The notes beneath the pieces are model-generated. The model made no database searches and was not told the DNA's origin. It worked only from the letters and a program-made list of their open reading frames with translations. A stretch of 61,465 nucleotides of DNA. Origin: an uncultured Aquificaceae bacterium (GTDB taxonomy: Bacteria; Aquificota; Aquificia; Aquificales; Aquificaceae). Within the stretch, counting starts at the first letter, position 1. The number at the start of each line of letters is the position of its first letter. A program made the translations under genes and the position numbers. This document shows, piece after piece, positions 1 to 61,465 of this stretch. The stretch covers positions 1 to 61,465 of the forward strand of contig CALIUI010000083.1 of assembly GCA_938048815.1 (NCBI GenBank). Direction: 5' to 3'.

Positions 1-151
1 TGAATAAATCCGTTAAAGGAACTTCGGGGAAACCCTTGATATTCCTATCTTATAAGTCAATTGGCAAGCTTATAAGCTGGAAAAATCTACCTCGTTTAAG
101 TTATTGATTGTAGCCCTTTTGAAAATTTATGCACCAACGCCCACCAATGCC
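1..151. mobile_element. Family B MITE copy (left end cut off by window edge)
   Basis: 1-141 aligns by eye along its length with 16620-16761; ends ATTTATGCACCAACGCC and is followed by a second partial end CACCAATGCC (142-151). Confidence 0.8.
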
Positions 152-190
152 ATTTTAGCATAGTTTTAAATTGGAATTTTTGAAACATCC
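152..190. mobile_element. Family C element end fragment abutting the nadK stop codon
   Basis: ATTTTAGCATAGTTTTAAATTGGAATTTTTTGAAACATCC is a near-exact reverse complement of 7091-7130. Confidence 0.7.
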
Positions 191-1006
191 TTATCCCCAT
201 CTTAACTTCTCCCTTAGTATCTCAAAAAAGCTTCTTTTTGGATTGGGATACATAAAACAGTAAAAGTCAGACTTTTTGACCACTACACTATCCCCCTTTT
301 TTAAGCTTAAGCCCTCTTGGCCGTCAAGGGTAAGGTAGGCACCTTCCGAGAGGTTTTTAAGAGTTATCTCAAAAGAGGGTGGCAAGACCAAAGGTCTGTT
401 GGATAGGGTATGGGGGCATATGGGTACAAAAAGCAAGGCTTCTGACATGGGATAAATTATGGGACCTCCTGCTGAAAGGGCATAGGCGGTAGAGCCCGTT
501 GGAGAGGATACTATAACACCATCTCCATAAACCCTCAAAACATGCTCTCCTTGTATAAAAACATCCACCTCCACCATACGGGCAAGGCTTTCTTTTGATA
601 AAACTACGTCGTTGAGAAAGTCGCCCATACTTTTCTCTTCTCCTTCCCTTTTTAGAATAGCCCTTAACATCATCCTCTTTTGAGGCTTTACCTTTTCCTT
701 TAATACCCTCAAAAGGACCTCTTCCATCTCTTCCCTTTCCACCTCTGTAAGGAAACCGAACCTTCCTTCGTTTATCCCCAATATAGGTATAGAATACTTG
801 GCTACCAAACGAGCACCTGCCAAAAAGGTACCATCTCCACCCACCACCACCAACAGCTTTACATCTTCAAGGCTTGGTTTTTCCAAAAGATGCCTTTTGT
901 TTATGAAAATCTCCACTTTGTGCCCTTCTGAAGATAGAAACTCTTTAACCCTTTGGGCTGTCTCCACAGCAGAGGGCGTATCCTTTACAAAAAGGAGAAC
1001 CTTCAT
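191..1006 (-). CDS. nadK: NAD(+) kinase
   Basis: GGDGT, GRFGFL, LND and SSPTGSTAYALSAGGP motifs. Confidence 0.95.
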   Translation of the reverse strand: MKVLLFVKDTPSAVETAQRVKEFLSSEGHKVEIFINKRHLLEKPSLEDVKLLVVVGGDGTFLAGARLVAKYSIPILGINEGRFGFLTEVEREEMEEVLLRVLKEKVKPQKRMMLRAILKREGEEKSMGDFLNDVVLSKESLARMVEVDVFIQGEHVLRVYGDGVIVSSPTGSTAYALSAGGPIIYPMSEALLFVPICPHTLSNRPLVLPPSFEITLKNLSEGAYLTLDGQEGLSLKKGDSVVVKKSDFYCFMYPNPKRSFFEILREKLRWG

Positions 1007-1566
1007 AAAAGCCTGTCTATTATCTCACATAGCACATGGCCGAGGGTTATGTGGCACTCTTGGATCCTTGGTGTGTCATAGGAGGGCACTACAAAGCTAT
1101 AATGGGCTATATCTACCACCTTTCCTCCTTTTCTTCCCGTAAAAGCTACGGTGGTTGCTCCAAGGTGGTGGGCTTTGATTAGACCCATTATCACATTGGG
1201 AGATTCTCCAGAGGTGCTTATGCCTATAGCTATATCCCCAGGCATGCAAAGGGCTTCTATTTGCCTTTCAAAGATATGTTCAAAGCCATAATCGTTGCCG
1301 AGGGCTGTAAGGATAGAGGTATCCGTGGTTAGGGCTATGGCGGGCAAAGGTCTTCTCTCCTTTCTAAACCTTCCCACTATCTCAGCCACTATATGTTGGG
1401 CATCTGCGGCGCTTCCACCGTTCCCAAAAAGTATAATTTTGTTGCCACTTTTTAGGGCTTCTGCCATTATTTGACCCACTTCCAATATCCTTTCTCCATA
1501 GATCTCCACAAAGGCAAGCTTTACTTCTGCACTTTCCCTAAAGGAGTTTATAACAAGGTCAAGCAT
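1003..1566 (-). CDS. gmhA: D-sedoheptulose 7-phosphate isomerase
   Basis: GNGGSAADAQH, NDYGF, ISTSGES and PRIQECH motifs. Confidence 0.95.
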   Translation of the reverse strand: MLDLVINSFRESAEVKLAFVEIYGERILEVGQIMAEALKSGNKIILFGNGGSAADAQHIVAEIVGRFRKERRPLPAIALTTDTSILTALGNDYGFEHIFERQIEALCMPGDIAIGISTSGESPNVIMGLIKAHHLGATTVAFTGRKGGKVVDIAHYSFVVPSYDTPRIQECHITLGHVLCEIIDRLL

Positions 1567-2455
1567 CCCTTTTCCTTAAATCTCCTACCGTTAGTTTGTT
1601 CATAAGTTTGAAAAACTCCATAAGCTTTTGCTTGTGATATTCCTCTTGGTTTTCTATGAAAGTAAATAGCCTTTTTATCTCTGGGTCTTCTGTAATGCCT
1701 TTTTCCCTTGTGTATTCTCCCCCAGTTTCTTGTTCGTAGGTTATCTCTGATTTGACCTGCTGCTGCAGGTCCTTTAGTGGCTTTGGAGAAAAGTCTATCC
1801 TTTCTATGTTGGGCATGCCACCAAGCTCTCCTATCTTCTCTCCAAGCTTTCCCATATGTACCATGCTTTCTATGGCAAGGTCAAGCATTATGTCCTTGTA
1901 GTCGCAGTTCTTTGAATGGAAAAACTGATAAAGGTAGTTGATGATGGTTTGATATTCTTCCTTTAAAAACCTGTTTAAAACTTCTATTGTCCTTGGGTCT
2001 CCTTTTCCTTCTCCTTTGGGACATATTAAGCCTTCCTTTACCTTTTCAACAAGCTCTGAAAACTCTATCCTGTGATCTTCTTCGTCCTTTATAACCCTTT
2101 CAAGAAGTCTCTTTACAGAGTCATCTTTCACCATATTAAGCTGGCTTGTGTATATTCTTATGGCCTCCTCTTCCGCATTAACATCCTTTGATAGCATATC
2201 CGCCCAATCTGGTCCCCCTATCACTATCATATCCTCTATCCTGTCAAGGACCACCTGCCCGCCCAACTGAACCACCTTTTGGGCAAACCATTTAAGGTGT
2301 CTCATCTCTTGACGTGCTATCTCCTCTATCTCTGAAGTTATATTGCCATCGCTTATAAGGAATATATGGTACAGGTACTGCACTACGGCGGAATGTTCAA
2401 GGGCTACATCATAAAGAAGTAGGTTTATAGTTTCTCTTTTATCCATCTCTTTCAC
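1559..2455 (-). CDS. Tandem ferritin-like (bacterioferritin/rubrerythrin-type) di-iron protein with putative C-terminal encapsulin targeting peptide
   Basis: Two repeats of E..A/T..QY/NY...EMRH/SMVH...E...EEDH/EEYH; C-terminus LTVGDLRKR. Confidence 0.8.
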   Translation of the reverse strand: MKEMDKRETINLLLYDVALEHSAVVQYLYHIFLISDGNITSEIEEIARQEMRHLKWFAQKVVQLGGQVVLDRIEDMIVIGGPDWADMLSKDVNAEEEAIRIYTSQLNMVKDDSVKRLLERVIKDEEDHRIEFSELVEKVKEGLICPKGEGKGDPRTIEVLNRFLKEEYQTIINYLYQFFHSKNCDYKDIMLDLAIESMVHMGKLGEKIGELGGMPNIERIDFSPKPLKDLQQQVKSEITYEQETGGEYTREKGITEDPEIKRLFTFIENQEEYHKQKLMEFFKLMNKLTVGDLRKRDA

Positions 2456-4110
2456 CTCAAACCTATTTTGTATACCTTACTAATATATTCACTAACCATC
2501 CTGTGGGTGTTGAAATAAGCTCCTATCGTGGCTATGCTGTTTTTCATAAGCTTTACCCATTGGTCTTCGTGTCTGTAATAGGTGGGCATTATTATGTAGG
2601 CTAACTTGCTGTATAGGTCTTCAAGGTCTTCCTCGTCCTTGGATTCGCTTATATCCTGCCAACTTGGTTTTGGACCTATACCCCAGCCGTTTACGCCCTC
2701 AATGCCTCCCTCTAACCACCAGCCGTCCCATGTGGAAAAGTTCAAAACTCCGTTCATGCCTGCCTTCATACCACTGGTACCGCACGCTTCAAGGGGTCTT
2801 TTTGGATTGTTTAGCCATACATCGCACCCCGCTATCAAAAGCTTTGCCATCTCTATGCCATAATTTTCCAAAAAGGTAATTTTTAACGCCTTGGTTCTTT
2901 CTCTTATGATCTTCATAGTTTCAAAGATCCTCTTTATCATCTCTTTGCCCATTGTGTCCTTTGGATGGGCCTTTCCTGCAAAGATTATCTGTATCTCTCC
3001 TACCCTTTCCCCTATGTGTATAAGCCTGTCTATATCCCTAAGGATTAAATCGTTTCTCTTGTAAGGTGTTATCCTCCTTGCTATGCCTATGGTGAAAACA
3101 TCGTCGGAGAAGCTTGCATCCGTTTCCTTATTAACTAAATTTACTAATTCGCTTTTTATTCTGTTGTGTGCCTTTAAAAGGATCTCCGAGGGTATATCGT
3201 AAGCCTTCTGAAGTAATATAGGGTTTTCATCCCATCCGGGTATGTATTCATCGAAAAGCTCTTGGATTTCCTTGTGTATCCATCTTTTGTGATAAACACC
3301 GTTGGTGACGTATTCTACAGAGGCTATATCTGGGAATATGTTTTGAGTGACATAAAGATGTTTATGGGATACGGCGTTTACCTTGTCGGAGTACCTTGAG
3401 GCAAGTACCGATAAATTCACAAAGCCATCAACCGTTTCCTTATCCCAATCTATGTTATCGTAAGCCTTTAGTTCTTCTTTTATCACATCCACCGGGAATC
3501 TATCATGACCTGCAGGCACGGGCGTGTGGGTGGTAAAGACGCATCTTTTTTTTACCTCCTCAGGGCTTGAAAACTCCTTTAGGAGCTCCACCACCAAAAA
3601 GGCAGAATGGCTTTCGTTCATATGATAAACATGTATGGGATAGCCTAAGGCTTTTAGCACCCTGTAGCCTCCTATTCCAAGGAGGATCTCTTGCCTTAGC
3701 CTGTAGATGCCGTCGTCAAAGTAAAGCTTGCCGTTTAGCTTTCTTATCTCTGGGTCGTTGCCCTCCACGTCTGCATCAAGGAATAGGATCCTCACATTCC
3801 CCTTTGAACGAAGCCAATACTCCCAGCATATCACCTTTTGTCTTTTATCTCCAAAGAAAACTTCCACCTCAAGGTCAAGTCTTCGCAAGTACCTTTTATA
3901 ATCCCAAGGGACGTCAAAGTCCAACTGCATACCTTGGGAAGTTATTTTCTGTAAGGTATAACCTTTTTTGTAAAGGAGTGTTATACAAACTGCGGGAATA
4001 TCCATGTCCGCATAGGAATAAAGGGTATCTCCTGCAAGTATTCCCAACCCTCCACTGTACGTGGGCATGCTGTCTTCAAGCCCAAGCTCCATAACAAAGT
4101 AGGCTATCAT
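2452..4110 (-). CDS. glgP: Alpha-glucan (glycogen/maltodextrin) phosphorylase, short form
   Basis: YSGGLGILAGD, HMNESH, FTTHTPVPAGHD and EACGTSGMK (PLP lysine) motifs. Confidence 0.95.
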   Translation of the reverse strand: MIAYFVMELGLEDSMPTYSGGLGILAGDTLYSYADMDIPAVCITLLYKKGYTLQKITSQGMQLDFDVPWDYKRYLRRLDLEVEVFFGDKRQKVICWEYWLRSKGNVRILFLDADVEGNDPEIRKLNGKLYFDDGIYRLRQEILLGIGGYRVLKALGYPIHVYHMNESHSAFLVVELLKEFSSPEEVKKRCVFTTHTPVPAGHDRFPVDVIKEELKAYDNIDWDKETVDGFVNLSVLASRYSDKVNAVSHKHLYVTQNIFPDIASVEYVTNGVYHKRWIHKEIQELFDEYIPGWDENPILLQKAYDIPSEILLKAHNRIKSELVNLVNKETDASFSDDVFTIGIARRITPYKRNDLILRDIDRLIHIGERVGEIQIIFAGKAHPKDTMGKEMIKRIFETMKIIRERTKALKITFLENYGIEMAKLLIAGCDVWLNNPKRPLEACGTSGMKAGMNGVLNFSTWDGWWLEGGIEGVNGWGIGPKPSWQDISESKDEEDLEDLYSKLAYIIMPTYYRHEDQWVKLMKNSIATIGAYFNTHRMVSEYISKVYKIGLR

Positions 4111-4126
4111 AGGGTTATATTTTAAC

Positions 4127-4319
4127 AGGGTATTTCAAAAATAGCCCATCTTATAGGACTACCGCCCTTGCCCCCTTTAGCAGGAGCTCGTGCACATACG
4201 GCAGATGACCATCTTCTCTTTAGGTCTTTTAGCAGGGCTAAATCTTTGTTGCTAAGTAAGATGAGCTTAGAGCATATAGTTATTTTGCCCGTCTTTTATT
4301 AGGGTTTTTGAAACAGCTT
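4127..4319 (-). mobile_element. Family C element: TIR-bounded internal-deletion derivative joining the 5' and 3' ends of a tnpB-related gene
   Basis: Ends AGGGTATTTCAAAAA and TTTTTGAAACAGCTT; minus strand 4289-4190 reads GKITICSKLILLSNKDLALLKDLKRRWSSAV, then joins the conserved 3' block. Confidence 0.75.
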
Positions 4320-4616
4320 CGGGTCTGGTGTGTCAAAGAGTTCTTCGTTCCTTTCTACCACCTTTTCCTCTATCGCCGCCGGTATGGGACCTGCCCATTT
4401 TCCACTTTCCAAGCTGGCTATGGGCTTGCCTTTTGGCGCATGTTTGCCAACTGCCTTTATCCTCACATTCACCATCCTACCAGCTCTGGTTTGACCTATA
4501 TCGGTGGCGCCCACCCTTACAATGTCATCGGGCTCAAGTTTATACCAAACTTGGTTTTCTATATCGTAGTAAAGGTCTGGGGGTATTTTACAGCCTTTGT
4601 ATTCTATTTGACTCAT
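4299..4616 (-). pseudogene. GcvH/LbpA-like lipoyl carrier protein, C-terminally truncated by family C element
   Basis: GCKIPPDLYY, VRVGATD and LESGKWAGP lipoyl-Lys motif; ends at FDTPDP where the TIR begins, so the usual N.DPYG.GW tail is missing; start taken at MSQIE. Confidence 0.8.
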
Positions 4617-5154
4617 AGAGAAGTATTTTACAGGAACGTTCAAGGACAGAAATATGAGAATAAGCATAAAAGGGCTCCAAGTCTGCGGAAAAGACACCAT
4701 GAGACCTAACTATTACCAACTTGGAATCCACAAGGGCTTCCGCCACAGTCCTTGCAAGCTCTATGCTTCCCGAAGGGCAGGAATCTATGACCTTTACACT
4801 TCCTATAAGGTCTTTTCCCTCGGAATCTATGAGGGTTATAAGGTCTTTTTCAAAGGATAAAACAACCGCACAAAGGGGATGGGCATGGACTAAGCACCTG
4901 TAGGAAGTCCTTAGATAAACCTCTCTATGCACGGGAAGCTCCGAGGAAGCCCTATCTTCAAGGATATGGCTTTTAGAGATATGGACCTTTATAAAGTCCT
5001 CTTCTCTTAATCTTCCAAGATGGCTACCTCTTCTTGTGATCACCATATCCTCTTCAAGCCTGTAAGAAAGGTTGCCAGCCCTTGCATCCACCAAGCCCTC
5101 CTTGTAGAGAAGCCTGCCAATCTCCATTAGCTTTTTAAGGGCTATCTTCTCCAT
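4588..5154 (-). CDS. Class II aldolase/adducin family protein
   Basis: GNLS, ASSELPVH, HAHP and HGV zinc ligands. Confidence 0.9.
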   Translation of the reverse strand: MEKIALKKLMEIGRLLYKEGLVDARAGNLSYRLEEDMVITRRGSHLGRLREEDFIKVHISKSHILEDRASSELPVHREVYLRTSYRCLVHAHPLCAVVLSFEKDLITLIDSEGKDLIGSVKVIDSCPSGSIELARTVAEALVDSKLVIVRSHGVFSADLEPFYAYSHISVLERSCKILLYESNRIQRL

Positions 5155-6509
5155 AGCAAGCTAAAGGCTACATAAAAGGATACACTAAAGGCAAGCCCCA
5201 CAAGCAGAGCAAACTCACTTTGGAAAACATACTCAAGGATAGCCCAGCTAAAAAAGCCCGATAGCATGGAGGCAATGGCGGAAACAGGGTTTGAACCTTT
5301 AAAGTAAAGCCCAGCCACCAAAGGCACAAAAAGGGAAACAAGGCTTAAAGCGGAGGAGCTTCCCACAAGGTGGTATATGGACTCTCCAGAGAGGGCAAAA
5401 GCCAAAGAGATAAGGGAAACCAAAAGAACGCAAAACCTTGTAAGCCAGAGAAATCCCTTGTCGGAAAGGTCTTTTATGTAAGGCTTTATAAGATTTTCAC
5501 TAAGCACAGAAGCGGGCGCCAAAACTGCGGCGCTTGCCGTACTCATAATAGCAGAAAGCAGGGCTCCAAAGAAAAGTATCTTCGTGGGAAGGCTTGCATG
5601 CTCCATTATCATAGTGGGAAGCATAAGCTGAGGGTCCAAGTCTAAAAGCTCTGGATATTTAACCCTTGCAAAAACAGCCAATATCAAAGGTATAAAAGCC
5701 ACCGTTAGGTACATAAAGCCCCCCAGTATGGCAGAAAGCACCGCCACCCTTTCGCTTCTTGAAGCCATAACCCTTTGAAAAACATCCTGTTGGGGTATAG
5801 ACCCAAGCCCTATGGTGATCCAAGCGGATATATAAAGGAAAACATCCTTTAAAGTTGCCTCTGGTAAAAAGCGGTAATATTCCATAGGTTGGGATTGAAG
5901 CATCGTAGATACCTTAGAAAAACCAAAAGATACCTCATAAAGAACCGCCACAAGTCCTACGATTATCATAATGGTCTGGATAAAATCGGTTAAGGAAACC
6001 GCCCACATGCCGCCCAAAAAGGTGTATAAAAGCACCACACCAAAGCCCACAAATATTCCCCACACTTGGGATACTCCAAGAACCAGATGGAGTATTATGC
6101 CAATGGCTACCGTCTGGGCAGCTATCCAACCAAAGTAGGAAAAAACCATCATAAGGCTTGCCACCACCTCTGCCCTTCTTCCATAAATTACCCTGTAGAA
6201 ATCCCCCATAGTAAGGAGGTTCATTCTGTATAGGGGCTTTGCAAAGAAAAGCCCTATCAGTATAAGACAAAGGGCTGCGCCAAAAGGGTCTTCTATAACT
6301 CCTATTAGACCTTCCTTTGCCATAACAGAGGAGGCACCAAGGACCGTTTCAGACCCAAACCATGTGGCAAAGGCAACAAAGGTAGCCATAAAAAGGGGAA
6401 GATTTCTACCCGCCAAAATATAATCCTTTGAATTTTTTACAAAGGTGCTCGCCAAAAGACCAATAAAAAGGGTACCCAGAATATACAGGAGGATGAACCC
6501 CAAAAGCAT
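5142..6509 (-). CDS. Sodium:solute symporter (SSS) family protein
   Basis: DYILAGR, ATWFG, YTFLGGMWAVSLTD, QRVMAS and SAIMST motifs; many TM segments. Confidence 0.92.
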   Translation of the reverse strand: MLLGFILLYILGTLFIGLLASTFVKNSKDYILAGRNLPLFMATFVAFATWFGSETVLGASSVMAKEGLIGVIEDPFGAALCLILIGLFFAKPLYRMNLLTMGDFYRVIYGRRAEVVASLMMVFSYFGWIAAQTVAIGIILHLVLGVSQVWGIFVGFGVVLLYTFLGGMWAVSLTDFIQTIMIIVGLVAVLYEVSFGFSKVSTMLQSQPMEYYRFLPEATLKDVFLYISAWITIGLGSIPQQDVFQRVMASRSERVAVLSAILGGFMYLTVAFIPLILAVFARVKYPELLDLDPQLMLPTMIMEHASLPTKILFFGALLSAIMSTASAAVLAPASVLSENLIKPYIKDLSDKGFLWLTRFCVLLVSLISLAFALSGESIYHLVGSSSALSLVSLFVPLVAGLYFKGSNPVSAIASMLSGFFSWAILEYVFQSEFALLVGLAFSVSFYVAFSLLWRR

Positions 6510-6518
6510 GCAACTATT

Positions 6519-7090
6519 TTATGAAATTTTCTCCAAAGGTTTGCCCTTTGTTTCCATACCTTTTATAGCCCAAAGAAGGGGAGCAAGGGCTCCAGAGAGC
6601 CTGCCAATTCTTCAACCTTGCCCTTTGAAAGAAGCCACCTTGGAGATTCGGGCACATACAGCCTTATAAAAACCACAAGCAAAGCCAAAAGACCACCCAA
6701 GAAGTAGGCAAAGCGCCAAGCAAAGGACTCCTCCATAAACTTTAAAAGAAGGATGGCGCTCAAAGATGCCATCAGGCTGCCCAAGTTCCAAAAGGCTGTG
6801 ATGGCACCATCCACTTTCCCACGATGACGAGAGGGAACAAACTCGTCTATAGCGGACTGTATGGCCGCAAACTCCCCACCAAGCCCTGCACCCGCCAAGA
6901 GCCTAAATAGAAGTGCCATCTCAAAGCTTTGGGTAAGGTACCGCCAGAATACAAAAGAAGGGTAAGAAGAAAAAGCCTTTTCCTGCCGTACTTATCGGCA
7001 AGGTAACCAAACAAAAGAGAGCCCAAAAGAGCCTCCAGAAGAAAGCCACCTACCATAAGAGAGCTTTGCTGTGATGTCAATTCAAGGCTG
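6519..7090 (-). pseudogene. MFS transporter remnant (frameshifts, internal deletions, 5' end replaced by family C end)
   Basis: Fragments GYLADKYGRK, FRLLAGAGLGGE, VPESPRWL and C-terminal METKGKPLEKIS lie in different frames; only ~570 bp remain. Confidence 0.85.
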
Positions 7091-7130
7091 AGGCTGTTTC
7101 AAAAACCTCAATTTAAACTATGCTAAAATT
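7091..7130. mobile_element. Family C element end fragment
   Basis: AGGCTGTTTCAAAAACCTCAATTTAAACTATGCTAAAAT; matches 152-190 in reverse. Confidence 0.7.
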
Positions 7131-7132
7131 AT

Positions 7133-7256
7133 ATGTTGGGTGAAAAATCTCACTTTTTATCGGTAGCGCAGGCATTCCTGCCTGCGACAAAAAACAGGTT
7201 GGGAGCCTGAACTACCAGAATTTTAAATTCCTTGTGGCGGTAAATCACCCGCCCCG
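7133..7256. repeat. Family A REP-containing MITE (one end lost)
   Basis: ATGTTGGGTGAAAAAT end, GTAG-CGCAGGCA-ttcc-TGCCTGCG hairpin, CAGGTTGGGAGCCTG hairpin. Confidence 0.8.
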
Positions 7257-7286
7257 GTGTGTGTATGTGTATTATTTTATAACTGT

Positions 7287-8618
7287 ATGAAAAAGAGCAA
7301 AAGCTTTTTTGTCTGTCAAGAGTGCGGTTATTCAAGTCCTAAGTGGTTGGGCAGGTGTCCCTCCTGTGGCTCATGGAACAGTCTTGTGGAAGAGCTAGAG
7401 CTTCCTAAAGCTCCTTCAAATAAACCCTCCCAAACTCCAAAGCCTATTTTAAGCTGGATAGAGGAGCTTCCCCATAGGTTAAGTACGGGCTTTTCAAACC
7501 TTGACGAAGCCCTTGGTGGTGGGCTTGTAAAGGGACAGGTGATACTCTTGGCGGGAGAGCCGGGCATAGGTAAATCTACCCTTCTTCTTCAGCTGTCAGA
7601 TAAGTTCTCCAAATCCTATGGGAAGGTACTTTATATATCCGGAGAAGAATCCCCCTCTCAAATTGGTATGAGGGCAAAGAGGTTAAAGGTCTCCTCGGAG
7701 GACCTGCTTACCCTTCCCGAGACAAACCTTGAAGCTTTGATAGAAGTTGTTAAAAGAGAAGAGCCCTCTTTGCTTGTGGTGGATTCCATTCAAACCCTTT
7801 ACAGTTTGGAACTCCAATCCTCTCCAGGCTCGGTGGCTCAGGTAAGGGAGTGTGCCTATAAGCTTTCGGAAGCCTGTAAGGCTTTGGATATACCCCTCTT
7901 TTTGGTAGGTCAGGTGAATAAGGAAGGTCTTCTGGCAGGTCCAAAGGTATTGGAGCACCTTGTGGATACAGTCTTGTACTTTGAGGGGGAAAGGTTTAAC
8001 TTCTACAGGGTTATAAAGATTGTAAAGAATCGCTTTGGTGCAAGCGGGAACGTGGCGGTTTTTAAAATGTCCAACTATGGCCTTGAAGAAGTACCAGAGC
8101 CCTCAGCCTTTTTCCTACAGGAAAGGGTGATTTCCCCCGGGAGTGTGGTTTTCCCCCACACGGAAGGCAGTAAGCCAGTACTCCTTGAGGTACAAGCCCT
8201 TACCATCCAAGCCCTTTATACCACACCCCAAAGAAGGACCCAAGGCTTTGACCCTAACAGGCTTTCCCTAATATTAGCTGTGCTTGAAAAGGAGGCGAAG
8301 ACCTTTACAAGGGATAAGGATGTTTTTGTCAATTTGGTGGGTGGGGTAAGGGTGGAAGAGCCCGCTATAGACCTGGCGGTAGCCCTTGCAATAGTTAGCT
8401 CAGTAAAGGACAAGCCCATAGAGGATTTTGTGATCTTTGGAGAGCTTGGTTTATCGGGGGAGGTAAGGGCGGTGCATTTTGCGGAAGAAAGGATAAAAGA
8501 GGGTCTAAGGTTTGGATACAAAAAGGCTATAGTGCCAAGGGGATGCGCCCTTGAGCTGGAGGACATAGAGCTGTTTTCCATAAAGCATATAAAAGAGGCT
8601 ATAGAAATCCTAATATAG
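7287..8618 (+). CDS. radA: DNA repair protein RadA/Sms
   Basis: C4 zinc finger CQECG..WLGRCPSC, Walker A GEPGIGKST, KNRFG; start moved to MKKSK. Confidence 0.96.
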   Translation: MKKSKSFFVCQECGYSSPKWLGRCPSCGSWNSLVEELELPKAPSNKPSQTPKPILSWIEELPHRLSTGFSNLDEALGGGLVKGQVILLAGEPGIGKSTLLLQLSDKFSKSYGKVLYISGEESPSQIGMRAKRLKVSSEDLLTLPETNLEALIEVVKREEPSLLVVDSIQTLYSLELQSSPGSVAQVRECAYKLSEACKALDIPLFLVGQVNKEGLLAGPKVLEHLVDTVLYFEGERFNFYRVIKIVKNRFGASGNVAVFKMSNYGLEEVPEPSAFFLQERVISPGSVVFPHTEGSKPVLLEVQALTIQALYTTPQRRTQGFDPNRLSLILAVLEKEAKTFTRDKDVFVNLVGGVRVEEPAIDLAVALAIVSSVKDKPIEDFVIFGELGLSGEVRAVHFAEERIKEGLRFGYKKAIVPRGCALELEDIELFSIKHIKEAIEILI

Positions 8619-8625
8619 TTTAAAC

Positions 8626-10632
8626 TTACTTTGAATAGGCTTCTTTGATCCTATATAGGGCTATTAATATTACGCAGGCTACCAAGGATACATAAAACAA
8701 AGCCATAAAGGCATTTACATAGTTATTAAAGATAACCCTTTGGGCTATCTCTACGCTTGGAATTGTGGGGGGTAGATTGCCAAGTTCTAAGGCTTGAAGA
8801 AGAAACTTTGCCTGAGATAAAAAGCCTATGGCCTTATCTGGATGGAACACCCTTTCCAAACCTGCGCTTATGGTGTTTACTGACAAAAAGAGAGCAGGAA
8901 TTGCCACAACCCAAAGATACTTAAACTTTCCGTTATTGGCAAGATACACCGTTGCTACCACTAAGGCTGTGGCAGCCAAAAGCTGGTTGGATATGCCAAA
9001 AAGGGGCCAAAGAGTCTTTATACCACCATAGGGGTCTATGACGCCCACGTATAAAAAGTAGCCCCACGCAAGTACTGTTATACCGCTTGTAAGAAGGTTT
9101 ATCCACAGATTTCTGTAATCCCTAAAGGCTGGTGATATTCCAGAGAGAAGGTCTTGGAGGATATACCTACCAACCCTTGTGCCTGTGTCTATGGTGGTAA
9201 GGATAAAAACCGCCTCAAAAAGTATGGCAAAATGATACCAAAAGGCAAGAAGGGCATCTCCCGTTATCCTTGTAAAGATAAGAGCCATACCTACGGCAAG
9301 AGCGGGAGCACCACCAGTCCTTGAAAGTATAGTAGGCTCTTCTATCTTTTTAGCTATCTCTTCTAAGTATTCGGGAGTTATGTAAAAGCCCCAGCTGGAT
9401 ATTTTACTGGCGGCTTCTTGTACCGTTTTACCAATCTCCGAAGCAGGGCTGTTTATGGCAAAGTAAAGACCGGGTTCCATAGAAACGGCGGCAATAAGAG
9501 CCATCATAGCAACAAAGGACTCTCCTAACATACCACCATAGCCCACAAGCCTCACATGACTTTCCTTATCAAGGAGTTTGGGGGAAGTGCCAGAGGATAT
9601 AAGGGCATGAAAACCAGAAACTGCACCACAGGCTATAGTGATAAATAGAAAGGGGAAAAGGTCGCCTTTCCATACGGGACCATAGCCCGTATAAGCAAAC
9701 TGGGTGATCGCCGGCATTTTTATCTCTGGGTTTACAAGGGCAACCGCCAAGGCTATAAGTATTACAGTACCAAGCTTTAAAAAGGTGCTAAGATAATCCC
9801 TTGGTGCAAGCAAAAGCCACACAGGCAGAACAGAAGCAAAGAAGCCATAAACCATAAGGGCTATGGCAAGATGAGCTTCGGAGAGGGTAAAAATCTTCCC
9901 AAGGACTTCCTTTTGGGCTATAAGCCTTCCCACGTAAAGGCTAAAAAGCAGGGCTATAGCGCCAAAAAGGAAAGAGTGTAGAACAGCCCCAGGCCTTATA
10001 CGCCACATATAAACACCCATAAGCATGGCTATGGGTATGGTCATAAAAACAGAAAAGGTAGCCCAAGGGCTTTGAGCCAAAGCCTTTATCACCACAAGCC
10101 CAAGCACCGCAAGAAGGATTATCAGAATACTGTATATAACCAAAAGGGTTATAAAGCCTCCCACCTTCCCAAGTTCTTCCTTTGCTATTTGTCCTAAGCT
10201 TTTTCCATCTTTCCTCATGGAGATGGTAAGGATCACCATATCCTGCACTGCACCCGCCAAAAGGACTCCCAAGAGTATCCAAAGGGTTCCAGGTAGATAA
10301 CCCATTTGGGCTGCAAGTACAGGTCCTATCAGCGGACCAGCGCCAGAAATGGAGGCAAAGTGATGGCCAAAGAGGACCCATTTGTTGGTAGGTACATAGT
10401 CAAGCCCGTTGTATAACCTATGGGCAGGCGTTGGGTTATTGTCGTTAATTTCAAAGACCTTGTAGGCTATAAAGTAAGAATAATACCTATAACCTATAAA
10501 GTATATGCAAAAAGTGGCTACCAAAAGCCATACAACACCTATGGACTCGCCCCTTGAAAGGGCAAGCACACCAAAAGCAATGGCACCTACTATAGAAACT
10601 ACTATCAGTATAAGCCTATCCTTCCATTTCAT
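8626..10632 (-). CDS. cstA: Carbon starvation protein A (peptide/pyruvate transporter)
   Basis: TPAH, FGHHFASISGAGP, WLLLAPRDYLS and ITIACGAVSGFH motifs. Confidence 0.95.
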   Translation of the reverse strand: MKWKDRLILIVVSIVGAIAFGVLALSRGESIGVVWLLVATFCIYFIGYRYYSYFIAYKVFEINDNNPTPAHRLYNGLDYVPTNKWVLFGHHFASISGAGPLIGPVLAAQMGYLPGTLWILLGVLLAGAVQDMVILTISMRKDGKSLGQIAKEELGKVGGFITLLVIYSILIILLAVLGLVVIKALAQSPWATFSVFMTIPIAMLMGVYMWRIRPGAVLHSFLFGAIALLFSLYVGRLIAQKEVLGKIFTLSEAHLAIALMVYGFFASVLPVWLLLAPRDYLSTFLKLGTVILIALAVALVNPEIKMPAITQFAYTGYGPVWKGDLFPFLFITIACGAVSGFHALISSGTSPKLLDKESHVRLVGYGGMLGESFVAMMALIAAVSMEPGLYFAINSPASEIGKTVQEAASKISSWGFYITPEYLEEIAKKIEEPTILSRTGGAPALAVGMALIFTRITGDALLAFWYHFAILFEAVFILTTIDTGTRVGRYILQDLLSGISPAFRDYRNLWINLLTSGITVLAWGYFLYVGVIDPYGGIKTLWPLFGISNQLLAATALVVATVYLANNGKFKYLWVVAIPALFLSVNTISAGLERVFHPDKAIGFLSQAKFLLQALELGNLPPTIPSVEIAQRVIFNNYVNAFMALFYVSLVACVILIALYRIKEAYSK

Positions 10633-11333
10633 TTAAGGTGTTTATTGAAGAAAGCTATGGTTTTCTCCCAAACGTCGTTGGCATACTCCTCGTGGTAAAC
10701 CTCTGGTCTTGTATCGTTAAAAAAGGCATGGTCTACACCGGAATAGATGATAAATTGGGCGTTAAGGTTCTCTTTATTGCATTCCTCTATAGCTTTTACT
10801 ACTTCCGATAGAGGTATAAAGGCATCCTTGCCTGCATGGATGGCAAGCACGGGAGCTTTTATCTTGGAAAAATCTATAGGCACTATGCTATAAAGCCCAT
10901 AGTAGGGCACTAAAGCCTTAAAATCATCAGCAAACTTTGCTCCAAAGTACCATGTGCATGTTCCACCGCAACAAAAGCCAGTTGCACCAAGCATAAACTC
11001 TCCGATTCTTGCCACATACCCCATATCTTGTTCTTTGAAATATTCAATGGCAGCTTTTACCATGGCTTCTGCTTCCGAAAATCTGTTTTGGAATAGGTCT
11101 TGCATAAGCCTTCCTGCATTTTCTGGGTCTTTTGCCCTTTGTCCCTTGTACAGGTCAATACCAAAGGCATAAAAGCCTTCCTTTGCGTATCTGTCGCATA
11201 CATCCTTTATATGATCTACAAGCCCCCACCACTCGTGGAACACCAAAACCATAGGTCCCTTGCCAAACTCTGGCTCCGCCAAATACCCAGAGACTTCCAC
11301 ACCATCCTTTGAAAAGCTAACCATCCTACCCAT
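10629..11333 (-). CDS. Dienelactone hydrolase family protein
   Basis: HEWWG, GFCCGG nucleophile elbow, HAFFND. Confidence 0.92.
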   Translation of the reverse strand: MGRMVSFSKDGVEVSGYLAEPEFGKGPMVLVFHEWWGLVDHIKDVCDRYAKEGFYAFGIDLYKGQRAKDPENAGRLMQDLFQNRFSEAEAMVKAAIEYFKEQDMGYVARIGEFMLGATGFCCGGTCTWYFGAKFADDFKALVPYYGLYSIVPIDFSKIKAPVLAIHAGKDAFIPLSEVVKAIEECNKENLNAQFIIYSGVDHAFFNDTRPEVYHEEYANDVWEKTIAFFNKHLK

Positions 11334-11427
11334 GGTTCAATCCTCCTTTTATAGATTCTATGCCTAAATTATATCCTAAAGCATGCATTTTGTGGATTTT
11401 TTGGATAAAGTTTATTAACCGCAAAAG

Positions 11428-12003
11428 GTGAAAAAGGGCTCTCTTATTTTTTCGGAGGGTGGTTTGTGTTCTGTAGTCCCCTTCTTAAAGGAGGGACAAC
11501 TGAAGGTCTATCTTATCTCAGAGTCAGGTAGGGAGCTCACCCTTTATAGGGTTCTCCCGGGACAGATGTGCCTTCTTGCTATGCTCACTGCCTATTCTAA
11601 AAGTGAGTACCCTGCCTATACGAGGGCTGAAGAGGATTCTTGCCTCTACATGGTTCCAGCGGAGATGGCAATAAAATGGTTTGAAGAAAAACACTGGTGG
11701 CGTTCTCTTTTTATGAGGGTACTATCGGAGAATCTCCTCACTCTTATGCTTACCATCAATTCAATGGTGTCGGAAAGTGTAAAGGAGAGAATAGTAAAGT
11801 ATCTCCTATCCAACTACAAAGATGGCTATCTTATAGAAAAGACCAATGAGGATATAGCAAAGGATGTTGGAAGTGTAAGGGTGGTAGTCAGTAGGGTTTT
11901 GAAGGAGCTTGAGAAGGAAGGCTTTATTAGCCTTTGTAGAGGAAAGCTGTTTATAAAGGATTATGAGAGTTTAAAAAGGCGGGTGGAGGATACCCGCCCA
12001 TAA
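11428..12003 (+). CDS. Crp/Fnr family transcriptional regulator (possibly N-terminally damaged)
   Basis: cNMP-type domain (SESGRELTLY) plus HTH (TNEDIAKDVGSVRVVVSRVLK); upstream in-frame ATG at 11383 is separated by TAA at 11416. Confidence 0.8.
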   Translation: MKKGSLIFSEGGLCSVVPFLKEGQLKVYLISESGRELTLYRVLPGQMCLLAMLTAYSKSEYPAYTRAEEDSCLYMVPAEMAIKWFEEKHWWRSLFMRVLSENLLTLMLTINSMVSESVKERIVKYLLSNYKDGYLIEKTNEDIAKDVGSVRVVVSRVLKELEKEGFISLCRGKLFIKDYESLKRRVEDTRP

Positions 12004-12004
12004 T

Positions 12005-12475
12005 TCACTTAGTCCATACGGAAAAGACAAAGTCTTTGTTCTTTACCTGGGAGTGGCAAGCATGACAATCCTTTGCCATATCTTTAACCAAGTTGTTCCC
12101 ATTTCCATCGTAGGCAAAGTAGCCCCAGCCATTGGTTTCCTTATATTTTCTGTCCTTTACCATAAAGGCTTCTATTCTCTTTGCTCCCTCAACATAGGCG
12201 CCATTATCATGCACGTGTTCATAGAAAACTATAGCTATAACGGTACCATTAGGAAATTCCCTCTCACCATCCCTTTTTATCGCTTCCAATCCCTTGTTGT
12301 TTACGTAAACATGGTGAACGCCATTAAAGGGGTTAAAGAGAGGGTGTTTTTGGTCAAAGATGACCATGCTTTTTACATGGTTCCAGCCCCTGTACTTTTC
12401 AGGAGCTACTTTAAAGGCTTCTGCCAAAGCAAGGGTAAAACCTGCCATTAGGCCAAAGGCTAAAAGCTTCCTCAT
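12005..12475 (-). CDS. Cytochrome P460 / cytochrome c'-beta family protein
   Basis: Signal peptide, HHVYVN, FPNGTV, MVKD, GWGY, C-terminal CHACH and DFVF; start moved to MRKLL. Confidence 0.85.
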   Translation of the reverse strand: MRKLLAFGLMAGFTLALAEAFKVAPEKYRGWNHVKSMVIFDQKHPLFNPFNGVHHVYVNNKGLEAIKRDGEREFPNGTVIAIVFYEHVHDNGAYVEGAKRIEAFMVKDRKYKETNGWGYFAYDGNGNNLVKDMAKDCHACHSQVKNKDFVFSVWTK

Positions 12476-12478
12476 GAC

Positions 12479-12791
12479 AGGGTGTTTCAAAAATAGCCCT
12501 TTCATAGGCTATCGCCCCCACCCCCTGAAGCAGGAGCTCGCGCCCATATAGGGTCTCCCCACAAGCCCCGAGTGCTTTATCGCCTCGGGACAGAGGGCAA
12601 AAAGCCCTCAGGAGAGAGCGCAGTCAGCGCCACTACTCCAAGAACTTCTTTTTGACAGGCTAAAAGCCTGCCCGAGCCCACTTGTTCCATCCAGAGGTGG
12701 GTCTCGCTCACTCTTGGAGCTTTACTTAATAATTATATACTTAGCAGGGGTTTCGTCAATGATTTTGCTATTAGGATTTTTGAAACAGCCT
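12479..12791 (-). mobile_element. Family C element with both TIRs, carrying the tnpB 3' region
   Basis: AGGGTGTTTCAAAAA...TTTTTGAAACAGCCT; interior shares blocks with 47948-48090. Confidence 0.8.
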
Positions 12792-12932
12792 CTATTACAG
12801 GCTAACAAAGAGGGAAGCGGACAAGCTTCATCTTTAATGCTAATTCTTGGTCTTCTTCTTATGTTTTTACAGGGCTATCTTGGAGGAAGCATAGTTTATG
12901 AACACATGGTAAAGCCTTGGCTTGGTTATTAG
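12792..12932 (+). pseudogene. C-terminal remnant of a membrane protein (DUF2231-like); 5' part lost at the element junction
   Basis: LMFLQGYLGGSIVYEH resembles DUF2231 C-termini; the ORF start at 12714 lies inside the repeat. Confidence 0.55.
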
Positions 12933-12949
12933 CATATGCCCAAAAAATA

Positions 12950-13019
12950 TTTGCACACCCTACAAAAAACCGTCGTGCGGTTCGTGAACCGCCCCTAAAA
13001 AGATAATTTCTCACCAAAC
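12950..13019. repeat. Family A partial copy
   Basis: GCGGTTCGTGAACCGCCCCTA palindrome followed by ATTTCTCACCAAAC end abutting the aroE stop. Confidence 0.7.
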
Positions 13020-13841
13020 TTATTCAGAAAGATTATAATATCCAGCCACCGCATCTTTTACAACATCATAGGGCACTTCAAAGCCTGTCCATATTTTGAA
13101 ACTTTCCATGCCTTGGTATAAAAGCATATCAAGACCACTTATAAGGATACAACCCTTTTCCTTAGAAGCCCTCACAAGGGGCGTTTCCTTGTAGATGATA
13201 TCCATAACCTTATGCTTGGCTTCCAAAAGCCCATAGTCAAAGAGGGGAGAATCTTCTTCCTTTAAGCCGGAGGAGGTGGTGTTTACAATAAGCTCTACAT
13301 CTTTTATTATCTCCTCTGGAGCTTTGACTACTTTGCAAGGAAAAATTTCACACAGCTTGTAGGCTTTTTCTATGGTTCTATTCCAAAGATAAATCTTCGC
13401 ACCTTCCCTCCGTAGGGCGTACAAGATAGCCCTTGAGGAGCCGCCGGCGCCCAAAACTAAGGCTTTAACCTCCCTCAAATGGGGCAGTACCTTCTTAATA
13501 GCCTTCAAAAAGCCTATCCAGTCGGTGTTGTAGGCATAAACACCTTCGGGTGTAAACTTTAAGGTGTTGGCAGAGCCTATGGCTTTTGCATGAGGATCCG
13601 CAAAGTGGGAAAGCTCAAGGGCTTTTTCCTTATAAGGAAGGGTTATATTTACGCCCTTTACTCCCAAAGCCCACAAACCATAAAAGGCTTTTTCAAAGTT
13701 TTCGGGCTTTACTTCAAAGGGTACATAAACCGCTTTTAGGGAAAAGTGCTCAAAGGCTTTGTTTTGGAATAGGGGCGACAAAGAATGTTTTATGGGATAG
13801 CCTACAACTCCATAGACTTCTGTGTATCCATCAAGGATCAT
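13020..13841 (-). CDS. aroE: Shikimate dehydrogenase
   Basis: HSLSP, NITLPYK, NTDWIG, GAGG, NRT and GLDML motifs; start MILDG overlaps the upstream stop (ATGA). Confidence 0.95.
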   Translation of the reverse strand: MILDGYTEVYGVVGYPIKHSLSPLFQNKAFEHFSLKAVYVPFEVKPENFEKAFYGLWALGVKGVNITLPYKEKALELSHFADPHAKAIGSANTLKFTPEGVYAYNTDWIGFLKAIKKVLPHLREVKALVLGAGGSSRAILYALRREGAKIYLWNRTIEKAYKLCEIFPCKVVKAPEEIIKDVELIVNTTSSGLKEEDSPLFDYGLLEAKHKVMDIIYKETPLVRASKEKGCILISGLDMLLYQGMESFKIWTGFEVPYDVVKDAVAGYYNLSE

Positions 13842-14089
13842 CCTATCTGATACTTGGGCTGCAAAATCTCTACCCTTTTTACCCAGCTTAAATTTCCTTT
13901 GATTGCCATATCTACTACGTTCTTTACACTTACGTCCGCTATGGGGCATTCACCGCAACCACCCTCAAACTGGAGATAAACCTCTCCCTCCTTTATATCC
14001 AATATTTTTAAGTCTCCATGATGTTCCCTTAAGGCTGGTCTTATCTTTTCAAGGATAGCTTCTACTTCTTTAAGTTCCCTTTCTTCCAT
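13838..14089 (-). CDS. NifU/Nfu C-terminal-domain Fe-S carrier
   Basis: IRPALREHHGD..GGCGECP (CxxC). Confidence 0.9.
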   Translation of the reverse strand: MEERELKEVEAILEKIRPALREHHGDLKILDIKEGEVYLQFEGGCGECPIADVSVKNVVDMAIKGNLSWVKRVEILQPKYQIG

Positions 14090-14091
14090 GT

Positions 14092-14325
14092 TTATACCTC
14101 CGAGTATAAATTTTGTATCTCCTGCCAGAGCTTTTCCTGATCTTTCTCATCCAAATCCATAAGCCTGCAAAAACCCCTTATGGTTAGCTTATCCACCACC
14201 ACCACATCCTCTATATCTTCTTCCAGTAGCTTTTTGTATCCGTACTTCATAAGTATCTCCCTTACTTGAGGAAGTATCTCATAAAGGTCTGTAAGCTTTG
14301 TATCAAGAGTGATCCTTTCCTTCAT
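14092..14325 (-). CDS. Small DUF1858-like protein
   Basis: ITLDTKLTDL..LPQVREILMKYG pattern; in operon. Confidence 0.6.
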   Translation of the reverse strand: MKERITLDTKLTDLYEILPQVREILMKYGYKKLLEEDIEDVVVVDKLTIRGFCRLMDLDEKDQEKLWQEIQNLYSEV

Positions 14326-14573
14326 AGCTCTTTTACCTTTTTTACAAAAAGATGGTATTCACCCTCTTCTTCATACAAGCCAAGGAACTCTTGACCTGTT
14401 GCTTTACACCAGGCGGGAATATCCTCTACCACGCCAGGGTCGTCCGCTATCAGCTCAAGCACTTGCCCAATGCTCATGCCTTTCATAACCCTTGCCGTTT
14501 CCGATATGGGTATGGGACAAAAGGTTCCTACCACATCATGCACCACATCAGCCCTTATATCTTTAAGCTCCAT
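14322..14573 (-). CDS. tusA: TusA/SirA family sulfur carrier
   Basis: DVVGTFCPIP and DDPG..EDIPAWC motifs. Confidence 0.9.
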   Translation of the reverse strand: MELKDIRADVVHDVVGTFCPIPISETARVMKGMSIGQVLELIADDPGVVEDIPAWCKATGQEFLGLYEEEGEYHLFVKKVKEL

Positions 14574-15612
14574 ACTTTACACCCCTTTCTGGAACTATTT
14601 TAAAACCCTCTATTGTTTCATCCCTTAAAGGCTCTGCCCAAATAAAACTTTCTTCACCATCAATACCTATAAATACCTCACAGGGCTCCCTTTTGGAATA
14701 CCTGCTTACAATGCCCGCTATAAGCTCTAATTCTTCCTTTGTGGGCTTACCCTTTATAAGGGCAAAGGTGCCCTTTCCATCTCTTCTATAGGCATAGCCA
14801 TACCTGTTTTTAAAACCTTTGAGAAAATTCACTTCCCCCTCATTCCTTGCCACTATCAACTTGGTATTGGAAAGGGGCAACCTAAAATGGCGGCCTACCG
14901 CAAAAAGCATCAGGTCATCCCTGCTTATAACACCTTCTTTGCTTAAAGCTTCCTTGAACCTAAGGGCGTAGTTTTCGTCTGTAAGGTAGCAACAACCTCC
15001 CGCTGGCTGCTCGTATTCTAACCTATACTTCTGCGCCAAAGCTATCTGCACTTTCCTACTTCTTCCGTATATACCCAAAAGTTTTTCCCTGTCTATCCAT
15101 TTTAGCTTTTCTGGTATAGTTGGAGGAAGAAGCTTGGCAGAAAGGGGCCTAACTACATAGCCTTCTAAGCCCGCTTCTCTTTCTATAAGCATAAGCCTTT
15201 CAAAGGTTTGGCTCATGGGCCTTTGCCCCAAAACTTCACCGGTTATAACAAAAGGGTAGCCTTCCCTTTCCATTATCTCCTTCGCTTTCTGAAGCATAAA
15301 TATCCTACAATCTACACAAGGATTTACATTCTTCCCATAGCCGTACTTGGGATTTAAGATTATGTCAAAATACTCCTTGGATATATCTATTATCTCTATA
15401 GGTATCTCAAGATGGGCTGTTGCCCTTAAGGCTGGGTTGACATAAGGCGATCCGTCTTCTCTCTTCAATCCAAGGCGTCTTTTATGCTCGGTTATACAAA
15501 AGCCCGTGTAAAAGTGTAAAGCCTTAACCTCCATGCCCTGGTCCTGAAGGAGGCGGACCGCTAAGGAACTATCAAGCCCTCCTGATAAAAGAGCAACAGC
15601 CCTAAGCCTCAT
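14563..15612 (-). CDS. PP-loop tRNA thiolation enzyme (ThiI/MnmA-like, DUF814-type C-terminus)
   Basis: SGGLDS PP-loop, NPCVDC, GEVLGQRPMSQ, PAGGCC, GRHFR. Confidence 0.82.
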   Translation of the reverse strand: MRLRAVALLSGGLDSSLAVRLLQDQGMEVKALHFYTGFCITEHKRRLGLKREDGSPYVNPALRATAHLEIPIEIIDISKEYFDIILNPKYGYGKNVNPCVDCRIFMLQKAKEIMEREGYPFVITGEVLGQRPMSQTFERLMLIEREAGLEGYVVRPLSAKLLPPTIPEKLKWIDREKLLGIYGRSRKVQIALAQKYRLEYEQPAGGCCYLTDENYALRFKEALSKEGVISRDDLMLFAVGRHFRLPLSNTKLIVARNEGEVNFLKGFKNRYGYAYRRDGKGTFALIKGKPTKEELELIAGIVSRYSKREPCEVFIGIDGEESFIWAEPLRDETIEGFKIVPERGVKYGA

Positions 15613-16070
15613 GTGGAAAGGAACTCAAACTCTTTGCTTTCTTCTTTCTCTTCTTCGTAGCAATCGGGTATGCGCATAGCCTCTTCTATTCTTCCTTGCT
15701 TTAGGAGATAGTCCTTTATGGCCACATGTAGGGTTTCAAGTCCAAGGTTCGTGCAGTGAATCTTTTGAGGAGGAAGGCCACCAAGCTCGTCAAAGATATC
15801 CTTGTAGGTAAGGTTCAAGGCATAGCTTATGGGTTTTCCCTTTATCATCTCTGTAAGCTGGGAGGATACGGCAATAGCAGAACCACAGCCAAAAGTTTTG
15901 AACCTCACATCCTCTATTATATCCCCTTCGGGGTTTATTTTAAGGGTAAAAAGCATAGCATCCCCACATGCAGGGTTGCCACACTGCCCCACGGCGTTAG
16001 CATCCTCCAAAACACCCACATTCCTTGGGTTCAAAAAGTGGTCAAGTACCTTTTCACTGTATTCAAACAT
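15609..16070 (-). CDS. iscU: Fe-S cluster scaffold IscU
   Basis: YSEKVLDHF.NPRN, GNPACGD, FGCGSAIA and LPPQKIHC; SD GGAGG before MFEY. Confidence 0.95.
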   Translation of the reverse strand: MFEYSEKVLDHFLNPRNVGVLEDANAVGQCGNPACGDAMLFTLKINPEGDIIEDVRFKTFGCGSAIAVSSQLTEMIKGKPISYALNLTYKDIFDELGGLPPQKIHCTNLGLETLHVAIKDYLLKQGRIEEAMRIPDCYEEEKEESKEFEFLST

Positions 16071-16164
16071 CTTAGCACCTCCTATAAGTGATAGGTATAT
16101 TATGTTGATTTTTTGGAAGTTTGCTATGAGCTTTATCAAAGATTTGCATTACATAAAGTTCTCC

Positions 16165-16503
16165 AGGTTGTTTCAAAAATAGCTCCTTTCACAGGACCAC
16201 CGATCCCACCCCCTGTAGCAGGAGCTAATGCCCACATTGAGTCTCCCCACATGCCCAGAAAGAGTCTTTCTTTAAGGTTAGCCTTTAACTTCTTTAGCAG
16301 GTCTTTATAAGCTTTTGGCATTCTTTCCTTTAGCCCTAAGCCTCTTCTTGCTATTACGTAGGCACTTGCTATGTCCTTTGTTAGCATATATTGTGGTGCA
16401 TACTTTAATATGCATATGGTAGATGTGAGAGATGGATTTATCCCTATAACTTGTATGCCAGTTCTTCTTGCTAATAGTTTTATTTTTTCCAATATCCTTT
16501 TAT
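16165..16503 (-). mobile_element. Family C element: tnpB-related gene 3' remnant ending in a TIR
   Basis: LEKIKLLARRTGIQVIGINPSLTS..LKYAPQY.LTKDIASAYVIARRGLG (RuvC-III region of TnpB-related proteins); TIR AGGTTGTTTCAAAAA at 16165. Confidence 0.85.
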
Positions 16504-16808
16504 ACGCCGAGCGAGAAATCCTCTTTCATCGGTAGCGCAGGCATCCCTGCCTGCGGCAAAAGACAGGCTGGAAGCCTAAAATACCTGGATTTTAAATTTT
16601 TTTGTGGCGGGGGTTTTGGTGAATAAATCCGTAAAAGGAACTTTGAGAGAACCCTTGATATTCTTATCTAAGAAGCCAATCGACAAGTCTATGAACCGAA
16701 AAAATTTACCTTCTTTAAGTTATTGGGCGTGGTCATTTTTGAGAATTTACGCACCAACGCCATATAGGGATTACATACGCCCCTACAAAGGGATCTTTCA
16801 ACTGGCGT
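16504..16808. repeat. Family A MITE interrupted by a family B insertion
   Basis: Ends ACGCCGAGCGAGAAAT and CTTTCAACTGGCGT; A sequence resumes (CGCCCCTACAAAGGGAT) after B. Confidence 0.78.
16612..16761. mobile_element. Family B MITE, complete 150 bp
   Basis: Imperfect TIRs GGTTTTGGTGAATAAAT / ATTTACGCACCAACGCC; paralog at 1-141. Confidence 0.82.
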
Positions 16809-16826
16809 TATAATAGATATTTAACC

Positions 16827-18122
16827 GTGTTGGACCTTTTGATTAAAAAGGCACTGTTGCCCGATAAAAAGATATTGGTGGATATAGGCATAAAAGACGG
16901 AGTTATAGTGGAGATATGCCAGGAAATATCACAGGAGGCAAAGCATACTGTAAGGGCTGAAGGAAAGTTGATTTTTCCTTCCTTTGCCAACATGCATACC
17001 CATATCTCCATGAGCCTTTTGAGAGGTCTTGGTGCAGACCTTCCCCTTATGGATTGGCTCCAAAAGGTTATATGGGTGTTGGAGGGAGAGTTTGTTTCTC
17101 CAGAGTTTGTAAAAGATGGAGCCCTTATAGGTATAGCAGAGGCTATTAGGTCTGGCACAACCCTTTTTATGGACATGTACTTTTTTGAAGAGGCTTTGGC
17201 AGAAGTTGCCCAAAGGGCGGGCATAAGGGCGGGGCTTGGTTTTGGAATATTGGATTTTCCTACAAAGGTTGCCAAAAGCCCCAAGGAGTACCTGAGCAGG
17301 GCAAGGGCTTTCATAAAAGACTATAAAAACTCTAACCTTCTTTTCCCAGTTCTTTGTCCCCATGCTGTCTATACATGTTCTCCAGATACCTACAAAAAAG
17401 CCTATGAAATAGCCCTTGAGGAGGATGTTTACATACACACCCACGTGGCAGAAACGCAGCAAGAAGTAAAAGCTTGTCTTGAAAAGTACGGAAAAAGACC
17501 TGTGGAGCATCTTTACAGCCTTGGCGTATTAGGGGATAAAGTCCTTATGGCACATGTGGTTTGGACGGAGGGAGAGGAAAGGGAAATGATAAAAGCTACG
17601 GGGGCGAAGGTTCTCCATTGTCCAGAGAGCAATCTAAAGTTGGCTTCGGGCATAGCCCCCATAAGGGATTACCTTAAAAGAGGCATTCACGTGTGCCTTG
17701 GTACCGATGGACCTGCTTCCAATGATAACCTTGACATGCTGGAGGAGTTAAGCCTTATGGTGAAACTTCAAAAGGGCGTAAACCTTGACGCAAAGGCTAT
17801 GGAGGCCAAAACTGCTCTAAGGATAGCCGCGGAAGAAGGCTTTAAAGCTGTTGGTATAAAAGCGGGCAAGGTAGAGGTGGGATACGAAGCAGACCTTATC
17901 CTTGTGGATTATAAGAAGCCTCATTTTCAGCCCCTTTACGATCCCATAGCACAGTTTGTTTATTCCGCCAAATCCTCGGACATAGACACGGTTATATGCA
18001 AGGGAAGGGTGCTTATGGAAAAGGGAGAGTTAAAAACCCTTGACCAAGAGGAAGTTCTCTTTACCGCAAAGAAATGGAAGGATAAGATAGAAAGGTTTTT
18101 GATGGATAAATTTTTAACTTAA
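16827..18122 (+). CDS. mtaD: 5-methylthioadenosine/S-adenosylhomocysteine deaminase (amidohydrolase)
   Basis: NMHTH, PHAVY, HTHVAET, HCPESNLKLASG and LGTDG motifs. Confidence 0.88.
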   Translation: MLDLLIKKALLPDKKILVDIGIKDGVIVEICQEISQEAKHTVRAEGKLIFPSFANMHTHISMSLLRGLGADLPLMDWLQKVIWVLEGEFVSPEFVKDGALIGIAEAIRSGTTLFMDMYFFEEALAEVAQRAGIRAGLGFGILDFPTKVAKSPKEYLSRARAFIKDYKNSNLLFPVLCPHAVYTCSPDTYKKAYEIALEEDVYIHTHVAETQQEVKACLEKYGKRPVEHLYSLGVLGDKVLMAHVVWTEGEEREMIKATGAKVLHCPESNLKLASGIAPIRDYLKRGIHVCLGTDGPASNDNLDMLEELSLMVKLQKGVNLDAKAMEAKTALRIAAEEGFKAVGIKAGKVEVGYEADLILVDYKKPHFQPLYDPIAQFVYSAKSSDIDTVICKGRVLMEKGELKTLDQEEVLFTAKKWKDKIERFLMDKFLT

Positions 18123-18195
18123 CGGGGTGTGGCTCAGGTGGGAGAGCGTCGGCTTCGGGAGCCGAAGGTCAGGGGTTCAAGTCCCCTCACCCCGA
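18123..18195 (+). tRNA. tRNA-Pro (CGG); CCA not encoded
   Basis: Acceptor stem CGGGGTG/CACCCCG-A, anticodon stem TCGGC/GCCGA with loop TTCGGGA, T-arm AGGGG-TTCAAGT-CCCCT. Confidence 0.95.
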
Positions 18196-18219
18196 TAAAA
18201 ATTTAAGGAGGTAAGAAGC

Positions 18220-19188
18220 ATGAAAAAGCTTGCCCTTTTAGGTCTTTTTGGCTTTGCCTTTTCCCAGCCCCTTATTGACCCGCCCTTTTCAGACAGGCTT
18301 TTCCCCTATGTTAGATACGGTGAAGCTTGGACAGGCACCCCTGCCCCTGTGAAGGATGCCACTCTACCAAACACCCTTATAGTATATGGTTCAAAGGAAG
18401 ACCCAGAGATAATCGCCCTTGCGGGCAGGATAGCCTACTATTTAGGACAGTGGACGGAGGACATAGGTTTTACCGCAGAGGATGTAAAACAGTCAAGGAT
18501 GCCAGAGCTTTTAGTAAGCGACCAGAGGCTAAAAAACCTTGATTACCAAAACCTTATAGTGGTGGGAACCAACAACGAAATAGTTAAGGAGCTTGGCTTG
18601 AGCTTTGAAAAGCCCACTGTGAAGGTTATACAAAGGGATGGGAAAAGCATACTGATCGTAGGAGGTGCCAACAAGGAACAGGTGATGCAAGCGGGCAAAT
18701 ATTTAGCGGACGTAAGACTAAACTTCAAAGCGGGTGCCTATAAAACCTTTTTCTCCTTTGTTGCCCTAAGGGGGTATATAGAAAAGGGTGAGCTTGATGC
18801 CGCTTTAAGGCTTGTGAATAGCCCTTCGGGCATTTCTGCTTGTGGTAAAAACATGGCTTTGGCAGGACCTATGGTTGCCCAATGGGGCGACGACCTAAAA
18901 GCGCTGGTAAGACACAGGAATAACATCCTCTATAAGGAACTGCCAAAGGCTTTGGAGGAAAGGGATAAGGAAAGGGCAGTTAGCCTTTGGAAAGAAGCCA
19001 TGCAGACCTGTTATCAATGCCACCAAGGCATACAAGTACCACAGGTTAGAAGGTTCAAGCCCTTAGAAGGCATCCATGCAAAGCACCAGCAGATAGCGGA
19101 GAGCTTTGGATTGGTAAGGGTGATAGGCACAGAAAAGTCCTGTATAGCGTGCCACGCAGGACCTACCACAGTTAGGGGTTATAAATAA
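18220..19188 (+). CDS. Secreted di-heme cytochrome c of unknown function
   Basis: SD AAGGAGGT, signal peptide, CYQCH and CIACH motifs. Confidence 0.75.
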   Translation: MKKLALLGLFGFAFSQPLIDPPFSDRLFPYVRYGEAWTGTPAPVKDATLPNTLIVYGSKEDPEIIALAGRIAYYLGQWTEDIGFTAEDVKQSRMPELLVSDQRLKNLDYQNLIVVGTNNEIVKELGLSFEKPTVKVIQRDGKSILIVGGANKEQVMQAGKYLADVRLNFKAGAYKTFFSFVALRGYIEKGELDAALRLVNSPSGISACGKNMALAGPMVAQWGDDLKALVRHRNNILYKELPKALEERDKERAVSLWKEAMQTCYQCHQGIQVPQVRRFKPLEGIHAKHQQIAESFGLVRVIGTEKSCIACHAGPTTVRGYK

Positions 19189-19191
19189 CCT

Positions 19192-19216
19192 TGTGGCACG
19201 GGCTTCTTGCCTGTGC
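19192..19216. repeat. Isolated REP-like hairpin (possible terminator)
   Basis: GTGGCACGGGC-ttctt-GCCTGTGCC directly after the stop codon. Confidence 0.5.
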
Positions 19217-19339
19217 CTTACTAAGAAATGAACAACTTACGGATTGCTCCCGTTAAGAAAAATAATCGGGCGGTTTTTGAAGTACCTCAATCACTCCTGC
19301 AAAAAAGTTCCCACTTGTTTGTGTATAAAATATTTCTCC

Positions 19340-20212
19340 ATGGTTAGTGTGATTATAGCGGTTTATAATGGTGAAAAATTTGTAAATAGGGCTATAGCTT
19401 CTGCCTTGAATCAAGATATACAAGATTTGGAAGTTATAATAGTGGATGATTGTTCAAAGGATAATACGAGGGATGTTATCTATAAGGAATATGGGAGTTT
19501 GATAGGAAAAAGGATTTCTTACTACAGAAATTCGGAAAATCTTGAGAGATCACGTAGTAGAAACATAGGATTTGACCTAAGTAAAGGAGATTATGTTTTT
19601 TTCTTAGATTATGACGATGAATGGGAGAAGGATTACATAAAGGAATCCTTAAAATACTTTGAAAAAGGCTATGATATAGTTTATAGCGCACCAAGAAGCT
19701 TTATAGACAAAGATTCAAAGATCCTTAGAATATCCCAGAAAACCATCCCGCAGGACGCGGAAAAGCTCATCTTTACCGGTTATATAGGGTATCCATCTGC
19801 TTCTGCCTTTAAAAGGTCTTCTTTCTTAAGGTATAGAGAGGATGTAGTTTTAAGGGAAGATTGGGAGATCTACCTTAGAAGCTATTTTTCTGGCTTAAAG
19901 ATAAAGATCTTGGATAACAACAGGGTAAAAATAAGGGAACATGGTGGTAGAAGTAGTAGGAATATATACATGCTAAGCGTCACCATGAAGATATACGAGG
20001 AATATATACACAAAGTTCCAAAGGAGTATAAAAGGGATTTTCTTTTTCATATGGCGGAAATGAACCTAAGGTTTGGGAATCTGCCCCTTGGTTGGAAGTT
20101 TTTCTTTAAATCCTTGAGCCTTTCCACCTTAAGCAATCCAAGGAATTTATTGTCTTTAGTAAAAAGAGGCTTTAGAATAGACAGGTATTTTCATTACCTT
20201 ATGGCTACTTAA
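19340..20212 (+). CDS. Glycosyltransferase family 2
   Basis: VSVIIAVYN, IIVDDCS, FLDYDD and EDWE motifs; start moved to MVSV. Confidence 0.9.
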   Translation: MVSVIIAVYNGEKFVNRAIASALNQDIQDLEVIIVDDCSKDNTRDVIYKEYGSLIGKRISYYRNSENLERSRSRNIGFDLSKGDYVFFLDYDDEWEKDYIKESLKYFEKGYDIVYSAPRSFIDKDSKILRISQKTIPQDAEKLIFTGYIGYPSASAFKRSSFLRYREDVVLREDWEIYLRSYFSGLKIKILDNNRVKIREHGGRSSRNIYMLSVTMKIYEEYIHKVPKEYKRDFLFHMAEMNLRFGNLPLGWKFFFKSLSLSTLSNPRNLLSLVKRGFRIDRYFHYLMAT

Positions 20213-21275
20213 CCTTTCCTGCGGATATTTCACTCAAAGGCAGGATAACGCTAAGGACTACAAAGGCGACCAACAAGCCCACCAAGAGCATAGCCAAGGG
20301 CTCCACAAACCTAAGCCAAAAGGCTATAGTATTCTGTGCTTGACGTTCGTACATCTCCTTTAGCATCTTTAAACTTCTTTCCAACTCTCCACCTCTTTCG
20401 CCTATGGCTAACAGGTTTATAAAGGTCTCTGGAAAGACTCCCCTATCCTTTAAAAGGGCGCTAAGACTTTTACCTTTGGCTATTTCCAATTCAATGTCCA
20501 CCAAAGAATACCTAAGATAGTTATTGGAAATACTTCCAAGGCTTAGGCTTATAGCCTTTGTTATGGGAATGCCAGAAGATAAAGCCATATGTAAAGTGCC
20601 CGCAAAGCGAGAGATATTATACTGAAGGGATAAACTTCCAAGAACAGGAAGCTTTAAAAAATACCTGTCCCAACGTTCCTTTCCAAAGATCTTGTCCCTT
20701 AAAAGGTAAAAAACTACCAAAAGGGGAATAAGGTAAAGAAGGTAAGACAAAAGGTTGGCAAAGAACAAAAGTATCTTGGTTATAAGGGGCAATTCTTTTC
20801 CCAAGCCTTGGAGCACTAATAAAATCTTTGGGATTACAAACTTTACTACCACCAAAACTGCCAAAAGGCTTGTTATTATTACAAAGGAAGGGTATGCTAT
20901 GGCGTTAAATACTTTTGACTTTGTCTCTGCAATGGATTGAAGATACTCTCCCGCTATACGTAAAAGGTAAGGAAGGTTTTCTCCCCTTTGGACCACCTTT
21001 AACATCTCTTGGAAAAACTCTGGAAAGATTCCCACCTTTGAAAAGGAAGCAGATATACTCTCCCCCTTTTCTATGGATTCTTTTATCTCCCTTAGGGCGC
21101 CTTTTAACCTTTTTTCCTTTATTTGACCTTCTACCACCTCAAGGGCTTTTACCAAAGAAAGGCCAGACTCCAGAAGCATGGAAAGTTCCAATAAGATAAA
21201 GGAAAGGTCATAGTAAGAAGCCTTTGGCTTTATGGAAAGTCTTTTTTCTAAAAGCTCTTTTATACTTTTTGTCAT
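20205..21275 (-). CDS. Type II secretion / type IV pilus platform protein (GspF/PilC family)
   Basis: LLESGLSL, YPSF, GERGGEL and FVEP repeats. Confidence 0.9.
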   Translation of the reverse strand: MTKSIKELLEKRLSIKPKASYYDLSFILLELSMLLESGLSLVKALEVVEGQIKEKRLKGALREIKESIEKGESISASFSKVGIFPEFFQEMLKVVQRGENLPYLLRIAGEYLQSIAETKSKVFNAIAYPSFVIITSLLAVLVVVKFVIPKILLVLQGLGKELPLITKILLFFANLLSYLLYLIPLLVVFYLLRDKIFGKERWDRYFLKLPVLGSLSLQYNISRFAGTLHMALSSGIPITKAISLSLGSISNNYLRYSLVDIELEIAKGKSLSALLKDRGVFPETFINLLAIGERGGELERSLKMLKEMYERQAQNTIAFWLRFVEPLAMLLVGLLVAFVVLSVILPLSEISAGKVK

Positions 21276-21518
21276 TCTATGATTAATTTTAGCCTAAACT
21301 GACCTTGGTGCATAAAAGCTATAGCATAAATTAGCTATATAGTTGGCAAATTTTATTAATTGATTATTTTCTCAATTTTCTGAAATTATTTTGGGCCCAT
21401 TAGGCATTCTGTGATTTCCTCAAGTTTTTCCTAAAAAATACCCAACGGATCATTTGGCATCTTTAAGCAGAAATACGCTCCTACATACAATTTTTCACAG
21501 GGCGTATAATTAAACTTT

Positions 21519-22751
21519 ATGCTTCTATATGAACTCTATAAGGGCAAGGATTATCACATAGTCCCAACCCTTGAAAGGATAGAAAAGGCGGTAAATTATC
21601 TATCTATAAGGCCCTCCTACATATCCCTGCAAGTGGGAGGCACCAACGGTAAGGGCTCTACTTGCGCCTTTGCAGAAAGCCTTTTAAGACATCATGGCTA
21701 CAAGGTGGGTTGGTTTGTATCCCCCCATCTTTTTGAAGAGAGGGAAAGATGGAGGATAAATGCAGAAAAAATTCCCCAGGATAGACTCTTTTACCTTGTG
21801 GAGGAGTTAGAGGGTGTCTTTGAAAAGTTTCAACTTACCTACTTTGAGGCATGCACCTTGATAGCCCTTAAATATTTTGAAGAGGAAAAGGTTGACTTTG
21901 CAGTCTTTGAAGTGGGCATGGGAGGAAGATGGGATGCCACAAAGGTAAGCCTTCCAGAGGTATGCGTAATAACCAACATACAAAGAGACCACACCAGATG
22001 GTTAGGGACAGACTGTGAAAGTAGAGCTGTTGAGAAGCTTGGTATATACAGAAAGGGAAAGCCCTTGGTTCTTGGTAGTATGAGATATCCCTTGTATCCA
22101 AAGGCTTTGGAAATGTGTGATGAAAAGGATATATATGTGGCAGGCATTGACTTTTTCAGTAAAGGACAGGTAGAAGGCTTAAAAACTTATATGGAATTTT
22201 ATAAAGAGGATAAGGTAAGTTTCCATAGCATGGAGCTTGGACTTTGGGGAAGGTATCAGGTGGATAACGCAAGCCTTGCCCTGAAGGCTGTTGGGCTTTT
22301 AATAGACTTAAAAGAGGATTTGGTCAAAAAAGCCCTAAGATCTACAAAATGGGAAGGAAGGATGGAGATAGTGAGAGAAAAGCCCCTTTTAATGCTGGAT
22401 GGAGCCCATAATCCCGACGGTGTGGTAAGGATTGTAAGGGAGGTAAAAAAGCATATCGGTAATCTTGTACCTGTATTCACAGCCCTTAAAGAAAAAGAAT
22501 GGGAGACTTCACTGGAATATTTGAAAGAGCTTTCCTCTAAGCTTTACCTTGTACCCATAAAGCATCATAGGGGCGAAGATATGCAAAAGGTGTATAAAAC
22601 TGCCAAGGAAAAGGGTTTTAAAGAGGTTTGTCTCCTTGATGACTCGGAAGATATTTTAAAAATCAAAGAAGATGCACTGGTTTTGGGCTCCCTGTACCTT
22701 ATAGGAGAAGTAAAGGAAGCCCTTGAGAGGGTAAGGGTAGATGGAAGTTAA
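21519..22751 (+). CDS. folC: Folylpolyglutamate synthase / dihydrofolate synthase
   Basis: GTNGKGS, SPHL, EVGMGGRWDAT and LDGAHNP motifs. Confidence 0.95.
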   Translation: MLLYELYKGKDYHIVPTLERIEKAVNYLSIRPSYISLQVGGTNGKGSTCAFAESLLRHHGYKVGWFVSPHLFEERERWRINAEKIPQDRLFYLVEELEGVFEKFQLTYFEACTLIALKYFEEEKVDFAVFEVGMGGRWDATKVSLPEVCVITNIQRDHTRWLGTDCESRAVEKLGIYRKGKPLVLGSMRYPLYPKALEMCDEKDIYVAGIDFFSKGQVEGLKTYMEFYKEDKVSFHSMELGLWGRYQVDNASLALKAVGLLIDLKEDLVKKALRSTKWEGRMEIVREKPLLMLDGAHNPDGVVRIVREVKKHIGNLVPVFTALKEKEWETSLEYLKELSSKLYLVPIKHHRGEDMQKVYKTAKEKGFKEVCLLDDSEDILKIKEDALVLGSLYLIGEVKEALERVRVDGS

Positions 22752-23286
22752 GTTTGTAGGAAGTCTTAGAGAAAGTTTTCCAAAGGATGGAAAAGGACAT
22801 GTGGTATTCATAGGAAGGTCTAACGTGGGAAAGTCCTCTTTGATAAACATGTTGGTAGGAAGAAAAATAGCACAGGTAAGCAAAGAGCCTGGAAGGACAA
22901 GGAGTATAAATTTCTTCCTTATTGAGAACATATACCTTGTAGATTTGCCCGGTTATGGCTTTGCAAAGGTTTCAAAAAAAGAAAGGGAAGAGTGGAAAAG
23001 GATGATAGAAAACTATTTTATGAACTGCTGGAAGGATATAAAGGTTGTTTTTCTTCTGATAGATTGCCTTGTGGGTCCCACAGACTTAGACCTTGAGGCT
23101 ATAAATTGGATAGAAGCTTGGAAATTACCCTACCTTGTGGTCCTTACAAAGTGCGATCGTGCCACTCAAGGAGAAATTCAGAAAACTTTGTCCCAATTAA
23201 AAAGCTATACGAATAGCCAAGTGATAATAACCTCATCAAAGGAAGGGAAAGGGAAAAGGGAGATAGGAAAGTATGTTTTTAGTTAA
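22741..23286 (+). CDS. engB: Ribosome biogenesis GTPase YihA/YsxC
   Basis: GRSNVGKSS, PGRT, DLPGYG and TKCD motifs. Confidence 0.95.
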   Translation: MEVKFVGSLRESFPKDGKGHVVFIGRSNVGKSSLINMLVGRKIAQVSKEPGRTRSINFFLIENIYLVDLPGYGFAKVSKKEREEWKRMIENYFMNCWKDIKVVFLLIDCLVGPTDLDLEAINWIEAWKLPYLVVLTKCDRATQGEIQKTLSQLKSYTNSQVIITSSKEGKGKREIGKYVFS

Positions 23287-24091
23287 GGCACCTCAAGAAG
23301 AGCTTATAAAAAATACCAAAAGGATCCTTAAGAAGTATTCCTTAAACACCGTCTGCGAAGGGTCTTTGTGTCCCAACATGGGAGAGTGTTTTGGTGAAGG
23401 GACTGCTACCTTTTTGATATTGGGAGAGGTATGTACAAGGGCTTGTAAATACTGCAACCTTTCTACAGGAAAGCCAAAACCACCCGATATTTCTGAGCCC
23501 GTAAGGCTCTACTATGCAGTAAAGGAACTAAGGTTAAAGTATGTGGTTATAACCTCTGTAGATAGAGATGATTTGCCCGATTATGGAGCAAGCCACTTTA
23601 GGAGGTGTGTGGAGTTCCTAAGATCAAGGGATAAGGATTTAAAGGTGGAGGTTTTAACACCAGATTTTAGAGGTTATAAAAAAGCCTTGGATGAGGTAAT
23701 TGCTTCACAACCCCATGTCCTTGCCCATAATGTAGAGGCGGTAGAAAGACTCTTTCTAAGGGTTAGACCCCAAGGGGATTATAAAAGAAGTCTTGAAGTT
23801 TTAGAGTACTATGCTCAAAGCGGCATAAAGGTAAAATCGGGTTTGATGGTGGGTTTTGGGGAAAAAAGGGAAGAGATAATAAAAACTTTGGAAGATTTAA
23901 GAAGGGTTGGCGTGTCTTTGTTGGTAATAGGGCAATATTTACAGCCCACACGCCATCACTACCCCGTAGAAAAGATATACAAAGAAGAGGAGTTTGAAGA
24001 GTTAAAAGAGATAGGACTCTCTATGGGTTTTGAAAAGGTGCTTTCTAAGCCCTTGGCCCGTTCCTCCTATCATGCGAAAGATATGTTATAG
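23273..24091 (+). CDS. lipA: Lipoyl synthase
   Basis: CEGSLCPNMGEC (CX4CX5C), CTRACKYC radical-SAM motif, RSSY. Confidence 0.95.
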   Translation: MFLVKAPQEELIKNTKRILKKYSLNTVCEGSLCPNMGECFGEGTATFLILGEVCTRACKYCNLSTGKPKPPDISEPVRLYYAVKELRLKYVVITSVDRDDLPDYGASHFRRCVEFLRSRDKDLKVEVLTPDFRGYKKALDEVIASQPHVLAHNVEAVERLFLRVRPQGDYKRSLEVLEYYAQSGIKVKSGLMVGFGEKREEIIKTLEDLRRVGVSLLVIGQYLQPTRHHYPVEKIYKEEEFEELKEIGLSMGFEKVLSKPLARSSYHAKDML

Positions 24092-24176
24092 TTAAAAAAA
24101 TCCACCCTTTGTGTGGCGTATGCTATACAGCTGCGCAGACATCCTTGCTTGCCAGTACCTTATAAAATTCATCTCA

Positions 24177-24324
24177 GGGTGTTTCAAAAACAGTTCGTGT
24201 TTCTGAAGCAGGAAAATATCTTTAAAGAGGGCTAAATCTTGCTTGCTAAAGAGGATGAGTTTAGTGCAGATGGTTATTTTGCTTATTGCCTAACAATGTC
24301 TATCATAGAAATTTTGAAACGCCC
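24177..24324 (-). mobile_element. Family C mini-element with both TIRs and a TCA target duplication; contains the tnpB 5' end
   Basis: TCA|GGGTGTTTCAAAA...TTTTGAAACGCCC|TCA; minus strand reads KITICTKLILFSKQDLALFKD, homologous to 4289-4220. Confidence 0.8.
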
Positions 24325-24329
24325 TCATT

Positions 24330-24446
24330 CCTGGATGGAATAAGTGAGCTCGGGCGGGTTAAAACCCGCCAAATAATTTCTTGAAGTAGTGGGGGTGCCC
24401 TCTTTTGAAAGGAGGAGTAGTCTATGGGTTATTTTTGAAATATCTT
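24330..24446 (+). mobile_element. Family C 3'-end remnant (degenerate)
   Basis: CTGGATGGAATAAGTGAGCTCGGGC matches the reverse complement of 12670-12695; ends GGGTTATTTTTGAAATATCT. Confidence 0.65.
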
Positions 24447-24454
24447 AGTATAAG

Positions 24455-24592
24455 ATGCGCTACATTAAAATAGTGTTTTGGGTTGGATTTGTATGCCTTT
24501 TTCTTTGTAATTGTTCTGCTATGGTAAGCACCGAGGGAAGTGATGTAAGAATAGGCGGCGGAGTTCAAATACAAATACAGCATAGGAGATAA
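24455..24592 (+). CDS. Putative 45-aa lipoprotein (below ORF-track cutoff)
   Basis: MRYIKIVFWVGFVCLFLCNCSAMVSTEGSDVRIGGGVQIQIQHRR; stop 2 nt before the yggS start. Confidence 0.5.
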   Translation: MRYIKIVFWVGFVCLFLCNCSAMVSTEGSDVRIGGGVQIQIQHRR

Positions 24593-24594
24593 AT

Positions 24595-25275
24595 ATGGCT
24601 TGCGAAAGCCTAAGCTATGTAGAAGAAAGGATTATAAAGGCTTGTGAAAGGGCAGGAAGAAAAAGGGAAGAGGTTTTGCTTTTGGGAGCCAGTAAGGGTG
24701 TGCCCTTAGAAAGGATAAAGGAATTTTATAAGTGTGGGCTATCTACTTTTGGAGAGAACCGAGTTCAGGAGTTTTTGAAAAAGTGGGAAGGTCTAAAGGA
24801 TTTATCCATTGATTGGCATTTTATAGGAAGGCTTCAAAGCAACAAAGTAAAGTACATTATAGATAAAGTAAGTTTGATACATTCCTTGGATAGAGAAAGC
24901 TTACTTGAAGAATTAGAAAAGAGAGCAAAAGCTATGAATAAGGTCCAAGAGGTCTTGGTTGAAGTGAATGTGGGTGGGGAGGAAACAAAGGGCGGAATAG
25001 AGCCGGAGAATCTTAGGGCTTTTCTTGAAAAGATTATGCAAGCGGAAAATATAAAGGTACTGGGACTTATGTGCATACCCCCCTATAGGGAAGGCCCAGA
25101 GGAGGTAAGACCTTACTTTTCTCTTTTGAGAAGGCTAAAGAAGGATTTAGAAAAGGAGTTTGGAGTAAAGTTGCCCCACCTTTCCATGGGTATGTCCCAC
25201 GACTTTGAGGTGGCAATAGAAGAAGGAGCCACGATTATAAGGGTTGGTACCCTACTTTTCGGAGGAAGAAGCTAA
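24595..25275 (+). CDS. yggS: PLP homeostasis protein YggS
   Basis: ASK, FGENRVQE, WHFIGRLQSNK and LSMGMSHDFE motifs. Confidence 0.95.
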   Translation: MACESLSYVEERIIKACERAGRKREEVLLLGASKGVPLERIKEFYKCGLSTFGENRVQEFLKKWEGLKDLSIDWHFIGRLQSNKVKYIIDKVSLIHSLDRESLLEELEKRAKAMNKVQEVLVEVNVGGEETKGGIEPENLRAFLEKIMQAENIKVLGLMCIPPYREGPEEVRPYFSLLRRLKKDLEKEFGVKLPHLSMGMSHDFEVAIEEGATIIRVGTLLFGGRS

Positions 25276-26241
25276 ATAAACTTCCCTTACGGGGAAGGGT
25301 ATCTTTATGCCCTCTTCTTCGTATCGTTTCTTTAATCTCTTTATAAACTCACTCCTTAAAAGATGCTGGCTTGGAAAGTCCTTTGCACGAAGTACTACGT
25401 TGAGGTTTATAGAAAAGTCTCCAAACTGGAAGAATCTAACAAGGGGCTCAAAGTCTTGTACTGCACCCTCCACCTCTTTTTGAACTTCCCTTGCCACCTC
25501 AAGGGTGATCCTTTCCACCTTTTCAAGGTCACTATCATAAGAAACTCCCACAGGGATTATCACAGAAAGCTCAGGCTGGGGCATATGGAAGTTGGTTAGT
25601 ATGGATGTGGATAATTTGGAGTTGGGAACGATTATAATGTTGTTGCTTGGATGTCTTAGAAGGGTATTTCTCCAGGTGATGTCCTCCACAAAGCCCTCCT
25701 CTCCGCTTGAGAGTTTTATGTAATCTCCTACCTTTATCTGGCGGGAGGCAAGTATATGAAAGCCTGCAAAGAGGTTTTCAAGGGTATCTCTAAGTGCCAA
25801 AGCCACCGCCAAACCGCCAACACCAAGAGCTGTAAGGATGGGAGTTATGGCTATGCCTATCTTATCCAAGGCTATGATTATACCTACCACCATAATGGCA
25901 GCCTTTAAAGCCTGTACCAAAAGGGATGCTGCAGGAAGATCTGTTTGATATCTGCTGAGGTAAATCCTAAGGAGGCTGCTCAAAAGCCTTGAAAGGAAGA
26001 GAAAAATAGAAAAGATCAGGAGAAGCCAAAGGGCTTTTTCCTTTAGAATCCTTAGGCTTTCTGAGACCTTTACCTCCTCCGATAGCAGGTACAGAGTCAA
26101 AAGAAAGGACCAAAGGGTAGGCATAAAACGCAGGTTTTCTACGAGAAGTTTTAATTTTTCTACACGCTTTAATGGGTAAAAAAGGAGCTTTTCAAAGAGA
26201 AAGCCCACTATGGGTATAAAAAGGATCAAAAGGTATTTCAT
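25252..26241 (-). CDS. Small-conductance mechanosensitive channel (MscS family)
   Basis: LGVGGLAVALALRDTLEN, VGDYI, VPNS, GVSYDSD and IPFP motifs. Confidence 0.93.
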   Translation of the reverse strand: MKYLLILFIPIVGFLFEKLLFYPLKRVEKLKLLVENLRFMPTLWSFLLTLYLLSEEVKVSESLRILKEKALWLLLIFSIFLFLSRLLSSLLRIYLSRYQTDLPAASLLVQALKAAIMVVGIIIALDKIGIAITPILTALGVGGLAVALALRDTLENLFAGFHILASRQIKVGDYIKLSSGEEGFVEDITWRNTLLRHPSNNIIIVPNSKLSTSILTNFHMPQPELSVIIPVGVSYDSDLEKVERITLEVAREVQKEVEGAVQDFEPLVRFFQFGDFSINLNVVLRAKDFPSQHLLRSEFIKRLKKRYEEEGIKIPFPVREVYLASSSEK

Positions 26242-26280
26242 TAAAGATTTATTATAAATAAACAGAACACCTGAGCTACA

Positions 26281-26610
26281 GGCTTTGGTGAATAGATCTG
26301 GTGTTGGTGCGTAAATAACTTATGGTATATTAGTTTTGACATCCTAAAATTAGACCTTCCAATCCCAGGCCACACCATCATATTTTGTAGGAGTAGAAAG
26401 CTAAATATACAGCGTAATTGTGTGAGTAGTAGGCTGGATAAGATGCGTAGGATTGAGTTATTGGTTTGGTGTAAGGTGTTGAGTATTATGGATATGTTAT
26501 ATGTGGCTAAGAGTTATGCGTGTTAAAGGTGTGTGGAGTAGTAAAATTGTGGGTGGAGTTTGTGTTGAATATCTTTTTATGCACCAATGCCGAATTTATG
26601 CACAAATGCC
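26281..26610. mobile_element. Nested family B elements (outer 26281-26610, inner 26300-26591)
   Basis: Outer ends GGCTTTGGTGAATA / ATTTATGCACAAATGCC; inner ends GGTGTTGGTGCGTAAA / TTTATGCACCAATGCC. Confidence 0.72.
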
Positions 26611-26653
26611 TCCCGCCTCCGCTACCAATAAAAAGGGATTCCTCACCCAGCGT
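26611..26653. repeat. Family A end fragment
   Basis: CGCTACCAATAAAAAGGGATTCCTCACCCAGCGT matches the A terminus. Confidence 0.7.
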
Positions 26654-26677
26654 ATGCTTAATGTTATAATAAAAACA

Positions 26678-27979
26678 ATGCCTATTGTCGCTTCTCTTAT
26701 CTTCCTTTTAACTCTTTTTCTTATTATAAAAAGACCCAAGAGCTTAGGTATAGGCTACAGCGCCACTTTGGGCGCCCTTTTGAGTATTCTCTTTGGTGTG
26801 GTTTCCTTTGAGGATGTTCTAAGGGTCATCTTCATAGTCTGGGATCCAACCCTTGCCTTTGTGGGCATTGTGTTTATTTCCATAATCCTTGATAAAGCGG
26901 GTTTTTTTGAGTGGTCCGCCTTGCATATGATGAAGCTTGCAAGGGGAGATGGGAAAAGACTTTTCTTATACATAATCCTTTTGGGAGCTTTGATATCCGC
27001 CTTTTTTGCCAACGACGGCTCTGCCCTGATCCTTACACCCATTATCTACCAAAAGATAAAGTATCTGGGATTAAAGGATAGAGATATGCTCCCTTACGTA
27101 ATGTCCGCTGGCTTTGTGGCGGACACTACAAGCCTTCCCTTGGTGATATCCAACTTGGTAAACATACTAACCGCCAACTTTTTCCAAATAGGCTTTTTTG
27201 AGTATGCCCTGCGTATGGTATTCGTAAATCTTTTCTCCCTGATGGCCACCATAACAGTCCTCTTTTTATACTTTAGAAAGGACCTTATAAAAAGCTATGA
27301 TACGGAAGCCTTGGAGGACAAACCACCAAAGCTTGCCATAAAAGATCCCCTTGTTTTTAAAAGCCTTTGGTTTGTGGCTCCCCTTGCACTTCTTGCCTTT
27401 GTGGTAAAGGAAACCCTTTATCCTGTTCCCACATCCTTCATCATAGCCCTTGCTGGCTTTATCATCTTTTTGGCATCTTTAAAGCACAGGGTTTTTAACC
27501 TACGAAGGCTTATAACAAAGGAAACTCCTTGGAACATTATCATCTTTTCTGTGGGTATGTATGTGGTAGTCTATGGGCTTAGGAATGCAGGGCTTACCCA
27601 CCATTTAGCCAAGCTTATGGAAACTGCTCTCCAAGCTGGGGAGTTTTTTGGGATTTTTGCCACAGGTTTTTTGGCAGCCTTTTTGTCCTCGGTGATGAAC
27701 AATATGCCCTCTGTGATGATTGTAAACCTTTCCATAGAGGAGATGGCCGTGTCTATGGAATTGAAAAAAATGCTTGCCTACGCCAACATAGTGGGTTGCG
27801 ACCTTGGACCAAAGATAACTCCCATAGGCTCTTTGGCTACCCTTCTGTGGCTTTATGTTTTGGAGCACAAGGGCATAAGGATCGGCTGGGGCTATTACTT
27901 TAAGACAGGTATAATTTTAACCTTGCCCACTTTGGCTTTTGCCCTTTTAGGTCTTTACTTGGTGTTGAAGCTTATCTAA
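26678..27979 (+). CDS. arsB: Arsenite efflux pump ArsB family
   Basis: LDKAGFFEW, FANDGSALILTP, DTTSLPLVISNLVN, MNNMP and GCDLGPKITPIGSLATLLW; start moved to MPIV. Confidence 0.92.
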   Translation: MPIVASLIFLLTLFLIIKRPKSLGIGYSATLGALLSILFGVVSFEDVLRVIFIVWDPTLAFVGIVFISIILDKAGFFEWSALHMMKLARGDGKRLFLYIILLGALISAFFANDGSALILTPIIYQKIKYLGLKDRDMLPYVMSAGFVADTTSLPLVISNLVNILTANFFQIGFFEYALRMVFVNLFSLMATITVLFLYFRKDLIKSYDTEALEDKPPKLAIKDPLVFKSLWFVAPLALLAFVVKETLYPVPTSFIIALAGFIIFLASLKHRVFNLRRLITKETPWNIIIFSVGMYVVVYGLRNAGLTHHLAKLMETALQAGEFFGIFATGFLAAFLSSVMNNMPSVMIVNLSIEEMAVSMELKKMLAYANIVGCDLGPKITPIGSLATLLWLYVLEHKGIRIGWGYYFKTGIILTLPTLAFALLGLYLVLKLI

Positions 27980-28023
27980 TTCAAACTTCCAAGCCATCCC
28001 CTGCGAAAGTTAATTAGAACCTC

Positions 28024-28051
28024 TTGACATTGATAAAAATCACGTTATATT
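28024..28051 (+). promoter_or_regulatory. Sigma70 promoter with an FNR/DNR-type box in the spacer
   Basis: TTGACA (28024-29), TTGAT-AAAA-ATCAC (28030-43), TATATT (28046-51). Confidence 0.6.
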
Positions 28052-28089
28052 AACTTTAAAGTAAAACACTTTTATAGGAGGTGCGTAGC

Positions 28090-29499
28090 ATGGATGTGCT
28101 CGGGTTTTACCCTATGTGGTACGTACCCACCATAGGCAGTGCCTCAGTCATAGCCATCATAGCCTCTATTCACGTCCTGGCTTCTCATACCTCTGTGGGT
28201 GCTTCCATATTGCTGGCATACCTTGCCACAAAAGCCTACAGGGAGAATCAGCCCCAGATCTACGATTACATCAAAAAGTACCTTCTGGTGCTTTTGGTCT
28301 TCTCCTATGTATCGGGCTCTATAACTGGTCCCGGTATATGGTTCTCCGCAACGGTGGCAAACCCAAGGGGCATATCGGCTCTGATCCATAACTTTGTTTG
28401 GGTCTGGGCTGCTGAATGGATATGGTTTGTAGCGGAAGTAACTCTGGTTTATATCCTCTTTTACACCCTTGGCAGAATAGACCAAAGAAGCTGGCTTAGG
28501 TTAGCTTGGATCTTTGCCATAGGTTCTTGGGCAACCATGTACATCATAGTGGGTATTCTTTCCTTCATGCTATCGCCCGGACACGAAAAGTGGTTTACCA
28601 CTGGAAACATCCTTGACGCCTTTTATAACAAAAACTACTTCCCCCACCTTTTGATGAGGTCTTCTTTTATGTTTGCCATAGCGGGCACCATAGGCATAGT
28701 TATAGCCAGCCTGATGAAAAAGGATGTATCTGAAAAGGTCTACAAGGATATTGTCAAAACCATGTCCTATTGGGGTATAGGTGGCTTACTCTTTGGCAGC
28801 ATGTTCTTTGCTTGGTATGTTTCTACTTTGCCAGAAAGAAGCCTTTTAATGCTTGCAGGTATTGTGCCAAAATGGTATTATGCTTTGATATTCACCATAC
28901 TGCTTGTCCTCTTGGCACACTTTGTACTTACTTCAATAAAGCCAACCATAGCAAAGCCATATATAGCTTATCCCATATACCTCCTAATCTTCTTCTTGGG
29001 CGTATATCCCGAGGAAAAGATAAGAGAAACCATCCGTAAGCCCTACGTGGCTGGTGAGTTTGTTTGGGTAAACCAGGTAGTCGCCAGAGATGTGCCTGCC
29101 AAGGGGATACAAAAGGAAGTGGATAAGATCAACGAAAAGGGCTTTTTGGCTGTGAATGCCTTTGTGCCAGAAGGTCTAAAAACCATCACACCGGAGAACA
29201 AAATAATGGCAGGAAAGGCAATAGCCGTACTCCAATGTTCTGGTTGCCACAATGTGACAGGAAAATCTGGACTAAGACCTTTTGCCCAAAAGTTTGATGG
29301 TATGACTACAGAAGATGCGGTTTATGGCTTCTTGTCTAACTACCTTACACCACAAGCTCACCCCGCATACATGCCCTACTTTGTAGGAAAGGACGAAGAA
29401 CTTAGGGCTTTGTCTGCCTACATTGCCGATATGGTTTCCAAAGGTGGTAGCGTTTCCGCCAAGATAGAAGTGCCTGGAGTAAGGGCAGCACAAAGATAA
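28090..29499 (+). CDS. Cytochrome bd subunit I (CydA)-like membrane protein with C-terminal cytochrome c
   Basis: HVLASH..VG, ITGPGIWF, AAEWIWFVAE, PHLLMR, RETIRKPY, CSGCH...YMP; SD GGAGGTG. Confidence 0.75.
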   Translation: MDVLGFYPMWYVPTIGSASVIAIIASIHVLASHTSVGASILLAYLATKAYRENQPQIYDYIKKYLLVLLVFSYVSGSITGPGIWFSATVANPRGISALIHNFVWVWAAEWIWFVAEVTLVYILFYTLGRIDQRSWLRLAWIFAIGSWATMYIIVGILSFMLSPGHEKWFTTGNILDAFYNKNYFPHLLMRSSFMFAIAGTIGIVIASLMKKDVSEKVYKDIVKTMSYWGIGGLLFGSMFFAWYVSTLPERSLLMLAGIVPKWYYALIFTILLVLLAHFVLTSIKPTIAKPYIAYPIYLLIFFLGVYPEEKIRETIRKPYVAGEFVWVNQVVARDVPAKGIQKEVDKINEKGFLAVNAFVPEGLKTITPENKIMAGKAIAVLQCSGCHNVTGKSGLRPFAQKFDGMTTEDAVYGFLSNYLTPQAHPAYMPYFVGKDEELRALSAYIADMVSKGGSVSAKIEVPGVRAAQR

Positions 29500-29512
29500 A
29501 GGAGGTGTTGGC

Positions 29513-30835
29513 ATGGCTACGGCTGTCTATCAGGACCTTTTAAGGTGGTTCCTTTTGGCGGTGTTTGGCTTTATGCTAATCGGTGGCAAGCTTGCCCTTG
29601 CGGCACAATCTCCAGAACAAGTGGGCGCCATGCTAAAGGTTATGAGAGATTCAGCTGGGTCTCCCTTCTTCCCTGTGGTAATGCAGATACTCCAAGTGCT
29701 TACATGGGCTCTTCACATACTCTTTGTTTGGACTTCTGTGGGTGGTCTTTTTTACGCCATATACGGCTTTACCCGTAAGGATGAGAATCACCAAAGGCTT
29801 GCCCGCGCAATGCTTGAATTATCAAAGGTTTCTGTATCCTTGGCAATAGTTATAGGGGTTGCTCCCCTTCTTTTCTATCAGGTCATCTACGACCCCCTTT
29901 GGTATTCTTCCGCAAACCTCTCCGGTTCTTGGTACATGATGTTTATAGTTTTCCTTCTTATAGGCTACTACCTTATATGGTTTGCCTACTTTAGCAAACA
30001 AAAGCCTCAAGTGGCAATGCTTTTCTCCGTAGGTGGTGTTATCTTTTTACTCCTTGTGGGCTTTATCATCCACGTGGTCAATTATCAATCCCTCTTTCCA
30101 GAGAAGTGGGTAGAATGGTACACCTCCGGCGGAACCACCATGAACCACAGCGGATGGGGTATATACGCCTTTAACATATTTAGGTTCCTTTCCCTCTTGG
30201 TGTTTCCTTCTATAGCAGTTGTGGGCGTTTTTATGATGCTTTATAGCTGGCATTTTGGTAAAAGGCCAGAGTTTAGCAAAGAGTATATAGACTTTTCCGC
30301 AAAACTTGGTGCCAAGCTTGCCCTTTATGGCGGTGCAGCTTGGATAGTTTTCCACATACTCTATATTCTAACTCTTCCCGCAGATTGGAACGCCAAAGGT
30401 AGCATTTTTACCCTACTTTCTGTGGTGGGCCTTCTCCTCTGTGCGGGTATCATCTTTATGGCTCAGAAAAACCCCATTGGAATGGCTATACCTTCCCTTT
30501 TTGGGGGAGTCCTTGCCACCTTGCTTATAGCGGTCTTTAGAGAATACCTAAGGGTGGCATCCACCGCAAGGTTTGGCTACTCCATATATGACTACAAGGT
30601 AAACCTTGAATGGCTCAGCCCACTTCTTTTCGTTGGTACCACTTTGGGCGGTCTTGTCCTTTATGCCTATGCATGGTGGATGGCTTTCCAAGCAGGAAGA
30701 ACACCCCAAGGACAAATCTATGAAGCTTCTGAGACAGAGCACCACCTTGGAGAACTTTCCGTTTTCTTGGTAGCCCTTTGGGCTGTGGTCTTTATAGGCA
30801 CTGGCCTTATAGTGATAGCTCGCAACTACTTATAA
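29513..30835 (+). CDS. CydA'-like integral membrane partner subunit
   Basis: LHILFV..SVGG, GVAPLLFYQVIY, FREYLR; co-transcribed with the upstream gene. Confidence 0.62.
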   Translation: MATAVYQDLLRWFLLAVFGFMLIGGKLALAAQSPEQVGAMLKVMRDSAGSPFFPVVMQILQVLTWALHILFVWTSVGGLFYAIYGFTRKDENHQRLARAMLELSKVSVSLAIVIGVAPLLFYQVIYDPLWYSSANLSGSWYMMFIVFLLIGYYLIWFAYFSKQKPQVAMLFSVGGVIFLLLVGFIIHVVNYQSLFPEKWVEWYTSGGTTMNHSGWGIYAFNIFRFLSLLVFPSIAVVGVFMMLYSWHFGKRPEFSKEYIDFSAKLGAKLALYGGAAWIVFHILYILTLPADWNAKGSIFTLLSVVGLLLCAGIIFMAQKNPIGMAIPSLFGGVLATLLIAVFREYLRVASTARFGYSIYDYKVNLEWLSPLLFVGTTLGGLVLYAYAWWMAFQAGRTPQGQIYEASETEHHLGELSVFLVALWAVVFIGTGLIVIARNYL

Positions 30836-30845
30836 AGTTTTTTTT

Positions 30846-30869
30846 GGGCGGGCTTGCCCGCCCTTTTTT
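30846..30869. terminator. Intrinsic terminator
   Basis: GGGCGGGC-tt-GCCCGCCC followed by TTTTTT. Confidence 0.85.
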
Positions 30870-30898
30870 ATAATATTTTACCAATGAAAGTGGATCCC

Positions 30899-30945
30899 TG
30901 AGCCGTTCGTGAAGCGCCTCTATAGGGGAATTTCTACCTCAGCGT
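30899..30945. repeat. Family A degenerate end
   Basis: GCCGTTCGTGAAGCGCCTCTA...ATTTCTACCTCAGCGT. Confidence 0.55.
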
Positions 30946-30966
30946 TTTGAGAAGTATAATATAACC

Positions 30967-31794
30967 ATGAAAGTCTTCCTGCTTATGGTTCTTCTTCTTA
31001 TAGACTTGGCTTCTGCGAAAGTGGTGGCACGCATAGATAAGGAAGTCATAACCTCCGAGGAGGTAAAGCAGGCTTTTGAGGCTTATTGGATAGAGATCCT
31101 TCATCTTCCTATAGCAAGGGCTGCCCATAGGGACCTTCAAGAGTTTTTGGTGGAGTATGTAAGAAGCAAGATAATAAACATGGAAGCAAAAAATATGGGT
31201 ATTTACATATCTGACAGGGAGTTTTGGGAGTATGTGGAAAGGAACATAGGAAGTAAAAGACTTAGCCCAATAGCTAAGCACTTTATCTACACGGAGATGC
31301 TTAGCCAGAAGATCATTGATAAAATATCAGGGGCTATGGATATAAAGGAGGGCCAGATCACCGCCTACTACTATCTAAACCTTAGGGATTTTAAGCTTCC
31401 CGCTCAAGTTCTCCTTGAAAGGTATTCGGTGGAAGATATAAATAAAGCTAATGAAGTATACTATAATCTGCTTAACGGCAGGCCTGTTAGAGAAGAGAAG
31501 GGAATAAAGATAGGACAGCCTATGTGGTACTCTATTCAAACTCTTCCGGAAGTTGTAAGAAGACAGCTATATCCCTATGACAAAAACAAAACCACAAAGC
31601 CCATAGAAGTAGGTGGTGCCTATGTTATCTTTAGAGTTGCTGACAAGAGGGGTGGTGGTATAATGCCCCTTGAGGAGGCAAAGCCCATAGTGAGAGAAAA
31701 ACTTCTTAGAGAAAAAAGGCAGGAGGTTTTCCAAAGATGGTTTCAGGAAGCTTTAAAAAGATACTCGGTGGAGTTTTACTTTGGACAGCTCTAA
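30967..31794 (+). CDS. SurA/PrsA-like periplasmic chaperone (parvulin-type)
   Basis: Signal peptide, VVARIDKEVIT, PLEEAKPIVREKL. Confidence 0.75.
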   Translation: MKVFLLMVLLLIDLASAKVVARIDKEVITSEEVKQAFEAYWIEILHLPIARAAHRDLQEFLVEYVRSKIINMEAKNMGIYISDREFWEYVERNIGSKRLSPIAKHFIYTEMLSQKIIDKISGAMDIKEGQITAYYYLNLRDFKLPAQVLLERYSVEDINKANEVYYNLLNGRPVREEKGIKIGQPMWYSIQTLPEVVRRQLYPYDKNKTTKPIEVGGAYVIFRVADKRGGGIMPLEEAKPIVREKLLREKRQEVFQRWFQEALKRYSVEFYFGQL

Positions 31795-32579
31795 GCTTTT
31801 CCGCCCTTTTGGTGGATAAGGTTGTGGCTTCTGTAAATTCGGAGCCCATACTGGAAAGTGATGTGAAGATGGGTATGCTTTTTTATAGTATAACTTCAAG
31901 GGAAAAGGTGATTGAAAAACTTGTGGAGGATATGCTTATATACCAATTCCTTTTGGGGAAGGGGCTGCAGGTAAACCAGGAGGTTATAGACCAAGCCCTT
32001 CAGAATATAGCTATGGCAAACAGCTTGACCCTTGAGGGCTTTGCAAAGGAGCTTGCAAAGGAAAACCTTACCCTTGAAGACCTAAGGAGGTTTTTAGAAA
32101 GAGAAATCGTGGCAACCAGCGGATTGCAGGTCTATCTTGAAAGGGAAGTAAAGATCTCAGAAAGGGAGTTAGAGCTTGAGGGGCTAAAGAGGGGAGAAGC
32201 AAAAAGGGTAAGGGATATAGAGCTCTTGGTTGTGGATAAAAAGGATGAGAAAAAGCTTCAAGAGGTTTTTGACCCTAAAAAGAACTTGGAAGACATAGCC
32301 AAGGCTTTGGAAATTTCCGTAGAAAGGCTTAGGGTGAGTAAAGGAGAACTGGTGGAGGTGTTGGATAAAGAAGTTTGGCAAGCACCCGTAGGGCAGATTG
32401 CAATAGCAGAAGATAAAGACTATATATACATAGCAAAGGTTTTGTCAGAAGGGGAAGTTTTTCAAGGGAAAAGTATAGAAGAGTTAAAGGAAGAGCTTCT
32501 GTTAAAAAAGATGGAACAGAAGAAAGAGGAGCTTTTGGCAAGATTAAGAAGAAACAGTTATATAAAGATATTGCAATAG
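31737..32579 (+). CDS. SurA N-terminal domain chaperone
   Basis: VDKVVASVNSEPILESD; C-terminal LRRNSYIKIL. Confidence 0.75.
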   Translation: MVSGSFKKILGGVLLWTALSFSALLVDKVVASVNSEPILESDVKMGMLFYSITSREKVIEKLVEDMLIYQFLLGKGLQVNQEVIDQALQNIAMANSLTLEGFAKELAKENLTLEDLRRFLEREIVATSGLQVYLEREVKISERELELEGLKRGEAKRVRDIELLVVDKKDEKKLQEVFDPKKNLEDIAKALEISVERLRVSKGELVEVLDKEVWQAPVGQIAIAEDKDYIYIAKVLSEGEVFQGKSIEELKEELLLKKMEQKKEELLARLRRNSYIKILQ

Positions 32580-33338
32580 TTCCTTTAAACTGTGGAAAAC
32601 CAGATGGGGAGCGAAGTTGGATTTTTTTAGTTCTTCTTGGTTGTATTTCCCCGTTGTCATAAAGACTGTTTTTATCCCCAAATCTTTTGTACCCATGAGG
32701 TCCGTGTAGATATCGTCGCTTACAAGGTAAATATCTTTACCCTTTAAACCCCTTAGGGCATATTCCATGAAATCCCTTGAAGGCTTGCCAAGGTTGGGCA
32801 AATCCTCTTTATAGTTGCAAGCGTGAGCTATGGCTTTGGCTATAGAACCTGCCCCAGGAAAGTATAATCCATCATCGTCCTTTACTATCCTGCTTAGGTT
32901 AATGGGAATTATCTTGGCACCACCCAAGAAGACTGCAGAGGTAGCCAATTTTAGCTTTTTGAAATCTAAGCCCCTATCTTGTCCTATCACAAGGGCATCT
33001 ACCTTATAGTCTTGTATAACTTCAAAGCCCATCTCTTTTAGATACTCCTCCACTGGGGGCATACCCAAAAAGAGTATCCTTTTTATTCCCTTTTCTTTGA
33101 GATAGTCTCCTAAAAGGGAAAGGGGAGATATAAACTCTTCCTCTTTGAGTTCAATACCCTTTTCCTTTAACTCCTTCAGTATAGTTTTAGGTGGTTTTGT
33201 GGAGTTGTTGGAAACAACACGGAAGGGAATTTTAAGTTCCCTTATGCCCTTTAAAAATTCTATGGTATCGGGAAAAGGGTTTAGTGCCTTGTCCTTTACC
33301 AAGACTCCGTCAAGGTCAAGAAGGAGGGAAGCGCTCAT
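32544..33338 (-). CDS. HAD-IIA family hydrolase (NagD-like)
   Basis: DLDGVL, SNNS, GKPS and DDIYTD motifs. Confidence 0.92.
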   Translation of the reverse strand: MSASLLLDLDGVLVKDKALNPFPDTIEFLKGIRELKIPFRVVSNNSTKPPKTILKELKEKGIELKEEEFISPLSLLGDYLKEKGIKRILFLGMPPVEEYLKEMGFEVIQDYKVDALVIGQDRGLDFKKLKLATSAVFLGGAKIIPINLSRIVKDDDGLYFPGAGSIAKAIAHACNYKEDLPNLGKPSRDFMEYALRGLKGKDIYLVSDDIYTDLMGTKDLGIKTVFMTTGKYNQEELKKSNFAPHLVFHSLKELLQYLYITVSS

Positions 33339-33359
33339 GTTTTAAATTATACAAAGCTT

Positions 33360-33509
33360 ACGTTGGGTAAAAAAATTATTCTTCGTAGGGGCGGTTCATC
33401 TAACGCCGTAAAAATTCAAGATTCTGGTGGCTCAGGCTTCCAGCCTGTTTTTTATCGCAGGCAGAGATGCCTGCGCTACTGGTAAAAAGTAAGATTTCTC
33501 ACCCAACAT
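33360..33509. repeat. Family A MITE, complete 150 bp, three GTAG/GTGG-REP hairpins
   Basis: TIRs ACGTTGGGTAAAAAAAT / ATTTCTCACCCAACAT; GTAGGGGCGGTTCA, CAGGCT-tcc-AGCCTG and CGCAGGCA-gaga-TGCCTGCG-CTAC. Confidence 0.85.
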
Positions 33510-33599
33510 GTCGTTTTAATATTATATAAAGCTTATACGCCCGATTGCCCCGCTAAGGAAATCACCATCCAGTGTATTCCTTAACTATAATAATATCAC

Positions 33600-36341
33600 A
33601 TGCGAAACTATGCAGAGACCTTGAACCTACCCAAAACAGACTTTCCTATGAAGGCAAACCTTCCCGAAAGGGAGCCCCAAATTCTAAAAAAATGGCAGGG
33701 GCTTTACAAGAAGCTAAGGCAGATAAATAAAGGAAAAAGGCTTTACCTTTTGCACGATGGACCACCCTATGCCAACGGACATATACATATAGGCCACGCC
33801 TTAAATAAGGTGTTAAAAGACGTGATCGTAAAATATAAGCTACTTTCGGGTTACGATGTAGAGTTTGTGCCCGGATGGGATTGTCATGGATTGCCCATAG
33901 AACAGCAGGTAGAAAAGGAGCTAAAGGAAAAGAAAAAATCAAAAGAGGAAATAGGTAAGTTAGCCTTTAGAAAGCTTTGTAGGGAATACGCCCAAAGGTT
34001 TGTTGAAATTCAAAGGGAAGAGTTTATACGCCTTGGAGTAATTGCAGATTGGGAAAACCCTTACATTACCATGGACCCTAAATATCAAGCTCAGGAAATA
34101 AGAGAGCTTGGAAGGATTTTTGAAAGAGGGTATGTGATAAAGAGCAAAAAACCCGTATATTGGTGCATATACGATAAAACAGCAGAGGCAGAGGCAGAGG
34201 TAGAATACTACGAAAAGGAAGACCCAAGTATATACGTAAAATTCCCCGTAAAGGGGCAAGAGAATACTTACCTGCTTATATGGACTACCACGCCATGGAC
34301 TTTGCCCACAAACCTTGGAGTGATGGTGGGAGAAGAATACGACTACGTATTCTTTAAAACAGAGAAGGAAATATACCTTTTTGCAAAGGAACTTCTTGAA
34401 AGCCTAAGGGCTTCCGTAGGTCTTGAAGGTGAGATCATAAAAGAGGTAAAGGGTGCGGACCTTGTGGGCATGGAATACTACTCCCCTTACTTAGGCAGAA
34501 TAAACAAGGTTTATGCCTCGGAGTTTGTGGAACTCTCCACCGGTACTGGGCTGGTGCATATGGCGCCGGGACATGGTAGAGAAGACTACTTAGTAGGCTT
34601 AAGGTATGGGCTTGAAGCCTTTGCTCCCGTAGATGATGAAGGGCGCTTTACAGAAGAAGCTCCCCAATTTATAAAAGGTAAAAGAGTCTTTGAGGCCAAT
34701 CCCCTTATAATAGAAGATCTAAGGCAAAGGGGTCTTTTGCTCCATGAAGGCAAGATAAAACATTCTTATCCCCACTGTTGGAGATGTAAAAATCCTGTGA
34801 TCTTTAGGGCTACGCCTCAATGGTTCATAACCATGAAGTACCTTAGGGAAAAGTGTTTAGAAGAGATAGAAAAGGTGGAATGGATCCCCCCCTATGGTAA
34901 AAACCGTATAAGGTCTATGGTGGAAAACAGGCCCGATTGGTGTATATCAAGGCAAAGGTATTGGGGAGTGCCTATCACTGTCTTTTATTGTAAAGGCTGT
35001 GGATATACGCCGGTAGATAGATCCATTTTTGAGAGGATAGCCCACATGGTGGAAAACTCCCAAGAGGGTGCAGATATATGGTTTGAAAAGGATGTGAAGG
35101 AGTTGCTACCAGAGGGCTTTGCATGTCCCAAGTGTGGCTCAAAGGAGTTTGTAAAGGAGGAGGACATCCTTGATGTTTGGTTTGATTCTGGCGCTTCCCA
35201 TGCCTTTGTGTTTAGAAAAAGGTCAATAGAAAAGGCAGACCTTTACCTTGAGGGATCAGACCAACATAGAGGTTGGTTCCAAGCATCCCTTTTGGAATCG
35301 GTGGCAAGCTATGGAGAAGCTCCCTACAAGGCGGTACTGACCCATGGCTTTACCGTGGATGAGAAGGGAAGGAAGATGTCTAAGTCTTTGGGTAATGTGG
35401 TATCTCCTCAGGAGATCATAAAGGACCATGGTGCGGATATACTTAGGCTTTGGGTGGTTTCCGAAGATTACACAGAGGATGTAAGGCTTGGAAAAGGCAT
35501 AATCCAAAGGCTCGTGGAGGACTACAAAAAGATAAGGAACACCATAAGGTTTCTCCTCGGAAACTTATACGATTACACGCCAGAGAAGGCAATACCCTAC
35601 GAAAGCTTACATCCCTTTGACCGTTGGATGCTATCCTATCTTCAAAACATCCTAAGAGAGGTGCATCAACATTACCAAAGCTATGCTTTTCACAGGGTGT
35701 ACCATCTTATCAGAAACTTTTGCTCTGTGGAGCTTTCCAGTATATACCTTGACGTTCTAAAGGACAGGCTTTATATCTATGGAGAAGATAGCTGGGAAAG
35801 AAGGTCTGCCCAAAGGGTGCTTTATAGCCTTGCCCAAGCCCTTATAACCTCCATAGCACCCTTTTTGAGCTTCACCGCAGAGGAAGCTTGGGAACATCTT
35901 CGTAAGATAGATCTTAGCCTTCCAGAAAGCGTTTTTATGTTCTCTATACCATCCCCAAGGGAAGAGCTAATAGACCAAGAGCTTTTAAAGGATTATGAAT
36001 ACCTTTTGGATCTAAGGAAAGAGGTAATGTTAGCCATAGAATCCGCAAGAAGGGACAAGGCTATAAACCATCCCTATGAAGCAAAGGTATATCTGTGGGG
36101 GGATGGATTGGAAATAGCTCAAAAACACAAAGACTATCTTAAGTACCTTTTCACCGTAAGCTTTGTCGTCTTTTCGGAGGGCGGAGATTACAAAATACAA
36201 GGAGAGTCTTTAAAGAATGTATGGGTGGGAGTTTCAAAGGCAGAGGGTAAAAAGTGCCCAAGATGTTGGTTATACTATCCAGAGGAAGAGTTTGAGGGAG
36301 AAATATGTAAAAGGTGTGCAAAGGTGCTGCAAGGGATATAA
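33600..36341 (+). CDS. ileS: Isoleucine--tRNA ligase
   Basis: [43 protein letters not shown]-terminal zinc finger. Confidence 0.98.
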
Positions 36342-36365
36342 ATTTATTCTTTTGGAGGTGTTAAA

Positions 36366-37346
36366 ATGCAAGAGTGCATACCTATTGTAGAGCTTCTTAA
36401 AGAAGAAACGGGTCCAATCCTTATAGCCAGCCACGAAAACCCAGATGCTGACACCTTAGGAAGTGCCTTAGCCCTTTATCTTTTCCTTAAGAAGAAGGGG
36501 AAAAAGGTATTTGTTGGTTGCAAAGACAGCGTGCCTCACTTTTTGGACTTTTTGCCGGAATCTCAAGAGGTGATAAAATTGCCAATTGAGGAGGTTTTTG
36601 GCCTTGCCCTTGTAGTAGATGCAAGCGGCTTTTCTCGGGTGAATGCCCCAATAAGAGCCTTTAAAAGGGCAAGGATAGACCACCATATAGGTGGGGAATT
36701 TTACGGAGAGTACGATTACATAGACCCAGAGGCACCTTCTACTACCGCCCTTGTATACAAGCTTTTGTGCGCTTGGGACAGGTCTGCTATTGATGAAGAT
36801 ATAGCGGAAAACCTGTATGCAGGCCTTGCAACAGATACGGGCTTTTTCAAGTATTCCAATACAACCGCAGAGACCTTTGAATTGGCTAAGGAGCTTGTAG
36901 AGTTGGGTGCAAAGCCACACTGGACCTATATAAACTTTGCGGAAAGAGAAAGTATAAACAAGCTAAGGCTTATATCAAAGGTCCTTGAAACTCTCTCCTT
37001 GGAAGAAGAAGGCTTGGTGGCTGGTATTACCATCTTTGACCGTTTCTTCAAAGAAACAGGTTGCCAATACGCAGACAGCGAAGGTCTTGTAAACTATCCA
37101 AGGTCTTTGGAGGGTGTGGAAGTGGCTTATGCCCTTATAGAGAAGCCGGAGGAGGGCGTATGGAAGGTATCCCTAAGGTCTAAGGGGAAAGTAGATGTGG
37201 CTAAGATAGCGGAGTCTCTGGGTGGAGGTGGTCATAAGTATGCTTCGGGTTGTAAGATAAAGGGTAGCTATGAGGATGTCAAGAAAAGGCTATTAACTGC
37301 CATAAGGGAAGGGCTAATAGAAAAGGTCGTAAGCCAAGGAGCCTAA
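36366..37346 (+). CDS. nrnA: DHH/DHHA1 nanoRNase / pAp phosphatase
   Basis: HENPDAD, DHH, TDTG, SLRS and GGGGH motifs. Confidence 0.9.
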   Translation: MQECIPIVELLKEETGPILIASHENPDADTLGSALALYLFLKKKGKKVFVGCKDSVPHFLDFLPESQEVIKLPIEEVFGLALVVDASGFSRVNAPIRAFKRARIDHHIGGEFYGEYDYIDPEAPSTTALVYKLLCAWDRSAIDEDIAENLYAGLATDTGFFKYSNTTAETFELAKELVELGAKPHWTYINFAERESINKLRLISKVLETLSLEEEGLVAGITIFDRFFKETGCQYADSEGLVNYPRSLEGVEVAYALIEKPEEGVWKVSLRSKGKVDVAKIAESLGGGGHKYASGCKIKGSYEDVKKRLLTAIREGLIEKVVSQGA

Positions 37347-38033
37347 GTATTCCCTTAGGGCTTTGTAGCTATCGTGAAGCACACTCATGCGAGGAATAAA
37401 GCTGTAAAGGTTATACCTTTTATCCTGCTTAAAGTCTGTAGGATAGGGTGAAACCTCAAGCCCGGCCTTTTGGTAGGCTTTTACCGCCCTTGGCATATGG
37501 TAGGCGGAGGTTATAAGGACTATCCTTTTAAAGCCTCTTTTATCGCATATCTCCTTTACATAAAGGGCATTTTCGTAAGTGTTCCTACTTTTTGTATCGG
37601 TTATTATATTTCTCCTTTCAACACCGAGCTCCTCCAACAGCTGTTTCATTATCTCTGCCTCCGGAAGGCTTCCCAAGGGAGAACCACCAGAAAGAATTAT
37701 GGGAAGTCCATATTTTTTGTAAAGTATAAAGCCTGTAAGAAGCCTTTTTGTGGAGTCTTCCTTTAATATGCCCGTACTGTAAGAACCTCCGCCCAAAACC
37801 ACAAGCACATCTCCCTCAACCCTCTGGGGAACAGGATAAGCACTCTCCAAGGGCCTATAGAGCATATCCTTTACTGGCTCCACCGATAACAGGTACATAC
37901 CAAAGGCTCCCAAAAAAGCCAAAAGGCTTGCAAGCCTTCTCCTTGATAAAAAACCTATCAACAAAAAGAGAAGTATAAAAAGGGATGGAGGCAAGATTAA
38001 AAGGCTAAGAAGTTTCTTTATAAAAAGACTCAT
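37314..38033 (-). CDS. YdcF/ElyC (DUF218) family protein
   Basis: VLGGG, SGG, SRNTYENA and TSAYHMPRA motifs. Confidence 0.92.
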   Translation of the reverse strand: MSLFIKKLLSLLILPPSLFILLFLLIGFLSRRRLASLLAFLGAFGMYLLSVEPVKDMLYRPLESAYPVPQRVEGDVLVVLGGGSYSTGILKEDSTKRLLTGFILYKKYGLPIILSGGSPLGSLPEAEIMKQLLEELGVERRNIITDTKSRNTYENALYVKEICDKRGFKRIVLITSAYHMPRAVKAYQKAGLEVSPYPTDFKQDKRYNLYSFIPRMSVLHDSYKALREYLGSLAYDLFY

Positions 38034-38425
38034 CTGCCTTTTCTTACACCGATGAGCACATTTTCCACTTCTTTGCGCTTGGCTACATCCATCAAAGCCA
38101 CCACAAACTTATGGGCTACCTCCTCGTCCGCTTCTATTATTATAGTTTTTGGCTTTTCTTCTTCTATCTTTTTCTCTATCTCTTCAAGGCTTACATCCTT
38201 GCCCCCTATTTGATACCTACCATCTTTTAACAACTGCACCCTATAGACCTTAAGGGTAGTTTTTTCACCTTCCTTTGCAAAGGGAAGCTTTACTGCCAAA
38301 AAGGTTATGGGTGATTGGAAGGCAAGCACCGCAAGGAATAAAAAGACAGCCAAAAGGGTATCCACAAGGGGCACCACATCTATGTAAGCCCTTTCTTCAG
38401 AGCTTAGCCTTCTTTTTCTTCTCAT
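38030..38425 (-). CDS. exbD: ExbD/TolR family protein
   Basis: DVVPLVD TM Asp, IEAD, VVALMD. Confidence 0.88.
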   Translation of the reverse strand: MRRKRRLSSEERAYIDVVPLVDTLLAVFLFLAVLAFQSPITFLAVKLPFAKEGEKTTLKVYRVQLLKDGRYQIGGKDVSLEEIEKKIEEEKPKTIIIEADEEVAHKFVVALMDVAKRKEVENVLIGVRKGR

Positions 38426-39036
38426 CTTATCATCCTTATAATCTCAAAAAGTTCTTCCTCTATCTTGTCCAGTATGTTGTTGCCCCATATCTTAAAAAGC
38501 CAATAGGCTAATAGGGCAGGGATGGCTACCGCAAGACCTGTGGCGGCGGCAACCAAAGCCTCGCTTATTCCCTTTGAAAGCAGGGGTATTGCCCTTTCTG
38601 GGTCTGTTAGAGCAAAGGCAGAAAAGACCTTTATGAGCCCCGTTATGGTGCCAAACAAGCCTATAAGAGGTGCAACGCTTGCCACAGTAGAAAGCAAAGC
38701 CAAATTCTTTTCCAACCTTGGCACAAGCAAAGAAATTTCAAAATCAAGGACCTTTATCATCTCTTCCTTGGTAATCCTTCCCTCTTTGTGCCTCTCCAAA
38801 AGGTCCTTAAGGACAAGAGATACATGGGAATTATCCACAGAAAGGAGTTTAATAGCCCCCTCTATGTCTTCCTTTGCCAGAAAAAGCTTTAAATCCTTTA
38901 GAGCCTTGCTCTTGTATTTGGAGGTCAAAAAGCTTAAAAGCCTTTCCACTATGATAGCCCAAGAGAGTAGGGAAAGGAAAAGGAGGGGGTACATGGCAAG
39001 ACCGCCCTTTTGTAAAAGCTCTATAAAACCCTCCAT
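38422..39036 (-). CDS. exbB: MotA/TolQ/ExbB proton channel
   Basis: APLIGLFGTITG, GISEALVAAATGLAVAIP. Confidence 0.88.
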   Translation of the reverse strand: MEGFIELLQKGGLAMYPLLFLSLLSWAIIVERLLSFLTSKYKSKALKDLKLFLAKEDIEGAIKLLSVDNSHVSLVLKDLLERHKEGRITKEEMIKVLDFEISLLVPRLEKNLALLSTVASVAPLIGLFGTITGLIKVFSAFALTDPERAIPLLSKGISEALVAAATGLAVAIPALLAYWLFKIWGNNILDKIEEELFEIIRMIR

Positions 39037-39037
39037 T

Positions 39038-41572
39038 TTAGTTCACCTCACATTTTGGTAAATCTTGTTTTAGCTTATCATACAATTTTAAATCTTCTTG
39101 TGAAGCTTTGTTTGAATCAAACCTGTTTAGCATACAACTTGCATCTCTTTTGGCACCTAGCTCAATTAATATCTTTGCAGCCTCAAGGACCGCAGGGTTA
39201 TAGTAGCTCTCTCCCTTGTAGTTAAGGCTTATCTCCACAAAGCTTTCAAGGGCTCTTCTTTTATCTCCCTTCCTTAACATCTCAAGCCCTTGGATATAAA
39301 GCCCCTGACCTCTAAGGCTTTTATTGGGGCTTTTCAACAGGTATTCTAAAAGAGAAGGGTTTGTGTACTGTTTGTATAGTTCCAAAAGATACCTATCAAA
39401 CTCCTCATCCCTGTAGCTTGCTTTTATAAGTTCTTGAGCTAAGGGCAGAGCAAGGTTGGTTTCTCCTATGCTTAGGTATATACCTATGGCTTTGACTTTA
39501 TCTTGAGGGCTACCCTCTGACAAAAGGTCTGCAAGGCTTTTTCTGTCGCCTACGGAAGAGTATATGTTTATAATCTCATCTCTTGCCCTTTTTCTATCCT
39601 CCTCCAGCGTAGCCTCTTTATACACCTTGTAAAGGAGGATTAACTTCTTACCCCTATCCTCTTCAAGCTCTGCAAGCTTAAGTATTGCCTTAAATTTAAG
39701 GGGTGTATCAAGAAGTTTTATAAGCTCCCTTTCCGATTCTTTTTTATTTCCCTTTTGGGCTTTGATGAGGGCAAGTTGATAGATAGCTTCTGGAGGTGGG
39801 TTTTCTTCCTTTGCTATGTAGTTTTCAAGGGCCTTTTCCATTTCCTCATCTTTAATATCCTTAAAGTCAAGAAGTGCCAAAAGGGCTTGCCTTGCCTCTT
39901 GGCTATCGGGGAATCTTCTTAGCACCTGGTAATATAGATCTTTGGCTTTTTGCACATCTCCAAGGTTATAGTAGCTGTCTGCTTCTTTAAGAAGAGCCTT
40001 TGGCTTTAGTGGGTTGTCAAAGGGAACTCTACTGAAAAACTCCGCAGATCTTCTGTAATCGTTCTCTATAAAGTAAGAGATTCCGAGAAGATAAAACTCC
40101 TCTGGTGAACTTCCCTTTAAAAATCCCCTTGCAAGCTTTGCATCGCCCAGCATGAGGGCAGACCTTGCACTCAAAAGTCTTGCCCTTTCTTCCTCCCTTC
40201 CTCTCAAAAGCTCTATGACTTCCTTGTATTTTTTCATGTTGTATAGAGCCAAAGCTTTGTAATAGGGATCTTCAAAGAAGCTCAAAGCCCCCAACCAATC
40301 ATCTTTTCTAAACCTCTCCCAGCCCATGTACTCTTTGTAAAGCTCTGGATACTTTGGAGAAACCTCCTTTAGCACCTCGCTCATATCTTCTCCAGACCAG
40401 TAGAGGGATTCCAAAAGCCAAAGGTAGTCTTCTCTATCCTTTTCTTTTTTATCCCTAAGCAGTTTAGCGGCCCTATTGTAATCTCCCATCCTTATAGCGG
40501 AGTACACCGCATACTTTATATTTCCAGCTTCCAAAAAGTTCAAGAGGGCAAGGTTATAATCCTTTGAGTTGTAGGCTATAACTCCCGCCTTTTCCAAAAA
40601 GCCTTTGTTTTTGGTGATGGTATATACAAGCCTTGAAAGGTAAACATCCCTTTCTGATATAAAGGCATAAAGCTCTTTGGAAAGCTCTGGGTCTATACTT
40701 TCCAGTATGCTTGCATACCTCAAGGCTTGGTTTTCCCTGTTTTCCTTGTATTCTATTAGGGCAAGGTAGTATAGGGCTACTTTCCGGTAAGGACGGCCTG
40801 GCTCTGAGTATTTGGAGAAAATCTCCTTGGCTTTTTGTAGATTTCCGGAAAAGTAGCTAAGTATACCAGACCTTAAAAGGGTGCTGTCTTTATAAGAGGG
40901 ATCTTCTACTCCTTGGGTAAAGCGAGACACGTACTCGCAATACCGGATAAAGACCACACCTTCACAGGAGGGATTAGACTCCTCACCCTCCTTTATGTCC
41001 TTTACTGCTCTCCATAGGTTGTCTTGGTTTTCCGGGACAGCCCCCTTTAACATCAAGCTAAGGGCGTAGTAGGCTTCGCAGGCAGCTTGGCGGTATATGT
41101 GAGAAATTTGGCAGGAGTTTTTAAAAAATTCCAAAGCTCTATATTTCTGGTCTTCTGAATAGGCGATTATTCCCATCGCATACTCCGCCATGGGTTTAAA
41201 GGGAGAGTTGGGCACAACTACCACTTTCCCAAGCTCCTCTTTGGCAAGGTCGTATCTCCCCCTTAGGTAATAGTCTACTCCCAACCTATAGGATAGGGCA
41301 TCCTTTGGCTCTCCACAGCTTATGCCTGCCGATTTTTCCACAGGTTTTACAGGCACGAACTCCATACTCTTTGGAGCTTCAAGGAGAAGGTAAGAAAGGT
41401 TTAATTGTTTTGCTTTGGGCAAGGGCAAGCTTTCCGGTGGGCTAAGTTTGGGCTTTTCCTCTCGGATCTCCCCTATGAATTCAACCTTTACGTCAAACTC
41501 TTTGGTTATCTGTTGAGCAAAGATAAGAGTTATCAAAAAAAGAAAACTAAAGAGCCCTATGGGCTTCCACAT
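39038..41572 (-). CDS. Large exported tetratricopeptide-repeat protein
   Basis: Signal peptide, multiple TPR-like helices (e.g. KALLKEADSYYNLGD...RFPDS). Confidence 0.8.
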   Translation of the reverse strand: MWKPIGLFSFLFLITLIFAQQITKEFDVKVEFIGEIREEKPKLSPPESLPLPKAKQLNLSYLLLEAPKSMEFVPVKPVEKSAGISCGEPKDALSYRLGVDYYLRGRYDLAKEELGKVVVVPNSPFKPMAEYAMGIIAYSEDQKYRALEFFKNSCQISHIYRQAACEAYYALSLMLKGAVPENQDNLWRAVKDIKEGEESNPSCEGVVFIRYCEYVSRFTQGVEDPSYKDSTLLRSGILSYFSGNLQKAKEIFSKYSEPGRPYRKVALYYLALIEYKENRENQALRYASILESIDPELSKELYAFISERDVYLSRLVYTITKNKGFLEKAGVIAYNSKDYNLALLNFLEAGNIKYAVYSAIRMGDYNRAAKLLRDKKEKDREDYLWLLESLYWSGEDMSEVLKEVSPKYPELYKEYMGWERFRKDDWLGALSFFEDPYYKALALYNMKKYKEVIELLRGREEERARLLSARSALMLGDAKLARGFLKGSSPEEFYLLGISYFIENDYRRSAEFFSRVPFDNPLKPKALLKEADSYYNLGDVQKAKDLYYQVLRRFPDSQEARQALLALLDFKDIKDEEMEKALENYIAKEENPPPEAIYQLALIKAQKGNKKESERELIKLLDTPLKFKAILKLAELEEDRGKKLILLYKVYKEATLEEDRKRARDEIINIYSSVGDRKSLADLLSEGSPQDKVKAIGIYLSIGETNLALPLAQELIKASYRDEEFDRYLLELYKQYTNPSLLEYLLKSPNKSLRGQGLYIQGLEMLRKGDKRRALESFVEISLNYKGESYYNPAVLEAAKILIELGAKRDASCMLNRFDSNKASQEDLKLYDKLKQDLPKCEVN

Positions 41573-42182
41573 AGTAATCTCCCAAATGGCATGTTATGTT
41601 TAGCTGTATTATAACATTCCTGTCCCTTTCCATATGGATGAGGGAATAGCTGGCGTTATCGCAACCAAAAGACCAAAATTTGGAAAGGTCTATGTTAAGA
41701 AGGGCGCAATACATGACCCTCATGGGCACCGTGTGGGAAACAACCGCTATGGTTTGCCCCCAGTGCTTTTCCTTTACATAGTTTAGAAAATCTTTTACTC
41801 TTTCGTACACCTGCAAAAGACTCTCTCCACCTTCAAAGCTTACCTTGTGGGGCTCCTCAAGCCACCTTTTAAATTGCTGCGGAAACTTCTCCTGCACCTC
41901 TTGAACAAGCATACCAGACCAAAGGCCATGGTCTATCTCTATGATCCTTTTGTCGGGAATGACTTCTATGTTTTTTCCTTCTACCAAGCTTAGGGCGGTT
42001 TGCATTGTCCTTTTTAGAGGGGAGGAATAGACCGCATGGAGGGTTATGTTTTTAAAGTGCTTTCCAAGAAGCTTCGCCTGTTTTTCCCCCCTTTCCGATA
42101 GCTCTGGGTCAAGCAAGCCTTGATATCTGCCTATGGGATTCCACTGGCTTTCTGCATGCCTTACAAGGTAAAGCTTTACCAT
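41547..42182 (-). CDS. pspA: Histidine-phosphatase-family, metal-independent phosphoserine phosphatase PspA
   Basis: RHAES, IEIDHG, VSH, LNITCHL; adjacent class V aminotransferase; resembles Hydrogenobacter iPSP. Confidence 0.8.
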   Translation of the reverse strand: MVKLYLVRHAESQWNPIGRYQGLLDPELSERGEKQAKLLGKHFKNITLHAVYSSPLKRTMQTALSLVEGKNIEVIPDKRIIEIDHGLWSGMLVQEVQEKFPQQFKRWLEEPHKVSFEGGESLLQVYERVKDFLNYVKEKHWGQTIAVVSHTVPMRVMYCALLNIDLSKFWSFGCDNASYSLIHMERDRNVIIQLNITCHLGDYYVEAHRAL

Positions 42183-43300
42183 ATTCCCATCTCCATAAGA
42201 ACTTCACTGTAAGCCCTTACCCCCTCTCCCAAGCTTACCTCAAAGCCAAGCTTTTTAAGAACAACCTCCAACATACCCACAAGCATAAGACCATCCTTTG
42301 GGTCTACGCCCATGTGGGATATACGAAAGATCTTACCCTTTAGCTCATCTTGACCACCCGCCACCCTTATGCCAAGCTTTAACATCCCTTTTCTAATATC
42401 TTCCGCCCTTTCCGACTCTATAGCGCTTACAGAAAGGGAGGGGTTTTGAGCAAACCTATTTAGACCCAGGGCTTCCATAGCCCTTAGGGTTCCCTTTGAT
42501 AAAGCCCTGTGCCTTTTTTCTACCCTTTCCATACCTTCTTCAAGGAGAAGCTCCAAGGATTCCTTCATGGCAAGGATAAGGCTTATGGCGGGCGTCCAAG
42601 CGGTTTGTCCCTCCTTCTGCTTTGAAAGCTCCTTTTTTACACTAAGGTAAAAGGCTCTATCCACCAACCTTTCCTGCGCCTTTTGAGAGAACCAAAGAAC
42701 AGAAAGTCCCGGGGGAAGTAAAAAGCCCTTTTGAGAGCCACCCACTATCACATCAAGACCCCATTGGGAGGGTTTTATGTGATAAACACCAAGGGCGGTT
42801 ATGGCATCTGCAACGCATAAAAGGTCAAACTCTTTGCATACCTCACCTATCTCTTTTGCAGGATGGTAGGCACCCGTTGATGTTTCCGATATCTGAAAAA
42901 GAACACCCTTGCAGTTGGAATTTTTCTTTAAAATTTCCCTTAACCTATCTGGGTCTGCGGACCTTCCCCACTCTACCTTGTACTCAATGGGCTTTAGTTT
43001 CCAGTGTTGAGATAGCTTTAACCACCTTTCTCCAAACTTACCACCGTTTATGACAACTACCTCATCCCCCTCTTGGAAGAAGTTCAAAATACTCGCTTCC
43101 ATGGCGCCAGTGCCCGAGGAGGCAAAAAAGACAAAGTTTTCAGAATCTTCCTCCAAAAGCCTTTTAAATAGTTCTCTAACTTCCAAAAAAGACCTTCTGA
43201 ATTCCTCGGTGCGATGGTGGATTATCTGTCTTCCAAGAACTTCCCTTACCCTTTCGGGAATTTCCACAGGACCTGGTGTAAATATCCTTTCCCTTTTCAT
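42176..43300 (-). CDS. Class V aminotransferase (probable phosphoserine / serine-pyruvate aminotransferase)
   Basis: FTPGP, SGTGAMEA, ETSTG, GSQKG PLP lysine; start moved to MKRER. Confidence 0.88.
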   Translation of the reverse strand: MKRERIFTPGPVEIPERVREVLGRQIIHHRTEEFRRSFLEVRELFKRLLEEDSENFVFFASSGTGAMEASILNFFQEGDEVVVINGGKFGERWLKLSQHWKLKPIEYKVEWGRSADPDRLREILKKNSNCKGVLFQISETSTGAYHPAKEIGEVCKEFDLLCVADAITALGVYHIKPSQWGLDVIVGGSQKGFLLPPGLSVLWFSQKAQERLVDRAFYLSVKKELSKQKEGQTAWTPAISLILAMKESLELLLEEGMERVEKRHRALSKGTLRAMEALGLNRFAQNPSLSVSAIESERAEDIRKGMLKLGIRVAGGQDELKGKIFRISHMGVDPKDGLMLVGMLEVVLKKLGFEVSLGEGVRAYSEVLMEMGIW

Positions 43301-43337
43301 GTAGAATATTTTACTCTGAATGCTCGGTTTATCTTTC

Positions 43338-43446
43338 ATGGCCTTTCAAAAATAGCCCTTCTTACAGGACTACCGTCCCCTGAAGCGGGAGCTCGTGTCA
43401 ATATAAAACCTTCTTAGGAGAAAGTGTAATTAGCACCACTACCTTA
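43338..43446 (-). mobile_element. Family C 3'-end remnant
   Basis: TTTCAAAAATAGCCC...CCCCTGAAGCGGGAGCTCG...AGCACCACTACCTTA as in 47948-48045. Confidence 0.7.
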
Positions 43447-43462
43447 AACTAGCAATTTAGGT
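43447..43462. mobile_element. Solo IS982-like inverted repeat
   Basis: AACTAGCAATTTAGGT; its reverse complement matches 61327-61342 at 15/16 positions. Confidence 0.65.
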
Positions 43463-43554
43463 CAATAAAACTATAGTAATCCCCAAATCTGTTACATTAG
43501 CATATTTTATGCAGGCGAAAATGATTGCTCTGCCAAATTTTTTTCCTAATAACT

Positions 43555-43600
43555 GATCGGCTCACAAACCGCCCATATGAAGGAACTTCTCACTTGGCGT
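43555..43600. repeat. Family A degenerate end
   Basis: CGGCTCACAAACCGCCCATA...CTTCTCACTTGGCGT. Confidence 0.5.
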
Positions 43601-43649
43601 AAGCAGGAAATTATTTCTCTAACACACCCCCAGTAATATAATATAAGCC

Positions 43650-44408
43650 ATGGACCCTTTTCAGCAACTTTTGAAGATCATGCAAGAGCTCAGGGCAAAG
43701 TGCCCGTGGGACAAAGAGCAGACACATGAGAGTTTAAAAAAGTACCTAATTGAGGAGGCTTACGAGCTTTTGGATGCTATAGACTCCAAGGATAACAAAA
43801 AGCTAAAGGAGGAACTCGGAGACTTGCTTCTGCAGGTGGTTTTTCACTCTCAGATTGCAAAGGAAAGAGGAGCTTTTGATATATGGGATGTTATAGAGGA
43901 GTTAAACAAAAAGCTTATAGACAGACATCCCCACGTTTTTGGATGTGAAACTCCAGAGGAAGTTCTAAAAAGGTGGGAGGAAAGGAAGCTAAAAGACCGT
44001 GAAAGCATCCTTGATGGGGTCCCCAAAAGTCTTCCTGCCCTTCTTAGGTCTCAAAAGCTTCAAGATAGGGCAAGCCTTGTGGGCTTTGACTTTGAAAGGC
44101 CAGAACAAGCTTTGGAAAAGCTCATAGAGGAGATAGAGGAATTCAAGGAAGCTATGGCGCTTGGGGATAAAAGGGCGTTGGAGCACGAACTTGGTGATAT
44201 TCTAACTGCGGCAGTGGAGATAGGTAGGTTATGCGGGCTTGATGCGGAAATGTGTCTTCAAAGGGCAAACGACAGGTTTGAAAAAAGGTTTAGGTACGTG
44301 GAAAAAAAGGCAAAGGAGATGGGGAAAAACCTAAGGGATATGAGCCTTGAGGAGATGGATAAGTTATGGACAGAGTCTAAGGAGTTTGACTACAAAGAAG
44401 AGGGATAG
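43650..44408 (+). CDS. mazG: Nucleoside triphosphate pyrophosphohydrolase MazG
   Basis: CPWDKEQT, EEAYE, EELGDLLLQ, RHPHVF; two MazG domains. Confidence 0.95.
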   Translation: MDPFQQLLKIMQELRAKCPWDKEQTHESLKKYLIEEAYELLDAIDSKDNKKLKEELGDLLLQVVFHSQIAKERGAFDIWDVIEELNKKLIDRHPHVFGCETPEEVLKRWEERKLKDRESILDGVPKSLPALLRSQKLQDRASLVGFDFERPEQALEKLIEEIEEFKEAMALGDKRALEHELGDILTAAVEIGRLCGLDAEMCLQRANDRFEKRFRYVEKKAKEMGKNLRDMSLEEMDKLWTESKEFDYKEEG

Positions 44409-45621
44409 GCTTTTTGTTTGTTCTTTCCTCAAAGTATTTTGATCCGGGATCTCCAAGGGTGCTTGCACCCACAAATATCAAAGCAATTTCTCCAAGGACT
44501 ATATCCCTTGAGAATCTAACAAGGATCTCTTTGGCAACTTCCAAGGTTATACCTTTGCCGTCTTGTAAGGTATCTGCGGGAACTCTGTATATATCCCTTG
44601 CCCTCTCACTTCCCACCAAAAGCATCAAAGAGTTATCATATGCTATCTCCGTTTGCAGCGTAGCGCTTATGCGATTATTTAAAAGGATGCTTTCGTAATC
44701 CTTTGAAACAAAAAAGGTGGGATTGCAAAGCCCCTCTATGGACTCCAAGGGCTCATCCTCAAGTTTTTCCTTGAGTATCACTCTAAGCCCTCCCTTGCTG
44801 TAGTAGATGGTATTTCCTACCTTTTCCACGGGCTCAGCCTTTAAAAGGCCCTTTATGGAGGAAGAAAAGGGCTTTACAAGAGAGGGTATAACCTCACCGG
44901 CTACTTCTATCTTCCCCAAAAGAAGCTTCCAGTTTAGAAAGCTAAACTCCCACTCTTTGCAAGATAAACCAAGTTGGGACTCTGCAAAAAGCCTGACCTC
45001 CTTTATAAAAAGTTTTTCTTCTTTGCTTCCTGGCCTTCTGCCTTGAAAGGATACAAGGTCCCACATGGACTTTTCCTTTTTTTGTTTAAAAAGCCCATAA
45101 ATACATCCGCAGTAATCTTGGTGGTATATCTCCATAGCTTTTGAAAGCTTAAACATCTCCTGAATGCCACCAGCTTTTCGGTAATCAAGAGCCAAGAACT
45201 CTATACCTGCTGGCTTACATACTTTATCTCCGCTCTCTTTTAGCATCAAAAAGTCTTTCTTTGGACTCATCAGAAGGGTTGTGGTTAGATGAGTTGCGCC
45301 TATTTGTTTGGCAAACTCCAAACTTCTTAAAAGCCTATAATCAAAACATAGGGCACACCTTTTTCCCTTCTCTGGCTCCTCTTCGTAGCCTTTAACATGA
45401 TAAAGCCAGTTTTCTATGTCGTACTCACCCTCATGTAAGGGGATGCCAAGCTCTTCAAAAGCTCTTTTGGTCTCCACAAGCCTTAGCTTGTACTCTTCGT
45501 AAGGATGTATGTTGGGGTCGTAGAAAAAGCCCACTATTTGGGCTTGGGGGTAGTCTTCCTTTAGCCTTCTTAGAAAATATACTGCATCGGGAGCGCAGCA
45601 AACATGTACCAATATCTTCAT
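44377..45621 (-). CDS. queH: Epoxyqueuosine reductase QueH with C-terminal extension
   Basis: HVCCAPD, PNIHPYEEY, RCALC and QDYCGC motifs. Confidence 0.88.
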   Translation of the reverse strand: MKILVHVCCAPDAVYFLRRLKEDYPQAQIVGFFYDPNIHPYEEYKLRLVETKRAFEELGIPLHEGEYDIENWLYHVKGYEEEPEKGKRCALCFDYRLLRSLEFAKQIGATHLTTTLLMSPKKDFLMLKESGDKVCKPAGIEFLALDYRKAGGIQEMFKLSKAMEIYHQDYCGCIYGLFKQKKEKSMWDLVSFQGRRPGSKEEKLFIKEVRLFAESQLGLSCKEWEFSFLNWKLLLGKIEVAGEVIPSLVKPFSSSIKGLLKAEPVEKVGNTIYYSKGGLRVILKEKLEDEPLESIEGLCNPTFFVSKDYESILLNNRISATLQTEIAYDNSLMLLVGSERARDIYRVPADTLQDGKGITLEVAKEILVRFSRDIVLGEIALIFVGASTLGDPGSKYFEERTNKKPIPLLCSQTP

Positions 45622-46838
45622 TTTTTGCCCTTTACGTACTGCTCCCAGTTTTCCTTGGTGAAGGGGGAAAGCTCCCTTAAGATTTTGACAGTTTTGGGAA
45701 ACTCCTCCAATATATAATCCACATCCTCCTGAGTGTTATCTCTTCCAAAACTAAAGACTATGGAGCCATTAGCTATTTCCTTTGGCACACCTATGGCAAA
45801 GAGAACATGAGATTGTTTCAAAGCCAAAGAAACACAGGCAGAGCCAGAGGCGGTTTCAATACCCATAAGGTCAAGCCTTAAAAGCATCGCCTCTCCTTCT
45901 ATGAGATGAACTATAAGGGAAAGATGGTGGGGAAGCCTTTGAGTGGGATGACCTGTAAATTCTATCATATCAAGCTTTTCCTCAAGTCCCTTTCTTAGTT
46001 GGTCTCTATAGCGGGAAAGCCTTTCCATCCTATCGGGCAATTCTTTCATGGCGAGTTCACAGGCAGCACCAAAGCCCACTATACCAGGTACGTTTTCTGT
46101 ACCAGCCCTTATACCCCTTTCTTGAGTCCCTCCTTCTATAAGGGGCTTTACCTTTACTCCCTTTCTTGTCCATAGGGCTCCCACTCCTTTAGGACCATAC
46201 ATGAGATGAGCGGTAAAGGATGCAGCATCCACACCCCAATCTTTGAGGTCCACAGGATAATGGCCAAGGGTAGGGCAGGCATCTGTGTGAAAGATAACCT
46301 TTGGATTTTTCTCCTTTGCAGCTTTTACAAGCTCCTTTATGTTTTGTATGGTGCCTATCTCTCTGTTGGAGTGTCCTATGCTTATTAAAACTGTGTCGGA
46401 CCTTATGGCTTCTGCCAGCTGGTCTGGGTGTATAAGGCCATACTTATCGGGTTTTAGGTAGGTTACTTCCCATCCATTCCTTTCAAGGTTTTTCAAGGGA
46501 TGGAGTATGGAATGGTGTTCTATCTCTGTGGTGATTATGTGCCTTCCTTTCTTTTCATAAGCTTCTGCTATACCCTTTATGGCCAAATTGTTTGCTTCTA
46601 TACCACCAGAGGTAAATATTATCTCCTCTGGGGAGTTGGCTTTTATAAGTGTTGCCAACTTTTCTCTGGCTTCGTTTATAGCTTTTTTGGCAATTTGCCC
46701 AAAGCTGTGAAGGGATGTAGGATTTCCAAAGTGTTCCCTAAAATAGGGAAGCATTGCATCTATTACCTCTTGAGCTACTGGTGTGGTAGCTATATGGTCT
46801 AAATAGACCACCCTTTTGCCTGCCTTTTGTATAAACAT
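45618..46838 (-). CDS. iscS: Cysteine desulfurase (IscS/NifS class I); PLP-lysine position appears substituted
   Basis: YLDHIATTP, GNPTSLH, RAGTEN, SGSAC; FTAHLMYGPKG has L where HK is usual. Confidence 0.85.
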   Translation of the reverse strand: MFIQKAGKRVVYLDHIATTPVAQEVIDAMLPYFREHFGNPTSLHSFGQIAKKAINEAREKLATLIKANSPEEIIFTSGGIEANNLAIKGIAEAYEKKGRHIITTEIEHHSILHPLKNLERNGWEVTYLKPDKYGLIHPDQLAEAIRSDTVLISIGHSNREIGTIQNIKELVKAAKEKNPKVIFHTDACPTLGHYPVDLKDWGVDAASFTAHLMYGPKGVGALWTRKGVKVKPLIEGGTQERGIRAGTENVPGIVGFGAACELAMKELPDRMERLSRYRDQLRKGLEEKLDMIEFTGHPTQRLPHHLSLIVHLIEGEAMLLRLDLMGIETASGSACVSLALKQSHVLFAIGVPKEIANGSIVFSFGRDNTQEDVDYILEEFPKTVKILRELSPFTKENWEQYVKGKK

Positions 46839-46842
46839 CTTT

Positions 46843-47877
46843 TTACCTCCTTTGTAAAATATCGCTTATTAGCTTTGCCATGCCTATGAAAGCCTTTGAG
46901 CTTTCCGAATCGGGATGGCTTTCTACCACCGGGATTCCCATATCGGAAGTTTCCGCCAAATCGGGATCTATGGGAATGGAGCCAAGTACCTTTAGTCCAT
47001 AAGTGGTGGCAAACTCTGGTACCCTACCCTTTCCAAAGATGTAATACCTTTTGCCGCTATCGGGGCATACAAAGTAAGCCATGTTCTCTATAACACCAAG
47101 GATTGGAATATCAACCTCTTTAAACATGGCAACAGCCTTTTTCACATCCGCCAAGGCTACATCCTGGGGTGTGGTAACCACGATAGCACCACTCATATAA
47201 ACATTCTGGGCAAGGGTAAGCTGTACGTCGCCCGTGCCCGGTGGCAAGTCCAAAACCAAAAAGTCAAGCTCTCCCCACCTCACGTCAAAAAGAAACTGGG
47301 TAAGAGCCCTCATAAGCATGGGACCACGCCATATTACAGGCGTATCCTCCGAGGGCAACAAAAAGCCGATGGATAAGGTCTTTATACCATACTTTTCTAT
47401 AGGAATAATCCTATTTTCCTCATCCACATGAACCCTTTCACCCTTTATACCCAAAAGGGTGGGAACGCTTGGACCATATATATCCGCATCCAAAAGCCCT
47501 ACCCTATACCCAAGCTTGGAAAGGGCAAGGGCTAAGTTGGCAGAAATAGTAGATTTCCCTACACCGCCCTTTCCACTACCCACCGCTATGAGATGTTTTA
47601 CGTTGGGAACCCTCCTCCTTGTAAAGGCTGGAGCCCCCATAACGGGCTGTGCAGGAATGTCCTCCACAAACCTGATCTTTACATCCTCCACGTCGGGAAC
47701 GCTCTCTAAAGCCCTTTGGGTTTTCTCTACTATCTCCTCTTCTAAGCCCTTCTTGGGAAGTCTGTATATTATTTCAAGGGTCTGACCTATAAGCTTTATA
47801 TCCTTTACAAGCTCCGAAAGCCTTGAGTTCTCAACGACCACATCTCTGAGAGAATCCATTATGTCCTTGATAGCCAT
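46843..47877 (-). CDS. mrp: Mrp/ApbC Fe-S cluster carrier ATPase
   Basis: SGKGGVGKST, DADIYGPS, WRGPM, DLPPGTGD and ENM motifs. Confidence 0.95.
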   Translation of the reverse strand: MAIKDIMDSLRDVVVENSRLSELVKDIKLIGQTLEIIYRLPKKGLEEEIVEKTQRALESVPDVEDVKIRFVEDIPAQPVMGAPAFTRRRVPNVKHLIAVGSGKGGVGKSTISANLALALSKLGYRVGLLDADIYGPSVPTLLGIKGERVHVDEENRIIPIEKYGIKTLSIGFLLPSEDTPVIWRGPMLMRALTQFLFDVRWGELDFLVLDLPPGTGDVQLTLAQNVYMSGAIVVTTPQDVALADVKKAVAMFKEVDIPILGVIENMAYFVCPDSGKRYYIFGKGRVPEFATTYGLKVLGSIPIDPDLAETSDMGIPVVESHPDSESSKAFIGMAKLISDILQRR

Positions 47878-47947
47878 GCTATCCTCCTTGACCTTTTAAA
47901 ATAATATATTTAGCGCTTATAAAACTTATATGAGAATTATCAAAGCC

Positions 47948-48306
47948 AGGGTGTTTCAAAAATAGCCCCTTTTACAGGGCTATCGCCCCCACCCCCTGTA
48001 GCAGGAGCTAACTTGGCAGAGAGTGCCGTCAGCACCACTACCTTAAGAACTTGCCAAGGATTAGGGATACCTTTGCTTGTTCCATCCAGATTATTCTGTA
48101 GTTTGTTTAACAAATCCCTATAAACCTTAGGTATCCTTTCCCTTAGCCCCAAGCCCCTTCTTGCTATCACATAAGCGGAAGCTACATCCTTTGTTAGCAT
48201 GTATTGGGGTGAATACTTTAATATGCCTATGGTAATGGATTTACTTCTATAACCTGTATCCCGTTCCTTTTTGCCAGTAGTTTTATTCTTTCCAGTATTC
48301 TTTTAT
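47948..48306 (-). mobile_element. Family C element: tnpB-related gene 3' remnant ending in a TIR
   Basis: LTKDVASAYVIARRGLGLRERIP..WQVLKVVVLTALS; TIR AGGGTGTTTCAAAAA; paralog of 16165-16503. Confidence 0.85.
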
Positions 48307-48456
48307 ACGCCCGGTGAGAAATTCTATTTTCATCGGTATCGCAGGCAGAAATGCCTGCGGTAAAAGAACAGGATAGAAGCCTGAACTACCGGAATTTTGA
48401 ATTCCTTGCGGCGGTCAATGAACCACCCCTACAAAGGATAATTTTTCACTCAGCGT
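48307..48456. repeat. Family A MITE, complete 150 bp
   Basis: Ends ACGCCCGGTGAGAAAT / ATTTTTCACTCAGCGT; three hairpins present. Confidence 0.85.
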
Positions 48457-48476
48457 TTATTTGCTATAATATCCTT

Positions 48477-49217
48477 ATGAAACTCATATCCGCCAACTGG
48501 AAGATGAATCTTACACCTTCACAGTCTGTACAATACCTACAAAAATTCCTGCCCCTTGTGGAAGATGTAAGGGATAGGGAGATTCTCCTATGCCCACCCT
48601 TCACTTCCCTGTGCGTAGCCTATGAAATATTAAAGGATAAGGAGGTTAAGCTTGGTGCCCAGAATTGTTATTATGAAAAGAAGGGAGCCTTTACCGGAGA
48701 GATATCCTTAAGCATGTTAAAAGATCTTGGTGTTTCCTACGTTATAGTAGGACACTCGGAAAGGAGATGGATCTTTGGAGAATCTGACGAGCTTATAAAC
48801 AAAAAGCTTACCGCCTGCCTTGAGGAAGGTATAAGGCCCATTTTGTGTGTGGGGGAAAGGATAGAGGAAAGGGAAGCAGGATTAACCTTCAAGGTGGTGG
48901 AAACCCAGATAAGGCTTGCCCTTTCGGGCATAGAAGCCTTTACAGACAGTATAGACATAGCCTACGAGCCAGTGTGGGCTATCGGCACTGGAAACCCAGC
49001 CACTCCAGAGGATGCCCAGCTGGTGCATGCCTTCATAAAAGACCTTTTATACATCCTAAACCCAAAGCATGAAGGAAGGACAAGAGTCCTTTACGGTGGA
49101 AGCGTAAATCCACAAAATGCCTCCCATTTTATGGCAAAAAGGGATGTGGATGGTCTTCTTGTAGGCGGTGCCAGTTTAGACCCTGAAGCCTTTGCCAAGA
49201 TCGTAAAGAGCTTTTAA
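48477..49217 (+). CDS. tpiA: Triosephosphate isomerase
   Basis: ANWKM, GHSERR, AYEPVWAIGTG, YGGSV and LVGGASL; the ORF-track extension upstream is repeat DNA. Confidence 0.97.
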   Translation: MKLISANWKMNLTPSQSVQYLQKFLPLVEDVRDREILLCPPFTSLCVAYEILKDKEVKLGAQNCYYEKKGAFTGEISLSMLKDLGVSYVIVGHSERRWIFGESDELINKKLTACLEEGIRPILCVGERIEEREAGLTFKVVETQIRLALSGIEAFTDSIDIAYEPVWAIGTGNPATPEDAQLVHAFIKDLLYILNPKHEGRTRVLYGGSVNPQNASHFMAKRDVDGLLVGGASLDPEAFAKIVKSF

Positions 49218-50234
49218 AGAAAGCACAGGTATAGGAAGGTAAATAGAGAGCAATAAACTAAAGCTTATTCCCGTATTTTCCATCAAAGACCTTATAAGAG
49301 CAAGCAAAAGCCAATGGAAGAAGAAAACCGCCACTAAAGATAAAAGAGCCCACTCAAGGCGTCTCCACCTTAAACAAGCCCAGGCTACCACAAGGCTTAA
49401 AAGGAAAGTAAAAATTGAGTTTAAAAGCCTTCTTGCTATTTCATAAAGGTAATGCCGCTGGTTTATACCTATCTCTTTACCTATAAAGCTTAGCAGAAAA
49501 AGCTCCTTCATAGCCAGGTGCTCTGGCTTTTCCGCAAGGGACGCTATATGGGAAAGGTTTATGTAGTTAAGGGTGATCTTCTGGGTTGATTCCTCACCCT
49601 TTAAAAGGTCTTTTAAATGAGCTTCCCTCAACTCTATGACCTCGCCCTTCCATTCCCCCTTTTCCGCAGTGATCACTTCACTTATAGAGCTTTCCACCAC
49701 CTTAAGCCTGTAAAAACCCATCAAAAGACCGCTTGAAACATCCACAAGATCAAAATGATAAAAGGCTCTAATGCTGTTTTTTTCCTCTATAAGCCACAGG
49801 TTTCTAACTATGCCCCTTTCCAATTCCTTTGCCTTTTTGTGCTCCTTTTCTATTCTGTAAAGGTTCTTTTGACTTCTTGGATAAAGGTTATAACTTCCAA
49901 AGAGGTCTAAAAGGGACAGGAAAAAGGAAAAGAAAAGGACTATTGAGGAAAATCTAAGGGGTGATATACCAAAGCTTTGGGAAAGCAAGTCTATTTTTCT
50001 TTGGATAAACCTTCTAAAAGAAATCACAAGGGCAAGCCCTGTCACAAAGGAGCCAATATAAAAGAAAAGGACGGGTAGCAAATTTAAAGTGTAAGATAGG
50101 AAGATATGCCAACCTTTCTCTTTAAAGATTAAAAAGAACTCACTTAGCAGATAAATATAAAGAATACCAAGGATGGCCAAAAAGATCACCAAAAAAGTTT
50201 TCAAATAATTGAAAAGGATGTATCTGTTTAGCAT
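49176..50234 (-). CDS. LptF/LptG family LPS export permease
   Basis: LNRYI start, 3 TM + periplasmic beta domain + 3 TM layout, GISP motif. Confidence 0.8.
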   Translation of the reverse strand: MLNRYILFNYLKTFLVIFLAILGILYIYLLSEFFLIFKEKGWHIFLSYTLNLLPVLFFYIGSFVTGLALVISFRRFIQRKIDLLSQSFGISPLRFSSIVLFFSFFLSLLDLFGSYNLYPRSQKNLYRIEKEHKKAKELERGIVRNLWLIEEKNSIRAFYHFDLVDVSSGLLMGFYRLKVVESSISEVITAEKGEWKGEVIELREAHLKDLLKGEESTQKITLNYINLSHIASLAEKPEHLAMKELFLLSFIGKEIGINQRHYLYEIARRLLNSIFTFLLSLVVAWACLRWRRLEWALLSLVAVFFFHWLLLALIRSLMENTGISFSLLLSIYLPIPVLSLKALYDLGKGFRV

Positions 50235-50250
50235 AGGTTAAAATTTTAAT

Positions 50251-51288
50251 ATGCATACCTCCCTTTATTCTCTTCATAAAAAGCTTGGTGCCAAGTTTAT
50301 CCCCTTTGCCGGTTGGGAGATGCCGGTGGAATACTCTTCTATAAAGGAAGAAGTGTGGGCTGTAAGGAATGCCTGCGGGCTTTTTGATATATCCCACATG
50401 GGAAGGCTTTTGATAAAAAAGGGAATAAAAAGCCTTGATTATCTAACTTCAAGAAGGATAGACAAGGTTAAACCCCTTAGGGTTCAATATAACCTTTTAA
50501 TGAACGAAAAGGGCGGTGTGAAGGATGACATAACTCTGTATAAGCTATCGGAGGAGGAAGTTTTTCTATGTGTGAATTCTGCCAATAAGGATAAGGTATG
50601 TAAGGGACTTACAGAAAAGGGTATAGAGGTGGAGGATATTAGCGAAAGGACCCTACAGATAGCCCTTCAGGGACCAAAGGCGGTGGAGCTTTTGAAAAAT
50701 TATTATCCCATTGAGGATTTGAAGTACTATCACTTTGGAGTTTTTGATGGTACTATCATTTCCCGCACAGGATACACGGGAGAAGATGGCTTTGAAATAT
50801 ACATAGAAGTATCCAAAGGTTTGGAGCTTTTTGAAGAGCTTTTAAGGGATTGTATTCCCTGCGGTTTGGGTGCGAGGGATGTGCTAAGGATAGAGGCGGG
50901 TATGCCCCTTTATGGGCATGAACTTTCCGAAGATATAACACCCTTTGAAGCAAGCTTGGATAGGTATGTAGACCTTGAAAAGGAGTTTATAGGAAAGGAA
51001 GAGCTTTTGAAAAAGCCCATAAAGTTTAAGCTTTTTGGTATGGAGCTTCTCCAAAGGGGAGTACCAAGGGAAGGATACGGTATTTTTTACGAAGGCAAAG
51101 AAATAGGTCATGTAAGCAGTGGCACCTTTTCTCCAACTCTTCAGAAGGGTATAGGCTTGTGCTTTGTGAATGTGGAATACAGACAAGAAGGCTTTTCTGT
51201 GAAGGTAGATATTAGGGGTAAAAGGATTCCCGCAAGACTTAGAAGCTATCCCTTTGTAAAGATAAGCCCACGCTTAGTGGGAAGTTAA
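50251..51288 (+). CDS. gcvT: Glycine cleavage system T protein
   Basis: FAGWEMPVEY, FDISHMG, SRTGYTGEDGFE and GLGARDVLRIEAG. Confidence 0.96.
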   Translation: MHTSLYSLHKKLGAKFIPFAGWEMPVEYSSIKEEVWAVRNACGLFDISHMGRLLIKKGIKSLDYLTSRRIDKVKPLRVQYNLLMNEKGGVKDDITLYKLSEEEVFLCVNSANKDKVCKGLTEKGIEVEDISERTLQIALQGPKAVELLKNYYPIEDLKYYHFGVFDGTIISRTGYTGEDGFEIYIEVSKGLELFEELLRDCIPCGLGARDVLRIEAGMPLYGHELSEDITPFEASLDRYVDLEKEFIGKEELLKKPIKFKLFGMELLQRGVPREGYGIFYEGKEIGHVSSGTFSPTLQKGIGLCFVNVEYRQEGFSVKVDIRGKRIPARLRSYPFVKISPRLVGS

Positions 51289-51300
51289 AGCTTTATCCTC

Positions 51301-51576
51301 TCACCCGTATCCAAAAATCAAATCAAAGATGCCCGGCTCTATCTGTATTTCCCATTCTTTGTAGTTTTCCTCTTTGTTTATAACCACCAGATAGCCTTCC
51401 CTTTCAAAGTAGAGTACAAGCTTTGCAAGGTTCGATAGACCGCACAACTTGGCACTTTTCAAATTGGCTATCTTTATCCTTGGCTGGCTTTCCGCCTCCT
51501 TGTATAAACTTGGTAGTTCATCCCTTAGGCTATAATGGAGAGTTTCAAAATCACACACCCAAAGCCTCCTTAACAA
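51301..51576 (-). CDS. Hypothetical protein (possible winged helix)
   Basis: 91-aa ORF overlapping the murE end; no recognised motif. Confidence 0.55.
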   Translation of the reverse strand: MLRRLWVCDFETLHYSLRDELPSLYKEAESQPRIKIANLKSAKLCGLSNLAKLVLYFEREGYLVVINKEENYKEWEIQIEPGIFDLIFGYG

Positions 51577-52942
51577 CCTCAGAGTCTTTAAAGGGATATT
51601 TTACCCCTTTTATTTCTTGATAGTCTTCGTGCCCTTTGCCCGCCACTACTATAACGTCCCCCTTCTTGGCAATACTTATGGCAAGCTCTATAGCCTTTTT
51701 TCTGTCCTCTTCTATTAGCACCTTTGACCTGTTTTCAATGCCCTTGAGTATATCCTCTATAATGTCCATGGGCTCTTCAAACCTTGGATTGTCAGAAGTT
51801 AAGATCACAAGGTCTGCCAAGCCTTCTGCCACCTTTCCCATCAAAGATCTTTTGGTTTTGTCCCTGTTGCCGCCGGCACCAAAGACCGCAATAAGCCTGT
51901 TCTTTGATAAGGATTTGGCGGTTTTTAGAACCTTTTCAAGGGCATCGGGCGTGTGGGCATAATCTACTACCACTATAAAACCTTTGCCCTTGTATACTTC
52001 AAACCTTCCGGGTACATAGACCTTTTTAATACCTTCTTGTATAGCCTCTGGGGAAAGGTCCCAAAGGAAGCCCAAAAGTATGCCAAGAGCCAAGTTATAG
52101 GCTTGAAAGCTGCCCCTTAGATTGGAATAAAAGGCGTAGTCCTTTCCCTGGTACTCCACCCTTAGCTTTGAGCCCTCAAAGCTTGTAGAAAAATCCAAGA
52201 TTCTAAGGTCTCCCTCCTTCCCATAGACCTTTACCCCTTTTGCCATATTTATAAGCCTTTTCCCCCATTCATCGTCGCCATTTATAAGGGCATATTGGTA
52301 GGAGTATTCGGTAAAAAGCCTCGCCTTTGCCATAAAGTAGTCTTCCATGCTTTTGTGATAGTCAAGGTGGTCTTGGCTTAGGTTGGTAAAGGCAACGGTG
52401 TGAAACTGAGTGCCCCATACCCTCCTTTGGTCCAAGGCATGGGAAGAGATTTCACAGACAACAGCCTGAGCACCCTCTTCTTTCATGCTCTTTAACGTAG
52501 AATGCCACTTTATAGGGTCTGGAGTAGTCCTTCCCTCGTATTCGTATATCTTATCACCAAGGCGGTAGTAGATGGTCCCTATAAGACCTGTCTTTATGCC
52601 TGCGGTGTTTAATATAGACTCTATTATGTGTGTGCTTGTAGTTTTCCCATTGGTGCCTGTGATACCTATTATCCTTAGGTCCTTTGATGGTTCTTTATAA
52701 AAAAGACTTGATAATTCACCGAGGGCTAACCTTGTATCCTCCACCCTTATTATCCGTGGGTCTTTTATGGGCAGGTCCCTTTCTACGATCACCCACTTGG
52801 CACCCCTATCCAGAGCCTCCTTAAGGAAATCATGGCCATCTTTCTGACTTCCTTTTATGGCAACGAATATGAAGTCCTTTCCTACTTCCTTTGAGTTGGC
52901 AGTTATTCCCTTTACGCCTTTCAAAAGGTCTTTTAGCCTCAC
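51551..52942 (-). CDS. murE: UDP-N-acetylmuramoyl-L-alanyl-D-glutamate--DAP ligase
   Basis: GTNGKTT, TTP, EISSH, DHLDYH, DYAHTPD, DNPR (DAP-specific), GKGHE. Confidence 0.96.
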   Translation of the reverse strand: MRLKDLLKGVKGITANSKEVGKDFIFVAIKGSQKDGHDFLKEALDRGAKWVIVERDLPIKDPRIIRVEDTRLALGELSSLFYKEPSKDLRIIGITGTNGKTTSTHIIESILNTAGIKTGLIGTIYYRLGDKIYEYEGRTTPDPIKWHSTLKSMKEEGAQAVVCEISSHALDQRRVWGTQFHTVAFTNLSQDHLDYHKSMEDYFMAKARLFTEYSYQYALINGDDEWGKRLINMAKGVKVYGKEGDLRILDFSTSFEGSKLRVEYQGKDYAFYSNLRGSFQAYNLALGILLGFLWDLSPEAIQEGIKKVYVPGRFEVYKGKGFIVVVDYAHTPDALEKVLKTAKSLSKNRLIAVFGAGGNRDKTKRSLMGKVAEGLADLVILTSDNPRFEEPMDIIEDILKGIENRSKVLIEEDRKKAIELAISIAKKGDVIVVAGKGHEDYQEIKGVKYPFKDSEVVKEALGV

Positions 52943-53937
52943 TTTTCTGTTATGGTTTCTTCAACCTTCATACCAAAGTGTCTGCCCGCCTCCTCCACAT
53001 AGCCAAGGACTTCATCCCCTTCCTTTAACTCCGCCACAGATAGGGGGGTTCCATCTGGCCTTGTCAGTCTTATAGTTTCCGCATTTTGCAAAACTGCGCT
53101 TATTTTTTTGTTTTCGTATTTGCCCTCCACCAGAAGCATGGGCCTTCTTTCCACCTTTGCCCTTCCCACATATACCAGCCTACCTTTTCCTTGGTAGTCA
53201 TAAACCATAACCGCATCACCCGCAGAAAGCTCACAAAGATATTTGGTTTTGTTTTCTGGCACCCTTATATACATATGGACAGCGCCCGCATTTACCCTAA
53301 AGGGCCTTGAAGCCACATAGGGGTTTTCCTCTGTTTCCGCATGCACGAGGAACATACCCCCCGAAGAGTTGCCCACCAACATTCCCTCTCCACGGTGAAG
53401 TATAGAAGTGGTATCCACGCAAACTCTATCTCCAAGACCAAGGGGCAATATCCTTGTTATCTTTACCACCACAAGGGGTAATTTCTCTTCAGACTCTTCC
53501 AAAGCCTTACCTACCCTTTTTATGGTGTTTATATCCTTTGTCTTTAGGACCACACCCTTTACACCCTTTTCAAGCACCTTTATGGCAAGCCTTGCCTCTT
53601 CTTCATTTTTTACCACTGCGTAGAGCTCTTCCCTTTGAGCTATTAGGTTTTCAAGGGGGATTATGGTCCAGTCGGTGGTTTCTACTATAACTTTTACATG
53701 GGCTGGAAACCTGCCAGCCCTTTCTTCATCCTCCTTTCCCTTGATGAGCACATACACATAATCCCTGCCTTCCACCAGGTCTCCACCATCCTTTGAAGCC
53801 ACAAGAACCCTTCCAAGGGATTTTACTTCTTGAGTTTTTGATGGGTCGGAAAGCAGTATAACCTTTGCCCCCGACTCCAAGGCGGTGGTTATAAGCTTTT
53901 TATCATACTCTTGAGCCCAATACCAAAAATCCTTCAT
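52939..53937 (-). CDS. 3-dehydroquinate synthase II (archaeal-type)
   Basis: [44 protein letters not shown]. Confidence 0.92.
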
Positions 53938-53962
53938 AAAAAAACATTATAACTTATCAAAC

Positions 53963-54104
53963 ACGCTGGGTAAGAAATTATCCCTTGTAGGGGTAGTTTA
54001 TTGACCACCACAGAAAGTTTAAAATCCAGGTATTTTAGGCTTCCAGCCTGTATTTTTTTCCGCAGGCAAGGATGCCTGCGCTACCGATAAAAAGTGAGAT
54101 TTTT
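53963..54104. repeat. Family A MITE (nearly complete)
   Basis: ACGCTGGGTAAGAAAT end; GTAGGGGTAG.., AGGCTTCCAGCCT and CGCAGGCA-agga-TGCCTGCG-CTAC. Confidence 0.82.
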
Positions 54105-54128
54105 GGATTAAATTTATAACTCAAAAAG

Positions 54129-55287
54129 ATGAAAAATATAGAATGGATTCCCCATCGTATACTTCTCCTTTCTTACCTTGTGGTTATAATCGTAGGGTCT
54201 GTCCTTATATACCTTTCTGCCAACATACGGATAAGCTACATAGATGCCCTTTTTACCGCTACCTCTGCTACAACAGTTACAGGTCTTGTGGTGATTGATA
54301 CGGAAAAGGATCTTAGTCTTTTGGGGAAGTTGATGGTCCTTCTACTTATACAGGTAGGCGGGCTTGGTTATATGACTCTTACCACCTAGTCCTTTAACTA
54401 CCCGGGGGTACATGGGCTTGTAAGGTTTTTAAAAAGGATTGTGCCCGTGGTGTTCTTTATAGAGTTTCTTGGTGCCCTTGCCCTCTTTCCAAGCTTTTTG
54501 CTTAAGTTGAAGGATCCTTTCAACGCCCTCTTTGCAAGCCTTTTTCATTCCATCTCCGCTTTTAACAACGCTGGCTTTTCTACCTTTTCGGACAACCTCA
54601 CAAGGTTTAGAGGAGACCCATGGGTAAATCTTATAATAAGCCTTTTAATAGTCCTTGGTGGTCTTGGCTTTTATGTGATATACGAGGTGATCCTTTACTG
54701 GAGAGGCGAGCTTAAAAGATTGTCCACCCACACAAAGCTTGTCTTTTTATCTTCTGGCTTTCTTATACTTTTAGGCTTTTTTGGACTCCTCTACGACCTA
54801 TGGAGGTTTAAAAGCTTGTCTTTGGGCGAGAAGCTTTTAGCAAGCCTATTCCATAGCGTATCCGCAAGGACTGCCGGCTTTAACACAATAGATTTATCAA
54901 AGCTTTCCGAAGCATCCCAGTTTTTGCTTATAAACCTTATGTTTATAGGTGCATCGCCCGGAAGTACAGGTGGCGGTATAAAAACCATAACCGCAACGAT
55001 AATCCTCTGCCTATAATACTTTTACCGCCATACTCTTGGCGGAGCTTGAGGGTATAAGGCTTCTTCCTGCTCTTTTTGAAGCGGTTTCCTCCTTTGCCAC
55101 AGTTGGTCTTTCCCTTGGAAATCCGCAAGGATTAAGCCTTTGTGCAGATTTCTCTCCCTTTGGCAAAGCTATTATAATTCTTAACATGCTTGTTGGCAGG
55201 GTAGGATTGCTTGGTTTTATGCTTGCCCTTGTGGGAAGAAGCAAGCCAAGTCATATAAAACTCCCAGAGGCTAAGCTATTGATATGA
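54129..55287 (+). pseudogene. trkH: TrkH/KtrB K+ channel subunit, fragmented
   Basis: Pore motifs SATTVTGL, SAFNNAGF, ARTAGF and FATVGLS split over three ORFs with deletions. Confidence 0.88.
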
Positions 55288-55816
55288 AAAAGGTTTTTGG
55301 AGTTATTGGATTGGGTAGGTTTGGCTTTAACGTGGCAAAGACCTTGGCAGAGGGTGGTGCGGAGGTGATCGCCTGCGATATAGACGAAGAGAAGGTAAGA
55401 CAGATATCGGAATTGGTAAGCTCCGCTTTTGTATTGGACGCCACCGACGAAAAAGCTCTTAAGGAATCGGGTATAGCTAACGCAGACACGGTTATCGTAA
55501 GCATAGGAGAAAACGTGGAAGCCAGCCTTTTGGTGGTAGTGCAATTGATGGAACTTGGTGTGAAAGAGATAATAGCAAAGGCAGTTAATCCTCTCCATGG
55601 GAGGGTTTTGGAAAGGCTTGGAGTAAGTAGGGTTATACATCCAGAGAGAGATATGGCTATAAGGCTTGCTCACTCTTTAGAAAAAGGTACGATATAACAG
55701 TTCTTGCCATAAAGAGGGGAGAAAGGTTTGTAGTAAATCCCTCAAGCGACGAAAAAATACTTCCAAAGGACATATTGATGGTGTTGGGCAACAAAACAAA
55801 AATAGGCTCTTTATGA
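55284..55816 (+). pseudogene. trkA: TrkA/KtrA regulatory subunit with internal deletion/frameshift
   Basis: GLGRFG RCK-N ORF stops at 55697; RCK-C tail ITVLAIKRGERFVVNP...DILMVLG continues in another frame. Confidence 0.8.
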
Positions 55817-55828
55817 TATCATAAGCCT

Positions 55829-56935
55829 ATGCGCAAAGTTTTCATCTTATTGCCTGTTCTTCTTATAAGCCTTTTTGTACTTTTTATCGCCACGAAGGAA
55901 AAGGGAGAGAAATATCAGGTGGTAAAGGAGGAAGAAGTTAAAAGGTTAGCCTACGGTTCTGGATATGTGAAAAATAAGGAGTATGTTATTGTCAAATCGG
56001 AGGTTTCTGGTTATGTAAAGGAAATTTTTGTAAAGGAAGGGGATCCTGTAAAAAGGGGGCAAGTTTTGGCAATTATAGATTCAAGTGTCTTGGATGCCAA
56101 TATAAGGGAGGTATCCGAAAGGTTAAAGCTTATAAGGGATAGGTTAAGGGAAGGCTCCGATTACTTAAAAAGTTTGGAATCTGCCATAGAATCCGCACGC
56201 TTAAACATGGAAAACTCCAAAAAGGTTTTTGAAAGAAGGGAAAGGCTATTTTCTGAGGGTCTTATACCAAAGGAGTCCTACGAGCAAAGTAAAACTCAAT
56301 ACCAGGTAGCCCAAAAGGAATACGAAAGATTAAAAAGTAGCTACCAAGACGCTGTGAGGTCTTTGAAAGCAGAAGAAGAGGTTTTAAGGGCAGAACTCCA
56401 GAGGTTTCAAAAAGAAAAGGATAAGTACATCATAAGAAGCCCCATAGAGGGTAAAATCCTTAAGAAGTTTGTAAGTGTAGGAGATTACATAAACCATATT
56501 AGTCAAGAAAACAGGCTTTTTTCCGTAGGTTCAAAGGAGTTGGAAGTTTGGTTAGAGGTGGATGAGGAGTATGCGAGCAAGATAAGGGAAGGGCAGAGAG
56601 TGATCCTAAGGGTGGATGCCCAGCCAGAAAAGAGCTTCGAAGGAAAGGTTTTCCAAGTAATAAGGGAGATAGACAGAACAAGGAAGTTAATAACGGTAAA
56701 GGTAGAGGCACAGCTTCCAGAGGATATTCCCTCTGGTGCAACTGTGGACGGACAGATAGAGATAGAAAGGAAGAAGGCTTTACTAATACCGGCAAGCGCC
56801 TACAGAGACGGGTATGTACTTCTCTACGATGGGGTAAGAAGGGTTAAGGTGCCTGTAAAGGTGGGTGAAAGGTACGGAGAGTTTTTGGAGGTTTTGGAAG
56901 GCTTAAAGGCTGGGGATAGAGTAATACTGCCATGA
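55829..56935 (+). CDS. Efflux periplasmic adaptor (MacA/HlyD-like)
   Basis: SEVSG, VKEGDPVKRGQVLA, coiled coil, IRSPIEG, GLKAGDRV. Confidence 0.9.
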   Translation: MRKVFILLPVLLISLFVLFIATKEKGEKYQVVKEEEVKRLAYGSGYVKNKEYVIVKSEVSGYVKEIFVKEGDPVKRGQVLAIIDSSVLDANIREVSERLKLIRDRLREGSDYLKSLESAIESARLNMENSKKVFERRERLFSEGLIPKESYEQSKTQYQVAQKEYERLKSSYQDAVRSLKAEEEVLRAELQRFQKEKDKYIIRSPIEGKILKKFVSVGDYINHISQENRLFSVGSKELEVWLEVDEEYASKIREGQRVILRVDAQPEKSFEGKVFQVIREIDRTRKLITVKVEAQLPEDIPSGATVDGQIEIERKKALLIPASAYRDGYVLLYDGVRRVKVPVKVGERYGEFLEVLEGLKAGDRVILP

Positions 56936-58152
56936 ACCATATCCTTTTTGTTGCCTTTAAGATGCTCCTTCAGAGGAAAAGGCAGACCTTGGTGTCTATC
57001 TTGGGAGTTTCTATTGGAGTTTCGGCCTTTATAGTTATGAGTTCCTTGATGCTTGGCTTTCAAAATTATTTTATACAACAGGTCATAGACCTTGAACCCC
57101 ATATAAGGATTAAGCCAAGGGAAGAAAAGCAAAAAGTAGAGGAATACTCAATCCTTTTGGGCGAAAAGCCAAAGGAAAAGGACAGAATATTGGGATGGCA
57201 GGAGATAATACAGGAGGTGGAGAGGAATCCAGAGGTGCTTGGCGTGGCGCAAAGGCTTGTAAGCAGAGGTATAGCCAAGTACGGTATAAAGGATAAGCCC
57301 ATTACCATAATAGGCATAGACCCCCAGAGGGAACCCAAGGCTTCTGTAGTTGAAAGATTTCTAAAATACAAAAGACTTGAAAAACTTGAGACCAACAGAA
57401 CGGGCATCATAATAGGCCTTTTGGTAGCAAAAAGCTTGGGAATAGAGGAAACGGGAAAAAAGCTTATACTTGTGGCTCCCAACGGACAGACTATACTGGC
57501 AACTGTGGAAGACTTTTTTGAATCGGGCATAACCAACATAGACGATACAAGAATCTACATAAACATAAAAACTTTGCAAAGCCTATTGGAAAAACAGGGA
57601 GAGGTTAACGAGATAGTGATAAAGATAAGGGATGTAAACAAGGCGGAAAGGCTTTCCAAGGAGTTTTCTCAAAAAATTCCCTACGAAGTGGAAAGTTGGC
57701 AAAGGGCATATAGGAACTTTTTAAGCATCTTCAAAATCCAAAATACCATAACCTATATGATAGTTTTTGCCATTTTGACCGTTTCTGCCTTTGGCATTTT
57801 TAACATCATTATGATGACTGTGTTGGAAAAGAAAAAGGATATAGCCATACTTATGGCTATGGGCTATACGAGGAGGGATATACTTCTTATATTTTTGGTG
57901 GAAGGCTTCTTTATAGGACTTATGGGAGCCCTTATTGGATCTTTTTTAGGGTTTGGTGTGCAGGAGTACCTTGAGTCGGTAAAGCTTGATGTGGAAGGTC
58001 TTATAAGAACAAAGGGCTTTGTGCTGGATAGAAGCGTAGCCTTTTATTTTTACGCCTTTGGCTTTTCTCTCTTCTTTTCCCTTTTGGCAAGCCTGTATCC
58101 AGCCTACAAGGCAAACAGGCTTAACCCCGTAGATATCTTTAGAAGCCAATAA
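56932..58152 (+). CDS. ABC transporter permease (MacB/FtsX/LolC-like)
   Basis: GVSIGV, KKKDIAILMAMG and YPAYKA..LNPV motifs. Confidence 0.9.
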   Translation: MNHILFVAFKMLLQRKRQTLVSILGVSIGVSAFIVMSSLMLGFQNYFIQQVIDLEPHIRIKPREEKQKVEEYSILLGEKPKEKDRILGWQEIIQEVERNPEVLGVAQRLVSRGIAKYGIKDKPITIIGIDPQREPKASVVERFLKYKRLEKLETNRTGIIIGLLVAKSLGIEETGKKLILVAPNGQTILATVEDFFESGITNIDDTRIYINIKTLQSLLEKQGEVNEIVIKIRDVNKAERLSKEFSQKIPYEVESWQRAYRNFLSIFKIQNTITYMIVFAILTVSAFGIFNIIMMTVLEKKKDIAILMAMGYTRRDILLIFLVEGFFIGLMGALIGSFLGFGVQEYLESVKLDVEGLIRTKGFVLDRSVAFYFYAFGFSLFFSLLASLYPAYKANRLNPVDIFRSQ

Positions 58153-58223
58153 AATAAACTCTTTGGGGCAGCAAGCCCCTACTGGTGGATTGCCCTTACA
58201 GGTTAAAGGATTTTTCAGTTATA

Positions 58224-58304
58224 CGGTATCGCAGGCATCCCTGCCTGCGATAAAAGACAGGCTGAAAGTCTGAACTACCAAACAGATAATCTCCCACTCA
58301 ACGC
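58224..58304. repeat. Family A partial copy
   Basis: TATCGCAGGCA-tccc-TGCCTGCGATA, CAGGCTGAAAGTCTG, end CCCACTCAACGC. Confidence 0.78.
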
Positions 58305-58350
58305 ACAATAGGATTATAATATTCTTATAACCTAAAGGAGGTAATAAAAA

Positions 58351-58557
58351 ATGACCATGGATAGAGCTTTGAGGCTAACATCCGGTGCTGTGCTTTTGCT
58401 TGTTTTTCTGATAGCTATACTGCCCTCTGATATTCAATGGTTCTGGAAGCTCTTTATAGTTTTTATGGCTATAAACCAAATACAGTCTGCCTTTACAGGA
58501 TGGTGTCCTGTGGTAAGTTTTTATAGAAGGCTTGGTATAAGGGAATGCCAGTGTTAA
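58351..58557 (+). CDS. DUF2892 (YgaP-like) membrane protein
   Basis: MDRALRL..G and QSAFTGWCP motifs; SD AAGGAGGT. Confidence 0.85.
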   Translation: MTMDRALRLTSGAVLLLVFLIAILPSDIQWFWKLFIVFMAINQIQSAFTGWCPVVSFYRRLGIRECQC

Positions 58558-58841
58558 TCGGTTTCTAATTCTATCTCGCAGCCCTCTTTTTCTATTACCA
58601 ACTGACAGGTAAGCCTTCTGTTTTCTTCGTATTCTCCTATCCTCCAAAGGGTCTCCTCTTCTTGCTCTGAAGGCTCTGCCAAGCATTCAAGTCCCTTTAC
58701 CACTGTACATACACAAACACCACATTGACCGTCGGTGCAACCAAATTCCACACCAGCTTTCTCTATCTCGTGGTGATAGTCGCCAAACTTTTCACCAACG
58801 GGTATGTCAAGGACCTTTTTGTTTATTTTAACCTTAGCCAT
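58554..58841 (-). CDS. [2Fe-2S] ferredoxin
   Basis: FGCTDGQCGVC...RLTCQ. Confidence 0.92.
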   Translation of the reverse strand: MAKVKINKKVLDIPVGEKFGDYHHEIEKAGVEFGCTDGQCGVCVCTVVKGLECLAEPSEQEEETLWRIGEYEENRRLTCQLVIEKEGCEIELETD

Positions 58842-58866
58842 GGTATATATTTTATTGCAAAGCTTT

Positions 58867-59427
58867 TTAAAAGCTTTGACTTAGCTCAACTATTTTACAA
58901 AAACCACCATGAATTCTACCCACAGGCTTTAGAGTGTTTATTTCCAATCCTTCCGCTCCAGCAAACAGAACTCTGCCAAAAATAAGGTCGTAGTCAAAAA
59001 GTTCCTCGTGTTTTAAAAGTTTGCATTCAAGCCACGCCTTGGTATTAGCTATGCGAGGTACCTTTACCTTATAACAGGGCGCTGGCTTGAGTCCTGTTTT
59101 TTCAAACTCGCTAATCTCTGGTGCAAAAGCTTCCGAAGATATAACCACTTCCCTTAGAAATTCTTCGGAAACAAGGTTTATAACAAACTCACCAGTGCTT
59201 AGTATATTCCTTGAGGTATCTTTCCTTTCTCCATTATCCCTTTTGCTTATGGATATAAATACAACGGGGGGTTCATCGCATACTGCGTTGTAAAAGCTAA
59301 AAGGAGCAAGGTTTAAGACTCCTTCTGGGCTTATGGTGGACACCCATGCTATAGGCCTTGGAATTACAAGGCTTGTTAATACTTCGTAAGGGTCAAAGCC
59401 TTGAGGATTTTCCATATCAAAGAGCAT
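58867..59427 (-). CDS. Flavin reductase family protein
   Basis: PRPIAWVST, NLAPFSF and KDTSRNI..GEFVIN. Confidence 0.9.
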   Translation of the reverse strand: MLFDMENPQGFDPYEVLTSLVIPRPIAWVSTISPEGVLNLAPFSFYNAVCDEPPVVFISISKRDNGERKDTSRNILSTGEFVINLVSEEFLREVVISSEAFAPEISEFEKTGLKPAPCYKVKVPRIANTKAWLECKLLKHEELFDYDLIFGRVLFAGAEGLEINTLKPVGRIHGGFCKIVELSQSF

Positions 59428-59477
59428 TGCTTAACCTCTCCTCCTCATAGAATTAATTATGTACCAAAGCTGTACTG

Positions 59478-59577
59478 ATAGCACTCTCTTCTGTTTGGGG
59501 CTTGTGGAAAGACCCAATATAAGCATGAGCTTCTTGCTTCAGGGGACGTACGAATGGGCTATTTTTTGAAACACTCT
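59478..59577 (+). mobile_element. Family C 3'-end remnant
   Basis: GGGGCTTGTGGAAAGACCC...GAGCTTCTTGCTTCAGGGG...GGGCTATTTTTTGAAACACTCT matches the reverse complement of 12479-12570. Confidence 0.72.
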
Positions 59578-59698
59578 TAGGACAAGCCCTAAACCGTCCT
59601 ATTAATATCTCGCTCAGACCTTTAAACATTTTCTGTGGGATATACGCGGTGTCTTCTTAAATGCTAAAGCTGGCAATTATTGTAAAATAAAATTCCCC

Positions 59699-60247
59699 AT
59701 GAGGCTTTTATCTTTGGATACTTCCTTTTCCTTTATAAACCTTAGCCTCATAGAGGAGGGTAGAGTAGTTTTACATTACTACGAGGATTCGAACAAAAAG
59801 ACCCTTGAGCAGATACCTACCTTATTAACAAGGCTAAACCTAAGGACTGAAGAGATGGATGCTTTTGCCGTGTCTTTGGGTGTGGGTTATTTGACCTCTT
59901 TGAGAATAGGTATAACCTTTATGAAAACTTTGGCGTATATCACCCAAAAGCCCATAATAGGTTATGAAAACCTGTATATAATGTGTCAATTTTTAAAACC
60001 TAAAAGGTGCGCCCTAAGGGTAAGCAGTAATATTTTCCTTAGGGATTGCCAAGAGAACAAAATAGAAGTTTTAAAAGACTTAAAAAACATAGAAGTTGTG
60101 GGACTTAGCTTCCAAGGGTTGGGAGACGTGGAGTTTTTTCCTTTTTCTTTGTATGGTGGCCTGTGGGCTTATAAAAAACTAAAAGAAGGATACAAAGGGG
60201 ATAACCCCCTTACCTTGGAGCCCATATATCTAAAGCCTCCTGTTTGA
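59699..60247 (+). CDS. tsaB: t6A biosynthesis protein TsaB
   Basis: LSLDTS, GVGYLTSLRIG, LEPIYLK. Confidence 0.85.
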   Translation: MRLLSLDTSFSFINLSLIEEGRVVLHYYEDSNKKTLEQIPTLLTRLNLRTEEMDAFAVSLGVGYLTSLRIGITFMKTLAYITQKPIIGYENLYIMCQFLKPKRCALRVSSNIFLRDCQENKIEVLKDLKNIEVVGLSFQGLGDVEFFPFSLYGGLWAYKKLKEGYKGDNPLTLEPIYLKPPV

Positions 60248-60335
60248 AAAATCCCGAGAAGTGATTTTTCGGGCGAACAGTTGTGCCACTACGTACAATT
60301 GGCTGATATATTAATTTTGTTTTTAGTGCGGGGAA

Positions 60336-60692
60336 TTAAAGACCTTTCCGGTCTATCTTGGTTAATATTTCTTCAATCAAGGGCTTTGTTTGGGGTATAT
60401 CTTCTTTAACTGTTATCCATACAACCTTAAGATCAATCTTATGGTATCTGTGTATCAAAAAATCTCTCATCTTAGCTATTTTTGACCAGGGAACATCTTG
60501 ATATTTCTCAGTTAATTCCTTAGGTAACTTTTTGACTGCTTCTCCTATTATCTCAATACACCTAATTACTGCATATGCTACCAACTCATTCTCTACAAAT
60601 TCTTCGTAATCGCAATTTTCAGTAAATTTTTCAATCTTTTTTATATGTTCAAGTATATCTTCAATATATTCAATTTCGGTCCTTTTGGACAT
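60336..60692 (-). CDS. HepT-like HEPN RNase toxin (DUF86)
   Basis: IEIIGEAVK, VPW, RDFLIHRY (RX4HXY). Confidence 0.92.
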   Translation of the reverse strand: MSKRTEIEYIEDILEHIKKIEKFTENCDYEEFVENELVAYAVIRCIEIIGEAVKKLPKELTEKYQDVPWSKIAKMRDFLIHRYHKIDLKVVWITVKEDIPQTKPLIEEILTKIDRKGL

Positions 60693-60742
60693 AGTAAAAT
60701 TATAGCCTCATAACACGTAGGATTAGAAATTATTTATAAAAT

Positions 60743-61210
60743 TCATTTACCAAAAAAAAGAGTTAAGATTTGTTTTGTATAAATTCCCAATTTCTTCGGC
60801 GCGATATATTGCATTTTTCTGGTTCCGCCTTTTTTGATAGATCTAGTTGGTATTTTACTCACTAAACGTGGAAACTCTTTGAACTTATACCTGATGGATT
60901 TTTTGATATCAAAGTTGTTTGGTAAATCTTTTGGCGTCATCTTAACCCATATGGGTATAACCTTTTTGAGTTCGTTTTCTTTCAGTACATCTTTTGTCGT
61001 TAGCTCAACTTGGATCCCTAAGAGCTCTGTAAGAAAGTCCTCTAATTTAAAGAACTTAAAAAACCCAACTGGATGTTCAAAATCAACCATTATCTCAAGA
61101 TATTTACCTTCTTGGAAGTCAAGGATGCCAAGCTCTCTAACACGGAAGTTTTCTTTTATCTCCTTAAGGTGGATAGAAAGGGCTTCTTTTATATCTTCAA
61201 TCCTTTTCAT
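60743..61210 (-). CDS. Degenerate minimal nucleotidyltransferase (MNT) antitoxin with atypical C-terminal extension
   Basis: FRVRELGI, VDFEHPVGFFKFFKLEDFLTELLGIQVEL; lacks the GS...DxD motif. Confidence 0.7.
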   Translation of the reverse strand: MKRIEDIKEALSIHLKEIKENFRVRELGILDFQEGKYLEIMVDFEHPVGFFKFFKLEDFLTELLGIQVELTTKDVLKENELKKVIPIWVKMTPKDLPNNFDIKKSIRYKFKEFPRLVSKIPTRSIKKGGTRKMQYIAPKKLGIYTKQILTLFFGK

Positions 61211-61326
61211 GTTTCTACCTCCATGCTATAGTATATAATATATATTTAGCTTTGGTGAAGATCCATAAAAAGAATTTTAGGAGAATCCTCTGTATTCCTA
61301 TACCAGAAGCCAGTGAGATATTTAAA

Positions 61327-61465
61327 ACCCAAATTGCTAGTTTTCAATCTGTTCAGAGATACTGAAAAAGCCCTCCTTCTCCCTTAAGATAAAAGAGAAG
61401 GAGGTGTCACCATGTCAAACATAAATCACCAGTATATTATAGCACTCTTCTGCATCATAGATGAC
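61327..61465 (+). mobile_element. IS982-family insertion sequence, left end and transposase start (ATG 61412, runs off window)
   Basis: IR ACCCAAATTGCTAGTT resembles the IS982 end; SD AAGGAGGT; MSNINHQYIIALFCIIDD fits the IS982 transposase N-terminal FC.IDD pattern. Confidence 0.8.

Follow-up and report, generated by a model that had tools for sequence, protein, structure and literature searches.

Copies of the element in the window

The repeats on this contig raise the question of how a gene for a TnpB-related nuclease came to lie between terminal inverted repeats (TIRs), what moves it, and why it has been kept. In the window (the whole 61,465-nt stretch of DNA analysed) the end motif was found 11 times with up to two mismatches, compared with 1.16 matches expected, and none of 100 shuffles scored as high. 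The original prediction listed ten loci sharing this end. The motif was found at eight of these (177-191, 4127/4305, 7091, 12479/12777, 16165, 24176/24311, 47948, and 59563), while the other two (24330 and 43338) are genuine family remnants in which the outer TIR has decayed past two mismatches. Inverted ends were confirmed on both sides of the three copies for which they had been claimed (4127-4319, 12479-12791, and 24177-24324), with the true termini 1 nt further out, at a terminal G (left end) and a terminal C (right end). The TCA duplication proposed for 24177-24324 consists of the TIR's own terminal bases. Both peptides read earlier from the fragments were recovered and map onto the N- and C-terminal regions of the complete protein. 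The copy at 12479-12791 is without the N-terminal tnpB piece and belongs to a distinct mini-element type. The loci of the window derive by deletion from a 1,555-bp element in which two 16-bp inverted repeats enclose a single tnpB, as follows:

140-192, minus strand: left-end remnant, TIR (177-192) and extended -10 promoter stub of tnpB
4126-4320, minus strand: 195-bp two-ended deletion derivative; left TIR 4305-4320, tnpB codons ~1-30 at 4201-4298, right end 4126-4198; flanks without duplication
7090-7123, plus strand: left end alone, cut short by a second repeat family; perfect TTGACA on the minus strand at 7075-7080, 9 nt beyond the left end
12478-12792, minus strand: 315-bp mini-element of type L2, predicted to be guide-RNA-only; between its TIRs a sigma70 promoter of its own and a non-coding omegaRNA-like region
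12732-12759, minus strand: internal promoter of this mini-element (TTGACG, 16 nt, TATAAT; 11/12)
16164-16487, minus strand: right end and tnpB 3' fragment with RuvC-III (parent nt 995-1204 and 1442-1555); second repeat family in place of the 5' part
24175-24326, minus strand: 152-bp decayed two-ended derivative with tnpB N-terminal codons; target duplication absent
24331-24447, plus strand: decayed 3' part of an L2-type mini-element with degenerate right TIR
43338-43447, minus strand: right-end remnant with decayed outer TIR
47947-48291, minus strand: right end and tnpB 3' fragments (parent nt 995-1176, 1340-1412, and 1493-1555); second repeat family in place of the 5' part
59478-59578, plus strand: right-end remnant, TIR 59563-59578

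Full-length parent and target duplication

The non-autonomous TIR-tnpB-TIR parent that had been postulated was located elsewhere in the genome (contig C121, 12692-14246), with 16-bp TIRs, a single ORF for a 499-aa TnpB and a 10-bp target site duplication (TSD). The ORF starts 56 nt inside the element and its stop codon overlaps the right terminus. An empty paralogous site (C91:374) has one copy of the 10-mer, which confirms the duplication. An exact 10-bp duplication was observed in two of 25 same-locus end pairs of this genome and an exact 2-3-bp duplication in none of them, so that the predicted 3-bp TNA target was not borne out; the duplications are of 9-11 bp. Membership of the IS1031-type elements, which have a TNA target, was rejected on the same count (0/25). 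Relatives carry an exact 9-10-bp TSD in 11 of 29 paired copies, and left and right flanks were found to match across contigs 12 times, compared with 1.3 by chance. In most copies the matching flank has been lost by recombination (23/25 pairs in this genome, 18/29 in relatives).

Membership of IS200/IS605 was rejected for an element with a single ORF, TIRs and a 10-bp TSD, as against a Y1 tnpA, hairpin ends and neither TIR nor TSD. IS607 membership of the TIR copies was likewise rejected, the serine recombinase and GG ends being absent and TIRs and TSD present; IS607 features are found instead in sister clades and at G000:C12. It is very improbable that the TIRs are independent MITE insertions flanking an IS605/IS607 tnpB by chance. 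IS5-like elements do insert into IS607 left ends (locus L092), but the TIRs lie directly against the ORF, no IS607 ends are present, and the complete unit occurs with matching TSDs in many genomes; these TSD-flanked full-length units refute the MITE reading.

TnpB protein

The parent protein was confirmed as TnpB-related, scoring above the cut-off with TIGR01766 (56 bits, cut-off 32) and TIGR01765 (55.7 bits, cut-off 47.25). The top Foldseek matches of its model (pLDDT 72.6) are to Cas12f, with TnpB structures 8iaz and 8exa also matched (E ~2e-6). The RuvC D-E-D residues, flagged earlier for checking, are present as D217, E280, and D351 and are invariant in 10 of 10 aligned proteins. The guided_TnpB model NF040570 did not reach its cut-off (43.9 bits against 100). 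The C4 zinc finger motif is absent from the aligned parent TnpB, and the IS607 sisters are also without the finger; loss of the finger has been reported in some TnpB branches (PMC10691335). In the eight of ten pairs without saturation dN/dS was 0.08-0.14, with values of ~0.1 in both TIR clades, and tnpB is under purifying selection in both. Judged from its sequence, the parent tnpB is an intact-looking RuvC nuclease gene for which RNA-guided cutting is predicted.

The protein is 36% identical over 93% of its length to Cas12r of Thermus Lalka phages, an active RNA-guided nuclease (bioRxiv 10.64898/2026.04.20.719267), and both belong to a thermophile-specific TnpB branch. Cas12r differs in being CRISPR-associated, with an ARG PAM, and in lying outside transposons.

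Probable mobilising transposase

In relatives the same TIRs flank DDE_Tnp_1 ORFs of 278-305 aa, with TSDs, which upholds the IS5-like DDE family proposed for the TIRs. The ORFs at L092 and L094 score 45-48 bits with PF01609 (cut-off 23). With NF033579, the NCBIfam IS5 equivalog, the same-TIR transposases reach 68-72 bits, below the cut-off of 140, and they are thus named 'IS5-like'. The IS1182-type enzyme offered as the other option was not supported (24-28 bits, cut-off 270). The closest named protein is that of ISAae1 (33% identical), an IS5-like element of Aquifex aeolicus plasmid ece1 with related 16-bp ends and a 9-bp TSD, which differs in being without tnpB.

A transposase flanked by the same TIR was thus found in relatives, as had been anticipated, while this genome yielded remnants only, its assembly consisting of 133 contigs that break at repeats. 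One remnant end of the same family matches a PF01609 protein, and a PF01609 search of the genome returned two unrelated fragments only. The L092 protein gave no match in five genomes, and a second query (P0001) gave only remnants or 24-47% relatives in 148 genomes; a search for longer homologues gave none. Metagenome scans for the cognate transposase returned 0 and 1 remnant, viral contigs had 0 matches to the right-end pattern, and an intact cognate transposase of this clade was not found, the single-contig relative G029 included. An IS5-like DDE transposase probably acts on the element in trans, a reading which rests on shared ends and remnants. An ISLre2/mutator mobiliser, suggested by promoter targeting, was rejected, as there was no mutator Pfam or NCBIfam match and the offset is 8-11 nt.

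Insertion upstream of -35 boxes

The element usually inserts just upstream of -35 boxes, with its left end facing the promoter. A TTGACA-like box (≤1 mismatch, offset 8-11 nt) lies outside 31 of 55 left ends in this genome, compared with one of 69 right ends, and in relatives outside 17/39 left and 3/45 right ends. A -10 box follows 10 of 18 perfect TTGACA sites, compared with 22 of 129 other non-coding ones (p 8e-4). A good match is missing at 24 of the 55 left ends, and the second clade shows a less strict motif. Same-TIR transposase elements are inserted in both orientations, with a -35 match at 10/25 left and 5/12 right ends (13 before a false match, L021, was dropped). Several insertions are often stacked at the same promoter.

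In the literature searched, no IS5-like family was found that targets promoters at a fixed distance. Promoter targeting is known for ISLre2, TnGBS, and ISKra4 (p-MULT 3 and 4), which differ in having Mutator-type transposases, a distance of 15-17 nt and no TnpB (PMC3942029); the elements here are of DDE_Tnp_1 type and lie 8-11 nt from the -35 box.

Probable IS607 origin and two captures

The TIR-TnpBs form two separate clades nested among IS607 TnpBs, on which both trees agree, and a single clade, and with it a single origin, was rejected (AU p 5e-53). The claim that a TnpB had changed its transposon host is thereby upheld, with IS607 as the donor; the tnpB of the TIR element likely came from an IS607 element. 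The sister clade consists of IS607-family TnpB elements of thermophilic Bacillota, Thermotogota, Dictyoglomota, and Aquificota (TIGR01765/TIGR01766), the proteins of which are 54-61% identical and which have the same 3' RNA hairpins. They differ from the TIR elements in serine-recombinase remnants, GG-type ends, insertion after GGAGG-like motifs, and the lack of TIR and TSD.

We infer the following route of capture. An IS5-like element, inserting 9-10 nt upstream of any -35 box, would at times insert at the promoter of tnpB itself and so give tnpB a left TIR, a stage apparently caught in L092 and L178. A right TIR would replace the IS607 right end, and the loop of the omegaRNA pseudoknot would be altered so that it pairs with the end now in place. 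Taken as a whole, the account of structure and evolution is held with high confidence.

Predicted right-end RNA and mini-elements

The right end has a predicted, covarying RNA structure, a region for which an Rfam search gave no match. In each end type (IS607, TIR-A, and TIR-B), a homologous hairpin loop remains complementary to the terminal 5-7 nt. Pairing of at least 5 nt was found in 85-90% of cognate and 0-3% of crossed comparisons, which include only seven IS607 ends, one of them spurious (L046) and kept in the counts. This pairing fits the pseudoknot of an omegaRNA; since the loop is identical to the first 5-7 nt of the TIR, a DNA-level repeat could also account for the agreement instead of RNA pairing. 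The mini-element at 12478-12792 is predicted to be guide-RNA-only with its own promoter. Such mini-elements, of promoter and omegaRNA with no gene, would borrow both proteins.

Proposed homing at the -35 box

We consider it about an even chance that TnpB homes with the -35 box as its TAM. The guide would start with the duplicated target and run on into the right flank, so matching an empty allele with a TAM of 5'-TGNCA followed by 16 or more nt; the filled left junction would match over 9-11 nt only. Empty alleles, arising by precise excision or present on sister chromosomes or incoming DNA, would be cut, and repair templated by the filled copy would both maintain and propagate the element. 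Such a TAM would need two switches from the GGAGG-like motif of IS607 relatives; the Cas12r PAM is ARG.

The predicted guide of the C121 copy matches 26 nt at the empty paralogous site C91:374, which also has TGTCA. This site is intact in the assembly that contains the C121 copy, which speaks against cutting, unless the two contigs derive from different strains or the RNA of the C121 copy is impaired. A second 14-nt match elsewhere in the genome was found for 11 of 69 guides; nine of the 11 were inspected, of which three are chance 14-15-nt matches, three duplicated filled flanks, and three empty alleles or paralogues.

A rather unlikely alternative has the same element and history, with a TnpB that does not home at the -35 box but is kept for some other RNA-guided or transposition-related role. 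Orientation would then come from host selection against harmful tnpB/omegaRNA read-through from the right end into the promoter or, in this clade, from unequal ends. The intact predicted target beside an intact copy (C91/C121) and the many left ends without a -35 match speak for it, as does the finding that end dissymmetry sets orientation in mutator-like promoter-targeting elements (PMC3942029); moreover, cut-and-paste itself leaves a break, to which homing may add little (PMC13565253). However, the bias is also seen in the symmetric-TIR clade (-35 match at 10/27 left and 1/32 right ends) although same-TIR transposase elements insert both ways, catalytic triad and dN/dS are preserved in both clades, and the loop tracks the terminus.

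It is improbable that the main action of TnpB-omegaRNA is binding without cleavage at the left junction of filled sites. There the -35 box would serve as TAM and the 9-11 nt of duplicated target as guide seed, and the bound complex would modulate the neighbouring host promoter or block further insertions. This geometry follows directly from the target duplication, and two species retain predicted guide-only mini-elements that have strong promoters. Against this, most copies have lost the matching flank (23/25 here, 18/29 in relatives), which breaks the match, insertions are often stacked at one promoter, and the catalytic triad is intact.

The best explanation in full, an IS607-derived tnpB in a TIR element moved in trans with the -35 box as TAM, is considered fairly probable. 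Promoter targeting may supply a fixed TAM and so explain two captures. A more specific reading, in which an IS5-like transposon homing on sigma70 -35 boxes captured IS607 TnpB twice, both captures being retargeted and their guides re-paired with satellites riding along, is put forward tentatively, at slightly less than even. Retargeting in that reading runs from a GGAGG TAM, resembling a Shine-Dalgarno sequence, to a TAM that is the -35 box in reverse complement, the guide RNA being re-paired with the new TIR. If true, this would be a natural, replicated experiment in rehousing an RNA-guided nuclease in a cut-and-paste transposon, with promoter-driven guide-only satellites.

Relationship to other rehoused TnpBs

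Six branches of prokaryotic TnpBs have been described from DDE elements bounded by TIRs, solo copies that are mobilised in trans among them (Altae-Tran et al., 2023; PMC10691335). The TnpB described here has indeed changed host, but the novelty implied for this by the original prediction was too high; the new proposal is the fixed TAM that promoter targeting may supply, as an explanation of two captures. Branches DDE-1 to DDE-6 are named as ISL2, IS630, and IS1031 in a review (PMC13565253) and share with the present elements a prokaryotic TnpB between inverted terminal repeats and solo tnpB moved in trans. Compared by description, the present elements differ in an ISAae1-related IS5-like mover, a 9-11-bp TSD and promoter targeting. 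The association rule of that study required a DDE gene within 1 kb (PMC10691335 supplement) and would usually miss these copies, which have no transposase in cis. The literature searched contained no account of this particular element.

Fanzor1 in eukaryotic DDE transposons is likewise a TnpB-like nuclease rehoused in TIR/TSD elements. It has lost the terminal pseudoknot, and its short 5' TSD forms part of the TAM (PMC13565253), whereas here the pseudoknot appears to be kept and the TSD would be the guide seed. A 2026 review asks why the pairing of prokaryotic TnpB with DDE transposases is rare and suggests TAM inflexibility as the barrier (PMC13565253). These elements offer a direct test of that barrier: the target of the transposase has a fixed motif beside it, there are two independent captures to compare, and the close IS607 sisters serve as controls. 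Comparison of TAMs between sister proteins at 55-60% identity would reveal how specificity for the TAM is rewired and may provide thermostable, compact nucleases with new TAMs.

Beyond what had been predicted for this DNA, the analysis brought out promoter targeting, a second and independent capture, and a predicted guide-only mini-element. Through recombination, the ~150 ends that adjoin promoters reshape this small genome.

Family Inventory and Full-Length Parent

The window holds 11 matches to the end motif, where 1.16 would be expected, and all ten loci of the original prediction were found to be pieces of one family, two of them with decayed terminal inverted repeats (TIRs). In the whole genome assembly (G000; 1.59 Mb, 133 contigs) 152 family ends were classed, namely 69 right, 50 left, nine L2 and three L3 (two further left-end types) and 21 without class. 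Matches were present in 34 of the 61 family genomes searched, and the closest proteins in named records are from Aquificaceae, which suggests that the host belongs to Aquificota.

The full-length parent on contig C121 (C121:12692-14246; 1,555 bp, from GAGGCTGTTTCAAAAA to TTTTTGAAACACCTTG) encodes a single ORF of 499 aa. The 10-mer ATCAAGGTTA lies on both sides of it and occurs once at an empty paralogous locus on C91 (96% identical). The C121 insertion itself went into a -35-like sequence at the beginning of a gene. A two-component locus is duplicated here (C91:1-475 and C121:12590-14635, 96% identical), and the full-length element interrupts the C121 copy where the sensor kinase begins. As the frame is open up to the contig edge at 10 of the 14 left ends near contig ends, further full-length copies have probably collapsed in assembly.

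The 499-aa protein passes the TIGR01766 and TIGR01765 cut-offs and falls under that of NF040570. The RuvC residues D217/E280/D351 are kept in alignment, the predicted model matches Cas12f and TnpB structures, and dN/dS is 0.08–0.14 in eight of ten pairs, the other two being saturated. A divergent TIR-tnpB subfamily, 61% identical and with another internal promoter, is cut by a contig end (G000:C131:1-1300, L049). Cas12r, a TnpB-related nuclease of Thermus phage Lalka27a (L254:1159-2958), is 36% identical to the window-family TnpB, and a relative at 41% is found in Thermus phage phiLo.

Target Duplication and Recombination Between Copies

Exact 10-bp target-site duplications (TSDs) were found in two of 25 same-locus end pairs of G000 and exact 2–3-bp TSDs in none of the 25; the previously reported TCA duplication is an artefact, consisting of the TIR's own terminal bases. 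Twelve left/right flank matches of 9–11 bp join ends across contigs (1.3 by chance). Among relatives, 11 of 29 end pairs have exact 9–10-bp TSDs. The remaining pairs carry exchanged flanks (e.g., loci L124 and L126), a sign that copies have recombined with one another, and the two-ended copies in the window fall into this class too.

Flanks duplicated in inverted orientation (G000:C18:12131-12346; L064:552-2821) suggest intramolecular transposition or inversion. Elements stacked end to end, 9–12 nt apart (G000:C124:15149-15161, C1:625-638, C106:2999-3011; L010, L063, L064), are what several insertions at a single promoter could produce.

Insertion Beside Promoters

A TTGACA-like hexamer (at most one mismatch, 8–11 nt outside the element end) was found at 31 of 55 left ends in G000 compared with one of 69 right ends, and TSD and hexamer typically begin at the same base. 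Many of the targets are real promoters, since a -10 box follows 16–18 nt further on in 10 of 18 perfect TTGACA targets, compared with 22 of the 129 remaining TTGACA sites in non-coding DNA. The tnpB elements of relatives have the -35 match at 17/39 left and 3/45 right ends, and the symmetric-TIR clade alone at 10/27 and 1/32 (hand tally); p-values for this adjacency are overstated because copies are related. Transposase elements of relatives have it at both sides (10/25 left, 5/12 right). By these counts the transposase finds -35 boxes in both orientations, and tnpB-bearing copies are retained nearly always with the box at their 5' end, the side required for a target-adjacent motif (TAM).

Predicted Guide RNA and Mini-Elements

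Over the last ~250 nt of the element, 11 copies share a common fold in which 98% of cells are paired, with two-sided changes at 16 pairs vs. 5.4 in shuffles, an excess inflated by the relatedness of the 11 copies and the overlapping ORF. The last bases of the element are complementary to a homologous hairpin loop, which varies along with them; at least five loop/terminus pairs are formed in 85–90% of cognate and 0–3% of crossed comparisons (13, 32, and 7 ends). A like pseudoknot, with nucleotides -6 to -2, is described for the guide RNA (omegaRNA) of ISDra2 in the available text of PMC10097598.

Table. Loop/terminus pairs and a window mini-element.
IS607: loop CYUGG with terminus CCAGG
Window clade: loop CAGGG with terminus CCCUG
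Other TIR clade: loop GAGGYU with terminus ARCCUC
Window 12478-12792, one of seven similar aligned mini-elements: TIR, TTGACG-16-TATAAT, omegaRNA-like region, TIR

An eighth L2 end, on C47, is a short remnant. One L2 mini-element has a 10-bp TSD, and a homologue in the single-contig relative G029 differs in its promoter and has a TSD of its own.

IS5-Like Transposase

Elements of the same TIR family at L092 and L094 code for DDE proteins of 278–305 aa, which are PF01609-positive with NF033579 (IS5) as best NCBIfam model, under its cut-off. The closest named protein to the same-TIR transposase is that of ISAae1 from Aquifex aeolicus (33%), an element which also has a 9-bp duplication. The L3 ends in G000 are right ends of a same-TIR transposase element, the frame being a 78% match to a PF01609 protein; no intact transposase of the window clade was found in searches of its own genome, relatives and metagenomes. 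Hybrids at C68:6009 and L081 combine tnpB fragments with transposase fragments, divergently arranged inside TIRs, so composites of two genes existed.

Origin of the TIR Elements

The nearest non-TIR proteins (54–61%) belong to IS607 elements of thermophilic Bacillota, Thermotogota and Dictyoglomota, which differ in having recombinase remnants, GG ends and insertion after GGAGG-like motifs. Two end-type changes are required by both unrooted trees (one quick, of 43 rows with a mixture model; one careful, of 30 rows with LG+G4), and forcing the 11 TIR rows together was 178 log units worse (p-AU 5e-53). The window clade is sister to the Bacillota/Thermotogota IS607 group (support 100/100); the second clade, TIR-B, has a long branch in the careful tree and its exact placement is unsure. 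As IS607 rows surround both TIR clades, the direction would be from IS607 to TIR element. Two loci resemble capture intermediates: at L092 an IS5-like element lies in the left end of an IS607 element, 10 nt upstream of the -35 box there, and at L178 a mini-IS sits 9 nt upstream of the -35 of tnpB itself, with a 9-bp TSD bounding the composite.

The GGAGG-like motifs are Shine-Dalgarno motifs, and the insertion after them is often directly before a host start codon (L014, L133, L157 and other IS607 loci); one TnpB family has two mobilisers, each aimed at an expression signal (Shine-Dalgarno or promoter). G000 also holds a canonical IS607-type tnpB as an in-genome control, with upstream serine recombinase coding sequence and a CCAGG end (C12:4343-5878, L050).

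Proposed Mechanism

From the demonstrated anatomy, TSD, orientation and ancestry of the element a mechanism can be proposed. The element would be moved in trans by the IS5-like transposase, with the TSD and right flank as putative guide and 5'-TGNCA as putative TAM; empty alleles would be cut, and the filled left junction would offer only 9–11 matching bases, which would be too short a match for cutting. By analogy, the transposase target is the TAM in IS607 and IS605 elements (available text of 10.1101/2023.11.20.567912), and a 36%-identical relative shows nuclease activity and has an ARG PAM. Evidence against cutting comes from the empty C91 site, which combines the predicted TAM with 26 nt matching the guide and stands intact within the same assembly. 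The assembly may mix strains, as it contains a second filled/empty pair (C82/C132).

Relation to Known Elements

The TIR-tnpB feature is real, and the original prediction of a tnpB in a DDE-style TIR element was correct, but such elements were already known. In their available text, PMC10691335 reports six DDE-associated TnpB branches with TIRs, plus solo copies moved in trans, among which the window clade may be listed; PMC13565253 calls the pairing rare, naming ISL2, IS630 and IS1031; PMC3942029 limits its description of promoter targeting to mutator-like enzymes; and PMC8944449 holds nothing decisive on the element. No paper on the TIR-tnpB element or IS5-like promoter targeting was found in a search thin on subscription journals. 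Added to the known DDE-TnpB systems are the putative promoter-TAM link, double capture and re-paired guide RNA.

Other Repeats

A second repeat family with ends ATACGCC...GAGAAATT (58–64 ends in G000; window 7127-7260, 16500-16600, 48300-48345) truncates several tnpB copies. In G029 an intact 282-aa IS982-like transposase (L054:381-1357) comes with the same ends plus a direct repeat of ~22 bp, and lies within an IS5-like remnant. A third family (20 matches in G000; window 1-140, 16640-16770) often adjoins the other two. The last 139 bp of the contig (window 61327-61465) are 99–100% identical to ends of C48, C87, C91 and C125 and are another recent high-copy repeat that breaks assembly.
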